Positions 1 to 64,000 of a DNA stretch of 64,000 nt are shown here, one piece after another (within the stretch, counting starts at the first letter, position 1; each line of letters begins with the position of its first letter). The notes beneath the pieces were generated by a model. It had not been told where the DNA came from. It saw only the letters and a list, made by a program, of their open reading frames with translations, and ran no database searches. The stretch spans positions 310,001-374,000 of the forward strand of contig JBDOQK010000007.1 in the NCBI GenBank assembly GCA_040437565.1, in the 5' to 3' direction. Source of the stretch: Albugo candida. Lineage: Eukaryota. The translations under genes were made by a program, and so were the position numbers.

Positions 1-1466
1 AACCGTAGAAGACAATAGCCACCCGCAGAAAATTAAGGACGCAAATGCCTAGATAACCTACTTGACCAAGTTGTTTGCTGTTTCCTTCACTTTCCAAATA
101 AACCAGACCGAAATATCCAAATTTTTAAATCAAATTAAATGGTGTTGACAAACCTTTCATCCCAATTATTGCTCAAGACTGATCCGCGAATTATGATGCA
201 GTCGAACTCAGTCGCTCCTTTGCATTCAGACGAACTTATTGTACTATTTTATGCAAGTTTGAAGAAAACTCAGCGCTCATTCCGCTGTATACCTTATTCA
301 GCATTCGCACTCATCGCTGGTATCACAAAAAATCACNNNNNNNNNNNNNNNNNNNNNNNNNNNNNNNNNNNNNNNNNNNNNNNNNNNNNNNNNNNNNNNN
401 NNNNNNNNNNNNNNNNNNNNNNNNNNNNNNNNNNNNATTGATGCGACAGCCGCCAATGCCATAATTTACGAAAGGTAGCGTGTGACGATCACGATCACGA
501 CAACGACAGGATTCACACATCCAGTGGGTGCTAGTACACTTGAACTTAGAGGCACCGGCACAGAGGTGCTGAAAACAAAGGTTTCAAACCGTAGAAGACA
601 ATAGCCACCCGCAGAAAATTAAGGACGCAAATGCCTAGATAACCTACTTGACCAAGTTGTTTGCTGTTTCCTTCACTTTCCAAATAAACCAGACCGAAAT
701 ATCCAAATTTTTAAATCAAATTAAATGGTGTTGACAAACCTTTCATCCCAATTATTGCTCAAGACTGATCCGCGAATTATGATGCAGTCGAACTCAGTCG
801 CTCCTTTGCATTCAGACGAACTTATTGTACTATTTTATGCAAGTTTGAAGAAAACTCAGCGCTCATTCCGCTGTATACCTTATTCAGCATTCGCACTCAT
901 CGCTGGTATCACAAAAAATCACATTCCCAAAGTGATGCATATCACAACAAAATCGTACACATGCCCACGACTCTCAGACTCAACCAAGGGGTCGAGTACT
1001 CGCGATTCAATAATAGATAAGGCATCCGATTACCATCTCGAGTGGCGTTTTCAAGCTTAGTTAGAAATACGAATCGTCTCCCATGCACATGATACCTGGC
1101 CAGTAGATATTATTGAATCCTCTTTAACCAACGAGACACTAGGAGCTGGGTAAAGCCGATACAAACTATTCCCAACGTATCTGCATATCCGTTATGTTGC
1201 TAATATCCAGCATAGACATATATATCCCAATGCATTCAAACCAATAGATCACGTGCGACACAAAACACCGCAACACAAGCTTCAGATCACTGTTTGGTAC
1301 TTGTCTAAGACCCACTGACCGCAATTAAGCGTTCGTCTTCCCTATCGTAGTTGCGACGAACAGTACATGTATTTGGGTCCTCCGTATCGCTCCATAACTA
1401 GCCATCACTTGCTCTAAAGTGGTAAGGGTCATGATTGACATTTTTCAACGCGTGATCTTTGTAAAG

Positions 1467-1950
1467 TGTTATACTCCGTTTTTTTTTCTCGGCATTTTCT
1501 TGCAAGATACCGCAGCGATCCTTAAATGTCCTCTCTGTAAACCTCACCACGAAATATCCAAAGCGGCTAAGCATTGTAGTGTGGCTGAGACATGCTTTGG
1601 TAATGGAAGGAGAACAAAAAGGGCTTCTGAGGGAATCAGACCAAGCCATTTACAAAAGGATAAAAAGAATATTGCGGAATAGAGAATGGTACTCCTTGAA
1701 AATTCGAAAAATGTTTGGCCGTAGCATATGCAAATGAAAACGGCTTGAATCGAAACGCAGATGAGTGCATTTTTGTCCCTTTTGCACTTGGCTTTTTCGT
1801 ATTCCCTCATAGGCCCTTTTTCTTCTCCTTCCATTACCAGAACATCTCTCAGCCACAGTAGAATGTATGGCTGCTTTGAATGTGTCGTGGTGGAGTTTTG
1901 AAGAGGGCATTTCAAGTCAAGAAAAATCGGTCGGTTTCGGGCATTACATT
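1467..1950. repeat. Imperfect inverted repeat (arms about 1467-1670 and 1765-1950)
   Basis: 1521-1665 (aaatgtcctctctgtaaacctcaccacg...gtggctgagacatgctttggtaatggaaggagaacaaaaagggcttctgagggaat) matches the reverse complement of 1770-1913. The arms translate to related peptides IVVWLRHALVMEGEQKGLLRE (+) and ILLWLRDVLVMEGEEKGPMRE (-). Confidence 0.8.
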
Positions 1951-2349
1951 TGGCTGGATATATCTGCCCACAGATATTCAGAGAAGTTTTGGTCACCCGT
2001 CAACCAATCTTTTTACACATGTTGGATATCACAAAGGTAAGTAGGACGGAATAAAGCTTCCAATTTCTCAGACGTATGAGAGCGTTCATGTCCACATTTC
2101 GTAATCCCTCCGCGTTTACATGTATGATTTTTTTAAGTACTTTTTTTCTTTTTTAAGCATTCGCTGGCAAGTGAACCAGCACATGGATTACTTACTGTTC
2201 TGGTACATTTCTGATAAAAAAAGGAAGGCAACCGCCAAATTGGATGCAAGAATGGCTCTGCATTCAGATTAGAACAGCAATGGCAAACTCTGCAAATCGC
2301 CGTATTTCTTCGCCGAATAAAGTGTCGGCTGATGCGCAGGAATATTGCA

Positions 2350-4000
2350 CAATTATTTCTTCGCAAGTTCTACTTTGAAGACATTAAGCAGTATACGATC
2401 GTCGTTGAGATCGTTTGCAACAAAAACTCGTCTGATCATCAGTAAATGCGTTACTTCGTCCAACGCACTTTCATTAGACTCCATGCGCGAGAGTAGCAAG
2501 TAGCACACCATTACATAGCGATCAGATGAGCAAGTGTCGCTCGCATGATTCTGACCGCATTTGAGTGCTTTTTCGGAATCAATTTCCATGAGCTGTTTAA
2601 TCTCGCCAGCTTGAGTTGGTCCTTTGTGTAGGGTTTTTGCAAAATGGGGGCCTCTTTTGAAAGTGACCACGGCTTCTGGCATCCGTTTTTTTCACGAGAA
2701 TAATTTTTCGCACTGTTGTGCGACCGATTCCCACTTACCACACTACTCTATCTCCACCTCCATAGATGCGAGAACAGACTAGTAATTTCTGGTGGCCAAA
2801 TCAGCTAGAGCCCGAAGTGGTGCTTTCGAGATATTGTGTCGAAATGTTTCCACATGGTGACGGTTACCGCATGAACGAGCCAGATGCATGCTTATATGCC
2901 CATCCCACTCTACTGAAGCTGATGGCACTGGTGGAGCTGGTTTGTCCTCCTGAGGGAGTAGTGAAGGTAATGCTCACCGGAATTATGATGCGTTGGGTAG
3001 TGTGATGGCGGGGGGAGAGTTGAACTCCAACAATATTGGTCGAAAAGTTTGCGGTCAGCATTTTCGCCAGGTTTTTTCGGCTGTGAACTGACAACTACAC
3101 CTTTTTTGAGGCGCCTCGTTGTTCTATATCGTGTTTTTAAAGTGCCGGCGGAGGAGTAGCAACGGCTCCTGAATCCAAGCTGTATGAATCACGATGACTA
3201 ACACGTCGACCTTCCGTTGTAATCGGAGCATTTTCTCCTTGGTTTCGTGGAACGGGGTAGTTCGCATACTTTTCTACGCGCGCCAATGTTTTGGGACATG
3301 TGGAGAACCCAATCTAAGTTCTCCAAGTCGTCGAAACCAGTCTTTCCGAGGAATTCGCTTCTCGAAAGATGTAGAAAAAGATTCCAAGAATCTTTTCGTG
3401 GATTTCAAAATACCCTCCCTTTCGATCCCAATATCGACTCCGAATACATCCAGATAGTACCGGCTTCTTAAGGTCTCCTATTATTTGACGAAGTGTTTTT
3501 CACCCAGAACGGTGACTGATTGGCAATCTAGCACGGGTTCGTGGACGTGAACATCGCTTCCACAGTTCATCCTGGAAGCTTGGACACCTGTCCAATCTGG
3601 TGACTGTCCAGGAGAGATTCAAATATCGGGTTGCCGTGATTCCGGGGAACTTATATTTATAATCTCTCATTGCTACTGAAGGCAAGGCCTGAAATGTTTC
3701 TAGAATCATCAGAAAGATTGGCTGCGAAATTTTAATAGGTCTTGCTGGATCATTTTTGCGGCAGCAACAGACCTATCCGGATCCTCGCCAGCATAAGTTC
3801 AGTTATTGCGGCAATATCCGATATTTTCGACTTTTTGAGCTCCACGCGATATTGCGCTTTCGCTTTAGCCTTGTCGTTGCGCAAGGACTCTTGCAACCAT
3901 ATAATACCAGCTCAAGTGGGACGTTTTGTCTCGCCTCCACTTGCAGTTGCCTTATTATGCCCTTATGACGAGGCAGTGCCAGTACCGCCTGTACCACCCT
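2350..4000 (-). mobile_element. Decayed repeat, possibly a non-LTR retroelement ORF1-like relic; homologous to 27053-27480
   Basis: Fragmented reading frames with many stops. The reverse complement of about 2600-3045 aligns with 27053-27480 (e.g. ccagctccaccag...cagtagagt...tggctcgtt...ttcgacaca...ctcgcatctatg). The element class is a weak inference. Confidence 0.35.
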
Positions 4001-6003
4001 AGACCGTCTCACAGGTGATGGAGGTACTTGCTACTTCATCACCCCTGTGTGATGACTCATCAATGATCATACAATCCCTCAGACCCGGGTGATTTGGCAG
4101 GGTTACCACGTCAGTACAAGTGGATAAGACCCTAACTTGTCTCGAAATGTCGGCTTATGCCATTGTTCTTGAGGGGGAGAAATTAAATTCTCAAGCTGTT
4201 TCCTAAATTGGCGGGTTACGTAGCAGACGGCAAACTGAGTAGTAGCTCTGTGCCTATGAGAAAGTCAACCCAGAATCCGAACGTCAAATTGTCCATCGCT
4301 TTGCTATAAATGGTAAACATAATGCAACGAATCCGTTAGTTGAGCCAAAAGCAGTCATTTACACCATTGTATCTTTGTGTGGGCTTGATACACTTGGCGT
4401 TGGACATGAAATACAGGTTGAGTTTTCCAGAGGTGTAGAAAGCTACATCCACCGTCTTAAGTGAGCTACTCAGGATTGTGATCAAGAGAAAAGTACTCGC
4501 ATGAGTTAAATGTGCTGCTTCGGTCTATCGTAAATGACTTCCTGTCTTCTCAAATTGTGAATTTATCAAGGTCTCGTGCACGGTATGTGATTCTTGGCCG
4601 TGATATTCGTGTATTTGCATGTTGTTGCTCCGTGGGGACCACTCACCCCATCTTTATGCTAATTGTATGTCATACACGTCGGCATAAATTTCACGACGTA
4701 AGCTGAATCTTTCCAAAGAGAGCTACCTTTTTCAAATTGAGTGCAATCTCAGCAAGTGAACCCGATCGATCGATAAATTACGTAATAACGCATCTCGTCA
4801 ACCCGAAGATGAGAGCGCAACGATGGTAAAGTATCATGGCGGTTAAAGGTGCAGCTGAGTATAGCACATGGAGGACGCTCACATAGAAGAGCTCTCATCA
4901 TCCATTGAGATAAACACTATACTCTGTAACCTTCCTTATCGGCGAAGTGCTTGATTGTTTTCGAAGTCCCAAACATTCAACAAAATAAGATTAACGAAGC
5001 TGGTATCTCTGGGTCAATGGGTCAGCAGCAGTCGCACCCGTAATTCTATACGAGATGAATTGCGATCATTGTGATACAGATTTCAGCTTGAAGTAAGTGC
5101 GTACCGAGCGTTTGTCCAGATTCTCTTCATCAGAATGGGTATTGCTCCTCTTTTATCGAAAGCAAGTTCCTGGATGCTGCTAGCTTATGTCTTCAGATAC
5201 AAGCCAAATGCTTTCCATCTTACAAAAGTGGTTGAGAGAGTCAGAGAGCGGCCACGACACCAACACGCGTTAGTTACACAGAGGCGATTCATCGAGCTTC
5301 GGGCAATATGAGCCCTCAATATATGACTTTATATATGACCATGAAAATGGCTAACTTTGTTCCTACACCCTGGAAAGTGTGCAGCTAGGCCTTGTTGCAA
5401 TCACAGGGCTCGAAATTGACTTTTCACCGCTTGAAGTGTGGTGACGAGGCCTTTGCGGCATAACCGCGATTGTGATGCTTACGAGAGGCTATCGCTGACC
5501 GTACCACGCACACCTTCCGAAGCTAATGAAAAATTTGGGCGATGTTCGCACACAGCTGACATCTCGTGCCATCGCACTTGTCTTTTTCGGTTCATGCCAG
5601 CGAAAGTACATGCTTATACTTTTTGAGCATTTTGAATAGAGTTTACACGTCCATATACCTTCAAGGATGTAGTTTAAAGTAACGTGGTGGAGCATTAATG
5701 GATCAGTCCCTAACAGCAAAGGGGCTTGACGTTCAACTTCACCGTTACCGCGAGAAAGTGTTTCAGTATATCGCTACAATTCATTTTTGCTGCTCTAACG
5801 AGCACCTGTCGCCTCACAAAAGAGCGTACAGACATCAAAGTGCTTCCTGGTGCTTTCCATTGATGATAACATTACGTCGAATATAGCAAGTGAGGGAGTA
5901 TCGTAACATTTTCATCGGATAAATCCTAAATATCGTATAAATATTGCAATGCTTGGCGGGTTGATATCGGAATGTTACAAACAGCTGCTTTTTACTTCAG
6001 CCA

Positions 6004-9000
6004 TCATATCAAATGACCGATATTTTCCGAGTCATTAGATCTGTCGACGCGTTGATGTATTTGCTGAGGTAATTCTTCGGAGCTGATGAATGTGCCGTGT
6101 CGGTTAGACATGAAGTCACTTTGGTCAATCATTTCCAACAAAGCCGGATGATGACGATGAAACGCCGGCGTGTTGGTACGATGGTTTAAAGCAAAAACAC
6201 GTGACATCTTTTGCTGAAATCGAAACTTATACGGTTTTGGAGGCATTGCGGAAACTCCATCCGAGTCTTTCTGCTTGATATAGCACTTGTAAAAGCGTTC
6301 TATCTTCTTCTCGAGAGTCCTACAGTTTCTTCATTGAGCTGCTGCTACATGAACAACAAGGATTTCATACCATTGTTGCAGTATGTCGATGATGCCAAAA
6401 TGATATAGCGATGGCCCAGAGACGCTAGTGGCCGGTTGTGTGAAGATCGAATCGCCATCAGTCTCTTTGTCGGCGAATTCTTCGACAGCTGCAGCATCCA
6501 CAAAGTATTCACAACTTCGGACACCCATCAATAAACTGTAGTCCATTATTCCTTGCTCACATAAAAAGTCACTATCCCGATGAAGTTGGTCGTAGATTCG
6601 TGTCGCATGATATGGATCGATCCGAATCTACAAAGCGAATTGTTGACGATAATGAGCGCCACCTGTGATACATTATCATGCCTACCTTCATCATCAGGTC
6701 GTTATCTTTGAGGACGATGTCGGGTTCATGAAAATGCATGTTGTCTCCACATTCTTGGTTCTTGAGGCTACCGTACGTGTAGGACGCATTACAATAGCGA
6801 CAAGTCGTTTTATCACCCGGTTTCGGAATTTTTGCGTTTCGATCGACCCAGGAGCCTTTGATGTCGTAACGATGATGTAAAATCTTTGAATGGATACTTA
6901 AAACAAGGATAGTTTGGCGGACAGGTGCCATACCTGAGTTTTGGAGAAAAAGTTTCCCATAACCACAAAGTAGTATACGTTACCGTATAGCGAAACTCCA
7001 TGACAGCCATAAAATCGAGTCAAGAGAGTGCTGGTGTTGGTGGTCATATACTGCGCGTACTGAGATGCAATTTTACGCAAAAAATTGCATTCTTCCGAGG
7101 ACATTGTCTTCACAATAAGTTGCTCATCTCCAGTAAAAAACATAAATGCTCCACTTCGACCTTCGCTAAATTGTTCCTAGAGTCCAATCCAAAAGCACTA
7201 AGCAGACAGTATAATGAAACGGCGAGTGCAAGAACCTACCTTTGTAGTTGCCCCGAACATTCTCGTATACTCTTGATCGGTGATTCCGTAGCAGTAACGT
7301 ATCTTACGAAACGCAACAGGACAATACGACCAAAACCTGACCGATTTTTTCTACTCAACAGCATGAACAAGGCAGAATTCAGACTTCAGCAAATTCAAAC
7401 GTACTCGATCACTTTCTCCGGAGATCGGTATCGAAATCTCTTCGTCTTGAACAGCCTGGATCGATGACTTTACTCCAGACGTGGTATAATACAGAATTTC
7501 GGATCGCAGGGCCATGTTTACTTGAGGACTGAGATCAACGTCGAAATCACGCGAGTCTTCTTTTCGGCCTCCAGCGGGTCTGCATATAGGAAATGGATCA
7601 CTTTGATTATCGTTCCCTTACAGTTGACAGTCTATACCTTTCAATGTTGTTGACGGCAAACCAGATAACAAAATCCAGGTATCCTTTCGATGCGATAAGA
7701 AATGCCACCAGCTGACGAAGTACTTGGGCAACAGCTTGTGTATTTGCAGACTGATTTGACTTTGTTGCGAGAAAGTACGCGCACATGTACAGCAATAGGA
7801 GCAAGAGCCAGTAAAACACACAAGCGCCGGTAAAACTAGAAACCAACACCGAGCAAATATAAGTATCGATACAAACTGGGTAGTTTCTTCGAGCAGGACA
7901 TACAATGAGATGTAGTTGAGAACGCGAAGGCGCATATTATACGTCTTTGGCACACCACGCAAATATAAACGGTGCCATGCCAGTGTTAATACACTACATA
8001 CAATGGTTAAGCACACAGTAATGGATAGACAAAAAGTTCCGTACCAGACAGATACGACCAGGACCAAGATTACAAACGTATAGATAAGAATCCATGGCCT
8101 ACCAATCAAAGCGTCAATAGTCGTGTCTATCAATGATGTCAACCAACCATTCTTGAGTTGTGAGAAAATTGGAATCATCAAAGCACTTTGGATAGTCATA
8201 TTTGTCGCATTGACCTTGTTTGGGACAGCATATTCGCGATGAAGCCATACAAAATCCTACGACTGTCGATAACGACTTGCCAAATTCGAGTGATTGGCCA
8301 TCGACTGTAAAAAAGCCTCCAGCTCCACTGACACCCCATGTAATCCCACCCATTATGATTCCTGTTAACAGTAAAATCATAAGTCTTGAAGTATTCTTCC
8401 AATAAATGTGATCCACAAACCTCCCACCCATACCCAGAGACGGTAAAAGCGCATCATTCGTTTATAACTCGTGAACGGACTATTCAGCTAGAATTCACAC
8501 ATTAGATATACAATCATAATAGTACTTTGACATTACGAACCGAAAAGTAGAGATCGCACGCCATCACGAGTCCCCAGGCTTCTGATGTAAAGAAAAAAAA
8601 TTCTGTAACTCCAGCAAGTTGCCGGCATCTATCATTGGAGTCGGAGCTAACATCAAAATTGATCCATACATTAAGCAAGAGACATATCGCCAGGAATACT
8701 CCCAAAACCGCTCGATTGTGAACAATAGGATTGGGATGTTGATGCCAATGTTTCTTTCGAAAATACGTGATAATTACTGCTGAGCCACAGATAATCGTAT
8801 TGACAGAGCCAGCGATGAGTCCAGTCCAGCGATACGAGTACATTGCAATCGTGATTCCGAGAAACGCCATTGTCATGCAGCACCCTAGCAATTGTGATTT
8901 TCGATTCTCAAACCACCGGATCCTTGCTTGAGAGATTGATGGAGCTCGACCGCGAAATTGGTCCGTCATGTCTTTGTTGATTACACGGATAACATTATTT

Positions 9001-9278
9001 GGAGCTTGTATCGGATTACTCATGCGCTGAGGGTGAACATGCGTGCTGTGAAGTCCCAAATCGAATTCACGGCTTGAGCCACCTTCTAATAGCACGTAAG
9101 ATCGGCCGGGTTGTTCGGCTGAGTATCCTGATGCAGAGGGCTGATTGAGATGAACAGGATCGTTATTATTGTGTGGCGGTCGCATTGATACATATGAAGT
9201 ATGCATATCAGTTGTACACGGCGTGTCTGTGTATGTTGTGCGCGAGTTTCTGGTCAGCGGGTTGTTTTGTGTTCGCAT
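6004..9278 (-). CDS. GPCR-PIPK fusion (multi-TM receptor-like domain plus phosphatidylinositol phosphate kinase), multi-exon
   Basis: N-terminal exons are rich in TM helices (ORFs 8514-9278, 8114-8431, 7618-8199, 7607-7849). C-terminal PIPK motifs: SEGRSGAFMFFT..QLIVKTM, LLTRFYGCH, YDIKGSWVDRNA, DYSLLMGV, HFGIIDILQQW, DGVSAMPPKPYKFRF. Stop at 6004. Confidence 0.9.
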
Positions 9279-9516
9279 ACCATCAACTAGGACGAAGTAG
9301 CAAGTGACTAAGTTATTCTAAGCTTGCAAATTGCTCCGGTAACCTGGCTTTTTATAAAGACTATAGAGCTTATAGCGTCTGATTCTCGATCTAACTCGAT
9401 AAAACCTAAGTGGAATAGGGTAGCTAACCCCTAAGTTTTTTTTAGACCTGCGTTTTAGTGGGACGTACGATAGACATATAGTACTTGATTGGTTCGATTC
9501 GGCGAGAAGTCGGGTA

Positions 9517-9572
9517 ATTACCTTGTTCAGAATTCTGCAAAGATTACCTTGTTCAGAATTCTGCAAAGATTA
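9517..9572. repeat. Perfect 26-bp tandem duplication upstream of GPCR-PIPK
   Basis: attaccttgttcagaattctgcaaag twice, plus atta. Confidence 0.9.
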
Positions 9573-9599
9573 TGAGTCAGCCTCGTAATATATGACCGT

Positions 9600-10265
9600 G
9601 CGCAGGTCTGAATACAAGAAATATGTCACTGCTTGATTTTCAGTAGGATATCCAGTCATGGTATGTGGTTATTACAGAATCTCAGTGGACAGGAAGTCAA
9701 TTATTTATTCACAGAAAAAGTGCTATGAGCGATCATGTGCGGGTGACACAATCAGCACGTTGATCTACTTCTAGCTTTAACGAATTTGATCAAGTATGTC
9801 GCTTTAGTGCGCGTAGACAGGTGAGGTATAATGTGTCAAGATCTGGTAGTGACAGGAGGCAATAAGATGGGATGCAATGTTAAGCCTCTTTTTTTGCCTC
9901 AACCATAAACTTATTACGGAAGATTCTATCTGGCGCTATGTTCAGATAGCGGCCATATCCGCGACAAGTTCCTCGAACATCATCACTACTCTTAGCACTT
10001 GTTCAACTCAATAACGATTCATCGATATAGTCAATCTCATCGGAATCAAAAAAAAAATACGTCAACGGTGATTGATTGTGTGGGGTATCATGAATTGCAC
10101 AGCGATTGTGCAGGCTGGTACCATTGATGAAATCGGTCGAGAAGTAAAGTTGTAACGGTGTATCATTGGTGGGGAATTGATAGTGCTCGATCGAGATTTA
10201 AGGATTAGCTTTCCTTTATCACATAGTCCTATTGTCTTCCTCTCACATACCTAATTTTATGGTCA
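9600..10265. repeat. Decayed segment, inverted homolog of 56060-56820 (part of duplicated block A)
   Basis: The reverse complement shares collinear blocks such as ataggactatgt.ataaa, gcaattcatgatacc.cacacaat, tagtgatgatgttcgaggaa.tt.tcgc and cgtaataag...gaggct.aacat. Confidence 0.8.
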
Positions 10266-10740
10266 AGTATACAAAAACACATTTATCTCAAAGTATACTG
10301 ACTCGTGCAGTATACACGATACTGTAAAATTTCAAATGAGATCCGTATTCCCTTTTATGCGTTTTCCAATTTCACGCACAACCCAACTGGCTGTGATCTG
10401 CGATTGCCGTCCTCTAGATGATGGTACAGGGGTTGCAATATCTCGTTTACTCCTAGGGAAGTATTTTCAACTACACCCGCCGATGACTTCGAGGTTGTTC
10501 GACTTCTATGACGGCAAATGTAAAGTTTTATCTAAGATTCCCTCAGTACCTGTTGTAACGAACAAAATACATGCGCTCCGCATTCAATCGAAAGATACGC
10601 GTGAGCTCAGTTGACCTAAGCATGGGATGCAGCTCGAGACCATCAGGCTGTCTTAAAGACCCTAGACCGTCGCACATTTCGGTTTTGACCCACATTGTTG
10701 TAAAAAAAAGAGCACACCGGTAAGCAATGTAGTATAAGGG

Positions 10741-11070
10741 ATGAACAACACTTTGGCTACGTTCATAGGATCTTCGGGGTAGATACTTCCGGACAGGTCC
10801 ACTGATCTATCCCCTTACTTACTCATCTCCTACACCTGCGGTCATGGACATCAAAGTCATCTCTCAGAACCTGCCGTACTTTTGAGTATCGTCTTGTTGA
10901 CTCCGATCAGCTAAGTTCCATTTCCAAAGTTGTCAGGCATATTCAGTACAAGTCGCTTTTGGATCTTAATTGCTTTCATAGGATGGAACAGCGTACCCAT
11001 TAGAGATAAATGACACGGTCAACTAGGGTTGCAGAATGCTTTAGACTGTACCAGACGTCAGAGAATCCAA
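10741..11070 (+). pseudogene. RCC1-BTB gene pseudogene (deleted inverted copy of 53204-55838)
   Basis: atgaacaaca...cttcggggtagatacttccggacaggtcc matches the RCC1-BTB start atggacaaca...cttcggggcatacagtttcggacaggtgc. About 10835-11065 matches about 54755-54485, including an intron. Large deletions and frameshifts. Confidence 0.8.
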
Positions 11071-11121
11071 ACCGAGCTATGTTAGCATCAATCTCATCTA
11101 CGTGGAAGTACTTAAGGTGCT

Positions 11122-12090
11122 TCATGACATTTCAGAAAGCATGCTAATGAGTCGCATACGACGCATCTTTAAAGACCCGAAAACTGGCACATCGTTGTCA
11201 TGCTTCATGTTTTCATGAGATTTGATAATTTTTGAACCCTGACCTTTCCTTTCTCTCGACATCTTCTTTTGCCAACTCTACGCTAGCAGCAATAGTGAAT
11301 ACAGTATATCAATATCGATTTAACACATTACCTTCTTCTCACNNNNNNNNNNNNNNNNNNNNNNNNNNNNNNNNNNNNNNNNNNNNNNNNNNNNNNNNNN
11401 NNNNNNNNNNNNNNNNNNNNNNNNNNNNNNNNNNNNNNNNNNCATCTTTAAAGACCCGAAAACTGGCACATCGTTGTCATGCTTCATGTTTTCATGAGAT
11501 TTGATAATTTTTGAACCCTGACCTCTCCTTTCTCTCGACATCTTCTTTTGCCAACTCTACGCTAGCAGCAATAGTGAATACAGTATATCAATATCGATTT
11601 AACACATTACCTTCTTCTCACATCCGACAAGGGACGGTCACCCACTTCCTGATGGGCCATTTCCAAAAAAAAAATTCTGCCTTCTGCAAATCCTCTCTAT
11701 CTGACCTGTTTTTCTCCACTCGGTACTTCTTCCAATTTGCTACATCCTTTCCGTCGCTATGACAAATTATCGATAAAAAAAGCCATTCCGACTTGTGCTT
11801 ATTCAGCAACCTGGTAATATAAGCTCATAGTCAGATATTTCCACGGTTTATTACAACATTCAACCATTTTATATATCTATCAAGGTTTACCTTACAAACA
11901 TTCTAAAGTTGCCGTGTTCTTTGACCTTTCCGCACATAAGATTCTCCACTTGTACGATTTCTTCGCCGATATCACCCGTTTGAAAAATAGTACTGCTACG
12001 CATCGCATTTCCCTGATGGAAGCTTTTTCGATTCCCTTTGTACCTGAATGATCGGCATCGGGACTATCATTCGCTCAACTTTGTGAATAT
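11122..12090 (-). pseudogene. DBT: DBT (BCKDH E2) pseudogene, intron-retaining, internally deleted
   Basis: The reverse complement reads ATA TTC ACA AAG (ATG TTC ACA AAG in the intact gene), cgatgccgatcattca, cttccatcaggg, tgatatcggcgaag.aatcg.acaagt, and ends in agcatgct..ctgaaatgtcatga like the DBT stop region. The catalytic-domain exons (about 52080-53035) are missing. Confidence 0.88.
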
Positions 12091-12104
12091 AACGATCCTA
12101 TGTA

Positions 12105-12167
12105 TGTTGAAGTTGCATAAATGCGCACGTAATGATATGTTCCCTTCTTGCCTATAGTACTTACGCT
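12105..12167. promoter_or_regulatory. Conserved DDI1/DBT head-to-head promoter segment (copy 1, upstream of intact DDI1)
   Basis: 63 bp with 6 substitutions against the reverse complement of 51231-51293, visibly better conserved than the flanking pseudogene sequence. Promoter function is inferred from position. Confidence 0.6.
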
Positions 12168-12178
12168 CAGTTCGGACC

Positions 12179-14036
12179 ATGCACCTAACATTCGCATCAT
12201 TCCACGGCGATCATGCAGAACAGATGCAAGTAGATCCGCAACAAACAATTGGGTCATTTCTACCCCAATTGTCGCAAATGGTAATTCATTGTATGTGTAT
12301 AATGCTTGCTATAATATGCTTTTTCATGCGTAGTTCTCGATTCCTGTACAGGAGATAAACGTACAGCACAGAGGTGCCGATTTAGCGCACACTGCCACAG
12401 TCAGATGCTTTATTCATGCGATACTACGAAAGGATCACTAATAGCTGCTCAGTTTCAGAGTTGCGGTATTCAAAAGGATGATTTGCTTTTAATTAAGCGG
12501 AAAGCACCATCTTTGTTGGACACTCCTGCTCCATTTGTGGTCAGAGAAGGCATGCAACTTTATGAAATTCCAGTAAGTAAATCTAAATGACGTCAGTTGA
12601 TATAAAAGGATCTATTTGATAGAGAAATCCATCGCCACAGTTACTCCTCGAAATTTTCGAGAAGAATCCGCAGCTTTTACCACAAGTACGACATAAAATT
12701 GATGTGGCTGGCGCGTCTTAGTGGTTCATGTTCTAGCTGCGTGAAGGGAATGTGGAATTGGCGACTGCGTTAGAGCGTAAGAGCATTCGGGTAATCGTGC
12801 ATGTACTTCAAGGCTGATAATAGGTATTGACAATGTCATGTTGCGCAGGATATTCGAATGGTCTTGATGCAGATGCACATGAAGGAAGCGTCAAGACAAT
12901 ACAAAGAAAATGAAGAAGTTCATACACATTTTGTTCTGAAGAAGCTCCACTGACATCCTTTTCTGGATAGACGGTGGCTCTAGAACGAAATCCGCTTGAT
13001 GCGCAAGCGCAAATCAAAATTGAAGAAACAATTAGACTACGAAACGTACAGCAAAACATGGAAATTGCGATGGAACAGATGCCGGAGGCATTTGCACATG
13101 TCTACATGCTGTACATCCCTTGCGAAGTTAATGATGTACAAGTGCAAGCGTTCGTAGACTCTGGTGCACAATCGACAATCATGTCTTCAGTACTGATTAC
13201 AATTGATACAAGTCTTTTTTCTCATTTGTTGCTGGATAGAGTTGTGCAGAGCGGTGTGGGATCATGAAGCTTGTGGACAAGCGATTTGAAGGAAAAGTGG
13301 GTCTCATCGTGCTACTGATGCCAACATTCCATTGAGTTTCTTTGTGATATAATAAGGCCGTAGGAGTCGGAACAGCCAAAATCATTGGGAGGGTGCACAT
13401 GGCCCCGCTGAAAATTGGCACTTTCTTTTACAACTGTAGCTTTACAATTTTGGAGGAACAGGTGCTGTTCTCCATTGCTTGAATTTTCATCTGGATGAGA
13501 TTCTCTAGGTTTAGACAGTTGATTTTCTCTTCGGATTGGACATGCTGAAGCGCCATCAAGTACATGCACAACAATTACATCATCAATGAACTGTGGTCTC
13601 ACATGTTTTTAAGTGCTGCATTGATTTACACAAAAACGTTCTTCGTCTGCATGAAGCTTCGGGCTTTCACGAGGTCGAGTTTCTTCCCGAGCATGTGAGT
13701 CACCATCGAGTACCAGGCATTATACTAATTACAAATATTCGATAGAAACTACTCGCAAATAAAATCAATGCTTCAAGCAGTGAAAGTGCGACGGAAGCAA
13801 ATTCAGATAGCTCAGCCTGTCAACAAAACTCACAAGTCGCCATCAGCGAGGAAGATATCCGACAGAATGCGATAGAGCAGCTTGTATCGTTTGGATTCGA
13901 ACGGCAGAGGGTATTTGATGCATATTGCGAAGAAATATACTCATAAATAGTGGTGAAGGTCATCCGAGCGCTGGAATCAACCGAATGGAACGCTGAGATT
14001 GCTGCTGGGATCTTGTTTGAAAGTAACAACGCGTAG
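12179..14036 (+). CDS. DDI1: DNA damage-inducible protein 1 (UBL, retroviral-like aspartic protease, UBA), multi-exon
   Basis: Start [21 protein letters not shown] (UBL-like). [89 protein letters not shown]...[14 protein letters not shown] at 14034-14036. Confidence 0.93.
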
Positions 14037-14269
14037 TTGGACCGTTTCTGCTCTTTGATCATTGGATACGGAAATAAATGACAGTAAACCTTTTTGCGTA
14101 TTTGCTTGGCGTTCAAGACTGAAGGATGTCAGTCTGCATCGATAGAGATGCTTTAGGAAGTCGTGACATTTAACGTGATCTCTGCAATTACTAAATGCAT
14201 AATTCAACATGTTTGCAGGCTTTTGGAATGTGTTTTGGCGCTTTACAGGTAGTGAGTATAGAAGGACAA

Positions 14270-15110
14270 ATGTTTCGATGTAGAGAAAGCGTCCTTTTAC
14301 TGGAAAGTATTAATGGAAAATTGATATTCTCCTACACATACATTATCAATCACTTCTGAAACGTATGCTACAATCATGCTCAAGGCTTATCGCTATAGAA
14401 CGGTTTTGACAAAAGTTCAAGTCGAATTGAACGATTGAGAGTGCAGCAANNNNNNNNNNNNNNNNNNNNNNNNNNNNNNNNNNNNNNNNNNNNNNNNNNN
14501 NNNNNNNNNNNNNNNNNNNNNNNNNNNNNNNNNNNNNNNNNNNNNNNNNTGAAGGATGTCAGTCTGCATCGATAGAGATGCTTTAGGAAGTCGTGACATT
14601 TAACGTGATCTCTGCGATTACTAAATGCATAATTCAACATGTTTGCAGGCTTTTGGAATGTGTTTTGGCGCTTTACAGGTAGTGAGTATAGAAGGACAAA
14701 TGTTTCGATGTAGAGAAAGCGTCCTTTTACTGGAAAGTATTAATGGAAAATTGATATTCTCCTACACATACATTATCAATCACTTCTGAAACGTATGCTA
14801 CAATCATGCTCAAGGCTTATCGCTATAGAACGGTTTTGACAAAAGTTTATGTCGAATTGAACGATTGAGAGTGCAGCAAAGAGCTATTGCTCTGACAGAA
14901 ATGAAAACATTGCTACAGAAACCATATTTTTATAGCTTGAACTGGAAAGCGCAGATCAATACGAAAAGCGGAAAAGCGACCGAAACATACAAGAAAAGGG
15001 ATTAATGTGGCAACCAGCCATAAGCTATCTATCGCCAGTCCACAAATTACAGAGCAGCAGGATAAGGCATATGGCCCTCCTTTAGAGAAAAGTACTATCG
15101 TTACTTTCCA
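14270..15110 (+). pseudogene. 5' fragment pseudogene of the DUF1765-like gene (inverted copy of 49570-49090; interval includes an assembly overlap)
   Basis: atgtcgaattgaacg...gctctgacagaaatgaaaacattgctacagaaaccatatttttat matches atgtcgaactaaatgg...gctctcacggaaatgaaagcactacttcaagagccatatttttat. gagcagcagga.aag.ca.at...agta.tatcgtt is also shared. Disrupted by stops and frameshifts. Confidence 0.82.
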
Positions 15111-15592
15111 TGTTCGAATTGCGGCCAGTGACGTTTACAAAGGTACCAAACAGTGATTCGGGGCTGATTATTGCGCTGATTTGTATCGCGCGTGCTCTTG
15201 TTGGTTTGCATGCACTGGAATATGTGCATAGGGATATCCGCTGGCCAAATATTCTGTGCTTGGGAGAGGCTTCATATTTTCTAACTGATTTTGTAAACGC
15301 TGGACGCGATGGCGACCGGATGCCTGATTCATCACTAGAATCGCGACTACTCGATCCCTTGGTGAAGTCTTAGGAATTTGGGCAGGTGTATCGATGTTGT
15401 TATGATATGTATCAATTTGGTTGCCTGATTGTTGATAGTGAAGATGCATCGTTGTGGCAATTGAAAATGAATCTGCAGAGTTCCAACGTTGCAGAAAGAT
15501 ATACAGCAGAAAAAGTGTTGACTTATCTTTCAGGCATGCGGGAAGCGGTACAAGATGGTTGTTCGAAATCAATGGAGCAGTTGGGCAATTGA
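15110..15592 (+). pseudogene. Protein kinase C-lobe fragment, Crinkler (CRN)-associated kinase-like
   Basis: ARALVGLHALEYVHRDIRWPNIL..YFLTDFVNAG, in-frame stop at 15371, then DMYQFGCLI...ERYTAEKVL. No N-lobe. The CRN assignment rests on recalled motif resemblance. Confidence 0.65.
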
Positions 15593-17531
15593 GCTCGATT
15601 GAATTGTAATTCTATGATGGATTATATGCAATATTCCGACAACATATTCCTAAATGGAAACGCAACAGAATGTCGAACTGGTGGATGTCGTAGCATCTGC
15701 ATCACTGCACGCTGTATTAATCTTTTAAATTTGACGTCGTGGTGTGGCTTTGCGGATCAAAGAGCGTTATCTCGTATGCGCAAATTCCATTCCGTTTAAA
15801 CAACTCTGCCATTGTGTCTTCAGATGCTACATGTACTAGCTCACAGACTAGCAAATGTATGCGACTGTTGTCGTGACTGTCGCACAATACGGTTCGTACA
15901 TGATGACCTTGGATGAGTACCGCTTTAGTGAATGTCTACATGAAGCTGCTCAAACAATTGATCGATGAATTTCTCATTGCTCTATGTTTGTACCTCTACT
16001 TCTTCAATTGCTTCTCCAATACGGTACCTGAGTGTTACACTCTTCTTTTAGGGAAGGATGCAATGCTTCTATACTCCGACAATTACGCAATCTAAGCGGC
16101 GTTCGCGCCACAAAAGGCGTTCATGAAAACAATGTCCACGGCATTGGCATCACAATGCTGACACATATTCAGCAAAAGAAGAATATATATTCCGTTGCAT
16201 TCAATTACAAAAAGAGCGAGCTGGTAGGCCATCCCACAGATCCTATGAGACCGCGACATCGCCATTGCTTCAAGACTGGAAGTCACAAATAAGCTGGTCA
16301 CGTACTTCATCCTGTGTAGCAGTCACGATCGAATGGTGGAACGCAGAAATAATCGCAAACTTTCCAGACGGCATGATCTTGTCTGTAACCTTACACAGCA
16401 TTTCACCGCATGCTTGAGAATACAAACACTTGCAGTAGTTTCTTGTACCATCTTAAAAGGATCCACTGATGCGTCCACGTAAAGTGGTGTGTCCGGAAGA
16501 AGAAAAGTCTACACTCAGCAAACATCGCAGCAGCTTTCCAATCAACTTTCTTTTCAGTATAAGCTAGTCATATCACGCAAACAGAATATTTTGCACACGT
16601 CGATGCCGACTTCGTAGAAGATCATACTGCTTGAAAGTCAGCGATGGATATATTATCTTTCGACAAAAACTACATCTAAGAATGACCTCCCTACCTTAAA
16701 TACTCTGCTTAGGACATTCAAATCAAAAAATTCGGTGATTTGCGTCGAATAGCCGTTGAACTAGCTGAGTTGCTGCACCCAAACAATATTCAAAAGTGTC
16801 AATTACAGCGATTTGAGATCTAGCTCGGGACGGCGACATAGTGGAAACTTGCTGCAATATTCTCTCATTGTATCAGCCTCAAGTTGCACATTTAGTACTC
16901 GGTCTCCCTGTCGTTGTCTCGCATTTAACGCTTTGCTATTAAATATGACACACATTCTTTGAGAATCAGACATATCCCAATAGTATTTAGAACTAGTAAA
17001 AACCTTTCTTTAGATGTCCCGTCGCTATAGTTTTTTAAGCAACTTGCATCTCAGCTGGAAACCTCTACTCGGGATGTAAAGGTGTCTTTAACTTCGATCA
17101 TGAATCGCATGAATCAGAGCTGAGGGGCAAACTAAGGAGTCTCCGATACTAACTTACCAGACTTTTGAAAGCCTTCGGCTTGGTTCTATATGATTCATCA
17201 TATCTTAAATTCGTTATTCGCCCGGAATATGGGTGAACACGATAAAGACGCTTCAGAATGCCGATCAAACTATCGCGGAGATCAGGTCTTTGATTGTGGT
17301 ATGATGTTTGACTCTGAAGTCTGGTACGAGTATCGCCACTCCAATACATTTAAAGCTATTCAAGCTTGCGAATAACCAGTGGTGCTGATTGGATACAACA
17401 TTGAAAGCACGTGAGCGGAGAATTGAGAAGACTTGCGTGCAACGAAGAAGCAAAAACGAGCACGATGGCACGCTATTTTGTTACTTGATAGATTGTCCTT
17501 GGAGCTACCTTGACAGTACTCAACCGTGGAT

Positions 17532-18067
17532 TCATTGACGATATTCCTCGACGCTTGTCTGGCGCTACAATAGCATCGTGATTTTAACAACGTGCTTCGA
17601 AATGGTACAGCGAACCAGCCACTTACAAATTCTGGGTTAAATTCAGCAGATGGCCCAACACTCTTCTCCTTGTCGAAACGCCCACGTCCAAAATTTCCCG
17701 GAGCGGCAGGTCGAGCTGGAATCGCCGCTTGTTTTTTCAAAGTTGCCGGTACGATCTCATCTGGTAAGTGAAGGAATCCACGGAGATAATCGATTCCCTC
17801 ATTTGTCAAATACCAATAAAAGCGCTGCCAGCTAAATGTTTGTTTCACAAAGTTCTTTGACTTGAATGACTGCATCAATTTGATGACCTGAAGATTTGGA
17901 ACATCTATAACATCATGCTTTGGTAGCGAGTAATCCTTCTTCGCTACCATCACACCTTCTGCAAATACGAGCAGTGTGAGCCACACATCTAACCAGTGAA
18001 TTAATACAAGCATACCTTTGAAAAGGTAGGAATATACTGCGATACGATTCTTCTTCGAAACGAGCAT
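17532..18067 (-). CDS. RPS10: 40S ribosomal protein S10 (eS10); exons 18067-18016, 17958-17627, about 17564-17532
   Basis: [26 protein letters not shown]...[57 protein letters not shown] introns of 57 and 62 nt. The last exon is less certain. Confidence 0.95.
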
Positions 18068-18410
18068 TCTTTGTGCTTCTTGCGCCTTACTAATCGCCTG
18101 GACTCGTCTTGTGTAGAGCTTTTCTTCGGAGCCAATCAAAGTCCAACAGTTATGCGTGACGGTTAACTGATATGGGACCGGTTATTAGTCCATTTTATGG
18201 ATTAAGATGCGGTCAAGTCGTTTTGTTGATTACGATACATGAATAGAAATGCGCAGCTTTTAGATGTACAAATGCAGAAATACGACATATATGGTTGCTA
18301 TGGTAATGATTGAGCCATTTCCAGATTATCGAGCTATAAATTCGTCTAACCGACACGGGTCTGTTATATATCATATTGGTAAGTTACATATTGCCGAATT
18401 GTTTGGATCG

Positions 18411-18977
18411 ATGATTTCGATCCTACCTTCCAATTATAACTCCTCATCGGACGGTGACGCCGTCGAGGAGCGCACAGAGATCTTAGGATCTGATCCTTCT
18501 GGAATCAAGATCTTAAACAACACTATTGGTACTGAAAACTACGCCACTCCTGACAATGTACAAGAAGATGTGAATTCGAAAACGTCGGAGAGAATTTGTG
18601 ACCAACAAGAGCAGCTTTTGCCACCGGAACCACAGCATGCATGTGATCCTAGCACTCAGGATAAAATAAGTCGATTTCTCTCGATTCAGAAAGAGCGTAA
18701 GCAGACTTTCGAAGAAGCTCTACACTCAAAAAAAGACTTTGCCAACCCGTACATTCTGGAAAAAGTATTGGAGTATTTCGGAATCGACCAACATCAATCA
18801 AATTTCCCGTTGGAGTTATATGATCCAAAAAGTTTGCCGGTGCATGAATACAGTGATCAGCTTCGATTCAGGCAAAAACAACTAAGAGATCGACGTCTCG
18901 CTCGTGAGCAACAGGAGCAACAACTCCAACAAACATTATCAGCCAGTAAGTACGCAAGGGGTGGACGCAGATGGTGA
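18411..18977 (+). CDS. SAP30BP: SAP30-binding protein / HCNGP-like protein
   Basis: LLPPEP..CDPSTQDKISRF...F..AL..KKDFANPYILEKVLEYFGIDQHQSNFP..LYDP is the HCNGP family signature. Likely start at ATG 18411. Divergent from RPS10 across about 340 bp. Confidence 0.82.
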   Translation: MISILPSNYNSSSDGDAVEERTEILGSDPSGIKILNNTIGTENYATPDNVQEDVNSKTSERICDQQEQLLPPEPQHACDPSTQDKISRFLSIQKERKQTFEEALHSKKDFANPYILEKVLEYFGIDQHQSNFPLELYDPKSLPVHEYSDQLRFRQKQLRDRRLAREQQEQQLQQTLSASKYARGGRRW

Positions 18978-20431
18978 CTCGCGATCGACTAAGACTCAAT
19001 TGGCCGGAGACATCCTCTGCTGGAGCTCTTTTAACCCATTTTTTCCAGCCGGAACTGCTTTTCTAAGATAGATATTTTTGCCATTGTTTGACTTATGTCT
19101 TGATCATTTTCGTCAATCATTCATAAATCGTGTCGCACTAAATGCCTTGTTTCCTCATTTTCGAGCCTCTTAAACAATCTCAGAAGCCGCTAACAGTGGA
19201 AATACGGTACCGAAAGTGTACACTGGATACAGCGAACCACCAAACTTGTCTTAGCGATCGTAATAAGGTGAAGAGGATGTTCACCTGGCTGCGACCATGG
19301 AAATACATACACGAGTATGTGCCATTTTTTGACGAAAGAAATATGCACATTCTCTCGAAGCAAACATGCGATTCTCTACGTCCTTCTTAAATCTGGACGC
19401 GACAGGAGGTACATAGACCCATAGTATCCTTCAATGTTGGACGAATTGCACCGAAAATACTGCAAGCGAACTTGCCTGTTGGAACCGATAATTTTCGACT
19501 GTATCAAGATCACCGTGTGGGTGAGGTGAGCGCATGCCGGGTACAATATACAATGACTGCATCTCTTCGCAAATGGACGTTACAACTCTTAAGTGTTTAG
19601 AGTCGGTGTCGAGCCAATTTTGAAAAGATGAAGATTCTTTGGGTGCAGCTCGAATTGAAGCACCTTACAGACATTTGTGGGATTCGTGTAGTGGTATCTA
19701 ACAAGGATACGATGCAGCGAGCGGATCCAGCGATTGAAAACTGCCGCACAATTGCTTTGTTGACTTTAATCGTATCCGGCCTGCAATCATAACAAGTCTA
19801 AGCCAGGAAGTTGAGTATTCAGATTCCGAACCTATTCCAATGGAGAAAAGCTTTTTACACGAAAGTAGCAGTGAAAACGACATCAAGTAAATCTTGTGTG
19901 CAAGAAGTCGCTGTACGGACTAGAATACACTCGTAACATTTTCAATGATCGGAAATTAAAGACAGTGTCTTCTCGTTCTCTTTCTTTATTGAGCTTAGGA
20001 ACCAGATAACATTGCTGCGAATTCAGCGAAAGCCTGATAGACCACTTATGAATCTCGAAGAAGACTGTTACCCCTCCATACGATGAAGCATAATAGATTG
20101 GACCTTTGTTGCTCCAAGCGCCTTGTGTTCGAACTGGTTCAGCTTAGAACAGATTCGCCTATTCTCGCTGAATTATTCAATCATAAAGATACATTACGCA
20201 AGACCACAAATGTGCCTCATATCTTTCGCATTGAATTGTACAATTTGTCAGATTGTTGCTTTGCAGAACCAGATCAAGATTATTATATCAGAGCGCGTGG
20301 AGAGACCCTCTCTTTTGTGTTTAAAATGGTGGATCGCCCGGTCTGAAAATTCTCGCAGCTTCGACTAGGAGCTAGAGTAGAGGGGTCACCGTACCCAGCT
20401 CAGTCGGTTAAGCACTTGAGCGCACGGACCC

Positions 20432-20448
20432 CCACTTCTCAATTTGCC
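20432..20448 (+). promoter_or_regulatory. Oomycete INR+FPR core promoter motif CCACTTCTCAATTTGCC
   Basis: Fits the oomycete initiator YCAYTYY followed by the FPR element (CAWTTTNYY-like), about 90 nt upstream of ATG 20526. Confidence 0.65.
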
Positions 20449-20762
20449 GGCTACTAAGTAACGGGCCAATTTAGTAAAAACAACTCGAAAAAACAACCTT
20501 TTTCATCTCTTTCCTCTCGAAAACAATGGTTCAAGTCGACATATCGACACAACCNNNNNNNNNNNNNNNNNNNNNNNNNNNNNNNNNNNNNNNNNNNNNN
20601 NNNNNNNNNNNNNNNNNNNNNNNNNNNNNNNNNNNNNNNNNNNNNNNNNNNNNNCTCACAGGTATTCTCGAAACGTTTTTATATGTATATATGTTATTTA
20701 AGATAGCCTAGGCAACTAGAGAAGTCAGTTAGTCTAATTCTAGTAATATAGACACCTTCAAC
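20434..20762 (+). mobile_element. Insertion flanked by a 17-bp direct repeat TGAGCGCACGGACCCCC (20417-20433 and 20763-20779); body hidden in the N gap; probable non-LTR retrotransposon
   Basis: Exact 17-bp flanking repeat. The 5' end reads ACTTCTCAATTTGCC, then an ORF starts at ATG 20526 (MVQVDISTQ...) and runs into the gap. AT-rich 3' segment without poly(A). This is the only gap lacking a long overlap duplication. Confidence 0.65.
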
Positions 20763-23700
20763 TGAGCGCACGGACCCCCTGCCGGAGGTCGTTAGTTCGA
20801 TTTCCGGCAGTGTGGGCAGCGGTTTGAGCCCACCCAAGCAATAAGCTTGGAAAATATCTGCCTCCCTAGGTTTGAAGTCAGACTTAAGTGATATTTACAC
20901 GGTCAGGGACTCATGATAGGATAAGGAAGGTAGTTAAAAAACCAGATAAACAGTGTAATGAAATCCTTGACAATATGAGCTAGAGTAGAATAACTGTATT
21001 TTTTTTGTGTGTTGGCATCCACAATATGATATTTTGAGGTTTTTTCAGATAAATTGCCACAAAAAATCAGAGCGCGTTTTTGGTAGCCGTACGACTTCTG
21101 ACTACCGTGCAAAACTGTAAGAAAACAACCAAGCGTAGCCCTGATGGACTTTTGATGCAAAATTCTGAGAAAAATAAATGAGGCAACAGCGGAGATTGTT
21201 ACCCGACGCTTCCACCTTCTGTATCGCGTTTCTTTGCACTCGTGACAGACTTTCTCTCACTACCTCCACTTAGATGTGACTTTGTCAGCACTGAACATGT
21301 TGAAAACTGTTCCTCGCCTCATGGGCCTCGTGACCTACTTGATTAATTTGCAACGTAAGAGCTAATTTATCGAAACTCTTATATAGTTGAAGGATTGCCG
21401 ACTTGAGTGTAATTGGGTATTCGGCTCGATCGATCGAGTGTTTACGCAGGAACACCTACCTTCTTATAGCAATAGATGCCGCTTCACCATCAGACGTAGA
21501 GCTAGTAGTGTGAACAAACCTTATTGCATCGGTATTGACTGTTTGAACGAAAAACGAAGCGACATAAATGTAGCATCCAATTCTTGCGATTAATGTGCTC
21601 ATTCTGATCAGCACATTAGACCTATTTGATAGATACACACCGAAGTGAGTATTCGCCTCTGCAACAATGACATAATGAAACGATTGCAGGAGTGTNNNNN
21701 NNNNNNNNNNNNNNNNNNNNNNNNNNNNNNNNNNNNNNNNNNNNNNNNNNNNNNNNNNNNNNNNNNNNNNNNNNNNNNNNNNNNNNNNNNNNNNNCTTAT
21801 TGCATCGGTATTGACTGTTTGAACGAAAAACGAAGCGACATAAATGTAGCATCCAATTCTTGCGATTAATGTGCTCATTCTGATCAGCACATTAGACCTA
21901 TTTGATAGATACACACCGAAGTGAGTATTCGCCTCTGCAACAATGACATAATGAAACGATTGCAGGAGTGTATCGTCGACTGTACGACCTCAAAAGAAAA
22001 CAAATCTCATTTTATTCATGGCCTTAACGAATCTGATGTAGATCAGTAGCCTGTGAATTTTATACAAAAGCCTACGCACTTGAATCAGATCATGTTCACG
22101 CTTGCGATATCGAAGGGGCTGATGTCGATGTCAAATTAGCGGGAACGGTTGGAAAAGGAAAGGTAAGGGTGTTATTCACAAAAAAAACTCGCTTTCTGAA
22201 AGTAATTTCTTGCTAATTGATGTAACACTTGAAGGATCTTGCATATCAACTTACCGGGCACCTGATGTAGAATACGGAACTGCTAATCTAGACATCTCCC
22301 AGGAACGCTAGAGTATTTTTGGTATCCATTGCGTGCGATTGTCTCGCGAATTGGGTGATGTAGACTGCCTTTAGCTCTTTTCACAAAATACTAAATTGAA
22401 AAAAGTTTGGCACAAGTACAGCTTTGATCGACACGTTTTATTCAATCATGAGATCAATGGAAAGAAATCACACGCGGATATGATGCATGTGGCACGTCTT
22501 CGGAATTCATTGCGAGTCAGAAGAGTTGGCAACTATTTGCAGGCTCTTACGAGAGTACTGCCTCAGCGACACAAGACCATGAAGAAGCTGCTTGACATTC
22601 CGAAGCCGACAGAGGGATGGGAATCCGGGAAAATAGAAGTCATACCGAATGTTGCGGATTTGCAACGCTCTTCGGAATTTAGGATTCAAACATGAAATAG
22701 GTTCTAGTGCAGAAAGTACCCGAGTGCTACATCGCGTGAAGTGGTGAATTCTTTCGAGATTGCTCGTTTTTAGTTTGTTTTGAGAAGATCTTGTGGCGCA
22801 AGTCGTAGTTAATGCGTTGGGTTGAGGATGCAGATGTTTTGATTGGGCAATGAGTAAATCGATCCATATGAGCCTTAGCAGTTCATCTTTTTGTTCTATT
22901 ACAAACATCTGGCTCCTTTTCGAGAATATCTTATCGATATTAAGCGAAGCGGATGGACGTGATCGAGCATATCTGGAGAAACGCACTGAATGATGGGATC
23001 GTTCGAAAATCACTATTTGGATTGGGCCAAAGAATACTGCAAGGCAGTTCATCGCAGCAACGTCTACAGTGCAGAGACAAAACAGCGGTTGCTGTTTCCA
23101 CCCTACAGTGACGCTCAGGGAAAAGCTACACTACCTGGCCTGAAGAAGCTTTGAGGTTGAGAATTCTGAAGAAAACATTCAGCTTCATAAACAGCGATTA
23201 ATAAAAAGCGAGATATCGCATTCCATGGCTTTGGACTCACTCCATCCAGCTTCAGCGCGGATGGGATGCCCGGAGTGGGTGCCTCTTTGTTGGAGTAATG
23301 GGCTGTATATAAGCGCTGTCCTCACTATCCACGTTCAATAATTGGCAAGGTTTTATTGCCATCCAGAAGCGAGCCCACCGAGTAATGGTAAAGCATACAA
23401 CCATTCCGCGGACACGGAAGAAGGTGCTGCAGCTTCCCATCATATCGAGCCTTGTAAGTAATCAGCAGTATCAATACCTGCTGAACAATTTTATAATGCC
23501 ACTACAGACCTGGCAGACTTAGCCGGATGAATCGATTGTTTCTTGGCATTTAACAGCAATACAGGTCGACTATATTCACGGAAGTAATCTGCACAACAGA
23601 AATCAGCGCTCTAGAAAAATTATTACAAAATACGCGATGCATATGTGGCTCCAAAGAGTGCAACATCGATTTTAGCTGATCATTTTCAGCTTGAATTACG

Positions 23701-26700
23701 CTGTTGGCTCGCGATACTAAGTTGATGCAAAGCAATGTTAAAGCCTACCGAGTCGGTGTTGGCTGTGATCCTCGCACAGCGTCGGCGATGCATGAACACG
23801 TGACACCAGCTGATGAGAGCGCGGGTATTCCTTTTATTAGACAACACAATTCATGCGTTACCTCATGTGTCAGCTGCTAAAGGAGAAATTTGCTATGCAG
23901 CGAAAAAATGCAAACGTCTTGAGATTTTGCATTCCGTACGGAGAGAACTTATTCGACTGAGCAAAGAGTCTGGTGTGCGATGAGTTAAAGTGTTCAAGAT
24001 CCTGGTCAAATTGTATGGAAACCGATAAGAAGTACGAAAATGGCAGGAGCAGGCCATTGATAGCGCGCAGATTTGGATGTACATGGGCTCTGATGGTGCG
24101 GTATCGACGTCTCCGTACGCGATACGCAAGTCAAAACACTTCAACTCTAGAAAGGCTTGGTCATGCTGCGAAAGCCGCCGTGAACACACCGATCTAAGGC
24201 GCAGCGATAGATCTTTTGATGCGAGCAATGCTCCTTATCAATCAAAACACCGAGGTGCGTTCGATGAGGATGGGACATAAAGTGTCACATACACGACGAC
24301 ATGATTTTTGAGGGACCAGAAGTGAACGCTGAACAAACCAAAATCATCGTCCAAGATCTGATGGGAAACCATTTGGACCGCCTTCTCTGTTGACCTACAG
24401 GTGCACGCAAAGATTGATTGTTCTTGGTATCGAGACAAGTAGTTCACCATCGATATTTTCGTTCGGCAGAGTAATCTGGTATGCGATAGAGATTCCGCCA
24501 AGTTCGTTTTTGAGCAAACAGAATCTGTTTTTGGGATTTGAAATCGGACAATTTTTTTTCAATAATTAAAAAAAAACTATACTGTAGCACACTACAAACA
24601 ATGCTAAAGACTGGAATTCTATCATCATAGAAGCGAGCGTACCGAACATGCACGCAAGAGGCGAGTCGGACCTACGGTTGATCAGGCGTTAGCGGGTCTA
24701 GAAAGTCTACGTTTACCTCTGTAATTTCTCGGCAGCAGCAACCACCAGACCAAATTGTTATAGGAGTGAGTAATGTACAATTCTTTGTNNNNNNNNNNNN
24801 NNNNNNNNNNNNNNNNNNNNNNNNNNNNNNNNNNNNNNNNNNNNNNNNNNNNNNNNNNNNNNNNNNNNNNNNNNNNNNNNNNNNNNNNGGCTGTGATCCT
24901 CGCACAGCGTCGGCGATGCATGAACACGTGACACCAGCTGATGAGAGCGCGGGTATTCCTTTTATTAGACAACACAATTCATGCGTTACCTCATGTGTCA
25001 GCTGCTAAAGGAGAAATTTGCTATGCAGCGAAAAAATGCAAACGTCTTGAGATTTTGCATTCCGTACGGAGAGAACTTATTCGACTGAGCAAAGAGTCTG
25101 GTGTGCGATGAGTTAAAGTGTTCAAGATCCTGGTCAAATTGTATGGAAACCGATAAGAAGTACGAAAATGGCAGGAGCAGGCCATTGATAGCGCGCAGAT
25201 TTGGATGTACATGGGCTCTGATGGTGCGGTATCGACGTCTCCGTACGCGATACGCAAGTCAAAACACTTCAACTCTAGAAAGGCTTGGTCATGCTGCGAA
25301 AGCCGCCGTGAACACACCGATCTAAGGCGCAGCGATAGATCTTTTGATGCGAGCAATGCTCCTTATCAATCAAAACACCGAGGTGCGTTCGATGAGGATG
25401 GGACATAAAGTGTCACATACACGACGACATGATTTTTGAGGGACCAGAAGTGAACGCTGAACAAACCAAAATCATCGTCCAAGATCTGATGGGAAACCAT
25501 TTGGACCGCCTTCTCTGTTGACCTACAGGTGCACGCAAAGATTGATTGTTCTTGGTATCGAGACAAGTAGTTCACCATCGATATTTTCGTTCGGCAGAGT
25601 AATCTGGTATGCGATAGAGATTCCGCCAAGTTCGTTTTTGAGCAAACAGAATCTGTTTTTGGGATTTGAAATCGGACAATTTTTTTTCAATAATTAAAAA
25701 AAAACTATACTGTAGCACACTACAAACAATGCTAAAGACTGGAATTCTATCATCATAGAAGCGAGCGTACCGAACATGCACGCAAGAGGCGAGTCGGACC
25801 TACGGTTGATCAGGCGTTAGCGGGTCTAGAAAGTCTACGTTTACCTCTGTAATTTCTCGGCAGCAGCAACCACCAGACCAAATTGTTATAGGAGTGAGTA
25901 ATGTACAATTCTTTGTATCATCCCCGAATGAAAAGTCTCAAGTAGCAAGAGAGATAAGAAAGATAAAGATATTAGACTGCTGTGGAGGCAACCGCACAAA
26001 TAGCGATCTATCCCTAATCCGCGCAAAGTAATATGAAGATTGAGAGCTGGCTAAAGCATGTGATTTGATTCGCTTTGATCAACGAAAATCGCTTTAGTCC
26101 GCTTCAGCTATTCCAATAAATAGTTCATCGTGGTCATCTTTAGTCCTCACTTTCAAAAAGAAGAACATTGTATACTTAAAGACAGCTTTAGTCAACTCGA
26201 TCCGATGTAGATTCGCAAGTATTATCACTACGACTATATACGGTTTGCAAAGCTCAGTCCTTTGAGTGAGTATCTCATGATTTATCCCCGCTTTAGTCAA
26301 CACGACATCCACTGTAATTAAACTTGGGTAGTGTCGGCCAAGTATCGTTGAAGCTCTACTCTCCTTCCGACATCACACCACCGAACACCACAACTTCCGC
26401 GGTCATTACCTCCACTCCACTATCTGGAGGAAAACCCAGCTCCACCAGGACCATCACAACCAGTAGAGTCGGTTGGGGATATAACCATACAGGTGGCTCG
26501 TTACCGTGTGGAGCTACTTCGACACATACTTTTGAAAGTACAGCCTCGTCATTACTTGTCGCTGTTGCTCGCATCTATGGAGTTGGATACATATAATTGA
26601 AGCGGTGGCCAATCCATTGTATGGAACCCGCTTTGAAATGACTCCTGAGAACAGGAATGCCAAAAAGGTATCGAACCATTTGTTTTCTAAAGCGCCACAC

Positions 26701-27052
26701 AAAGGTCGANNNNNNNNNNNNNNNNNNNNNNNNNNNNNNNNNNNNNNNNNNNNNNNNNNNNNNNNNNNNNNNNNNNNNNNNNNNNNNNNNNNNNNNNNNN
26801 NNNNNNNNNCGCTTTAGTCCGCTTCAGCTATTCCAATAAATAGTTCATCGTGGTCATCTTTAGTCCTCACTTTCAAAAAGAAGAACATTGTATACTTAAA
26901 GACAGCTTTAGTCAACTCGATCCGATGTAGATTCGCAAGTATTATCACTACGACTATATACGGTTTGCAAAGCTCAGTCCTTTGAGTGAGTATCTCATGA
27001 TTTATCCCCGCTTTAGTCAACACGACATCCACTGTAATTAAACTTGGGTAGT

Positions 27053-27480
27053 GTCGGCCAAGTATCGTTGAAGCTCTACTCTCCTTCCGACATCACACCA
27101 CCGAACACCACAACTTCCGCGGTCATTACCTCCACTCCACTATCTGGAGGAAAACCCAGCTCCACCAGGACCATCACAACCAGTAGAGTCGGTTGGGGAT
27201 ATAACCATACAGGTGGCTCGTTACCGTGTGGAGCTACTTCGACACATACTTTTGAAAGTACAGCCTCGTCATTACTTGTCGCTGTTGCTCGCATCTATGG
27301 AGTTGGATACATATAATTGAAGCGGTGGCCAATCCATTGTATGGAACCCGCTTTGAAATGACTCCTGAGAACAGGAATGCCAAAAAGGTATCGAACCATT
27401 TGTTTTCTAAAGCGCCACACAAAGGTCGAAAGGAGATCGACCAAATTGAGTTTGTCGATCTCCTTAGATTTGCAGTGACA
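27053..27480 (+). repeat. Decayed repeat copy related to about 2600-3045 (opposite strand); also at 26333-26709 through an assembly overlap
   Basis: Related peptides LPPLHYLEENPAPPGPSQPVESVGDITIQVAR vs LPSLLPQEDKPAPPVPSASVEWDGHISMHLAR, and HLFSKAPHKG vs HFAKTLHKG. Confidence 0.7.
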
Positions 27481-28508
27481 GTGTAACAAATCTTTTTCTT
27501 CGTACTGTCCTGGTTATAATACAGCTGCAGAATGAGCGAATGAAGTTTATAAAACGGTCAAGGCTGAGTAAAGATTGATTTTCTGTGAGCTATTGCCTCC
27601 AACCCGTCCGAATCGTCCGGAACACATCTCGTCTTGGTAATTTTAAGACACCACTCGATCCAGCTTTCGATGCTTCGAGTGGAACGATTCGACACGAATC
27701 AGGTCGCTAAGCGTTTTTGGAATAGCTTTAGCATCTGGGTGTGGTAGAACCTTGGCGAATATCATATCCTGACGATAAAGTATTTACAAGACCATAACCG
27801 CGCGAGAATCGATCACCTTACATCTGCATGTTGGGCGAGCATTCAGGAGATCATCTGGCACAAAAAGTAACTTTTGCGAATTCTACTAATTCACTGGAAC
27901 GAGATTATCGGAATTGTTCATTACGACTATTCGAATATCCTCATTTGTTGAAGTAATCGAATTGGAAGTGAATTTCGTGCTAAACAGGTGCGGACAACTT
28001 CGAATCCCAGAAAAATGTGGGAAAGTTGAAAGACGAAAATCAAGAAAAAGCTCCAGGCAATTCGAAAATTGCACAAGATAGCCGAATTCATGTTAAGTCT
28101 ACATAGCGTGTTTGGAAGCCGCAGCAGCTCGATATCACACTCAGGACACCAAATCAGTCACGGTATTTTTTCGAATCAAGTATAAAAAAGTTCAGGATTT
28201 CGGTCGAGAACAACGCTAGGTACAACCAATGAAAGTTTTCATCAGCACGTGAAGCATATGGAGAGCTCGTCCAACCATTTTTTGCCATCGGATAGTTCTT
28301 GTCATCGCATGCCGATGGAAAATACTACTTAGATATGTCGCACCGTGACATCGGACCCAAGGGAAATTACTGACGTATTAGGGATCCTTGAGGAGGTTAA
28401 ATGGGATATTTCGATAGCTAATAGACGACCTAGTTGATCCATGTGCAAGAAATCAGAAAAAGGTACTGGATTGGATTGAAGGATCCCTTGAGTCAGAAGA
28501 GCAAGACC

Positions 28509-28660
28509 GTCGTGATGGTGGGTGGCTCGTACGTGAGTCTGGGAGGAATGTATTCGACTGCGATTCTTTCCGAATATCCGTGCTTAAAGCCTTCACGACC
28601 GTGCTTGCAGTTTTTTTCAGATGGAATGTTGCGCAAACAGTTCGAACGTTCACAGGTTTG
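28509..28660 (-). pseudogene. CFAP65: CFAP65 5' pseudogene fragment (inverted copy of 63790-64000; may extend to lower coordinates)
   Basis: Reverse complement aaagaatcgcagtcgaatacattcct...tcacgtacgagccacccaccatca vs aaacaattgcagtcaaaaacgtttcct...tcaagtacgagctacccgccacca. The position is collinear with the CCDC40 duplication once the gypsy element is removed. The alignment is short. Confidence 0.6.
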
Positions 28661-28699
28661 GACAGTTATTATATGCCGTAGGCTATTGTAAATAGCGTT

Positions 28700-31600
28700 G
28701 CGACATGCTGTTGTAAATGGGATGGGGGCTTATGATCAACATCTTCATGATTGGAAACCAATCCGATATATAGCGTACAGTGTACGGTGCATGTCCATCA
28801 TTGTATCATGGCCAGTACGGTACAAATAGACGTGTGGTACACATCAGTCTAGTTCATATCTATTGGATAATAAACCAATGGCTGCGGGCGAACCCTTCCG
28901 TTAGGCTTAGAAAAACTAGTGTAGTGAACTAAGGACCTTAAGAAAATAGTATATATACTTTTGCTTTACATTGCTGTGTAGTGTATCCGGATTATTCCAG
29001 CCCTCTGATCAAGCGCCTCGAGTAGTCTCACCCGGAGACCACCACAGAGATGTTTGGTATACAGCTACGAAAATGTACCAAGCAATAAGAAGAGAGAGGA
29101 CGCTCTAAGGTCAGGAACTCGACGACCAAGGAGATGTCGTCATGTCGGAAGTTCCAATACCCATTTTCCAGGCGGTGTAAGCTCCAAGGATGGCGAGTAC
29201 CGACCGCGAATTCCTAGCAGAACGAAAAAGAGCGAGAATCCAGTACGAAAGACTGGTGAAAAGAAACGATGGCGTCAATGCCGTTTCAATAAGAGACTCT
29301 GTTGGTCCCATTGTGTAGGAAGCGCTGGTGAACTGGATTTATAATGTGGACTCAGAGGAGGATATCACGGAGGAGATGGTTCTAACGTTTGTAAAGAAAA
29401 AGCGCGAGATTGGTGCTATGGATGGAAACGCTGGAGCAATCCCTCAAGTCTTCGCAAATTTAGAAATGGATTTGGATGTGCCAGATACCTATTCCTGATG
29501 CTTGAAGATGTTTCATGAATTCGAGCAAAGGTCTAAACGAGCCATTCTGTCGGGATATCTTGAGAAGAACCCTAAAGAACAACGCAAATTTCTCGTCAAC
29601 GCGGTTAGACCTATAGAGCTTAGTTCACAATCCGTCGAATGGTCAAGTTTGAAGTCGATGGCATGAGGTCAGAGCCGAAGATGCTATTCAAAGAATTGAC
29701 AAAAAATCAGCACAAATCAATGAGTCTTATTTGGCAGCAAACTTTCTCGGGACTGCCACTGGAGACATCAAACCGATAGGATGTGACGCTGAATAAGTGA
29801 AACGACCAATAGAAAAGTCGAGAAATCAGAGAGTCAAAGATTACACACATGCACAAATGGCCTTGGGTAAAACTAGCGTTGCAACCGCTGCATTAAAGAA
29901 GCTTAAGAGAACCGAAGCAGGGATGCTAGAATTGGGGTCAAGATCACTGTATGAGTGAATGTTCGAGCTGAATCGAAGGTTGAAGAAAGAAGTGGCTGCA
30001 CAAAAACGGGCCAAATTTTCAGCGAAGAAGTTACGACGTTTGAGTGGCGCTAAACAAAGAAGTGTTTGAAGTGGACAGTGGAAAGTTATTACTACTACTT
30101 CTTGTCCAGATAACGGAGTAGATTATACCGTTATGTCGGAGAGCTTGGTCAAAAGATTGGTCGATGCCGTAATGAAGGTCAATGTGAAGAGCATTTAGTC
30201 AAGAAAGTGCCGCACGGGAAACGTGGAAATGTTCAAAGACTGTTGCCAAAAAGTGAACATGCACTTGTGTCTGCAGACTTCAGTTGGTCCTGTGAAGTTC
30301 CCGGATACGGATTGTTACATTGTTCAAGAAGCATCGTGGGAAATGCTTATTGAAAAATCTTTGAAGGATTATTGGATAAATCAGCTCTCATTTGGATGGA
30401 CGACCTGTTGTTGTTTGCAAGCGATGAGGTCATTTTTCTCAAGATGTTTTGAATTTTGTGAAAATGTTCAGATTGAAGGTCAACTCTGATAAAACCAGTC
30501 CGTTCATGAAAGAAGCTAGATGGTGTAAGAAAATTTATAATGGAGATGGCCGGTCAAATTGTCTGGAACGCCAGGAACAAAACGAGTGGCGAGAGGTATG
30601 TCATTAGTATTGCATCAGGAGCAGATGGATTGCTTTCAGATAGCTAAGGAGCTCTGAATGAAAAGCGTGAAGCTGCATCAGTTGGTCAAAACCGCTGTGG
30701 TGTGTCTGTTTACGGATGTAAGCTTGTTTATAGGAGTGTAGTAGTAACCCAAGTGGAAGAGTGGGAGTCGTCATTACCCGTGGAGAAACAAGCAGTCATA
30801 TTCCTGTCTGGCTTTTTTAGTAAAGCCGAATTAAATTGGGCGGTCAATGAGAAGGAGGCGTTTCCTCTTATTCTGGCTCTGGAAAGGCAGACTATATTCT
30901 TCGTCTTTTGAATGGAATCAGAATGTATCGTGATCACAAGAATCTCATTCGTATTTTTGCTCCAGACCGAAACACAAAAAAGAGCTCAGTTGAAAGAATT
31001 CATCAGTGAATCATTGAACTGATGTCCTTCGTATATAATCCTTATCATATCGCAGGAACTTTGAATGTTTGGGCAGATATCCTTTGTCGCTGATTAGATG
31101 CACCAGATGAGCTCAAGTCAATAAGAAAGTTGAGTAGAAACCCCACTTCCGTCTCCGACCAATATTCTCCTATCGAGTCATTGGGAGCAGAAAATATTCC
31201 CTTGCCAGCATATGAAGTTATAGGGCAGATGAAGAAGACATATTCTCCCTGTGGAGTTGCCGGTTTGAAATTTTGCAAGTTGAAACAAGCTTGGAAGAAA
31301 GAGGGGCTTATTTGGATCCCCAATCAAGATGTGGAAATCAGTATTCGACTACTGATTATTGGACACCATGGTATAGCAGGACATCGGGTTTCAAAGGCTT
31401 TATCATCCATGCTGGGAGGAAAGTCTGGATACATCAGCTTCAAGCCAATTGCGAACTGTCTTATCTGTTCACAAACCAAGGGGGGGGGGGAATTATTTCG
31501 AGACCGTGGAGCACTGTACTTGGACACCCCAAACGGAACGAGCGATTGCATTGAGATTACTGCTTTGGTGGTACATCGTACAATGGGTAGCAATGGGTGC

Positions 31601-32210
31601 TCGTATTGAAAGATGCTTCAATTCATTATTGTTTATTGCGTGCTTGTGACAACCCGAGTGCTGAAAGTGCTGCTTCGTGCATGCTTAAAAGAAATATGCT
31701 CATGATGATGCCAAAAATTTGGGTCAGAGATAGCGGAACTCACTCCAAAAACAAAGTGATCACTGATCTCCCTCGTCTTACCGGATCCTCATGAGAATAT
31801 ATTCTTGCGTATTGTCATGGAAAAACGGAAGTGTAGAGCGCGTCAATAGAGATTTACTTTAGGTGCTGAGGGCTACGGTGGCAGAAATGAAACTGGGTAT
31901 GAAGAAATGGCCTGATATTATCTCAAGTGTTATGAGAATTTTGAATCAAACTCCTCATTAATCGCTCGAGGGAAGAAGTGCCACTGAATGTTTTACAGTA
32001 TTGAAGCCAGATACTCCATTAGATCGTGTTACGATTGATGATATGGCTAGCCTGAGCGCACTGGAAAGGCGTACATGTGGTGCAGATTTTGCACCAGTCA
32101 CTAGTCGATACCCATATGAAGATTGCTGATGAAGTGGAGAGAAGAAAACTCTAGAGTCAACTGGCTCAGAGAGGTGTGCAACCTGCGTTATTTACTGCTG
32201 GTGCGAAAGT
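28700..32210 (+). mobile_element. Degenerate Ty3/gypsy LTR retrotransposon (gag, protease, truncated RT, RNase H, integrase)
   Basis: PBS-like tggtatacagc at 29055. Protease-like DNGVDYTVMS. RT C-terminal FMKEARWC. RNase H FLSGFFSKAELNWAVNEKEAFPLILALER. Integrase H..HR..CLIC, WVRDSGTH, NGSVERVNR. Many stops; no RT catalytic core or 3' LTR seen. Confidence 0.85.
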
Positions 32211-33025
32211 TTCCCGATCCTTTAAGTACCCTAGACAGCTGAAGTTGACAGCGTTGAATTTGATGGATACAAGGTTGCAAACAACTCTGTAAATAGGTAA
32301 CTTAAACCTCTAAAAGTCTTACTCCTATAAAATAGTTAGCTAGCTGAAGAAAGCCTTCTCATATCTTGAAGAAAGAGTTTAAGAAAATCAAACGAAATGT
32401 TCTTGTGACTGCCGAGTAGATTAGACTTTACCTAATCCAGGTCTTCAGGTGTTATGACTAGCAGACGATGCACCCTGCCTTTTGATTTCCTTCTATATGG
32501 TCTATTCTGATCAATGTAGCGAATGGAGTGTTTAGAGTTGTAGATGAGCACATTCCTACTGACGAAAACGCAGTGTTGCCGGATATTTTTTTGTGTCTGC
32601 CCAGATATCTAGTGCAGCTATGTTCTGCAGCGCATGATAAGCAATGAGTAGACAAACTAACATACTGAAACGCCGACCGGACCAACCAGCCTCATTTTTA
32701 GATTGCTGTGGACGTCACAGAGAAGTGGCAAATCATGTACTCATTTTGAGACAATACGTACACGTACCTTAGTCAAGAATGTATTACGCTTTGACGCTCA
32801 GAGCTTCCCGGATTTATCGCACAAGGATTTGTAAAATGGTGTGTTGTGCAGAAAATCAAGCTTCATTTCAATGCATCGGCTTGTACCGAAGAGCGGGACT
32901 GAGACTTGAGCATTAAAAAAAACGAAAAATGAAACGTAAGTACATAGGCTATTTCGGCCAGCAAATAAAATCATTTACGTCACATTGTGCCTTTATTCCA
33001 GCAAACTTTAGCGCCACTTCTCATC

Positions 33026-36000
33026 TCAGTTGACCGGAGGCTCCTCGGCGAGAAGTGAAACGCGATTCAATATTTCCAAAAGATGCGGATTTTGATCTTG
33101 CAGCTTTACGATGATGTTCTTCACTGCATCCAAATTTTGTTTAGAACGTTCGCGATCCTGCTGTACTTTGAAAGTGGAATCAGAATCTTCTTCCGGACTA
33201 GTCATAGCCGCTTTGCACAAATGATCGAAGCGTTTGAGCAATTTTTGCTTCCTCGCCTCAGCGTCGACAAGTCGTTGTTTTTCATATAGTCCATTATTGA
33301 TCGATTGTTGTAGTGTGAGACTTTTCTCTTCCTCCGCTTTGAGCTCTGCTGTTATATTCTCCAATTGAAAAGAAAGATCCTCAGAATGCACCAGCTTAGT
33401 CTTCATCTCGTTGTCGACTTTTGCCGCTCGTTTTTCCATATTCCGTAAATTATTTTGCAATGTGGAAACTTTGGTTGTTAAGGAGGCGTACGTAAGTTCT
33501 GTATCCTTCTTACTGCGTCCTCGCATCGCGATAATGTCACGCTTGTGGATTGCTTGTTCCATGTCTTGCAACATTTGTTCCTGACTTCGCTGCAGGGCCT
33601 CAAATCGAATTCGCATCCTGTGAATTTCTTTCTCCATGCTTTTTGCTTCCGCTTGACCAACTTCCGGGTCTAGCGCTGCTTGCGTCTCTTTCTCCAGTTG
33701 TAGTTTCTTTTNNNNNNNNNNNNNNNNNNNNNNNNNNNNNNNNNNNNNNNNNNNNNNNNNNNNNNNNNNNNNNNNNNNNNNNNNNNNNNNNNNNNNNNNN
33801 NNNNNNNNNNNGCGTACGTAAGTTCTGTATCCTTCTTACTGCGTCCTCGCATCGCGATAATGTCACGCTTGTGGATTGCTTGTTCCATGTCTTGCAACAT
33901 TTGTTCCTGACTTCGCTGCAGGGCCTCAAATCGAATTCGCATCCTGTGAATTTCTTTCTCCATGCTTTTTGCTTCCGCTTGACCAACTTCCGGGTCTAGC
34001 GCTGCTTGCGTCTCTTTCTCCAGTTGTAGTTTCTTTTCCCACAACAAAAGCTGGCGCTCTATTTCCACGATTCTATCAAGCAATGCTTGCTTCTCCATTT
34101 TGAGTTGTGTAGCTTGGCTTTCTAAGAAAATAGAATCAGATTCCAAACTTCGGAGTTCTTGTTTAAATTCTAATTCCAGCCCGTGATTTATACTCAAAAG
34201 TTCTTCCTGACGATGATTCTGCTTGGAAATAAGGTCATTAAGCTTTATAATATCATTGTGCATTGTCTCAATACCCAATTTCAAATCTTTCATATCCTTT
34301 CGCATTGCGTCAATCTGACTTTGTAATCGCAAGGATCTTTGTTCAGAAACACTTGTTTTGCTTGTAAGTTGTTGATTTATTTCACTCATTTCCTGGGAGT
34401 CAGATGATAATTGTATTAGTGATGTCTGTAATTGTAACCACTCCTTCTGCTTGTCAGCATTTAGCTTCCGATTTCGTCCTATGTCCCGAGAAATCATTTT
34501 TATAGTCGCTTCTAGCGGCCCAGTGTTTTCGTCCTCCATTTTAGACACAAGTTGCTCATATTTCTTGTTTAAACGGTCCAATCGTAGCATTTTCTTCTCA
34601 ATTTCATCATTTCTTTGTCGGATTTCTAATTCTATTTTTTCAACTTGCAGGTCGGTTTGTTTGAGTTCCTCGGTATATTTGCTATGTGCTTCTGTCAGCT
34701 GACCTGTTTGAGCTTGTATATTTAGGGTTTCCACATTGACCCGTGCAATCTCATTTTGGATTTTAGCTAATGCGATCTCATTCTCATGTACAGATTTTTG
34801 CAGACGTTGTGTTTCTTTACTAGCATTATGAGCGGCTTTATTTACTATGGTTTCAGCGTTCTTCTGTATAGCGATTTGATCCTCAAGAGCATGCCTTTCT
34901 TTCTGTGTTGTCTCAAGCTGTGTTTGTATCTGTGATGCCTCCTCTTCGAGCTTCTTTCCTTCTGCGCTTACCGCAGCTGCCTGTACCTCGGTCTGTTTGA
35001 GGGATTTTGCCAACATTTTATATCGTTCGGATAGTCGATCGTGTTCCTGTTGTAAAGTGACGATCTGTTCTTCCACAAAACGTATTTCAGAGCTAAATCG
35101 CTCGATTGTTGCAGTTAGAGTCTCATGCACTCGCTGCGATTTTTCGATCGCATAAGTGTACCCACGTATCTCGGTTGCAAGTGACATATCCTCTTCTTCA
35201 ATCCTCGTAATGGCTTCTTGTGTGGCTTGCAAAGCTCGATCTCTTTTTTGCATACTGATCAAAGCGCTTTTCCACTGTACAATAAGCTGTTTTTTTTCAA
35301 ACGCTATTGCTTCCATTTGTTCGGAGGCTTCTCTCACAGTCTTTTCTGCTGCAGTTGTTGCTCCTTTTTGCCTCTTAAGTTGCACCACAAGGACTTCTAT
35401 CTTTCCATGCAGGTTTTTGATCTGGTCATTTAGACTATCAATGTATAGATCCTGCTTGACTTTATCTTTTTCCATCGTGGTCATACTCTTCTCCGTCTTA
35501 TGAGCGGCTCTTTGTGTCCTTGAAATCTCGCTTTTTATTTCTTTGTTATAAGCTTCGACTTGTCGTAGTGTGGCATTTAGAGCATCTAACTCTGTCTGTG
35601 TCTTGTTAAGCTCACCACGTCGATGGTCTAAATCTATAGTTTTCTGCTTCACCAACTCTCTCCATTCATCTAGTCGATCTTCAGCTTGAAATCGCTCTTC
35701 ATGAAATGCACTGACCTTGGAATGAGAAGCTTCCAAAGCTAATTGCAACTTCGCCAAATGTTGTTGCACACCGTACAGCGCAACTCCGACGTCTTCGCGC
35801 TTCTTTTTCATTCCGCGTAATTCTTCTTCTTTCTCCCGCAATTCTAAGGTGATTCGATAATCATTGCCCTTCAATTGATCATACAAAACTTGCTGAATCC
35901 GCTGCATTCGTTCATGANNNNNNNNNNNNNNNNNNNNNNNNNNNNNNNNNNNNNNNNNNNNNNNNNNNNNNNNNNNNNNNNNNNNNNNNNNNNNNNNNNN

Positions 36001-36367
36001 NNNNNNNNNNNNNNNNNTCATGAAATGCACTGACCTTGGAATGAGAAGCTTCCAAAGCTAATTGCAACTTCGCCAAATGTTGTTGCACACCGTACAGCGC
36101 AACTCCGACGTCTTCGCGCTTCTTTTTCATTCCGCGTAATTCTTCTTCTTTCTCCCGCAATTCTAAGGTGATTCGATAATCATTGCCCTTCAATTGATCA
36201 TACAAAACTTGCTGAATCCGCTGCATTCGTTCATGACGACCCATATCGACAATAGTCTGTTCTACATTTTCTACTTCGCTTGCTTCATCGCTGCTTGACG
36301 TCAAGCTAGCAGCTTCATCCTCTTCAGATATTCTTTCGCCATTCACACTGCCAGAAACTGGAGCCAT
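33026..36367 (-). CDS. CCDC40: Coiled-coil domain-containing protein 40 (axonemal ruler), apparently intronless, interrupted by two assembly overlaps
   Basis: REDVGVALYGVQQHLAKLQ and ERQLLLWEKKLQLEKE...DPEVGQAE...EKEIHRMRIR...QEQMLQDMEQAI match conserved CCDC40 segments. ORFs 35912-36424, 33670-36030 and 33026-33637 overlap across the gaps. Confidence 0.88.
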
Positions 36368-36524
36368 TCGGAAATGCGAAGCTGTAATATGACTATAATT
36401 ATCACGGGAACCTTGAGCAGTCAAAGAAACGGAATCAAGAAACTAATTTAAGTATGTGTCAGCTACGAAACTTTTGGATGAGAAGTACATGAATTTATAT
36501 TTGATGAGTTTCAAAGCTCTGTCA

Positions 36525-39392
36525 TTATTCCGTCACAGTTCCATAAGCCGTGCTATCCTCAAGCTGATTGAGCAGATCGTTTTGGCTTGAGCCACATGGA
36601 ACCAATGCTCTTGAAAGCAAATAAGTATCAAACCTAGCAACTAAGGTCAACTTAGTACCTGACGAGTATAGTAATTCTCTTCTTATTGAGAGTTGAAATT
36701 TTCCCATCCTTTACCATATCTTGGATGGAAGCAATTGGTTCCTTCTACATAGAAAAATCAATTTCTTTGATAAAACTTGACACGAGAGCTTGGACCCTAC
36801 AAGGATGAGGGCGACATCTTGGAGCTGCACAATGGTCGGAAGAAATTTTTCTGCTTGAGCGGTCGAGTCGTACGCATTCACACACTATCGATGTTTCATG
36901 ATTGAGAGCCCGAGCACCTCAGAATACATAGTACCTCTAGAAGCTGGGATATAATGTGATGCAGCTGCGGGCTTCGACTGACACTAATCACCTTCAATAT
37001 ATATGAGTATTGCAGTCTCTCAAAGATATATTGCTTCACAACCTCCTCATTCACAATGCGGTCCAGAAATGCGGCAAGCATAGGTTCAACCATTAGGCCG
37101 AGAGTGCGCTGGTACAATCCGCAGGGTAAACCTTCCTTCCATGGCAAGCTTATCTTGCTAATCTTGAAATTGACCATTTTCACAAAATCCTCATACTGAA
37201 CCAAAGGTGACACCGCAGATGGCCACTAAAGGTACGGGTCAGAAATACTAAATTCGCTTGCATTGTCTCTTACGGGAAGCGCTTGCACTTTTGTGAGAAA
37301 TTCTCTCTGGACAGAAAGAGTGAATTTTGAGAGACTTTTCTCGGCGCTTTGACGAAAGATCGGTACGAGATCAATCATTGCGACTTTGGCTTGAATTGAT
37401 CTCGGAAACCTGGAAGAAGAGAGGCTTGATATGGTTTTGTTGAATACACTTAGCAGAACGCGCACCGTTTGGCGTAATGGAAGCCAATACTCAGCATGTG
37501 GTATGTGATATACATGCAATCGTTGTGATAAAGCATGCAAACTCGTCCGTCATTAATAATTGAGTCCGCATACAGAGCCGGAACCATCATTTGGAATAAA
37601 AAGAAGAGGTCTCTAACTGCACCAAGCAAGATTTCTGCACTGCGCTCATCAATTTTACTCGCTTCCATGAGTGTTTGATGGGCTAATTCCACCATGTCAT
37701 GAACACAAGTAGAGATCCGATAGTCTGGCATCTGGAAATACATTGGTGCAAAATCATCACCGGATTCTTGTATGCTTATGCCAGATACGGAGCTTGGGTT
37801 TCCTCTATCCAGATCTTTTCCTTTACCACAACTGCCAACATAATCCGTGTTGAACAGGCTACAACGCTCGCTGGCACCGGTGACTTTGATCGAGTCGCAA
37901 TAATTACGCCGTATGTAGTCTCGGCCCAAAGAAAGAATAGAATGAACGCGCCTTTTTGCATGAAAGCTACATAGGACACGTGAAAAAGCTTGAGTACCAG
38001 AACATCTGGTCGACGTCGACAATTTGTATCTCACTTGTGGATGTGTTCTGCGAATTTCAAAAGATGATCAGGGATGGACGGTTGGAGATCTCCAGTGCTC
38101 AATATATCCACAAATTCGCTCACCTAAAATTTTCATGTTACGAAAGGACTTTGTCTTTTTCAGAAGTGTACCGATTCCCGAAATTGGGATGCTATTGTAG
38201 CGAGAACCGAATTGTCTTCCGGGAGTTGGTTGACAAAATAATCAAGAAGCTTTTTTTCGAGGTTTCCTTGTCCTTTCCACAAGAGCGCCATCCACTTGCT
38301 GCGCAACATGGCCTTCTCTGTGAATAGTCGGTGAGAGAACTCCTTGAGCACTTCAGCGATCTGTAATATCTTTCTGTGAAAGAATGATTGTTCACTGCTT
38401 TTTGCGACTGACGATTCCGTTTCAAGTGTCGTATTTTTCGCCTCGTGAAGCCTCACAATGCTACAATCTTGATCACTCTTAATTCGTAGCTTTTTGGTTT
38501 TTGATGATTGCAGAAATGGACTTATGATGTTTTCCACGATATGCTCCGCACAACTCTCCAGAAGTTCTATTTCTATGCCCATTACTTCCGCTGCGCTCCA
38601 GAGTTCTGTACATGATACTTTATTTTCTTGTAACGACTTGACTGTGACGTTATCCTCCGGCTTTGTGACTGTAGAAGAGATACGAACAGCGTTATCTTCC
38701 CAGTGCACTAGTTCGGCAAAGAACCGGTATATGTGAGTTTCCACACGGCTTTTCTTCTTCAGCCATTGTATCTCCATTACCGTAAGAATGTTCAGGGTAG
38801 ATGCTTTGTCTACGTTTTCTTCATTATTTTCTAGATCTCTCAGCATTGTCAGCATCGCTTCTGCATTTTTTGATAGATTCGACGCCTTCACAAGTTCGCC
38901 CTCGGCAAGTAAAGCATCAATTTGATGCAGGTGAGAGTCTATTAAGATGATCTTCTCTATCAAGAGGAGCATTTTTTCTGATTTTTCGATTTGACTTCGT
39001 ATTCGCTGGCTCTCAGTGTACGAAAACACGCATTGAGCATGAAGGGAAGGCGCACAAAGCTTTTTCTCAGTCGATTTATCGGGATAGTCGACCTGTAATT
39101 GCTTCATGACTTTATGCAACTGAAAGCTCAGCTGTGAGAGAGCTGAATGCGACCCGGTATCCGGATTACTTTGCGTTATCTCGTGGTATTTGGACGCTAA
39201 TTTAATCGCTTGTTCGATTGAAATGGATGAAGAATTTGTGTAGAAAGAGGTTAACGAAGCAGTGACATCTGATCGTATTCTAGCTATCTCTGAATACGTA
39301 TTTTCAATTTTTCTGAGAAAGGTCGAATAAGTATTAGTACAATAGCAAATAGACATCATGACCTACTGCGTCAAGTCTTCGATCGCGCTCAT
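36525..39392 (-). CDS. ZW10: Centromere/kinetochore protein ZW10 homolog, multi-exon
   Basis: PDYRISTCVHDMVELAHQTLMEA...AVRDLFFLFQMMVP..Y and LYHNDCMYITYHMLSIG resemble ZW10. Start MSAIEDLTQ followed by a GT-AG intron. Stop at 36525. Confidence 0.82.
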
Positions 39393-39616
39393 GCTTTTGT
39401 GGTCGTAAATAGTGTGGACAACTTTACGGAGGACACAAGCCACGAATTTGACAGCTCTAAGTCGTGACTTGACAATTGCTTGTATACAATGCTACTATCA
39501 ACATAAAAAAGTGAATCTATAAGTAATCCATTCGTTGTGAAATGCAGCGCTTTTTCAAGTGGCGTGGAAGAGCTTCCGCATTTCATGTAGTGTTACATAA
39601 ATTAGGATATTTCGTA

Positions 39617-41388
39617 ATGCAAGAATTGGAGGTCGATGCATGTGACGCGATTCGCTTGATGCTTCAATTTTTCAAGGAGAACGGATTTTACAATTCTTTC
39701 AAAACCCTGCAAAATGAGTCGAATGTTTCTTTCAATACAGTAGAATCTGTTGAATCCTTCTTAGATGACGTTAAGCACGGACGATGGGAATCTGTGCTTC
39801 GACAAACAAAAGGTCTGGCAATCGATGCCTCCCTCATGATGGATCTGTATGAGCTCGTCATTATCGAAATGGCTGAAATGAATGAGCTTGACGTTGGGCA
39901 TCAATTATTACAGAATTCCGTTCCTATGCAGGTGATGAAAGCGACCTTCTCAGGAAGGTATGTTCATGCTATTCACCAACGATAAGCTGTTCACATATTC
40001 AAATTAGATACAAGCATCTGCAAGACACTCTGAATGCACTTCACTTTGACGAAAGTGCAGCATATGGAAAATTATCAAAGCAAAAAAGAAGGAATGAATT
40101 GGTAGCGGCATTCAAACAAGTGGTAAGCAAGGAGCATTTTTGGGCTCCAATCGTGCAATAATCAAGATATAGTAGATAAGTACCGCAGCACCATCGAGGC
40201 TACTTAGTTTATTGGGCCAAGCACTCAAATGGCAACATATGCAGGCAAGTGATGCAGCCATATCATTTTCGTGTTTTTAAAGTACTTGCAACTACAGGGT
40301 CTTCTTGTTCCGGGAACAAACTATGATCTTTACCAAGGCGTTTCAAAGCATTACCTTGTTGATCAAGTCGATGAAATGATACAGAAGTCTACAGGAAAAA
40401 TTAAGTTTTCTAAACGATGCCCACCACAATGTGCGCGATTTAGCTTGGATGGGCAAATGCTTGTAACTGGCACAAAGGACGGCTTCATCGAAGTATGGGA
40501 TTATGAGAAATGTAAATTACGGAAGGATTTGGAGTACCAAGCCAGAGTAAGTGCGATTACAAACATGGGACGACATAGAGGCAATGACAGCCCTTGTTTT
40601 AGGAGGAGTTTATGATGCATGATCAAGCCATCACTGCGGAGGGATTCAGTCTGAACGGAGACATGCTAGCGACCGGTAGTGAAAGTGGCCAGGTTAAAGT
40701 CTGGAAGATACTGAATGGTGTTTGCTTGCGCCGGTTTGATAATGCTCACTCACAAGCAGTCCACAGCATTTCTTTCTCGAAAGATAGTACCCAAGTCCTA
40801 ACCGCATCTTTTGATGAAACCGTGCGAATTCATGGACTTCGCTCTGGAAATATGCTTAAAGAGTTTCGTGGTCATAACGGTCACGTGAATTCCGCTATTT
40901 ACTCTCCTGATGGAGCAAAAGTCTTCTCATCATCTTGTGATGGAACACTTCGAGTCTGGAGCACAAAAACAGCCGAATGCATAGGTGACTTTCGTCCTCC
41001 AGATACCTCGTATAATGGTGAAATCGATGTACTTTGTGCCCTTATCGTTCCATCCAACATTGCGGACTCAAGTATGATTGTATGCACGCGTTCGACGTCC
41101 ATGTATCTTGTGAACATGGACTTGATCGTCAACCGAACGTACACAATAGATGGTATTTATGGAAGCTCGCACGGAATATTTGTATCAGCTTCATTATCAC
41201 TTTTTGGAAGCTTTTTATACGGTCTTACAGACAAAGGATATCTTGTTTGTTTCGATACTAAAAAAGAAACAGTGGAATCAGTCACTCAAGTAAGTAAGGA
41301 AGAGCCATTCGGACTTTGCTTCCATCCTCATCGCAACGTCCTTGCGACTTATGGCACTGATGGATATGTCCGCCTTTGGCGCGCATAA
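39617..41388 (+). CDS. SMU1: WD40 repeat-containing spliceosomal protein SMU1, multi-exon
   Basis: LisH/CTLH start DAIRLMLQFFKENG..SFKTLQNESNVSFNTVESVESF..DVKHGRWESVL. PSRLLSLLGQALKWQ, DGFIEVWD...KLRKDLEYQA, RIHGLRSGNMLKEFRGH, HPHRNVLATY. Confidence 0.95.
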
Positions 41389-41488
41389 TAATTAATATAC
41401 ATGACTGGCTTCTTTTTGTAATTTTAATATTACATAGGGCTATTTTGTAAGCAGAATAGGCACATTTCCAAGTATTGGCGGGGAAAAA

Positions 41489-42118
41489 ATGACGTGGAAT
41501 ACTGGCTTACTTCCCCTATTTCTGCTTTTTTGCGTCTTTGACGCGGGTGTTTCACTGTTGTTTGATGTTCCATCGCATACGCAAAAATGTCTGACCGACC
41601 AAATTTCAAAGGGAAGTTTGGTTGCTATCGATTACGCTGTTGTTGGAGTTACGAAAGGGCAGACGAACGTGGGAGTACACATAACCGACCCCACATACAA
41701 AGATCTAAGACGTGACGACAACATTGACCACTCCGTAGAGAACACGGGTTCCCTGGTATTTCACGCCGAAGTAGAAGGAGACTACCAAGTGTGTTTTCAC
41801 AACCTGAACGATTATACTGCTCGCATTATGCTAGATCTCAGGTATGGCGTAGAAGCAAGAGATTACTCCGAGGTGGCGAAGCGTGAACACCTTATGCCGG
41901 TCGAGAAAGAATTACGGAAATTGGAGGATTTGGTGGATGAAATCCACAAAGATATGCTTTACATGCGTGAACGAGAATCTCTTATGCGAGAGACGAATGA
42001 GTCAACCAATTCACGCGTCTTGTGGTTTAGCTTTTTCTCAATATTGATGCTTGTGGGGATAGGATCATGGCAAATGATGTACATGAAGAAGTTCTTCAAA
42101 AGCAAAAAGCTAATTTGA
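41489..42118 (+). CDS. TMED10: p24 family delta subunit (emp24/gp25L; GOLD domain, TM, C-terminal KKLI)
   Basis: Signal peptide, GOLD cysteines, MRETNESTNSRVLWFS, and C-terminus KKFFKSKKLI. Confidence 0.92.
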   Translation: MTWNTGLLPLFLLFCVFDAGVSLLFDVPSHTQKCLTDQISKGSLVAIDYAVVGVTKGQTNVGVHITDPTYKDLRRDDNIDHSVENTGSLVFHAEVEGDYQVCFHNLNDYTARIMLDLRYGVEARDYSEVAKREHLMPVEKELRKLEDLVDEIHKDMLYMRERESLMRETNESTNSRVLWFSFFSILMLVGIGSWQMMYMKKFFKSKKLI

Positions 42119-42409
42119 AACAAATCAAGTCTAAGGCGCAATCAAGACATCGGGCACACATTTGAACTGTTATGCCAATGAATCCGATAACGCTAATAGC
42201 AAATTGTGTCTTTCTGTTCCCTGTTTACCCCCTCCACACAAGCTCAATACTCGAGACTAACGGACTGACGCTACCTCAATTAAAACCTATGAAAAGCTGA
42301 TACCTGACATGATCCACGGAAATTTTTAGAGCCACCTGATGCCACCATTGTGTCATTGGCTAAATCTGCTACTTTAATTCGAGATTCGAAATTTCGCTTA
42401 AGATTGATA

Positions 42410-43379
42410 ATGTCTCCACCATCCGGCCGTAAAAATGCTAGTCCTCGCGATTTGCTAAACGGCGGGATACTCCAATGCGTTGAAGCAGCAACCCTCGGCA
42501 TGCCTTTCGAGGTCTGGAAAACAAGAATGGGGCGATATCGCCGAGAAACAACCCTGGAAGCTTTTCGAAATGTCTTGAAGGAAGGAGGAGGAATAGCTGC
42601 TTTCTGGGCAGGCACAGGACCAAAAATGGTGGAATCGGCGACGAAGGGAGCGATTTTGCTGTATTCGAAAGAAGCTATTGCCAATTCGTTGCTCTCTATG
42701 GGAGTTGGTGAGGGTCTGACGGGTTTCATGGCCGGCGCTGGTGGCGGTGTCTGTCAGGTTGTTGTTATGGGTCCATGTACGTTTCTTGTGACTGCTGCGG
42801 TGACGGGAGATAAGTCAATTTCAACTTCTCAACGGATACGCAATGTGTTCGCTGCCCACGGGATCAAGGTAAGAGCAATTTCCTCTACTGATTTGATGTG
42901 AACTCTCGCCACCTATATAGGGATTTTATCCGGGTGGAACAGCTATCGCTTTTCGTCAAGCAACCAATTGGGCTTCTCGTCAGGTAATTGATAATTTTTC
43001 TGCTCTCTTAAACAACTTGATTACTCAGTCGATTGTAAAGGGCTTCACAGAGATCGTACGAGGTCGTTTCAAAGTATGGTTTCACGGTGACAAAAACGCA
43101 AGGCTTACAGTGCCCCAAGAAGCAGGTTCTGGGATTATTGGAGGAGCACTTGCTTGCTGGAATCATCCTTTTGAGGTTGCACGCATCCAAATGCAGTCCG
43201 CTGCTGATCGAGGAGAACCACAACAAAATATGGTCCAAGTCTTCCGTACCGTGATAAGAGAACAAGGATATCCGGGGCTTTTCAAAGGTATAATTCCTCG
43301 TCTTGGGCTTGGCATTTGGCAGACATTATTCATGGTCACAGGTGCCAAATTAGTCAAACAAGCTTTGTCGAAAAATTAA
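42410..43379 (+). CDS. Mitochondrial carrier, YHM2-like (citrate/2-oxoglutarate carrier subfamily), 3 exons
   Basis: EAATLGMPFEVWKT, ESATKGAILL, AFRQATNWASR, WNHPFEVARIQMQS and GIIPRLGLGIWQTLFMV parallel yeast Yhm2p motifs. Confidence 0.85.
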
Positions 43380-43541
43380 TCTATCGTTGTACCAGTGAAT
43401 TGCTGCGATAATAATAATAATTTTGAAGATGTACCGCAATGATTCTTTCCACCAATCACTTCAATGAGAGCCCACTTTATTGGATTGGCTGAATTAAGAC
43501 GAACTGGTTGAAGTAGAGTTGAAGTTGACTGAGAACTCATA

Positions 43542-45043
43542 ATGCGCGCATTTCGCAGCTTCTACCAAAATTTAGAGCAGCAAAAAAGGAAGAAATGCAT
43601 GAAGTTCTGCTCATTGAATGCACCTCATACGTCGTATACGGCTGCCACGATGGTCAAGACCGAAACTGACAATCGTACAGAGAAAATGAACATGGTTACT
43701 GCTATAAACGATGCTCTGAGAATCGCTTTGTCAGCCGACCCAACATCAATTGTTTTTGGAGAGGATGTAGCATTTGGAGGAGTCTTTCGTTGCACCATGG
43801 GATTGAAGCATGAATTCGGAAGCGACCGTGTGTTTAACTTTCCACTTTGTGAACAAGTTGAGTGTAAGTTAACTTTTTAGGTCATAATCTAAGAATTCAT
43901 TTTGCGTAGGGAATCGTAGGCTTCGCTATTGGCTATGCGGCCGTCGGGCATACCGCAATTGCAGAAATTCAATTTGCGGATTACATCTTCCCAGCCTTTG
44001 ATCAGGTTCCGATGTTACGATTTGGCAATAGCATAAGTGTACCTGACACTTCTCTCTGCGCCTAAGATTGTGAGCGAAGCTGCTAAGTACCGCTACCGCT
44101 CTGGTGGAGAATTTAGTTGCGGTAAATTGACAGTGCGTGCACCTTATGGTGCCGTGGGTCACGGTGGTCATTATCATTCACAATCTCCTGAGGCGTATTT
44201 TTCTCACACACCAGGACTGAAGGTTTATTTTCATGATTTATGGTAGACTCAATTGACGTTTTCTTCATAGGTGGTTATGCCTAGAGATCCAATCAAGGCA
44301 AAGGGACTACTTCTTGCATCCATAAGGGATGACAATCCAGTTATTTTCCTCGAGCCTAAAGCTTTCTATCGAGCAACCGTGGCTGAAGTATTCTTGCCAA
44401 GCTCGCAGCAATCCACAACAGAATCTTACAAATTTGTCCGCTGGTATAGGTCCCGCTGGGAGATTACATTGAACCATTGGAACGGGCAGAAATCGTCCGG
44501 CGTGGAAATGACGTTACTATTGTCGGTTGGGGATCCCAAGTAAAGCTTTTGGAAAAGGTCAGTCAGGCACGGTTATCTGTATGGTAAGTAAGTGCTCATG
44601 AGGTGAGGATTTTCAGGCGTGCGATATGGCCAACAAAATCGGGATTAGCTGTGAATTGATCGATTTGCAAACAATTCTACCTTGGGATGCTCGAACGATT
44701 GAGCAGTCCGTCCGAAAAACTGGGCGTTTAGTAGTCAGTCATGAAGCTCCAGTACGTACGAAGCTATAGTAGTTTCATGCTAGCGGTCTTATCGTCCCAA
44801 CATTGCAGAAAACAAGCGGTTTTGCCGCTGAAATTGCTGCAACAATCCAGGAACGATGCTTTCTCAGCTTGGAAGCTCCGATACAGCGAATATGCGGTTA
44901 TGATGCTCCATTTCCACTGATATTTGAGAAGGTTCTCACGTCATTTGAAATAAGGATCGTGTGCTTTTGACTTTCTTTTTTAGCACTATCTTCCTGATAC
45001 CTTGAAGATTTTTGAAGCGATCAAAAAGACAATGCAATTCTAG
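43542..45043 (+). CDS. BCKDHB: Branched-chain 2-oxoacid dehydrogenase E1 beta subunit, multi-exon
   Basis: [103 protein letters not shown] at 45041-45043. Confidence 0.95.
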
Positions 45044-45628
45044 GGCATATGTTTACGGGATACCATCTGACTAGTGTCCTCTTCTCGGTAAAATGAGCTT
45101 CGCAAAATATCAATATCTCGTTTCTTTTTCTCAATGCATTCGAGATCAATTGGGCTGGACAACATCGTTACGTAACGCTTTCTAGTACAGCTTCTTAACC
45201 AGTATCTTACAACGTCTTTTGAGTATTCATAAAGATGAACAGTTATTGTGGTTAGCGACCGCGAGGGATGCACGAGTTGTCCAGCAAAGAGCCGCATACT
45301 TAGCTGCACCTGCCGATGCATGAATATGCGTAGGATAGTAGAAGCGAGATATTGTCACATTCGATACGAGACGATCTCTGTAGCGAAATGGGTGACCGCA
45401 CCCTTATTTTGTGGTATCGCTATCCAGTACAGAAAGAAATTTTGGGAGTTGCGGACTTGGCGTCTTTGAACGCGCACTGAACGTGGTAAGCAAACATCGA
45501 AATTGTCCTGCTTGTTTAGATATTTTCATTACATCTGGTTTCTTCTTCACTGTGGACGAAATATACAAAGAGCTCTTCCATTTCTGCCTCTAAGGGCCAT
45601 TTTCGTAAAGCTTGTTCGAATTGCGTGC

Positions 45629-48600
45629 CTAACCGCCACGAAACGCGCAATAAGTGATGTTGAATTCCAGAGAAGGGGGCGTTGGAATTGCTTGGGGTCG
45701 GTCGAATGCAGCGTCATAGTACCCTTTGAGCAAAGAGACGTATTGTGCCATAGCTTTCTCGACATAGATTTCAAGTCTACGCTCGAAGTATGGAGGATGA
45801 GCATTGTGTTTCAACTGGTCCGCCAACATCTTAAAGACGACATCAAGCTTGCTGACTAGCGATAAATCCACTGATAGCTCCTCATCACTCAAGCTTTCAC
45901 GAAAAATAGCATTCTTTGCGCTGCTGTGTTCTCTACGCAAGCGCGCACTTGTATCCCATCGGAGAAGATCCCGTACTGCCCGTGCGCCACTACTTTCATC
46001 TGTTTCGGAGCCTCCGGTTCCGTTAGGTGACCGAAAGATTGTTTGAGCAAGATCGCTCAACTGTGTCCAATACATTGTGACCGGTGAAGTGATAGGCGAG
46101 AATTCGCTTGCCTTAAAGTATGGCGTATTCGCAAGCAGGACTCGGTCTGAAGAACAGGGGAGTGCTAAGCGATTCGACAAGGCCATTCGATAAACCACAA
46201 GATGGCAAAATATCTTTCGGACTTCCTCATTCCAATGGAGAAAAAAGTTGAAAAAGTTTTCACGAAGAAGAGTTTCACCAAAAAGACGTTGCCGGCCATT
46301 TGGTGGAATTAAAGCTGCATTGAGTCGACATCAGAATGTGAATTTCCAGCGATAAATATGCTAATCGTACCGATGGTGGTGTACACAAACGTCATGATCT
46401 TCAGCAGAATTTCAACATGGAGCGAGCCAAGCGCTGTTTGTATTGCTTTAATGAAGTAGTCGCTGTCAAATGTGACTGAAACATTCAAAACAAATCGAGG
46501 AACTATTCCACGGACACAATCATGCTGCGATGACCATAATTGTCGACGTCCGCTTCTTGGACACGTAAACGCTGCGATCATCAAAAGTCGCTGCAAAATG
46601 GTGATTGAGTAATTGACGCTTGCTGAATCTAGGATGTTTGTTCCCTCCAGTGCAACCTGATACAGCGTATTAGTTCAATTTTAGCGTCTCAGCAAAAACC
46701 AACCTGGACAAAAGGATTCACAAGCCAATTGTTCTGAAAAATTTCGGTGAAGTCATCCAAGATAGGTGCAAGATCACGATGATGCCAATACGCTGCCCAG
46801 TAATCCTCTAGTGGGTTTTCGACATGCTCTTTAAGGCATGAGATCAATCCAATTGGTTTCAATGTGAGTGAGATCGGATTGACGCTCCCACGAGCCCGTC
46901 GGCGGCATATTTGTCGAAACAAGTTGAAGACAGCCCGAACGAGGACAAAGTAACCAGGAATGCAGTGCCATATCATGGCATTTGGTACTTTTACCTTACT
47001 TCCGTGAACTTGACCGGATTGGAAAATGCCTTGGTGCCAATACCTGACATCTCTGAACAGCGCGACGGTAAATGGTACAATCAATATACTTTCGCGTACT
47101 GGTTGCCGAAGTCGATTTAGAAAAGGTTGTAGCATCTTTTCGAGATCATTGGAGCTGATAACATTTCGGCCCATGAGCAAGGCTTGAGTTTTGCTAGAAG
47201 AAAATAAGAGTGGAATGCTGGAGAGGAAAGCTATGCAATCGCTATCTTCAAATTCTGCCATGTGCTACACAATGTACTGATAGTTTGAGCTGCTCAAAAA
47301 ATGTCAAAAAGCTTCCTACCTGTTCGAATGCGACTTTAAGAGTCACGTCCACATCTTTGTAAATCAATCTACTACTCCCCTTCGCTTTACAATATCCCTC
47401 ATTGATTACAGGCGATTCTTCGGTCTTCATATGTGCAAAAAATTGACTGAGAACAAACTGCTTGCACTCCCTCGAGTCAACTGCTCCCATATCTGTATCG
47501 ATTCGATCTACAATGCATGGTCAGCCTGCAGCGCACGAACAAGAAAGACTTTGCATACTTGGCTTGATTTCGTGCCAATCACNNNNNNNNNNNNNNNNNN
47601 NNNNNNNNNNNNNNNNNNNNNNNNNNNNNNNNNNNNNNNNNNNNNNNNNNNNNNNNNNNNNNNNNNNNNNNNNNNNNNNNNNGTAATCCTCTAGTGGGTT
47701 TTCGACATGCTCTTTAAGGCATGAGATCAATCCAATTGGTTTCAATGTGAGTGAGATCGGATTGACGCTCCCACGAGCCCGTCGGCGGCATATTTGTCGA
47801 AACAAGTTGAAGACAGCCCGAACGAGGACAAAGTAACCAGGAATGCAGTGCCATATCATGGCATTTGGTACTTTTACCTTACTTCCGTGAACTTGACCGG
47901 ATTGGAAAATGCCTTGGTGCCAATACCTGACATCTCTGAACAGCGCGACGGTAAATGGTACAATCAATATACTTTCGCGTACTGGTTGCCGAAGTCGATT
48001 TAGAAAAGGTTGTAGCATCTTTTCGAGATCATTGGAGCTGATAACATTTCGGCCCATGAGCAAGGCTTGAGTTTTGCTAGAAGAAAATAAGAGTGGAATG
48101 CTGGAGAGGAAAGCTATGCAATCGCTATCTTCAAATTCTGCCATGTGCTACACAATGTACTGATAGTTTGAGCTGCTCAAAAAATGTCAAAAAGCTTCCT
48201 ACCTGTTCGAATGCGACTTTAAGAGTCACGTCCACATCTTTGTAAATCAATCTACTACTCCCCTTCGCTTTACAATATCCCTCATTGATTACAGGCGATT
48301 CTTCGGTCTTCATATGTGCAAAAAATTGACTGAGAACAAACTGCTTGCACTCCCTCGAGTCAACTGCTCCCATATCTGTATCGATTCGATCTACAATGCA
48401 TGGTCAGCCTGCAGCGCACGAACAAGAAAGACTTTGCATACTTGGCTTGATTTCGTGCCAATCACTTTGTGATTCATGGCCAGTATTTGTTGGCGAAGAC
48501 ACTATTTTTTCTCTTTCGATAGACTTACCCTTTCTGGGACTCATAACCATCTTCGAAAGACCCTCATTAACCGCAGCTATTATTGTCGATGATGTGCTTG

Positions 48601-49570
48601 GAAACCGCAAGTAGATTCCAGCATACATTTCTCCAATATACTGCAAAGATTCCGGTGGAATCGTGAGCGATCGATTCAATTGCAAGGCTGCGAACTGTGC
48701 ACCGCGGCACAACAATTTATGAAATCGCTCCAGCACTTTACCGATACCACATAGGCCATGAACACGAATATATGAATGGTCAATTTTCAGCACGAAATAG
48801 CTCACGCTTACACACCCTCTAAATTAACACTGATTAGATCTGTTTGCTCGAAAAGCTGGTAGCCTTGAATGAACTCCGCTCGCCGACTTATACAGGCCGT
48901 CAACTGCAAAAATATGCCGTGCGACCGATTTCGGATCGGTAAGACTTCGCACATGTCGAGCAAATATTCCCTGAGATGGGTCAAGCAATTGGCTAGTCAT
49001 AGGTAATTATGATTCATTCTGCATCGAAGAGCTAGCGTACCACAAACTCAGCAAGCAAGTTTGACCCATTACTAGTGGAAGCGTCTTCTTGAATGGAATT
49101 GAACGATAATACTGTTCCCAAAGATAGCTATGTGTCTTTTCCTGCTGCTCGATACTTTGGGAAGTGTCCACAGACAAATTACGGCTGTTTGCCACTTTTG
49201 AACGCCCGCTTTCGCGTATTGTTCGATCGATCTTAATGTTCTCCTTTTTATTATCTGCTCCCCAATCTGAATAATAAAAATATGGCTCTTGAAGTAGTGC
49301 TTTCATTTCCGTGAGAGCGACAACCTTCTTCTCCAGCTCCCAGCCATTTAGTTCGACATGCTTCTTATCAAATCCGCCCACTAGGGAATTTGCTTGATCA
49401 TAATTATGGTTCGTACTTCCGCGAGGCGAAAATACTGTCCATTCTCGTGTTTTCGAGAGGTTTCGCAGCTGATGATGCAGTTGAGAAGTAAATCGTAGAT
49501 GTGTAGAAGAAGATTCACGATCGATTGGTGGTGACTCTGTAAAAGAAAACTTTTCACTCCATCCGAACAT
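45629..49570 (-). CDS. Conserved hypothetical multi-exon protein, probable DUF1765 family (contains an assembly overlap)
   Basis: Series of minus-strand exon ORFs. GIYLRFP, WHCIPGYFVLVRAV and FFNFFLHWNEEVRKIFCHLVVYRM resemble DUF1765 proteins. The start is uncertain. Confidence 0.6.
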
Positions 49571-49844
49571 GCTTTCTACGTTAGTAGCTGCTTGTAAGCG
49601 TCAAATTACACGCTTGAAAATTTGCGTACGTGTGGAATCCTGAGTAGTTGTCGCGGGGTACGCGTTTCATGTCCCAACTACCCTGCCGCATCCTTATACT
49701 AGCCGGTCGATGCAGCCATATGCGAGCTGGCATCATTTCCTTTTCAATGTCGAGCAAATAGAGAGTAGAGTTTGCTCTCAATCCGTTTGGCATAGGAATG
49801 ACAGGCTGAGAATGAAGAAATGTGATAAAAGGTTCTACCATTGC

Positions 49845-51219
49845 ATTATTACTCGGAAAAAAATCCTCGCAGCAACCTCAGCGCTCAGTTCCATCGCAAA
49901 ACCATGTTGCTTCGCGATATACATCACACACCCTTTGCTATTCGAATGCAAGCGACATAATCTTTCGGATTGCAGTCTGTCGGATTTCTTCCTCGCTGTT
50001 GCGACTACAGAGCTTTTGTTGACGAGCCAAGATGCCTAAGTTTGCTTCCATCGCATTCTCATAGTCTGAAGTATCGATTTTTTTGCGGATGATTTCCATT
50101 TTCCATGATAAAAATTAGTACCAAAGTCAGATACTCGATGTGGTCACATGCTCGCGAAGAAACCTGACCTCGGAAAGCCTGAAGCTACATGTGGACGATG
50201 AACGTTTTTGTGTAAATTATTGCAGCACTAACGAAATGAGCCATTGATGATGCAATCGCTCTGGAAAGACGACTTTCTAAATCTAGAAAGTCTTATCAAA
50301 TGAAAATCCGTGCAATAGAGAAAAGCACGTGTTGCTCCAGAATTGTAAAGTTGTGGTTTGAGAGAGTCTTGTTCATCCTCCCATGATTTTTTCTGATTGA
50401 TTCCTGTGGCCTAATTCGAAATGAAATAAGTTTACTCAGTGTTAGCATCAGAGGCATGATGGAACCAGATTTCCTTGAAATCGCATTCCCATTTGGCAGC
50501 GCTCTGCATCAGTCTAGTAAGTCTAGTACTATCAAACGAATTTCGCTCTAATGCCATACAAATGAGAAAAGAGTGAAGCTTGAAGAGAAATATAAATATG
50601 TATGTGCCTCTTCATGCTATTTGTATGCTCTTAAAGCTTCCTTCATGTGCATATTTATCGGGATCATTATGGTAGTCTATCCATACTTGGAGAGGAACTA
50701 CTCCGCATGTGTTTCCCAATGCTCTACCACATTCCCCAGAGACAACTACCGCCTATACGCATCAAAAATGGATCCATTGCGACAGGCTTGAGTTAGAAGT
50801 GGCATTTATTCGTCTCAGCTGTCTTACGGGAATTCTGTGAAGTTGCAGGCCTTCTCTGACCCCAAATGTAGCAGGAGTGTGCAAGAAAGATGATGATAGC
50901 CGCTCAACAAGTTATAACCATCATTTTAAATGTCACAGATCCAAAACTAAGCAGCGATTGATTGATTATACCGTAATATCGCATGCATAAACCTTTCGAC
51001 TACGGTAGTGCGCGCTAAAATCAGCGCCTTTGTGTTGTACATTTGCCTCCTGCATAGAATCCAAAGGTCAAGCACTTACAGAGCACAATTTAGCATTTAA
51101 TCTGCATATAATCATTCAACTTTTGTGAAAATGATAGATAAATGATCTGACTCTTTGTTGCGGATCGATTTGCACCTATTCCTCATAATCGCAATGGAAT
51201 TTTGCAATTTCACCTGCGT
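49845..51219 (-). pseudogene. DDI1: DDI1 pseudogene, intron-retaining inverted copy
   Basis: The reverse complement aligns collinearly with 12179-14036: start ATG->ACG, gatccgcaacaaa, cactcctgct.catttg.ggtcagagaaggc.tgcaactt, atgcacatgaaggaagc, atttacacaaaaacgttc.tcgtc, cagcgaggaaga.atccgacaga. The segment carrying the DSGAQ motif is deleted. Many stops. Confidence 0.92.
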
Positions 51220-51230
51220 GGCTCGGATTA

Positions 51231-51293
51231 AGCGTAAGTGCTGTATGCAAGAAGGGAACATAGCATTATGTGCGCATATATGCAACTTCAACA
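51231..51293. promoter_or_regulatory. Conserved DDI1/DBT head-to-head promoter segment (copy 2, upstream of intact DBT)
   Basis: Inverted homolog of 12105-12167 (57/63 identical). Confidence 0.6.
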
Positions 51294-51303
51294 TCGGATC
51301 GTA

Positions 51304-53114
51304 ATGTTCACAAAGCATGCGCGAGGGATTGTCCCTACAATTCGATGCCGATCATTCACGTCCTATATGAACCGAAAAAACTTCCATCAGGGGAACGTGC
51401 GATGTGTAGCGATAGTTCCCTTCAAACTGGCTGATATCGGCGAAGGAATCGCACAAGTTGAAATCTTGCAGTGGTTTGTCCGGGAAGGTCAAAAAATACA
51501 GCAATTTGAGAGTGTTTGTCAAGTACAAAGCGATAAAGTCGAATGAATTCATTTCAGTGGACCCAATAGAGAATGACTGAATGTTGTAGGCAACCGTTGA
51601 GATCACCAGCCGATTTGATGGCATTGTGCGGAAAATTCATTACCAAGTTGGTGAATCAGCACACGTCGGAAAAGCTCTCATCGATATCGAGTTAGAAAGA
51701 GGATCTGTCACTCCTCATAGTGACGATAAGGAATGTAAAAAATCGGAAGAAGAAATATCGGGTGGAGATAAATCGGCTCGGATGGAGAAGCTTTCTGGAG
51801 AAGAACAGACAGATTTTGATACCCTGGAAACGGCGCCTCAAATAATAAGTGACCGTTCTTATATTGGATGTGAAAATAAGGTAAGCGATTGAAGTGTTAT
51901 AGATTTAGTCTATTTACACTGGATACTGGAGTAGTTTCTTGCCGCTCCATCCGTTCGACGTTTGGCAAAAGAACATGGTGTCAATTTGAGTGAGCTGGTC
52001 GCAACCGGAACGAAAGGAATGATAACGAAGGAAGACTTGCTCAAATTTATCAAATCTTCGGTAGGCCTGAAGGAGGGACGGAATAGTATTCAAAAAAGAG
52101 ATGCAACCATAGCCTATCCGCTTGAAGATACTGTTCTTCCTATTACTGGTAACGATTGTTTCCTGCGCTGGAATAGGTTGCAGGTTTTTTCATACTTTGC
52201 TTGCTCAACAGGGCTGAGGAAAAAGATGTTCCAAACAATGAGAATGGCACTTCAGATTCCCCAGTTTGGGTATTGTGATGAGGTCCGTCCTTTTCTCCTA
52301 CTCGACTCAATATTCTCAGCGTACGCAAGAACACCGTAAAATGTAGATACAAATGGATGCTTTGCACAAGGTACGCAACGAGATGAAAGGATTGGCGAGT
52401 TTTCGTGATCACAGCTTATCGTACATGCCATTTCTAATCAAGGTGATTATTGACTTCCCCAGTCACAAGAAATGGTGGCCTGACTTTCAATGTAGGCTGC
52501 TTCACTTGCATTAAAACATTATCCGATACTCAATGCTAGGGTCGATGAATGCGGAAGCAAAATGGTACTTCTTGCCGCACACAACATTTCTATTGCAATG
52601 GATACGACAGAAGGCCTCGTTGCGCCAAATATCAAGAACGTCCAGGTTGGTGCATTTTGCAATATGATTAGTTGATTTTTGAACGTGATTTTATCGACAG
52701 TCAAAAGGGATTATGGAAATTGCCGATGAACTGAATCGCTTACAAAAACTTTCAGCTGAAAAAAAGCTAACGCCGTCAGATTTTAAGAACGGAACGTTCA
52801 CGTGCGTGTGGCGCTTTTACATGCAACACATGCAATAATATTATTCCGAATGTAGACTTTCCAACATTGGAAGCATCGGTGGTACATACATGATGCCAGT
52901 CTTGCTGGTTCCTCAGGTTGCAATCGGCGCAATGGGAAGGATTCAAACTCTTCCTCGATTTGACGAAAAAGGGAATACCATACCCGTGAGATTGATGAAT
53001 GTATCATGGAGTGGAGACCATCGCGTTATAGATGGAGCGACAATGTGCCGATTTTCAAATCTTTGGAAAATGTATCTCGAGCGACCCACAAGCATGCTAG
53101 CTGAAATGTCATGA
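51304..53114 (+). CDS. DBT: BCKDH E2 dihydrolipoyl transacylase, multi-exon (alternative start at 51280)
   Basis: Lipoyl domain [13 protein letters not shown]...[17 protein letters not shown]3-binding [11 protein letters not shown], catalytic [10 protein letters not shown] and [19 protein letters not shown]. Confidence 0.95.
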
Positions 53115-53203
53115 AGCATCGAGGGATAACCTTAACGACGCAAGTCATCCCATTTTGCGAACGAGATCGATGCTAACCCAGCTCAATATAATTTATGTGC
53201 TGC

Positions 53204-55838
53204 TTACTGATTCTGGTTCTTTATTGCTACACCATGTCGAGATGCGATACAAAAGAGCTCCTGAAGCAGGCTAGGCGGAAGATCCACAAATGACTGAAGA
53301 CACAACGAAAAGAGATTAAGCTTACACCTGAAGTGAACTTCACATAATGACATTACCTCAAGTGCAATCACTTCCCCGAAATGATCCATGACGAAATCCA
53401 CGCACCGTTTCTTCAGCAAGTGCGTATTTCGAAAATGAGCATTCTGAGACGGCGTTAGCCAGCCCATCAGCAAACTGAGCGAGAGGCTACCTGAAGTACG
53501 ACCACAACGTTGTCTAGGGAAAGCTCTTTGAGGATGTACGTCTCACACATGCTAAAGCAATTAAAATCGGTTTGTTTCTTTGACAAAGAATAAGTTGATG
53601 ATAAATCATGATACCTGCGAAGTTTCTGGACAAGATACTGGTCAGCCAGAGCTAGTAACTCCAAAAGAAATCCTTATATGATAGATTGTGGGTGAGAATT
53701 ATACGAATGATGGAACAAGATCATACGTACCAGTATCAGGCTTAGACATTTGTATGCTTTGCACTTCGTCGGTATACAGAAATTCCAAGAAGACTTCAAA
53801 CACTTCAGGCTGTACATCGTTCATATCAGATGTTATACGTCTTCGAGATTGTAGTCGTACCGAATAATCTGGTATTCTGATCTCTGACAATGATCCTTCA
53901 ATCATTCTTCCATCCAGCATTTTCTCCAACGGCTCACATCGCGCCATCAAAATACAGCTGTGAGCGTGGAGGCGTACGTTTGAAAGTAGGAAGACTACAT
54001 CACTACGCATCGGATTGTTGACCAGTTNNNNNNNNNNNNNNNNNNNNNNNNNNNNNNNNNNNNNNNNNNNNNNNNNNNNNNNNNNNNNNNNNNNNNNNNN
54101 NNNNNNNNNNNNNNNNNNNNNNNNNNNGTCGTACCGAATAATCTGGTATTCTGATCTCTGACAATGATCCTTCAATCATTCTTCCATCCAGCATTTTCTC
54201 CAACGGCTCACATCGCGCCATCAAAATACAGCTGTGAGCGTGGAGGCGTACGTTTGAAAGTAGGAAGACTACATCACTACGCATCGGATTGTTGACCAGT
54301 TCACCAAGATCGTGGCAGAGCGTATGGTGTGTATGTAGTGCACTTTCAGTGCTGGCTTTTGTCGCTGTCAAGCAGATGGAATGATAAAATCCGGAAGCGA
54401 CCTGCAATGAAGTTAGCTCAGCCTCGCTATTTGAGTCGAAATGAAGAACCTTGACAACGAATTTATCGCGAAGAGAAGCAATGATCTGAGGACTGGTACA
54501 GTCTAAAAGATTTCCCAAGCCTAGTTGGCCGTGGTTATTTCTTCCAAATGGATATACTTTGCCATCCTTTGAAAGCACCAGTGTATGATAGCACCCACAA
54601 GCGACTTGTAGTGCTTGAGTCTTAGCCAGTGCATTTATCAGCTATGATCATGACAAGTATAGAAATATCATTAAGCTGATCAGGGTCAACAAGACTGTGC
54701 ATCAAAAGTACAGTAGGTTTCGAGAGGTGTTGTCGATGTCCATGGCCAAGCTGTCCATAGTCATTCCGACCAAATGAGTAAACCAATCCACTTTCTGCCA
54801 ACGCGGCTGTATGGTAATAGCCACAAGCAAGACTTGGCACTATAAGGGAGTCCAAAGGAGCCGCCAAAAGTGAAGGACTCGTGTGGTAGTCGGATGTATC
54901 TCCAGTCCCAAGTTGTCCATGATCATTTTTTCCGAATGCGACGACACCACCACTTGCCAACGACACGACAGTATGATGCTGGCCACAAGCAACCGCTAGA
55001 ACAGGTCGGCAATTAAAATAACTTAACGGAACAGGAACATGTCGGTCCATCCCATCATCAATTCCAAGCTGCCCGAGATCATTCCGACCAAATGCATACA
55101 AGGTCCCTTCCAGGGTCATCACGACCGTATGGAAATAACTACAGGCGACTTCGACTACGTGCTGCGATGCTAAATCTTCTAATTTGGTGGGTGTTGAGAT
55201 GGAAGTTGTGCTGCCGTGTCCTAATTGGCCTCGACTATTGAATCCAAACGTGTAAAGTTCTCCAGAGCCTGGCATGTTCATGTGAGTTGAAGCAAGAGCT
55301 CAGCGTAAGATTGGTACGCACTGGATATCGCTGTGAGATGCTCACATCCATTGGCTGAGCGAATGTTTGCAATTTTCTTGTTGACAAGCGATGGAACCAA
55401 ATGAAGAGATTGCACGCGTGAGGTGCTTCCGATTCCGCACTGACCGCTAATGGTGTGCACGAAGGTAGCCGCTTGCTGAAAGCCCAGATTGGTGGTAGAA
55501 ACGCACCTATCGTTATATCCGCATGTGTACACATCTCCTGATTCTGCGAAACAATCCGTCATGCGTTGATAGTGATCATCAGGACGCATGTGAAGATATA
55601 CCAAAAAGAAAGGCTGTCTGCTCGTTACCGCAGGCGACATCCATTATCTTGACGTTATGGCAGAATAAAATTGGAGTCGGCACTGTTCGATCGACTGTAT
55701 CGTCGTGGCATAGTTCGCCATAAGAATTCTACGGAGCATAGGAGGTGTAGCTGGATGAGCAAGCATGACGATAGATCTCTGCACCTGTCCGAAACTGTAT
55801 GCCCCGAAGGTCTCGTGTGCGATCTTATTGTTGTCCAT
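53204..55838 (-). CDS. RCC1 repeat and BTB domain protein (RCBTB-like), multi-exon
   Basis: Multiple RCC1 repeats (FGRNDYGQLG, VACGQHHT, LACGYYHT) followed by BTB (SDVVFL...HAHSCILMARCEPLEKML, FLEFLYTD, LLALADQY) and BACK-like helices. Confidence 0.9.
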
Positions 55839-56059
55839 ACCTTATAAACTTTATATCGTGTATCGTATCAAAGTGCTTCTGTGTATCATTTGTGGCTCAA
55901 ACCCACAAAGTGTACTACCGTCCAGAGTCTTTATGACAGCCCCAGCACTAACATCAAAAGGCGGAAAATGCGTAGACAGTGCAGGATGCCATCTGACATT
56001 CGTCAGCATAATAAATCTTGCACGATTCATTTATGATCAAAGATAGTTCGTCTTGCTAA

Positions 56060-56820
56060 AGCTGACCGTAAATCAGGTAGGCTAGGGAGAGACGATAGGA
56101 CTATGTAATAAAAAGAAGCTGGCTCCTACAACCTCGACTGAACATGATCGATCAATCAATCCCTGCAACAAAATGATTAACTGATGCATATTACATGATA
56201 TTCGTAGACTGGATCACAATTAATAGGGAAAACACCACTCATGTGATCCTGAACAGCAAGTTAAGTCGTAATTAAGCTGGATTGAGCAGATCGATTACCA
56301 CTACATCAGTGTGAGCGGAAACATTACTTCTTGAACGCTATCGTTGATGATATCAATCTGCACAACCCTTGGGCAATTCATGATACCACACACAATGAAC
56401 CACTACAAATCGATGCTTGATTCCAGTAAGCTTGCCCGTTTGGATAAATGGTGATCAGATCAAAGGAATGCAGAGAATAGTGATGATGTTCGAGGAAATT
56501 ATCGCTGACATGTATGCTGCATGGGAATAAGTACGGGGCAATGCAAAGCTTTCGTAATAAGGTGACGGTCAAGGCACATAAGGAGGCTCAACATCACTTC
56601 CTATTATATTGTGTAACTGCGTAGAGGTCCTGCCAGACCTCAAAACGAATACAGCTCACTTTCCTACGCGTGCAAACGCGACATACCCAATCACAGTCGT
56701 TGAGGACAGTAGAACATTTTGCGCGTGTTCTTGCTGGAGTATTGATCCAGGGTCCTATCGAAGCCAAGATATCATCGCGAACTAACTTCAAGTAGTCTCA
56801 TGCAGCTTGTCTTTAGATCA
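56060..56820. repeat. Decayed segment, inverted homolog of 9600-10265
   Basis: Collinear shared blocks as listed for 9600-10265. Confidence 0.8.
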
Positions 56821-57189
56821 GGAAAAACGGCTTGAGGAGCGTTTTTCTGTGGATTCTCGCATTCGTGATTATAAGAGTGCTATTCGTGAGCATGGGCTAG
56901 CATCTCATGCTATTCGTCCTTCCCCTTCCTGACAGCAGAAAAAACTTGATTATTAAGACCTTATAGATTATGGAAATTGCAGAATCTTCACTTAATAAAT
57001 AAAGCAAAAGTTGAGCATGATGACATCGTGGGAAATGGAAGGGAATTCACTCCTAGCGTTTCGAAACAGTTTATAAAGTAATAGCTATATTGGACATCGC
57101 TTTGCACGAATTAAAAGGTCGGGATAGATTTTAAAATGTAGCGAGAAGCTAGGTTTGCATCGATACTGCTGGGATGTTAGCCTATCATC

Positions 57190-57530
57190 ATGATGTATGT
57201 ACTTCATTTATTAAGTCGATCAATTGTCGGTAGAGCAGAAGATCAACCAACAATGATAATCTTTTTTAAGCTCTATACAGTAGTCCCTTCAAGCGATTTA
57301 TCGAGGAAATATTCATTGAGAGCGGTTCAGTTGCACGCTAAGCACCATTTCTCCGGCTACAACGCAATCCCAACAATTTCGTAAACAATTTCGAGTGTTT
57401 CAATCAATATTTCGCAACAGCCAACTGCGGTAGAGTCCAATTGTGCTGATGTCATGGCCTTGCTAAATCACCTGGCATTGGGTGATTGCATGATTGGGAA
57501 TGATTCATCACCCCTGTGTAATGACGTGAA
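57190..57530 (+). pseudogene. Possible highly decayed 5' fragment of GPCR-PIPK (continuation of block A)
   Basis: gtgctgatgtcatggccttgctaaatcac vs gtgctgcatgacaatggcgtttctcggaatcac, and tgatgtatgtacttcat vs tgatatgcatacttcat, in the expected collinear position. Similarity is weak. Confidence 0.4.
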
Positions 57531-59639
57531 AACCCCTACATCACAGAGAAACGGCATAGGGTAGTACAAGCGCTAGATGTGGCACTAGTGCTCGTACCAC
57601 TACTTCTCACAGGCACGCGGCTCCGCCACCAGCAGTATGGAAGCAAAGAGATTTCGAACTTGGCGGGCCATTTGTAGTCTCACTAGTCCTTGCGAAAGTA
57701 CAAGTCTCGAGCGAGAGCGTATTACCAAGTGGAGCTCCCCAAGCCGAACGGCTGTATTATTAGGCTATCCTGCAACTGTTTGCGGATGGAAGGCCCTGAG
57801 TGGTAGTCTTGGCTGCAACGTTGGAGTCGGCGAGGCCTATCAAGGTCCTTAAGACCGCTTTTCCCATGAGTCTGGACACGAATTAGGCATTGGCCCGTGC
57901 TAGCAATGGGAAGTTTGTTCCCTAGAGATAAATTGCTATATTTTATCCGGAAAACAACCGTATTGATGAACGTGGTCCTTACTGCTTGGATTTGGAGGTT
58001 AAAGCGTCGCTCACAAAAATCAATATGTTACAAAAAAAGCTGCCGTGGTGGCCCCAGCAAAATCAGAATTTTCGTTACAACATCAGAATATAGTGACTGG
58101 GAGAGTCTGAGGAAAGGACTTGAATGAGTTTACATTGTGGTCAACTCTCGACTCAACATCACCCCATCAGTCTACTTCTAAAGAACTTTCACTCCTCTAG
58201 ATGAAGACATGCTCACTGCAGAGGAGTGACCATGCAGCTAGTACGGTCAGGATAAAAGGGTCACCGCATCGAGTCATTTGAACACATGGTCTCGAAGGTG
58301 CGACCTCGTGGTTGATTCACATAAAGTACTTATCTGTACTTCCATCTATGGAGTTGGAACTAGAGAATAGGAGGGCAGCGGCCAAGCCGGCGCATGGTAA
58401 ATAAATTCAGAATATCAGTGAAAGCAAGGATGCCAAAGGAACTTGATAAACCAAAAGAAGCGGCCCACTTCTATCTGTAGCGTCCCATGTTAGTCGCAAA
58501 TGTGAAGTGGCTTACAAGGTTTGATGAAGTTGATGAGCTTATTGAAGGTGAGTACGAAAATGCTCTCCAACAGATTTTGCCGGAAAAGCTGATTCTCTCA
58601 AAATCCTGGTTCTGTCACGACAGACACGACACAGGGGAGACAAACTAGACACGGTCTTTAGGATCAAAAGAAAAGTCGGTATTTAGTTATATCTTTGTTC
58701 AACTAAATACGAAACGCTGAGCTCCACACAACAATGTTACGTACTCCACGCATTTCCGTTTCCATATACAAACGGCAAACTAGCCAAGTTGCAGCTTTTC
58801 GCCTCCAATGTGGCTTCGTAATCACATCTTCAATATGTATCACTTTCGACAGATTTAGTAAGACATACGTATATCACATATGCACAAACATATCCAGTTT
58901 TGTACCAATTCAGATAAAGTGATAGAAGCGTCCGTCGATAAAGCATCCACGACTTGATTAATCTTCATGCAATCGACTGATTGCTTTTTCTGTCGACAGA
59001 ATTGCTGAGTATCACCGGCCCCTCGGTATTAAGATTCCAGCCCATCCTGTAGATTACTGCACATCGATGTATTGCTTTGACCAAAGGTGGGGTCAAAGCA
59101 CTGAAAGTATTCCAGCAAGCTTCTTAGCCTGGATATCGCTCATTCTCTTACGACTGCTTTTAGACTTAGTGACGAGACTCCTTAACACAGGATATAGATG
59201 ACTTGCACTATAGTCTAAAAAAGCGCTCCCACACAGTCAACTTAGTGACTAGAAGTCATGTAGTAGTGATATCGGCAATACTGTTAAGCAGCTTTCCATT
59301 GATACCCCCAATCACCCGGAGTAATTTGCTCAACTCCATGTCTCTAATCAGCACGATTACATGAGGTTGGTAGCTGTTCCACGTCATCGTGCATAGTGAG
59401 GTCCTCTCGATTATTCAACATAGAGCGATATCTGAACGCTCACGATGAACGTCAATAGAATTGATAAATCGATCACATCCTATCAGATCACCCGATTAGT
59501 TGTTACAAAACAAACACACAATCGGAGACAACTGGACTCATTCCAGTTTATACCAGAATCCAAACAAATTTCAATGACACCAACAGCACTGCCTTTTCTG
59601 CAAAGTCGCGGTAGTGATATAATCATAATATTTCCTTAG

Positions 59640-60420
59640 GATATTTCTGGGTATACAGCAGCTGAGAAACCTACCGATCTGGATAGCAAAGATAGTGATT
59701 TGGTTTTGCGTTTCCTCATTCATGATGCAATGGCGTATATTCATATTGCATATGCAACGGTGGGAAAGCCGAGTGCACTCATCAACACAAAGATGACAAA
59801 ATTTGCGATTGGTGATTATTTTCTTTATATTGATGTTTCGGCGCACTCAGCACTAAACCTATATCAGAATGAATGGATGGGAGGTGTTGATACGCACAAT
59901 CTCGCCATGGATTAGAAAATCTTATCACGCACAATCCACGTGAAGTACATCCGTCCAGATTTAGAAGTTAACGCGTACAAAAATTTGCAACTGACGGGTC
60001 CTTTTCTACAACTCATCGCACAGAATAGCGAAGGACACGTCGTTCGTGTTACCAAAATCATCGCTACAATCTTGACACAGTCCAGCTGATATTTACCATC
60101 TCGTGGCGGGGGGTATTTGAAGCTAAAGACTCCTGGATCTGTTGCGACTATGTGGGCCAATGTGAAGGCACTGATTATACTACATAAAAATGTGTCCCTC
60201 GGACAAATGTCGCTTCATCGGTGTCGGATAAGCTCTGGGTGGGGAAGTGTTGGTATTTTGTACCCGTCAATGCAGCATTCATGAACTTGGTTAAGGAGTT
60301 CTAAAGTCACTGTACGCCCCAGCTCAGATAAGGGTGTTCGCCAGTGATACATATTCGAACACTGTTTGTTACCACAGCTTGGTGGTTATCTACTAAATTC
60401 TAATCACTACTATGTAACGA
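59640..60420 (+). mobile_element. Possible decayed non-LTR (LINE) ORF2 C-terminal relic
   Basis: Broken peptides IFLGIQ (YLG-like), QWR..GK, MGGVDTHNL (GGLG-like) and a VPVNAAF..HC..GC..H Cys/His stretch. Many stops. Confidence 0.3.
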
Positions 60421-60529
60421 TCTGAAGAGCCCGGTCCAACTCCTGTACACTTATTCTCTAGTGTAGTTGCCAGCGTCTTGACACGTCTAAATCTTCATTG
60501 CGTAGGTTGATATTTACATGGAGGAATCT

Positions 60530-60615
60530 TTCCTCCGCCGAGTGACCCCATCGCTGCCCGTTTGCCACCGCCGGGATTCAAACCAGGATCCAAAAAATAG
60601 TGTTACTCAAGCCGT
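60530..60615 (-). mobile_element. SINE-like fragment with B-box, possibly related to 20780-20833
   Basis: Reverse complement cctggtttgaatcccggcggtggcaaacgggcagcgatggggtcac vs agttcgatttccggcagtgtgggcagcgg. Confidence 0.4.
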
Positions 60616-61599
60616 TTTGCCTTTTTTGGAGGAAAAGGTTGCGGGAGCGTACTTGGAGTCAGGTCGTAGGGGTGCATCGACTCTCATTATATCATGTAGT
60701 ATATGGCACAACTTCTTGAGGATAGTGATTGATATTAGTACATAATTATCTTACCTTCCACCAATACTTAGACCCTTGATTATGGGACGAATTGTCATGG
60801 CCTCTAATTCTCTTGATTACGAACCTATCGAAGTCGAATTCATCAACCCGTACAAGAGATTTTGTTGGGCGTACCACTAGCAGTCGCGCTCTTCGAAGAT
60901 GCCAGGTTCTGGCGGCAAAGCTTTGGAGATCTTGTCATGGCCTGGATATCATGTGTTATCACCAGGTACCATGATACGGCGCTGTAGCTGGTGATCTCAT
61001 GGAAGCATAAATACGACTTTAAGTAAGCTAAAATCAATCAAATTGATGTCGTGCAATAAGGAGCATAGCAGAAAATCACTAAACGATCACTATGAAGCGT
61101 TTTAGCGTTATCGTGATCTTGCACCTATCTCAGACGAATTACACGAGATCTTTCAGGATATTCATTGTGTGTTGCGCTTTGTCGATTAGCTTTACATGGT
61201 GTTGGTCATTTGCTCAACAAAAGGAGACACGATCGTAAACAAGGAACTTATCATCCATTTCATTTTTTGCAACTTCTTGACGTTGTTATCGTAAATGACA
61301 TAATGCTAAAGCCGACAAAATGTAGGAAAAGAAGTTCGGATGTCTTGTAAACGATCAAATTGAGCTGCTTCTTCTTCATTGAAGCTAACTGATTTCATGA
61401 ATTAGCTTGACGCGGAAGAGAGCACATTATAGACTCTGCATGCGTCAATTACTCAAATACCATTTTGCGGTGGCTTTTGATGATTGAAGCGTTCGCGTGT
61501 CCAAGAAGCGGTCGTTGGCAGCTGCGGTCATCAGAACGCACTTGTGTTAGTGGAACAGTCCCTCGTTTATTTTAAATATTGTATTTTAATTACATTTGA

Positions 61600-62760
61600 C
61601 AGCGACAACTTTCTTATGCAATATAAAAAGCGCTTGGCTGGCTGCATGTCGAAATATTGATCAGGATCATGACGTTTTCAAGAATAAAATGCTACGGCTT
61701 GACCGTCTGAACAAGAAAACTGAGTAGCTCTCACCAAGATAGAGGAATCGATCACTGGGCCGCTGGAAAGCGGCTATTAAAGTAAACCCTCGAAAAATGG
61801 ACAAATGGAAATCTCAATGCTGACAAACACAAGCAGTGTCTTCAACTAAAGACGACAGGTATACAAAAACCATCTGAACCACCGTAAACGACTGATCTGA
61901 ATTAGCAATCAGAAGCAAAACGAGTGTTTGTTAACAAAAATCCTTGCGCCCACAAGGTCATATTGGCGCAACGTGAAAGTATAACGGGCATCATAACAAT
62001 TTACAGTAAAATGTGAAGCTCAATAATCTCATTGCCAATCTGCACAACTCAAAACGGAGAAGCAAGAATTATTTGATAGGCTCGTGGAATTTGAGCACCA
62101 GAGTTCGCTGTGAGAGAGGATACTAAGAGGAGCAGAAGGCGCAAGCAGCGCTCTATCTAGTTAAGCTGGTCAAGCTTAATCAAAAACCAGATGTAAAGTA
62201 ATCCATTGATGCGATATCGATTGGAGGTCTTGCAGCAAAGTCAGGAGCAAATGTTGCAAAACATGGAAAATTAAGTCCACAAACGTGACATTATGGCAAA
62301 AATTCGAGGACGTAGCAAGAAAGACAGAGAGTTCATAGAGTCCTCTTGACGAGCTAAGTTCTCAAACTGCAAAACAACTCAAGGAAAATCGATTGAGAAT
62401 CTTTTTCTTTCAACTGAAAATATAGCAGCAGAGCTTGCAGCGGAAGACGAGGAAACCGTCATATTGAAACGAATAATCAATCATAGACTAAATGAGAATC
62501 AGCGGGTTGTTGACCCGGAGGCGAGGAAGCGAACATTTCTCAAACTCTTCGCTCATTCCTTTGAATTGGCTATGACTAGGACCAATCCAAAGAAGACTTT
62601 GATTTCGTTTTTAATCCCAGTAGGATCTCGAATGACATAGAGAAAATCTGGATGGTGTGAAGATCGTTATTGCTAATTTGCAAGAACGGATTATGACTCT
62701 ATTGGGGTTATTAGATTGCGTTTTACTGCTCGCGAGTTCAACCAAGAAGTGATGCCAAGG
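61600..62760 (+). pseudogene. CCDC40: CCDC40 pseudogene (C-terminal half, inverted copy)
   Basis: KMLRLDRLNKK, TGPLE, SQEQMLQNME..HKRDIMAKIRGRSKKD and QRVVDPEARK match the intact gene but are broken by stops and frameshifts. 3' flank homology continues to about 63400 (vs about 32420). Confidence 0.9.
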
Positions 62761-63522
62761 TCTGATGTACTGCATACATAATGTAACAAATAAATTTATG
62801 ATTGCTTGCCATACTAGATCTACTTGATTTTTATTTCTTGATTTATGAAGTGCTTTAAACCTCAGCAATAAGCGTTACCGTTAAAGCACAAGCCCTGAAG
62901 AAGCCTGATTCCTACACCAATACCATTTTGGCAATCATCATATTATATTTACACGAGTTCAAGCGTATACCGCTGACCTCAAAGGCGTTCTCCAAGCTAC
63001 ATGCTACATTAGAGAGATCAAACCAATTGCACCGTAGCAAGCGCTCACGATGTAATGAAAATTGATGATGTCTCGGAAATCTACTTGGTTTGCCGCTTCT
63101 CTGCAACATCTAGATTCGATGCTTTAGGTCATTTGGTGATTCAAAACATTAGTCTATCAACTCGTTGCTGATTTTGCGCTTCAGGGCACATCGGTAACAT
63201 TTTTCTACCAGAGTCCATGAAACAGTCGGCAACATAATGCAGCTTCATGAGTGCGCAAAGAATCACACATCTACACATTGGATTCATTACATTAGGTAAC
63301 ATGGCATAAAAGTAGGAAGAGACAGCGCACTCTGCGTGAATCTCCTGCTAGATAAGCAGATCTTCTCCAGCTAGGTCCTAATTTCAAAGGGGAAGAAATT
63401 CTTCCGATTCAGTTCTAAATTACAAAAAAAGCAATCTCGTCTGGACCATACAGACGATTATCATAGATGTAGATACAGTTGGGCATTGCACGGGAATCCA
63501 AAATCAATCAAAAATTCAGCCA

Positions 63523-63559
63523 AACATCCAGTGATGACATATGGTCATCACTGGATGTT
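63523..63559. repeat. Perfect 16-bp-stem hairpin upstream of CFAP65
   Basis: aacatccagtgatgac-atatg-gtcatcactggatgtt. Confidence 0.85.
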
Positions 63560-63789
63560 CTCAAACGTGATGATAAGCAACACGTCCCCAAGTAACTCAG
63601 CTAGTTGCAGCGCTTCTTATAATAGATAGTCCTTGAAAGTTGATTGTTGCTCGTTACTGGGAATAACGACTCAGAGATGATCGTGACTCTCCCAAAATGG
63701 ATTCCTTTAGCAATATTATATATGTTTATATAAATCCATCTATGTGACCGAATAGTCGTCAAGGTGTCTTCATCGGTCATATATTCATC

Positions 63790-64000
63790 ATGCAAGAAAT
63801 TCCAATTCTCAATTCTCGTGAACAAGAAAGATTCTTTGGCATCAGATGTGGTGACGCTGTTTCGTTTGAAGCTGGATGCTGGGCTCCAGGCGGTGAATTC
63901 TACAAAACAATTGCAGTCAAAAACGTTTCCTGTCGAACAATCCGCTTCAAGTACGAGCTACCCGCCACCAAATACTTCAGTATGGAATTCCCCTCTTTCA
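63790..64000 (+). CDS. CFAP65: Cilia- and flagella-associated protein 65 (CCDC108) N-terminus, runs off the window (absent from the ORF track)
   Basis: MQEIPILNSREQERFFGIRCGDAVSFEAGCWAPGGEFYKTIAVKNVSCRTIRFKYELPATKYFSMEFPLS resembles the first Ig-like/ASH domain of CFAP65 (GI......W..G....L.LKN......KY..P.TKFF). Confidence 0.72.
   Translation, partial: MQEIPILNSREQERFFGIRCGDAVSFEAGCWAPGGEFYKTIAVKNVSCRTIRFKYELPATKYFSMEFPSF

What the first reader, a model, noticed from the sequence alone, without database searches (positions are those of the whole stretch)
9600..56820. Ancient inverted duplicated block with reciprocal gene loss (block A)
Seen: about 9.6-15.1 kb is a collinear, intron-retaining inverted paralog of about 56.8-49.1 kb. 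The left copy keeps DDI1 and carries dead RCC1-BTB, DBT and DUF1765 copies. The right copy keeps RCC1-BTB, DBT and DUF1765 and carries a dead DDI1. Every gene survives exactly once, and the dead copies shrank by large deletions. Inference: this is the fractionation signature of a large DNA-level duplication followed by return to single copy, unexpected in a compact oomycete genome. The copies are far too diverged to be an assembly artifact.
Basis: partly seen in the sequence, partly recalled or inferred. Interest (0 to 1): 0.85.

Follow-up and report, generated by a model that had tools for sequence, protein, structure and literature searches.

The report
Decayed inverted gene-block duplication in Albugo
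A stretch of about ten genes in the white-rust oomycete Albugo candida was copied in reverse orientation nearby and then decayed so that each gene survives in only one copy, a clear but ordinary example of how duplicated DNA returns to single copy.

Summary
Window 9779-15111 is a collinear, reverse-strand paralogue of 56701-49093, with 11 chained blastn HSPs at 65-81% identity and none in 5 shuffles. Protein matches name the organism as Albugo candida. The left arm holds an intact, spliced DDI1 (407 aa, 12 introns seen in RNA-derived contigs) plus wrecks of RCC1-BTB, DBT and DUF1765. These wrecks keep 11-33% of the coding bases and carry frameshifts and stops. The right arm holds stop-free RCC1-BTB, DBT and DUF1765 and a wrecked DDI1 that lacks its protease core. 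The dead copies keep introns and intergenic DNA, so the copy was made at DNA level. The event is larger than reported. A second DUF1765 fragment and a dead half of a coiled-coil gene at 60755-62733 continue the degenerate copy on the same strand. The intact unit therefore spans at least 33048-56701 (about 22 kb, ten genes), and the degenerate copy brackets it. A. laibachii has DUF1765, DDI1 and RCC1-BTB under near-consecutive accessions, which fits a single-copy ancestral cluster. Neutral divergence is about 0.3-0.35 per site. Timing after the A. candida/A. laibachii split is favoured weakly. Independent contigs and a second assembly support the structure. This is a known kind of event, of moderate to low interest.

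The parts
9779..15111 (.). Left arm (degenerate copy, piece a): RCC1-BTB upstream DNA, RCC1-BTB-psi, DBT-psi, intact DDI1 and DUF1765-psi-a. It is 4624 bases after removing two gap artefacts.
   Evidence: Collinear reverse-strand HSPs. An independent contig spans 9888-15249. Clean length.
10769..11073 (+). RCC1-BTB pseudogene. 184 of 1662 coding bases are alignable, with 3 frameshifting indels and 1 in-frame stop in 54 aligned codons. About 1.0 and 1.1 kb are deleted.
11118..12195 (-). DBT (branched-chain 2-oxoacid dehydrogenase E2) pseudogene. 458 of 1389 coding bases are alignable, with 15 frameshifting indels. About 1 kb holding most of the catalytic domain is deleted.
12179..14036 (+). Intact DDI1 (UBL, retropepsin with DSGA, UBA). 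It encodes 407 aa and has 12 GT-AG introns of 48-60 nt.
   Evidence: Spliced joints in RNA-derived contigs. CDS built. 100% match of exons to an A. candida protein. Pfam Asp_protease.
14790..15060 (+). DUF1765 pseudogene, piece a (residues about 54-143). It has 11 frameshifting indels and 1 in-frame stop.
15117..15420 (.). Dispersed kinase-like repeat X, placed exactly at the end of the left arm. An inverted copy lies at 927-1326. Short-read contigs break here.
33029..36442 (-). Long coiled-coil protein gene, the leftmost gene of the intact unit. Its C-terminal half (33048-34598) has the dead paralogue at 62733-61681.
36896..44540 (.). ZW10 (-), LisH-WD40 (+), emp24 (+), mitochondrial carrier (+) and transketolase-type E1-beta (+). 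These genes lie inside the intact unit and have no detectable second copy in the window.
   Evidence: Pfam. No off-diagonal hits.
45632..49570 (-). Intact DUF1765 gene. The model is 897 aa with 6 introns and ends in TAG. In this assembly it is interrupted only by the gap artefact at 47583-48465.
49093..56701 (.). Right arm of block A (part of the intact unit): DUF1765 5' exon, DDI1-psi, DBT, RCC1-BTB and upstream DNA. It is 7335 bases after artefact removal.
49902..51205 (-). DDI1 pseudogene. 613 of 1224 coding bases are alignable, with 9 frameshifting indels and 2 in-frame stops in 145 aligned codons. The exon with the catalytic DSGA has no aligned counterpart.
51328..53114 (+). Intact DBT (lipoyl, E3-binding and 2-oxoacid_dh catalytic domains). 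The model has at least 463 aa and 7 introns and ends in TGA.
53348..55838 (-). Intact RCC1-BTB. The model is 554 aa with 10-11 introns and is 83% identical to the A. laibachii orthologue. The gap artefact 54028-54301 lies inside it.
60755..61677 (+). DUF1765 pseudogene, piece b (residues about 427-659). It is on the same strand as piece a and collinear with it, and has 5 frameshifting indels and 2 stops.
61681..62733 (+). Dead copy of the C-terminal half of the coiled-coil gene. It is joined directly to DUF1765-psi-b, which implies an 11.5-kb deletion relative to the intact unit.
   Evidence: The longest ORF here is 96 aa.
2746..4124 (.). Possible extension of the paralogy. Three further collinear reverse-strand HSPs match 58365-57436. 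The area also holds dispersed repeats, so its status is uncertain.
6007..9569 (-). GPCR-PIPK gene, head to head with RCC1-BTB-psi. There is no remnant on the right: 5654 bases on the left correspond to 734 on the right.

Best explanation
A local DNA-level duplication in the Albugo candida lineage copied a block of about 22-24 kb in inverted orientation. The block held the coiled-coil gene, ZW10, LisH-WD40, emp24, a mitochondrial carrier, E1-beta, DUF1765, DDI1, DBT and RCC1-BTB, and perhaps GPCR-PIPK. With every gene redundant, one copy of each was free to decay. Nine genes stayed alive in the central copy (33048-56701). DDI1 stayed alive only in the other copy, and GPCR-PIPK too if it was included. 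The other copy otherwise shrank to 6.6 kb through deletions of 0.25 to 11.5 kb plus many small frameshifts. This is reciprocal gene loss (fractionation) after a segmental duplication. Shown here are the paralogy, its DNA-level nature, the alive or dead status of each copy, and the presence of the left arm in independent data. Inferred are that there was a single event, that pseudogenes lost constraint early (first and second codon positions diverge about three-quarters as much as third positions), and that the event came after the split from A. laibachii. Today the degenerate copy lies in two same-strand pieces on either side of the intact copy. This needs either a copy inserted into itself in one step (replication template switching) or a second rearrangement. 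That step is not resolved.
For: Collinear reverse-strand HSP chain with E down to 2e-104, and 0 HSPs in each of 5 shuffles. Similarity appears in all reading frames, that is, at nucleotide level. Introns and intergenic DNA are retained in the dead copies. Left DDI1 is intact, spliced at 12 GT-AG introns in RNA-derived contigs, and encodes 407 aa. Right RCC1-BTB, DUF1765 and DBT give stop-free spliced models of 554, 897 and at least 463 aa. The dead copies keep 11%, 30%, 33% and 50% of the coding bases and carry 3, 16, 15 and 9 frameshifting indels, plus in-frame stops at 1 of 54, 3 of 232 and 2 of 145 aligned codons. Mismatch fractions are 0.218, 0.220 and 0.280 at codon positions 1, 2 and 3, 0.260 in introns and 0.246 in other non-coding DNA. 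DUF1765-psi-a (residues 54-143) and psi-b (residues 427-659) are on the same strand and collinear, and psi-b abuts the dead coiled-coil half. A. laibachii accessions are CCA15082/3 for DUF1765, CCA15084 for DDI1 and CCA15086 for RCC1-BTB. At 81 amino-acid sites where A. candida and A. laibachii differ, the pseudogene matches A. candida at 32, A. laibachii at 15 and neither at 34, with two-sided binomial p = 0.019. Contigs of a possibly source-related run (838-12353) and of an independent 2011 run (9888-15249) span the left arm and skip only the gap artefacts, at single-copy depth. In a second A. candida assembly, DDI1, HCNGP and WD40-emp24 carry locus tags ABG067_001567, _001570 and _001574 on a record of 724,188 bases. 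In the CCI assembly they are CCI41785, CCI41780 and CCI41768 on a record of 153,693 bases.
Against: The present geometry (a, spacer, intact copy, spacer, b) is not what a simple inverted duplication gives. The spacers (about 16 kb clean with RPS10 and HCNGP, and 4 kb) are single copy and unexplained. About 1 kb of DUF1765 (residues 144-426) is missing from the degenerate copy. The a/spacer junction lies in a dispersed repeat where short-read contigs end, so that join rests on the assemblies alone. With outgroup polarisation the timing test is uninformative: at A. candida-derived sites psi matches A. candida at 3 and A. laibachii at 3. The unpolarised count could also be tilted by aligning the pseudogenes to A. 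candida DNA. The A. laibachii DBT accession (presumably CCA15085) was not seen. No genome is held, so further copies elsewhere cannot be excluded beyond the single-copy depth of the left arm.
Confidence: 0.85

Rival explanations
1. The duplication is older than the A. candida/A. laibachii split. A. laibachii then lost the whole degenerate copy, or kept all genes in one copy, while A. candida resolved it reciprocally.
For: The polarised shared-state test is flat: 3 against 3 at A. candida-derived sites. The pseudogenes are only about 50% identical in amino acids to either species' protein. In A. candida itself nine of ten genes were kept in one copy, so one-sided resolution in A. laibachii would not be surprising.
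Against: The unpolarised count is 32 against 15 in favour of A. candida states. Neutral K is only about 0.3-0.35, while the orthologous proteins already differ at 15-20% of residues. A. laibachii accessions suggest one tidy cluster.
Confidence: 0.25
2. Assembly artefact. The two arms would be alleles, haplotypes or homeologous regions wrongly joined on one scaffold of a gappy assembly.
For: The window has 11 gaps of 100 N, most with duplicated flanks, so the scaffold was merged imperfectly. Short-read contigs break at the repeat at 15.2 kb.
Against: About 25% mismatch, kilobase deletions and complementary gene death are not allelic variation. The left arm has single-copy depth, and an independent run bridges it from end to end. 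Two assemblies place DDI1 a few genes from HCNGP and WD40 on the same record. The gap flanks overlap at 99-100% identity, so the joins are supported by sequence.
Confidence: 0.03
3. The left arm is a set of gene fragments captured by a mobile element or made by retroposition, not half of a segmental duplication.
For: Inverted copies of the dispersed repeat X flank 1326-15117. The fragments are short and broken.
Against: Introns and intergenic DNA are retained in genomic order over four genes. The only live DDI1 in the window sits in that arm, while the 'parent' locus has a dead DDI1. A captured fragment would not replace its parent.
Confidence: 0.03
4. Geometry variant. The event was a triplication with an inverted middle copy (copy, inverted copy, copy). 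Pieces a and b would be remnants of two different outer copies, not one split copy.
For: Pieces a and b lie on opposite sides of the intact copy, in the same orientation, and do not overlap in content. This is what complementary decay of two outer copies would leave.
Against: It needs more DNA to have been made and lost. The single-copy spacers holding RPS10 and HCNGP sit where the lost parts should be. Divergence of a and b from the intact copy is similar, which does not discriminate between the two models.
Confidence: 0.15

Closest known systems
Co-localised small homologous blocks (2HOM/3HOM blocks) of Phytophthora genomes, read as segmental duplications (van Hooff et al. [quoted passage not shown]
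   Same: An oomycete with collinear multi-gene paralogous blocks on the same scaffold. Inverted blocks with conserved relative gene orientation are one of the recognised configurations.
   Different: Those blocks are defined by pairs of surviving genes. Here only one copy of every gene survives, so gene-based block searches would miss it. It is visible only at DNA or pseudogene level, and it is in Albugo, which the passages I read do not cover ('Albugo' occurs 0 times in PMC4040989).
Reciprocal gene loss / fractionation after duplication, as described for polyploid yeasts (Scannell et al. 2006, seen only as a citation in PMC4040989; content recalled)
   Same: Redundant copies are lost from alternative paralogous regions, so the single-copy gene set becomes split between the two regions.
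   Different: Here the scale is one segment of about 22 kb, not a genome. Loss is very one-sided: nine genes were kept in one copy and one or two in the other.
Inverted duplications made by replication template switching or fold-back (DUP-TRP/INV-DUP type structures; recalled, no paper read here)
   Same: An inverted copy is embedded between two same-orientation parts of the original, with a stretch missing between the two outer parts. This is the layout a - inverted(ab) - b seen here.
   Different: Junction microhomology and inverted repeats at the switch points cannot be read after this much decay. Single-copy spacers of about 16 and 4 kb lie at both junctions, which the simple model does not predict.
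Inverted duplications at inversion breakpoints from staggered breaks (Drosophila; recalled, no paper read here)
   Same: It gives pairs of inverted duplicates in the order P, Q-inverted, P-inverted, Q, which matches a, b-inverted, a-inverted, b.
   Different: It would require an inverted segment of zero length and duplicated parts covering the whole unit. The spacers are again unexplained.

Membership tests
DNA-level segmental duplication | Collinear homology across several genes, including intergenic DNA | tested here: met
   13 chained HSPs cover four genes, the RCC1-BTB upstream region and the DBT/DDI1 divergent promoter. There were 0 HSPs in each of 5 shuffles.
DNA-level segmental duplication | Introns retained in the paralogous copies | tested here: met
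   DDI1-psi aligns over introns 1, 2, 9 and 11 (49-53 of 51-53 nt), three of them with GT..AG kept. RCC1-psi aligns over 67 of 70 nt of one intron.
DNA-level segmental duplication | Both copies present on one molecule in independent data | tested here: met
   Locus tags ABG067_001567, _001570 and _001574 lie on one 724-kb record, and CCI41785, CCI41780 and CCI41768 on one 153.7-kb record. The left arm is bridged by an independent contig.
Reciprocal gene loss (fractionation) | Each gene has exactly one intact copy, and the intact copies are split between the two paralogous regions | tested here: met
   DDI1 is intact on the left and dead on the right. RCC1-BTB, DBT and DUF1765 are intact on the right and dead on the left. 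This holds within the window only; the rest of the genome is not held.
Reciprocal gene loss (fractionation) | An outgroup shows the unduplicated single-copy order | tested here: inconclusive
   A. laibachii accessions CCA15082/3 (DUF1765), CCA15084 (DDI1) and CCA15086 (RCC1-BTB) are near-consecutive. CCA15085 was not seen, and no A. laibachii DNA could be examined.
Processed pseudogene / retrocopy | Lacks introns and flanking genomic DNA | tested here: not met
   Introns and intergenic DNA are present in the dead copies.
Assembly duplicate (unmerged overlap) | Near-identical copies directly flanking a gap | tested here: not met
   The arms differ at about 22-28% of aligned sites. The feature is met only by the short repeats at the N gaps, which reads skip.
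Paralogon from whole-genome duplication | Many blocks of one age spread over different chromosomes | not testable with these tools
   No genome is held. The two copies lie within 64 kb of each other, which favours a local event.
Template-switch inverted duplication (DUP-INV type) | Inverted copy between same-orientation outer parts, with junctions at microhomology or inverted repeats | tested here: inconclusive
   The layout fits. The junctions are decayed, one carries a dispersed repeat, and single-copy spacers are unexplained.

The most novel reading that the evidence does not exclude
The whole structure (piece a, inverted full copy, piece b, with about 1 kb of DUF1765 present only in the inverted copy) is the fossil of a single replication template-switch event in an oomycete. 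Because DDI1 (and perhaps GPCR-PIPK) survives only in the outer copy while nine genes survive only in the inner one, neither copy can now be lost. Albugo lineages that resolved the redundancy differently would carry a built-in hybrid incompatibility of the reciprocal-gene-loss type.
Probability: 0.12. Interest if true: 0.55.

Novelty: new member of a known kind. Interest (0 to 1): 0.3.

Why it matters
It is a clean, fully readable case of a segmental duplication caught after complete return to single copy in a very gene-dense obligate biotroph (A. laibachii has a median of 45 bp between genes in transcribed regions; PMC3130010, passage read). It shows that gene-based searches for duplicated blocks miss such events, because no gene pair survives. 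Pseudogene-level or DNA-level self-comparison would be needed to measure how often Albugo genomes duplicate segments. It also moved the only live DDI1 away from its ancestral neighbours, which matters for synteny-based orthology and for annotation. For annotation, the four to five pseudogene fragments and the 11 gap artefacts in this scaffold could be mis-called as genes or as duplications. Beyond that, it is an expected outcome of known processes.

Tried and rejected
- **Earlier notes of this scan:** none were found, by place or by words.
- **Metagenome scans for other Albugo loci:**
  - The DDI1 alignment gave 400 pattern matches, none confirmed.
  - The DUF1765 alignment gave 596 pattern matches and 1 confirmed locus, L001 (2380 bases, 53% identity over 36 residues). 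It is not Albugo and was not used.
- **RNA runs:** no RNA holder was listed by the run search.
  - Two runs of uncertain kind (X8 and X9, with identical figures, probably one data set filed twice) proved RNA-derived by their spliced joints.
  - Their lack of cover at 1264-5247 is noted here only.
  - Whether their unspliced contigs over 9493-10973 and 11.2-11.9 kb mean that the pseudogene region is transcribed is left open.
- **Polarised timing test with outgroups:** too few sites to decide (A. candida-derived: 3 against 3; A. laibachii-derived: 3 against 2).
- **Possible emp24 remnant at 15742-15831:** this was a lone tblastn hit with E = 1e-5.
  - It has no nucleotide support.
  - One of 20 shuffles reached E = 5e-5.
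  - It was rejected as chance.
- **Further remnants:** searches for the missing DUF1765 residues 144-426 next to either junction, and for similarity between 27.5-33 kb and 62.7-64 kb, found nothing.
- **Gene order of A. laibachii in print:** the term 'AlNc14C8G' occurs in 0 papers.
- **Literature on Albugo duplications:**
  - 'Albugo candida' + duplication + pseudogene gave 19 papers; none of the 12 listed concerns this (listing only).
  - 'Albugo candida' + 'Albugo laibachii' + synteny gave 7 papers (listing only). In Kemen et al. 2011 'segmental' occurs 0 times.
- **Pfam:** one call failed on a wrong frame. It was redone in frame and gave only sub-threshold coiled-coil matches.
- **tRNA scan:** ARAGORN found no tRNA in the window, despite a tRNA-like high-copy element near 20.4 kb.

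Full report
**What the window is.** Exons of the window are 100% identical to an Albugo candida protein (CCI41785.1), and the next best hits are A. laibachii proteins at 84-92% identity. G+C is about 42%. Genes have many short introns of 48-60 nt, seen directly in spliced contigs. The scaffold holds 11 gaps of 100 N. Most are flanked by 99-100% identical direct repeats of 174-1028 bases. Contigs of public runs skip two of them, 11247-11525 and 14421-14850, so they are unmerged contig overlaps and not biology. No whole genome is held.

**The observation.** Sensitive self-blastn gives a chain of 13 collinear reverse-strand HSPs between 9779-15111 and 56701-49093. Identity is 65-81% and E reaches 2e-104. 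Five block-shuffled controls gave no HSP at E<=1e-3. Translated self-comparison finds the same pairs in several frames on both strands, which means the similarity is in the DNA and not in a conserved protein. After removing the gap artefacts, the left arm is 4624 bases and the right arm 7335 bases.

**Genes and their state.** Pfam on all ORFs of at least 80 aa (148 ORFs) and tblastn with oomycete homologues give the following map.
- **Left arm**
  - RCC1-BTB-psi: 10769-11073, +
  - DBT-psi: 11118-12195, -
  - DDI1: 12179-14036, +
  - DUF1765-psi-a: 14790-15060, +
- **Right arm**
  - DUF1765: 49570-45632, -
  - DDI1-psi: 51205-49902, -
  - DBT: 51328-53111, +
  - RCC1-BTB: 55838-53348, -

Left DDI1 is alive. 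Contigs of two runs (identical figures, probably one data set) carry 12 GT-AG joints. Joining the exons gives a 407-aa protein with the DSGA protease motif and a UBA tail. A spliced dynamic-programming alignment to the A. laibachii or Pythium orthologues gives stop-free models for the three right-hand genes:
- RCC1-BTB: 554 aa.
- DUF1765: 897 aa, ending in TAG.
- DBT: at least 463 aa, ending in TGA.

The four dead copies are broken as follows (frameshifts and coverage, stops):

| Dead copy | Coding bases still alignable | Frameshifting indels | In-frame stops |
|---|---|---|---|
| RCC1-BTB-psi | 184 of 1662 | 3 | 1 of 54 aligned codons |
| DUF1765-psi (two pieces) | 816 of 2691 | 16 | 3 of 232 aligned codons |
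| DBT-psi | 458 of 1389 | 15 | not counted |
| DDI1-psi | 613 of 1224 | 9 | 2 of 145 aligned codons |

The exon with the DDI1 catalytic motif has no counterpart on the right. Deletions of 995, 1092 and 1122 bases removed most of RCC1-BTB and of the DBT catalytic domain on the left.

**DNA-level origin.** DDI1-psi aligns across introns 1, 2, 9 and 11 of the live gene, and RCC1-psi across 67 of 70 bases of one intron. The RCC1-BTB upstream region (9779-10769 against 56701-55812) and the short divergent DBT/DDI1 promoter are also paired. Retroposition is therefore excluded.

**The event is larger than block A.** DUF1765 has a second dead fragment at 60755-61677 (residues about 427-659). It is on the same strand as fragment a (residues 54-143) and collinear with it. 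It abuts 61681-62733, which is a dead copy of the C-terminal half (34598-33048) of a long coiled-coil gene at 33029-36442. The intact unit therefore runs at least from 33048 to 56701, which is 21.85 kb clean. It contains ten loci: coiled-coil, ZW10, LisH-WD40, emp24, a mitochondrial carrier, a transketolase-type E1-beta, DUF1765, DDI1-psi, DBT and RCC1-BTB. The degenerate copy is reduced to 4.6 + 2.0 kb. An 11.5-kb deletion removed the DUF1765 tail, E1-beta, the carrier, emp24, WD40, ZW10 and the coiled-coil head without trace.

Three more collinear reverse-strand HSPs (2746-4124 against 58365-57436) suggest that the unit reached beyond GPCR-PIPK. That gene (6007-9569) is alive on the left and absent on the right, where 734 bases correspond to 5654 on the left. 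That area also holds dispersed repeats, shown by raised contig depth. I rate this extension as probable, not shown.

**Geometry.** On the + strand the order is:
- piece a (9779-15111);
- a spacer of 17.9 kb in window coordinates (about 16 kb without artefacts), holding a dispersed kinase-like repeat, a spliced and highly covered RPS10, HCNGP and retroelement debris;
- the intact unit in the opposite orientation;
- a 4-kb spacer;
- piece b (60755-62733).

A plain inverted duplication does not give this order. It fits an inverted full copy embedded in the original. In that reading, replication runs through a, switches strand and copies the whole unit backwards, then switches back and resumes about 1 kb further on. 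This would also explain why DUF1765 residues 144-426 exist only in the inner copy. Alternatively it is a triplication with an inverted middle copy, followed by complementary decay. Neither model explains the single-copy spacers. I tested several single-inversion histories on paper and none reproduces the order. This part is inference.

**Age.** Mismatch fractions between the copies are 0.218, 0.220 and 0.280 at codon positions 1, 2 and 3, 0.260 in introns and 0.246 in other non-coding DNA. The corresponding Jukes-Cantor distances are 0.26, 0.26, 0.35, 0.32 and 0.30. First and second positions have diverged about three-quarters as much as third positions, which is what is expected if one copy of each pair lost constraint early.

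Across 431 aligned codons there are 81 sites where the A. candida and A. laibachii proteins differ. At these sites the pseudogene has the A. candida residue at 32, the A. laibachii residue at 15 and another residue at 34. The two-sided binomial p is 0.019. This leans towards a duplication inside the A. candida lineage, roughly half to two-thirds of the way back to the split if rates were equal. The count is unpolarised and could be tilted by aligning the pseudogenes to A. candida DNA. With outgroups, too few sites remain (3 against 3). The accession in between was not seen.

**Is it real DNA on one molecule?** The stretch 54128-64000 is held at 0.98 of sampled words by four runs (marked as possible sources), and at 0.66-0.88 by eight further runs. 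In all, 20 holder rows come from 11 studies. Laid on 600-20500:
- A possibly source-related run gives one contig across 838-12353.
- An independent 2011 run gives one contig across 9888-15249.
- Both contigs skip only the gap artefacts, at single-copy depth.

Contigs end in the repeat at 15.2 kb. The join to the spacer therefore rests on the assemblies. In the CCI assembly DDI1, HCNGP and WD40 are CCI41785, CCI41780 and CCI41768 on a 153.7-kb record. In a second assembly they are ABG067_001567, _001570 and _001574 on a 724-kb record.

**Comparison with what is known.** Segmental duplications that leave small collinear blocks on one scaffold are described for Phytophthora, and reciprocal gene loss is discussed there as a consequence of duplication (PMC4040989 and PMC2996974, passages read). 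Albugo genomes are described as highly compact (PMC3130010, passage read). My searches found no description of this block or of fully fractionated blocks in Albugo (listings only).

**Verdict.** The finding is real and nicely complete, but it is a new example of a known process. What is mildly unusual is that no gene pair survives, so only DNA-level comparison reveals it, and that the degenerate copy brackets the intact one.

Noticed in passing
window 337-436, 11343-11442, 14450-14549, 20555-20654, 21696-21795, 24789-24888, 26710-26809, 33712-33811, 35918-36017, 47583-47682, 54028-54127: There are eleven 100-N gaps, most flanked by 99-100% identical direct repeats of 174-1028 bases. These are unmerged contig overlaps. 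Four lie inside genes discussed here and would create false tandem duplications or split gene models.
   Followed up: partly
window 15117-15420 and 927-1326: A dispersed repeat with a kinase-like motif (HRDIRWPN in one frame). Summed contig depth is about 20 times the single-copy level. One copy sits exactly at the end of the left arm, and an inverted copy lies 14 kb to the left.
   Followed up: partly
window 20389-20500 (and 4137-4243): A very high-copy element. Summed contig depth is about 6600 against 54, and the loose ends look like the 3' part of a tRNA. It may be a tRNA-derived SINE. ARAGORN calls no tRNA in the window.
   Followed up: no
window 9493-10973 and 11224-11887: Unspliced contigs of the RNA-derived runs cover the RCC1-BTB-psi and DBT-psi regions. 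The DDI1 contig runs on to 15249 across DUF1765-psi-a. The pseudogene remnants may now serve as UTRs of GPCR-PIPK and DDI1.
   Followed up: no
window 43533-44540 and 51328-53111: A transketolase-type E1-beta subunit gene lies 7 kb from DBT, the E2 of the branched-chain 2-oxoacid dehydrogenase. Two subunits of what may be one complex are therefore neighbours.
   Followed up: no
window 39527-42118: The LisH-WD40 gene and the emp24 gene, only about 100 bases apart, are fused into one 746-aa model (ABG067_001574) in a second A. candida annotation. This is probably an annotation merge.
   Followed up: no
window 12179-12460: The deposited A. candida DDI1 model (390 aa) starts at the second ATG (12224) and lacks two residues at the second intron, compared with the RNA-supported splicing (407 aa from 12179). 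A. laibachii DDI1 supports the longer N-terminus.
   Followed up: partly
window 23000-32000: A gene-poor stretch with a reverse-transcriptase RNase H fragment (30648-30908) and a repeat shared with 2874-3043 (26334-26502). It is probably retroelement debris inside the spacer.
   Followed up: no

What the first reader, a model, noticed from the sequence alone, without database searches (positions are those of the whole stretch)
12090..12179. One head-to-head promoter split by duplication: copy 1 precedes intact DDI1, copy 2 precedes intact DBT
Seen: DDI1 and DBT start codons lay head-to-head only about 85-90 bp apart. In copy 1 the DBT start is ATA (12090) and DDI1 is intact. In copy 2 the DDI1 start is ACG (51219) and DBT is intact. 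The intervening 63 bp (12105-12167 vs 51293-51231) is 57/63 identical, better conserved than the surrounding pseudogene DNA. Inference: purifying selection kept a bidirectional core promoter in both copies while uncoupling two formerly co-regulated genes. Each copy may still transcribe a pseudogene non-coding RNA.
Basis: partly seen in the sequence, partly recalled or inferred. Interest (0 to 1): 0.75.

Follow-up and report, generated by a model that had tools for sequence, protein, structure and literature searches.

The report
Split head-to-head promoter after duplication
An old inverted duplication in a white-rust oomycete genome copied a back-to-back gene pair, each copy then lost a different gene, and the tiny shared spacer between them stayed the best-conserved piece; this is a tidy but ordinary case of duplicate-gene decay.

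Summary
The sequence facts hold. The window is Albugo candida-like DNA. It carries an old inverted duplication, about 9856-15097 against 56615-49105, at 65-77% identity.

- **Copy 1** keeps an intact 13-exon DDI1 (ATG 12179). Beside it lies a wrecked DBT, whose annotated start is now ATA at 12090.
- **Copy 2** keeps an intact 8-exon DBT (ATG 51304; in-frame ATGs also at 51268 and 51280). Beside it lies a wrecked DDI1, whose start is now ACG at 51219.
- **The spacer** is 84-88 bp. Its central 63 bp is 57/63 identical, the best of 806 windows. Exons are 76% identical and introns 70.5%.

Statistical support is modest:
- P=1.3e-4 against neutral drift.
- P=0.005 against exons for the post-hoc window, and P=0.02-0.04 for the whole ATG-to-ATG spacer defined beforehand.
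- P=0.085 against a model with only one copy constrained, so that model is not rejected.

Coding windows elsewhere reach 54-55/63. No Phytophthora INR or FPR motif and no Rfam family is present.

Promoter function and transcription start sites (TSSs) are inferred from position and upstream-ATG avoidance, not shown. By locus tags, DDI1 and DBT are not neighbours in 5 of 5 other oomycetes, so the pairing looks Albugo-specific.

Verdict: a real, neat, unsurprising case of complementary gene loss that splits a divergent gene pair.

The parts
12105..12167 (.). Conserved 63-bp core of the spacer, copy 1. It lies 12-74 nt upstream of DDI1 ATG 12179. It holds the exactly conserved 16-nt run from 12136 (ATGTTCCCTTCTTGCC tract).
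   Evidence: 57/63 identical to 51293-51231 with no gaps, the best of 806 windows. The longest exact runs in the alignment, 16 nt at 12104 and 16 nt at 12136, both fall here.
51231..51293 (.). Conserved 63-bp core, copy 2. It lies 11-73 nt upstream of the annotated DBT ATG 51304. It contains in-frame ATGs at 51268 and 51280 and an out-of-frame ATG at 51245.
12091..12178 (.). Whole spacer of copy 1, between the dead DBT start (ATA 12090-12088, minus strand) and the live DDI1 ATG. The 11-14 nt next to the dead DBT start carry a 4-bp insertion.
   Evidence: alignment. (scored as 12093-12178): 70/86 columns identical, 85% ungapped.
51220..51303 (.). Whole spacer of copy 2, between the dead DDI1 start (ACG 51219-51217, minus strand) and the live DBT ATG 51304. 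The 11 nt next to the dead DDI1 start are only 6/11 identical to copy 1.
12179..14036 (+). Intact DDI1: 13 exons, 405 aa, 12 GT-AG introns of 48-60 nt. It has a ubiquitin-like N-terminus, a retropepsin domain with DSGAQ, and a UBA-like C-terminus.
   Evidence: Every exon matches A. candida proteins letter for letter: P0009 residues 1-229 and P0010 at 388 of 390 residues. Pfam Asp_protease PF09668, E=1.6e-14. Splice sites and single terminal stop checked.
11115..12118 (-). DBT pseudogene of copy 1. The equivalent of ATG 51268 is now ACG. The equivalent of ATG 51280 is kept (12118-12116) but is followed by a 4-bp insertion and a stop. The equivalent of ATG 51304 is now ATA. Several frameshifting indels and a stop lie in exon 1. 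Only remnants remain of exons 1-3 and of the last exon.
   Evidence: The N-gap at 11343-11442 inside this stretch is flanked by a 179-bp exact duplicate, so it is probably a spurious gap and not missing DBT sequence.
51304..53114 (+). Intact DBT (E2 of the branched-chain 2-oxoacid dehydrogenase): 8 exons, 471 aa from ATG 51304, 7 GT-AG introns of 52-64 nt. It has a lipoyl domain with SDKA, an E3-binding domain, and a catalytic domain with DHRVIDG.
   Evidence: Model built in script and collinear end to end with five DBTs, 50-53% identical to the four oomycete ones. Pfam Biotin_lipoyl, E3_binding and 2-oxoacid_dh on the exons.
49897..51219 (-). DDI1 pseudogene of copy 2. The start is ACG, exon 1 has an in-frame stop, the first splice donor GT is now TT, and further stops and frameshifts follow. 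No detectable match to most of the retropepsin domain (about residues 188-309 of the A. laibachii protein), apart from one short stop-bearing remnant seen only by tblastx (50299-50358, matching exon 9).
9856..15097 (+). Copy 1 of the duplicated block, as far as similarity is detectable.
   Evidence: blastn and tblastx show collinearity with copy 2.
49105..56615 (-). Copy 2 of the duplicated block, in inverted orientation. It also holds a live RCC1-repeat gene (ORFs 54003-55643, minus strand), whose copy-1 counterpart is a remnant at 10840-11067.
   Evidence: (RCC1 PF00415, E=7.5e-54).

Best explanation
An ancestor of this Albugo candida-like genome carried DDI1 and DBT head-to-head, with only about 85 bp between their start codons. 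A block of at least 5-7.5 kb containing the pair was duplicated in inverted orientation about 37 kb away. That was long ago: intron divergence is about 0.37 substitutions per site.

Ordinary decay of redundant duplicates then killed a different gene in each copy. Copy 1 kept only DDI1. Copy 2 kept DBT and an RCC1-repeat gene.

The spacer is very short. The start site, core promoter and 5' leader of whichever gene survived must therefore lie inside the same roughly 63 bp. That segment has stayed under constraint in both copies. In contrast, the 11-14 bp next to each dead start codon decayed, as did the dead genes themselves.

**Shown:** the duplication, the intact and broken genes, and the conservation peak.

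**Inferred:**
- The peak reflects promoter or leader function.
- Both copies, not just one, are constrained.
- The two start sites sit back-to-back around the exactly conserved pyrimidine tract at 12138-12152.
For: - **Duplication.** The blocks are collinear in blastn and tblastx.
- **Organism.** The DDI1 exon is 100% identical and the DBT exons 95-96% identical to A. candida proteins.
- **Live genes.** DDI1 of copy 1 is exact to annotated A. candida proteins over 13 exons. DBT of copy 2 is full length with its lipoyl-lysine and DHRVIDG motifs.
- **Dead genes.** Each has a mutated start codon, stops, frameshifts and large missing parts.
- **Conservation.** The core is 57/63 identical, the best of 806 windows. 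The spacer is 85% identical, exons 76% and introns 70.5%, all ungapped. The core's divergence is 0.27 of the intron rate.
- **Pattern of decay.** The spacer edges next to each dead start have decayed (4-bp insertion at about 12100; 6/11 identity at 12168-12178), while the centre is kept.
- **Upstream-ATG avoidance.** It places the DDI1 start site at 12138-12178 and the DBT start site at 51246-51303. These two ranges overlap exactly on the conserved tract.
- **Cross-species hint.** The A. laibachii DDI1 model begins MTYLRLVRT-M, which reads through the equivalent of 12152-12178. This implies that stretch is also similar between species.
- **Genome context.** Short head-to-head spacers are normal in this window: RPS10/HCNGP about 200 bp, ZW10/LisH-WD40 about 185-260 bp.
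- **Literature.** Roy et al. 2013 (PMC3599244; passages read) report that oomycete core elements lie within 50-100 nt of the start codon, and that promoters lacking known motifs have pyrimidine-rich regions near the start site.
Against: - No transcript or start-site data could be consulted.
- The Phytophthora INR (YCAYTYY) and FPR (MWTTTNC) motifs are absent from both spacers. The single DPEP-like CAAGAAG is expected 0.41 times per 88 bp by chance.
- The excess conservation is modest. Coding windows elsewhere reach 54-55/63.
- The spacer defined beforehand beats exons only at P=0.02-0.04.
- A model with constraint in one copy only is not rejected (P=0.085 for the core, P=0.39 for the whole spacer).
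- The chance that the best window would fall in the spacer anyway is roughly 0.1-0.17. This is my estimate from 88 bp plus the 63-column window width, out of 868 columns.
- The 14-nt tract recurs nowhere else in the window beyond the two copies (9 matches at up to 3 mismatches against 5.8 expected). It is therefore not a general promoter word here.
Confidence: 0.6

Rival explanations
1. The peak is one-sided constraint or plain sampling noise. Only one copy (for example the DDI1 side of copy 1) is strongly constrained in this segment. The other copy has drifted at the neutral rate and happened to collect few changes. Nothing need be shared or bidirectional.
For: With one copy frozen and the other neutral, expected identity is 83.4%. 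The observed 57/63 has P=0.085, and the whole spacer (70/82) has P=0.39. The window was chosen after looking. Coding windows with only one live copy reach 54-55/63.
Against: In each copy the segment lies 11-74 nt upstream of the live gene's start codon, where a start site and leader must be, so full neutrality in either copy is unlikely. The decay sits specifically at the spacer edges next to the dead start codons. It is the top window of 806.
Confidence: 0.22
2. The conservation reflects protein coding, not a promoter. DBT is translated from ATG 51268 or 51280, so part of the segment encodes an N-terminal extension of its mitochondrial presequence. The DDI1 side is similarly an N-terminal extension, as in the A. 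laibachii gene model.
For: ATGs at 51268 and 51280 are in frame with no stop before 51304. The A. laibachii DDI1 model P0011 starts 9 codons upstream of the conserved Met.
Against: Coding would cover only 14-26 of the 63 bp and constrain copy 2 alone, yet mismatches are spread evenly (2 in 26 bp, 4 in 37 bp). In the window the DDI1 upstream frame has a TAG at 12155-12157 and no upstream in-frame ATG. Other oomycete DDI1 proteins start at the conserved MQLT. The public A. candida DBT model starts at the 51304 Met. From 51304 the presequence is already as long as or longer than in the five other DBTs aligned (four of them oomycete).
Confidence: 0.08
3. A patch of gene conversion between the inverted copies refreshed this short stretch some time after the duplication.
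For: Inverted paralogous copies 37 kb apart can exchange sequence (general knowledge). The identity peak is local.
Against: There is no long identical tract. The longest exact runs are 16 nt, similar to runs of 15, 14 and 13 nt elsewhere in the alignment. Six differences are spread through the 63 bp. The peak coincides exactly with the spacer and not with an arbitrary place.
Confidence: 0.05
4. The segment is another kind of element, such as a small structured RNA, a repeat or a replication-related site, that merely lies between the genes.
For: It contains a 10-bp palindrome, GCATATATGC at 51274-51283, which is one base off in copy 1.
Against: No Rfam family reaches its gathering score anywhere in the 64 kb. 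The palindrome pattern occurs only at these two homologous places, and 6 of 100 shuffles give 2 or more matches. No other copies of the segment exist in the window.
Confidence: 0.03

Closest known systems
Complementary (interleaved, reciprocal) gene loss after block or whole-genome duplication. [quoted passage not shown]
   Same: Two collinear paralogous blocks. Each ancestral gene survives in only one block, so genes that were neighbours end up apart.
   Different: Here it is a local inverted segmental duplication within 64 kb, not a whole-genome event. The dead copies are still visible as pseudogenes. The case splits a pair whose start codons were only about 85 bp apart, so the same short spacer had to survive twice.
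Bidirectional (divergent) promoters of head-to-head gene pairs. Definition as in the abstract listing of PMC2648788: opposite strands, start sites no more than 1 kb apart. Surveys: PMC1487180 and PMC3403606 (search listings only).
   Same: Two genes on opposite strands share a very short spacer that is better conserved than its surroundings.
   Different: Transcription in both directions and shared cis-elements are not shown here. The spacer (84-88 bp between start codons) is far shorter than most described cases. In each present-day copy only one side is a live gene.
Oomycete core promoter elements INR, FPR and DPEP of Phytophthora infestans (Roy et al. 2013, PMC3599244; abstract and passages read).
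   Same: The position fits: that paper places core elements within 50-100 nt of the start codon. It reports pyrimidine-rich regions near start sites in promoters without known motifs. The conserved core contains such a tract, and its complement matches the DPEP pattern SAASMMS.
   Different: No INR or FPR match in either copy, and the DPEP-like match is at chance level. A term search of that paper found 0 occurrences of 'Albugo'.
New non-coding transcripts arising from the unused side of a promoter (Gotea, Petrykowska & Elnitski 2013, PMC3583895; abstract read).
   Same: A promoter with a conserved gene on one side and non-coding, fast-evolving DNA on the other.
   Different: That model concerns unidirectional promoters in vertebrates that become bidirectional. 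Here a formerly two-gene spacer lost one gene per copy, and no transcript evidence exists.

Membership tests
Bidirectional promoter of a head-to-head gene pair | Two genes on opposite strands, diverging, with 5' ends less than 1 kb apart | tested here: met
   Start codons, or their mutated remains, are 88 nt apart in copy 1 and 84 nt apart in copy 2, on opposite strands and diverging. In each present-day copy one of the two is a pseudogene.
Bidirectional promoter of a head-to-head gene pair | Transcription initiates in both directions from the spacer | not testable with these tools
   No transcript or start-site data were available. There is only an inference from upstream-ATG avoidance.
Bidirectional promoter of a head-to-head gene pair | Shared cis-elements are needed by both genes | tested here: inconclusive
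   The centre of the spacer is kept in both copies while its edges decayed. However, one-sided constraint is not rejected (P=0.085).
Oomycete INR / FPR / DPEP core promoter (Roy et al. 2013) | INR YCAYTYY and/or FPR MWTTTNC near the start site, in the sense orientation | tested here: not met
   0 matches on either strand of either spacer.
Oomycete INR / FPR / DPEP core promoter (Roy et al. 2013) | DPEP SAASMMS downstream of the start site | tested here: inconclusive
   One match, CAAGAAG, in the DBT direction and conserved in both copies (12150 minus strand; 51248 plus strand). The expectation is 0.41 per 88 bp on both strands, and the start site is unknown.
Duplicated (unprocessed) pseudogene | Homologous to a live paralogue including introns and flanks, with disabling lesions | tested here: met
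   Introns and flanks align. Both dead copies have mutated starts, stops, frameshifts and missing domains.
Complementary gene loss after segmental duplication | Collinear paralogous blocks in which each gene is intact in only one block, with survivors on different blocks | tested here: met
   DDI1 is alive only in copy 1. DBT and the RCC1-repeat gene are alive only in copy 2.
DDI1 (DNA damage-inducible protein 1) | Ubiquitin-like domain, retropepsin-like domain with D-S/T-G-A, and a UBA domain | tested here: met
   Pfam PF09668, E=1.6e-14, on the exon carrying DSGAQ. All exons are exact to A. candida DDI1 models, whose precomputed Pfam domains include Asp_protease and UBA. The ubiquitin-like region aligns to the A. 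laibachii and Globisporangium DDI1 N-termini.
DBT (E2 of the branched-chain 2-oxoacid dehydrogenase) | Lipoyl domain with the lipoyl-lysine, E3-binding domain, and acyltransferase domain with the DHRxxDG histidine | tested here: met
   Pfam PF00364, PF02817 and PF00198 on the exons. SDKA and DHRVIDG are present, and the model aligns end to end with five DBTs, four of them oomycete.

The most novel reading that the evidence does not exclude
The roughly 63-bp segment is a minimal, intrinsically inseparable bidirectional core promoter. Both halves have stayed under selection in both copies, although each copy now needs only one direction. Each copy therefore still fires into its dead neighbour, producing pseudogene-derived non-coding transcripts. 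If so, this locus is a natural duplicate experiment on how small a divergent promoter can be and on whether its two directions can be uncoupled.
Probability: 0.2. Interest if true: 0.45.

Novelty: new member of a known kind. Interest (0 to 1): 0.25.

Why it matters
The locus is a clean, small worked example of how duplication followed by complementary decay breaks up a divergent gene pair while forcing the same tiny spacer to survive twice. If start-site data confirmed it, the conserved core would point to the functional core promoter of two housekeeping genes in Albugo. A term search of the Phytophthora core-promoter paper found no mention of Albugo, and none of the 12 papers listed by a search on Albugo, intergenic and bidirectional promoter contained the word Albugo. 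It would also offer a compact candidate two-way promoter. It does not change any general picture, because reciprocal loss after duplication and short shared spacers in compact genomes are both well known.

Tried and rejected
- **Rfam.** A scan of the whole window found 0 families at gathering score, so there is no known RNA in the spacer.
- **Phytophthora core-promoter patterns.** INR and FPR were absent, and the DPEP-like match was at chance level.
- **Recurrence of the conserved tract and the palindrome.** Only the two homologous copies stand out.
- **First gene-model script.** Taking the longest open path over GT-AG introns over-extended both genes. It was replaced by homologue-guided models.
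- **Accession-level neighbourhood check.** The adjacency check therefore rests only on locus-tag numbers and contig lengths printed.
- **DNA-level outgroup comparison.** DNA-level comparison with A. laibachii or other oomycetes was not possible.
- **Literature.** Five searches listed no paper on this locus, on Albugo promoters, or on a bidirectional promoter split by duplication in oomycetes. The library covers open-access papers only.
- **Gene conversion.** Considered and set aside because there is no long identical tract.
- **Assembly artefact or haplotig origin of the second copy.** Rejected because the copies differ by about 27-35%.
Full report
**What the window is.** Exons translated from the window match Albugo candida proteins.
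- The DDI1 retropepsin exon (12971-13189) is 100% identical to two A. candida proteins and 92% identical to the A. laibachii DDI1. In that search 125 proteins had E<=0.001 among 152 candidates.
- DBT exon 1 is 96% identical to an A. candida protein (8 hits among 13 candidates). The last DBT exon is 95% identical to the same protein (2142 hits among 2201 candidates, best 120 listed).
- G+C content is 38-45%. Introns are many and short, at 48-64 nt.

The window is therefore DNA of A. candida or a very close relative, an obligately biotrophic oomycete.

**The duplication.** A self-comparison and a translated self-comparison of the two regions show one collinear inverted pair of blocks. Copy 1 spans about 9856-15097 and copy 2 about 56615-49105. 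DNA identity is 65-77% where alignable. The divergence rules out an assembly duplicate or a haplotig.

The order of features is the same in both blocks:
- an unidentified stretch;
- an RCC1-repeat gene (alive in copy 2 at 54003-55643, Pfam RCC1 E=7.5e-54; a stop-riddled remnant in copy 1 at 10840-11067);
- DBT;
- the short spacer;
- DDI1;
- another unidentified stretch (an open 197-codon frame at 49010-49600 in copy 2, interrupted in copy 1).

**The genes.**
- **DDI1 in copy 1 is intact.** It has 13 exons (12179-14036), 405 aa, 12 GT-AG introns and one terminal stop. Each exon matches public A. candida models letter for letter: P0009 residues 1-229 exactly, and P0010 at 388 of 390 residues. 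Its start matches the conserved MQLT/MHLT start of other oomycete DDI1 proteins.
- **DBT in copy 2 is intact.** A homologue-guided model of 8 exons (51304-53114, 471 aa, 7 GT-AG introns of 52-64 nt) aligns end to end with five DBTs and is 50-53% identical to the four oomycete ones. It keeps the SDKA lipoyl-lysine motif, the E3-binding domain and the DHRVIDG catalytic motif.
- **DBT in copy 1 is dead.** Its three in-frame ATG positions read ACG, ATG followed by a 4-bp insertion and a stop, and ATA. Exon 1 carries several frameshifting indels and a stop. Only scraps of exons 1-3 and of the last exon remain.
- **DDI1 in copy 2 is dead.** Its start is ACG, exon 1 has a stop, and the first donor GT is now TT. 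Most of the retropepsin domain (about residues 188-309) is undetectable apart from a short tblastx remnant at 50299-50358.

**The observation.**
- The spacer between start codons is 88 nt in copy 1 and 84 nt in copy 2.
- 12105-12167 against 51293-51231 is 57/63 identical with no gap.
- It is the best 63-column window of 806 in the central alignment. The next separate peak is 54/63, in DDI1 exon 3.
- Among all diverged paralogous BLAST alignments in the window, 0 of 3395 windows reach 57 and 54 reach 54 or more. BLAST's own gap placement scores this place 55.

Identity by class, ungapped:

| Class | Identical / columns | Identity |
|---|---|---|
| 63-bp core | 57/63 | 90.5% |
| Spacer, scored as 12093-12178 | 70/82 | 85% |
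| Exons (one live copy each) | 449/590 | 76% |
| Introns | 91/129 | 70.5% |

**How strong is the evidence?**
- Against neutral intron identity the core has P=1.3e-4, before any correction for having picked the window.
- Against exons, Fisher P=0.0046 for the core. For the spacer defined in advance, P=0.037 ungapped or 0.018 gapped.
- Against a model in which one copy is frozen and the other drifts neutrally (expected identity 83.4%), P=0.085 for the core and P=0.39 for the spacer.

Conservation alone shows constraint somewhere. It does not prove constraint in both copies.

**Why two-sided constraint is still the better reading.**
- In each copy the core lies 11-74 nt upstream of the live gene's start codon. 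In a genome with such short spacers, the start site and leader must be there.
- The decay inside the spacer is not random. A 4-bp insertion lies next to the dead DBT start in copy 1, and the 11 nt next to the dead DDI1 start in copy 2 are only 6/11 identical, while the centre is kept.
- Avoidance of upstream ATGs puts the DDI1 start site at 12138-12178 and the DBT start site at 51246-51303. Mapped onto one copy, these ranges overlap on the exactly conserved tract TGTTCCCTTCTTGCC.
- Roy et al. 2013 (PMC3599244; abstract and passages read) report pyrimidine-rich regions near start sites of Phytophthora promoters that lack INR, FPR and DPEP.
- The A. laibachii DDI1 model begins MTYLRLVRT before the conserved Met. 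This reads through the equivalent of 12152-12178 and implies that stretch is similar between species whose DDI1 proteins are 83% identical.

All of this is inference. No transcript data could be consulted.

**What does not fit or is missing.**
- Neither INR nor FPR occurs in either spacer. The one DPEP-like match (CAAGAAG in the DBT direction, in both copies) is expected 0.41 times by chance.
- No Rfam family matches anywhere in the window.
- The conserved tract and a 10-bp palindrome over ATG 51280 recur nowhere else in the window.

**Coding from ATG 51280.**
- It covers at most 26 of the 63 bp and only constrains copy 2.
- The mismatches are spread evenly across the segment.
- Which of 51268, 51280 or 51304 is the true DBT start remains open.
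- The public A. candida model uses 51304, and from there the presequence is already as long as or longer than in the five other DBTs aligned (four of them oomycete).

**Was the pair anciently co-regulated?** Outgroup DNA could not be fetched. The locus tags and contig lengths printed with the hits speak against an old pairing:

| Species | DDI1 | DBT | Relationship |
|---|---|---|---|
| Pythium oligandrum | Poli38472_006330 | Poli38472_006361 | same printed contig length |
| Phytophthora capsici | DVH05_013429 | DVH05_013627 | same printed contig length |
| Phytophthora ramorum | PRIC1_013503 | PRIC1_013323 | about 180 tags apart |
| Aphanomyces invadans | H310_00880 | H310_09113 | different scaffolds |
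| Aphanomyces stellatus | Aste57867_20624 | Aste57867_11052 | different contigs |

In 5 of 5 species with comparable tags the genes are not neighbours. Several Phytophthora, Pythium and Lagenidium models fuse DDI1 to a DnaJ domain and DBT to a sugar-kinase (FGGY) domain, which suggests different neighbours there. The head-to-head pairing therefore looks specific to the Albugo lineage. Co-regulation of two functionally unrelated genes is untested.

**Comparison with what is known.**
- Complementary loss after duplication, and the resulting break-up of neighbouring genes, is textbook. Byrnes et al. 2006 is seen here only as summarised in PMC2045684 (passages read).
- Short shared spacers are normal in this window. 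Two other head-to-head pairs have about 185-260 bp between likely starts.
- The small twist is that the pair's spacer was so short that the same 63 bp had to be kept twice.
- Five literature searches listed no description of this locus or of the same situation in oomycetes, within an open-access library only.

**Verdict.** This is a new instance of a known kind and of low to moderate interest. The part worth testing is whether the core promoter is truly inseparable and still fires into the pseudogenes.

Noticed in passing
window 337-436, 11343-11442, 14450-14549, 20555-20654, 21696-21795, 24789-24888, 26710-26809, 33712-33811, 35918-36017, 47583-47682, 54028-54127: There are eleven runs of exactly 100 N. 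Each is flanked by a (near-)exact direct duplicate of the adjoining sequence (nine pairs 100% identical, two 99.1-99.4%), for example 23761-24788 = 24889-25916 (1028 bp) and 46800-47582 = 47683-48465 (783 bp). These look like unmerged overlapping contig ends, so the gaps are probably spurious. The duplicated flanks can create false repeated exons, for example in the RCC1-repeat gene around 53854-54301.
   Followed up: partly
window 43533-43877 (+): An open frame with a transketolase pyrimidine-binding domain best matches the beta subunit of human branched-chain 2-oxoacid dehydrogenase E1 (E=1.3e-21). A second subunit of the same enzyme complex as DBT therefore lies only about 7.4 kb from the live DBT.
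   Followed up: partly
window 33048-34598 vs 62733-61681; 46387-46859 vs 61677-61031: Further old inverted paralogous stretches (66-77% identity) link the middle of the window to its right end. One overlaps DUF1765-like frames at 45632-46674. Their order does not fit a single simple inverted duplication together with the DDI1/DBT block.
   Followed up: no
window 51304-53114 compared with public protein P0001: The public A. candida DBT model (381 aa) lacks 90 residues that the homologue-supported model has. The missing part includes VQSDK with the lipoyl-lysine and part of the catalytic domain, so that model looks mis-spliced. Over the aligned part the window's DBT is 357/381 identical to it. 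DBT therefore differs about ten times more between these isolates.
   Followed up: partly
searches with window 51280-51537 and 52857-53111: No A. laibachii DBT appeared among the hits, although the A. laibachii DDI1 did. After A. candida, the next best DBT hit is only 77-80% identical. A. laibachii may lack DBT, or its annotation may.
   Followed up: no
window 12152-12178 compared with protein P0011: The A. laibachii DDI1 model starts nine codons upstream of the conserved Met (MTYLRLVRT). The window has a TAG and no ATG in the matching frame, so the extension is probably an annotation artefact. It incidentally reveals that the 5' flank is similar between species.
   Followed up: partly
window 51274-51283 and 12115-12124: GCATATATGC is a perfect 10-bp palindrome overlapping the in-frame ATG 51280 in copy 2. 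Copy 1 has GCATAAATGC. These are the only two matches to GCATWWATGC in the window (0.42 expected; 6 of 100 shuffles give 2 or more).
   Followed up: partly
window 18067-18264 and 39359-39617: There are two more head-to-head pairs with short spacers. The ribosomal protein S10 gene (start 18067, minus strand) faces an HCNGP-like gene (from 18264, plus strand). A ZW10-like gene (start 39359, minus strand) faces a LisH/WD40 gene (start 39542 or 39617, plus strand).
   Followed up: partly
window 49010-49600 (-) and 14799-15097: A 197-codon open frame with no Pfam match lies downstream of the dead DDI1 in copy 2. Its copy-1 counterpart has stops (shared peptide ALTEMK.LLQ.PYFY). It may be another gene that survives only in copy 2.
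   Followed up: no
hit lists: Several Phytophthora, Pythium and Globisporangium DDI1 models carry a DnaJ domain. Several DBT models carry FGGY sugar-kinase domains. These are probably fused predictions of neighbouring genes, which hints at what flanks these genes outside Albugo.
   Followed up: no
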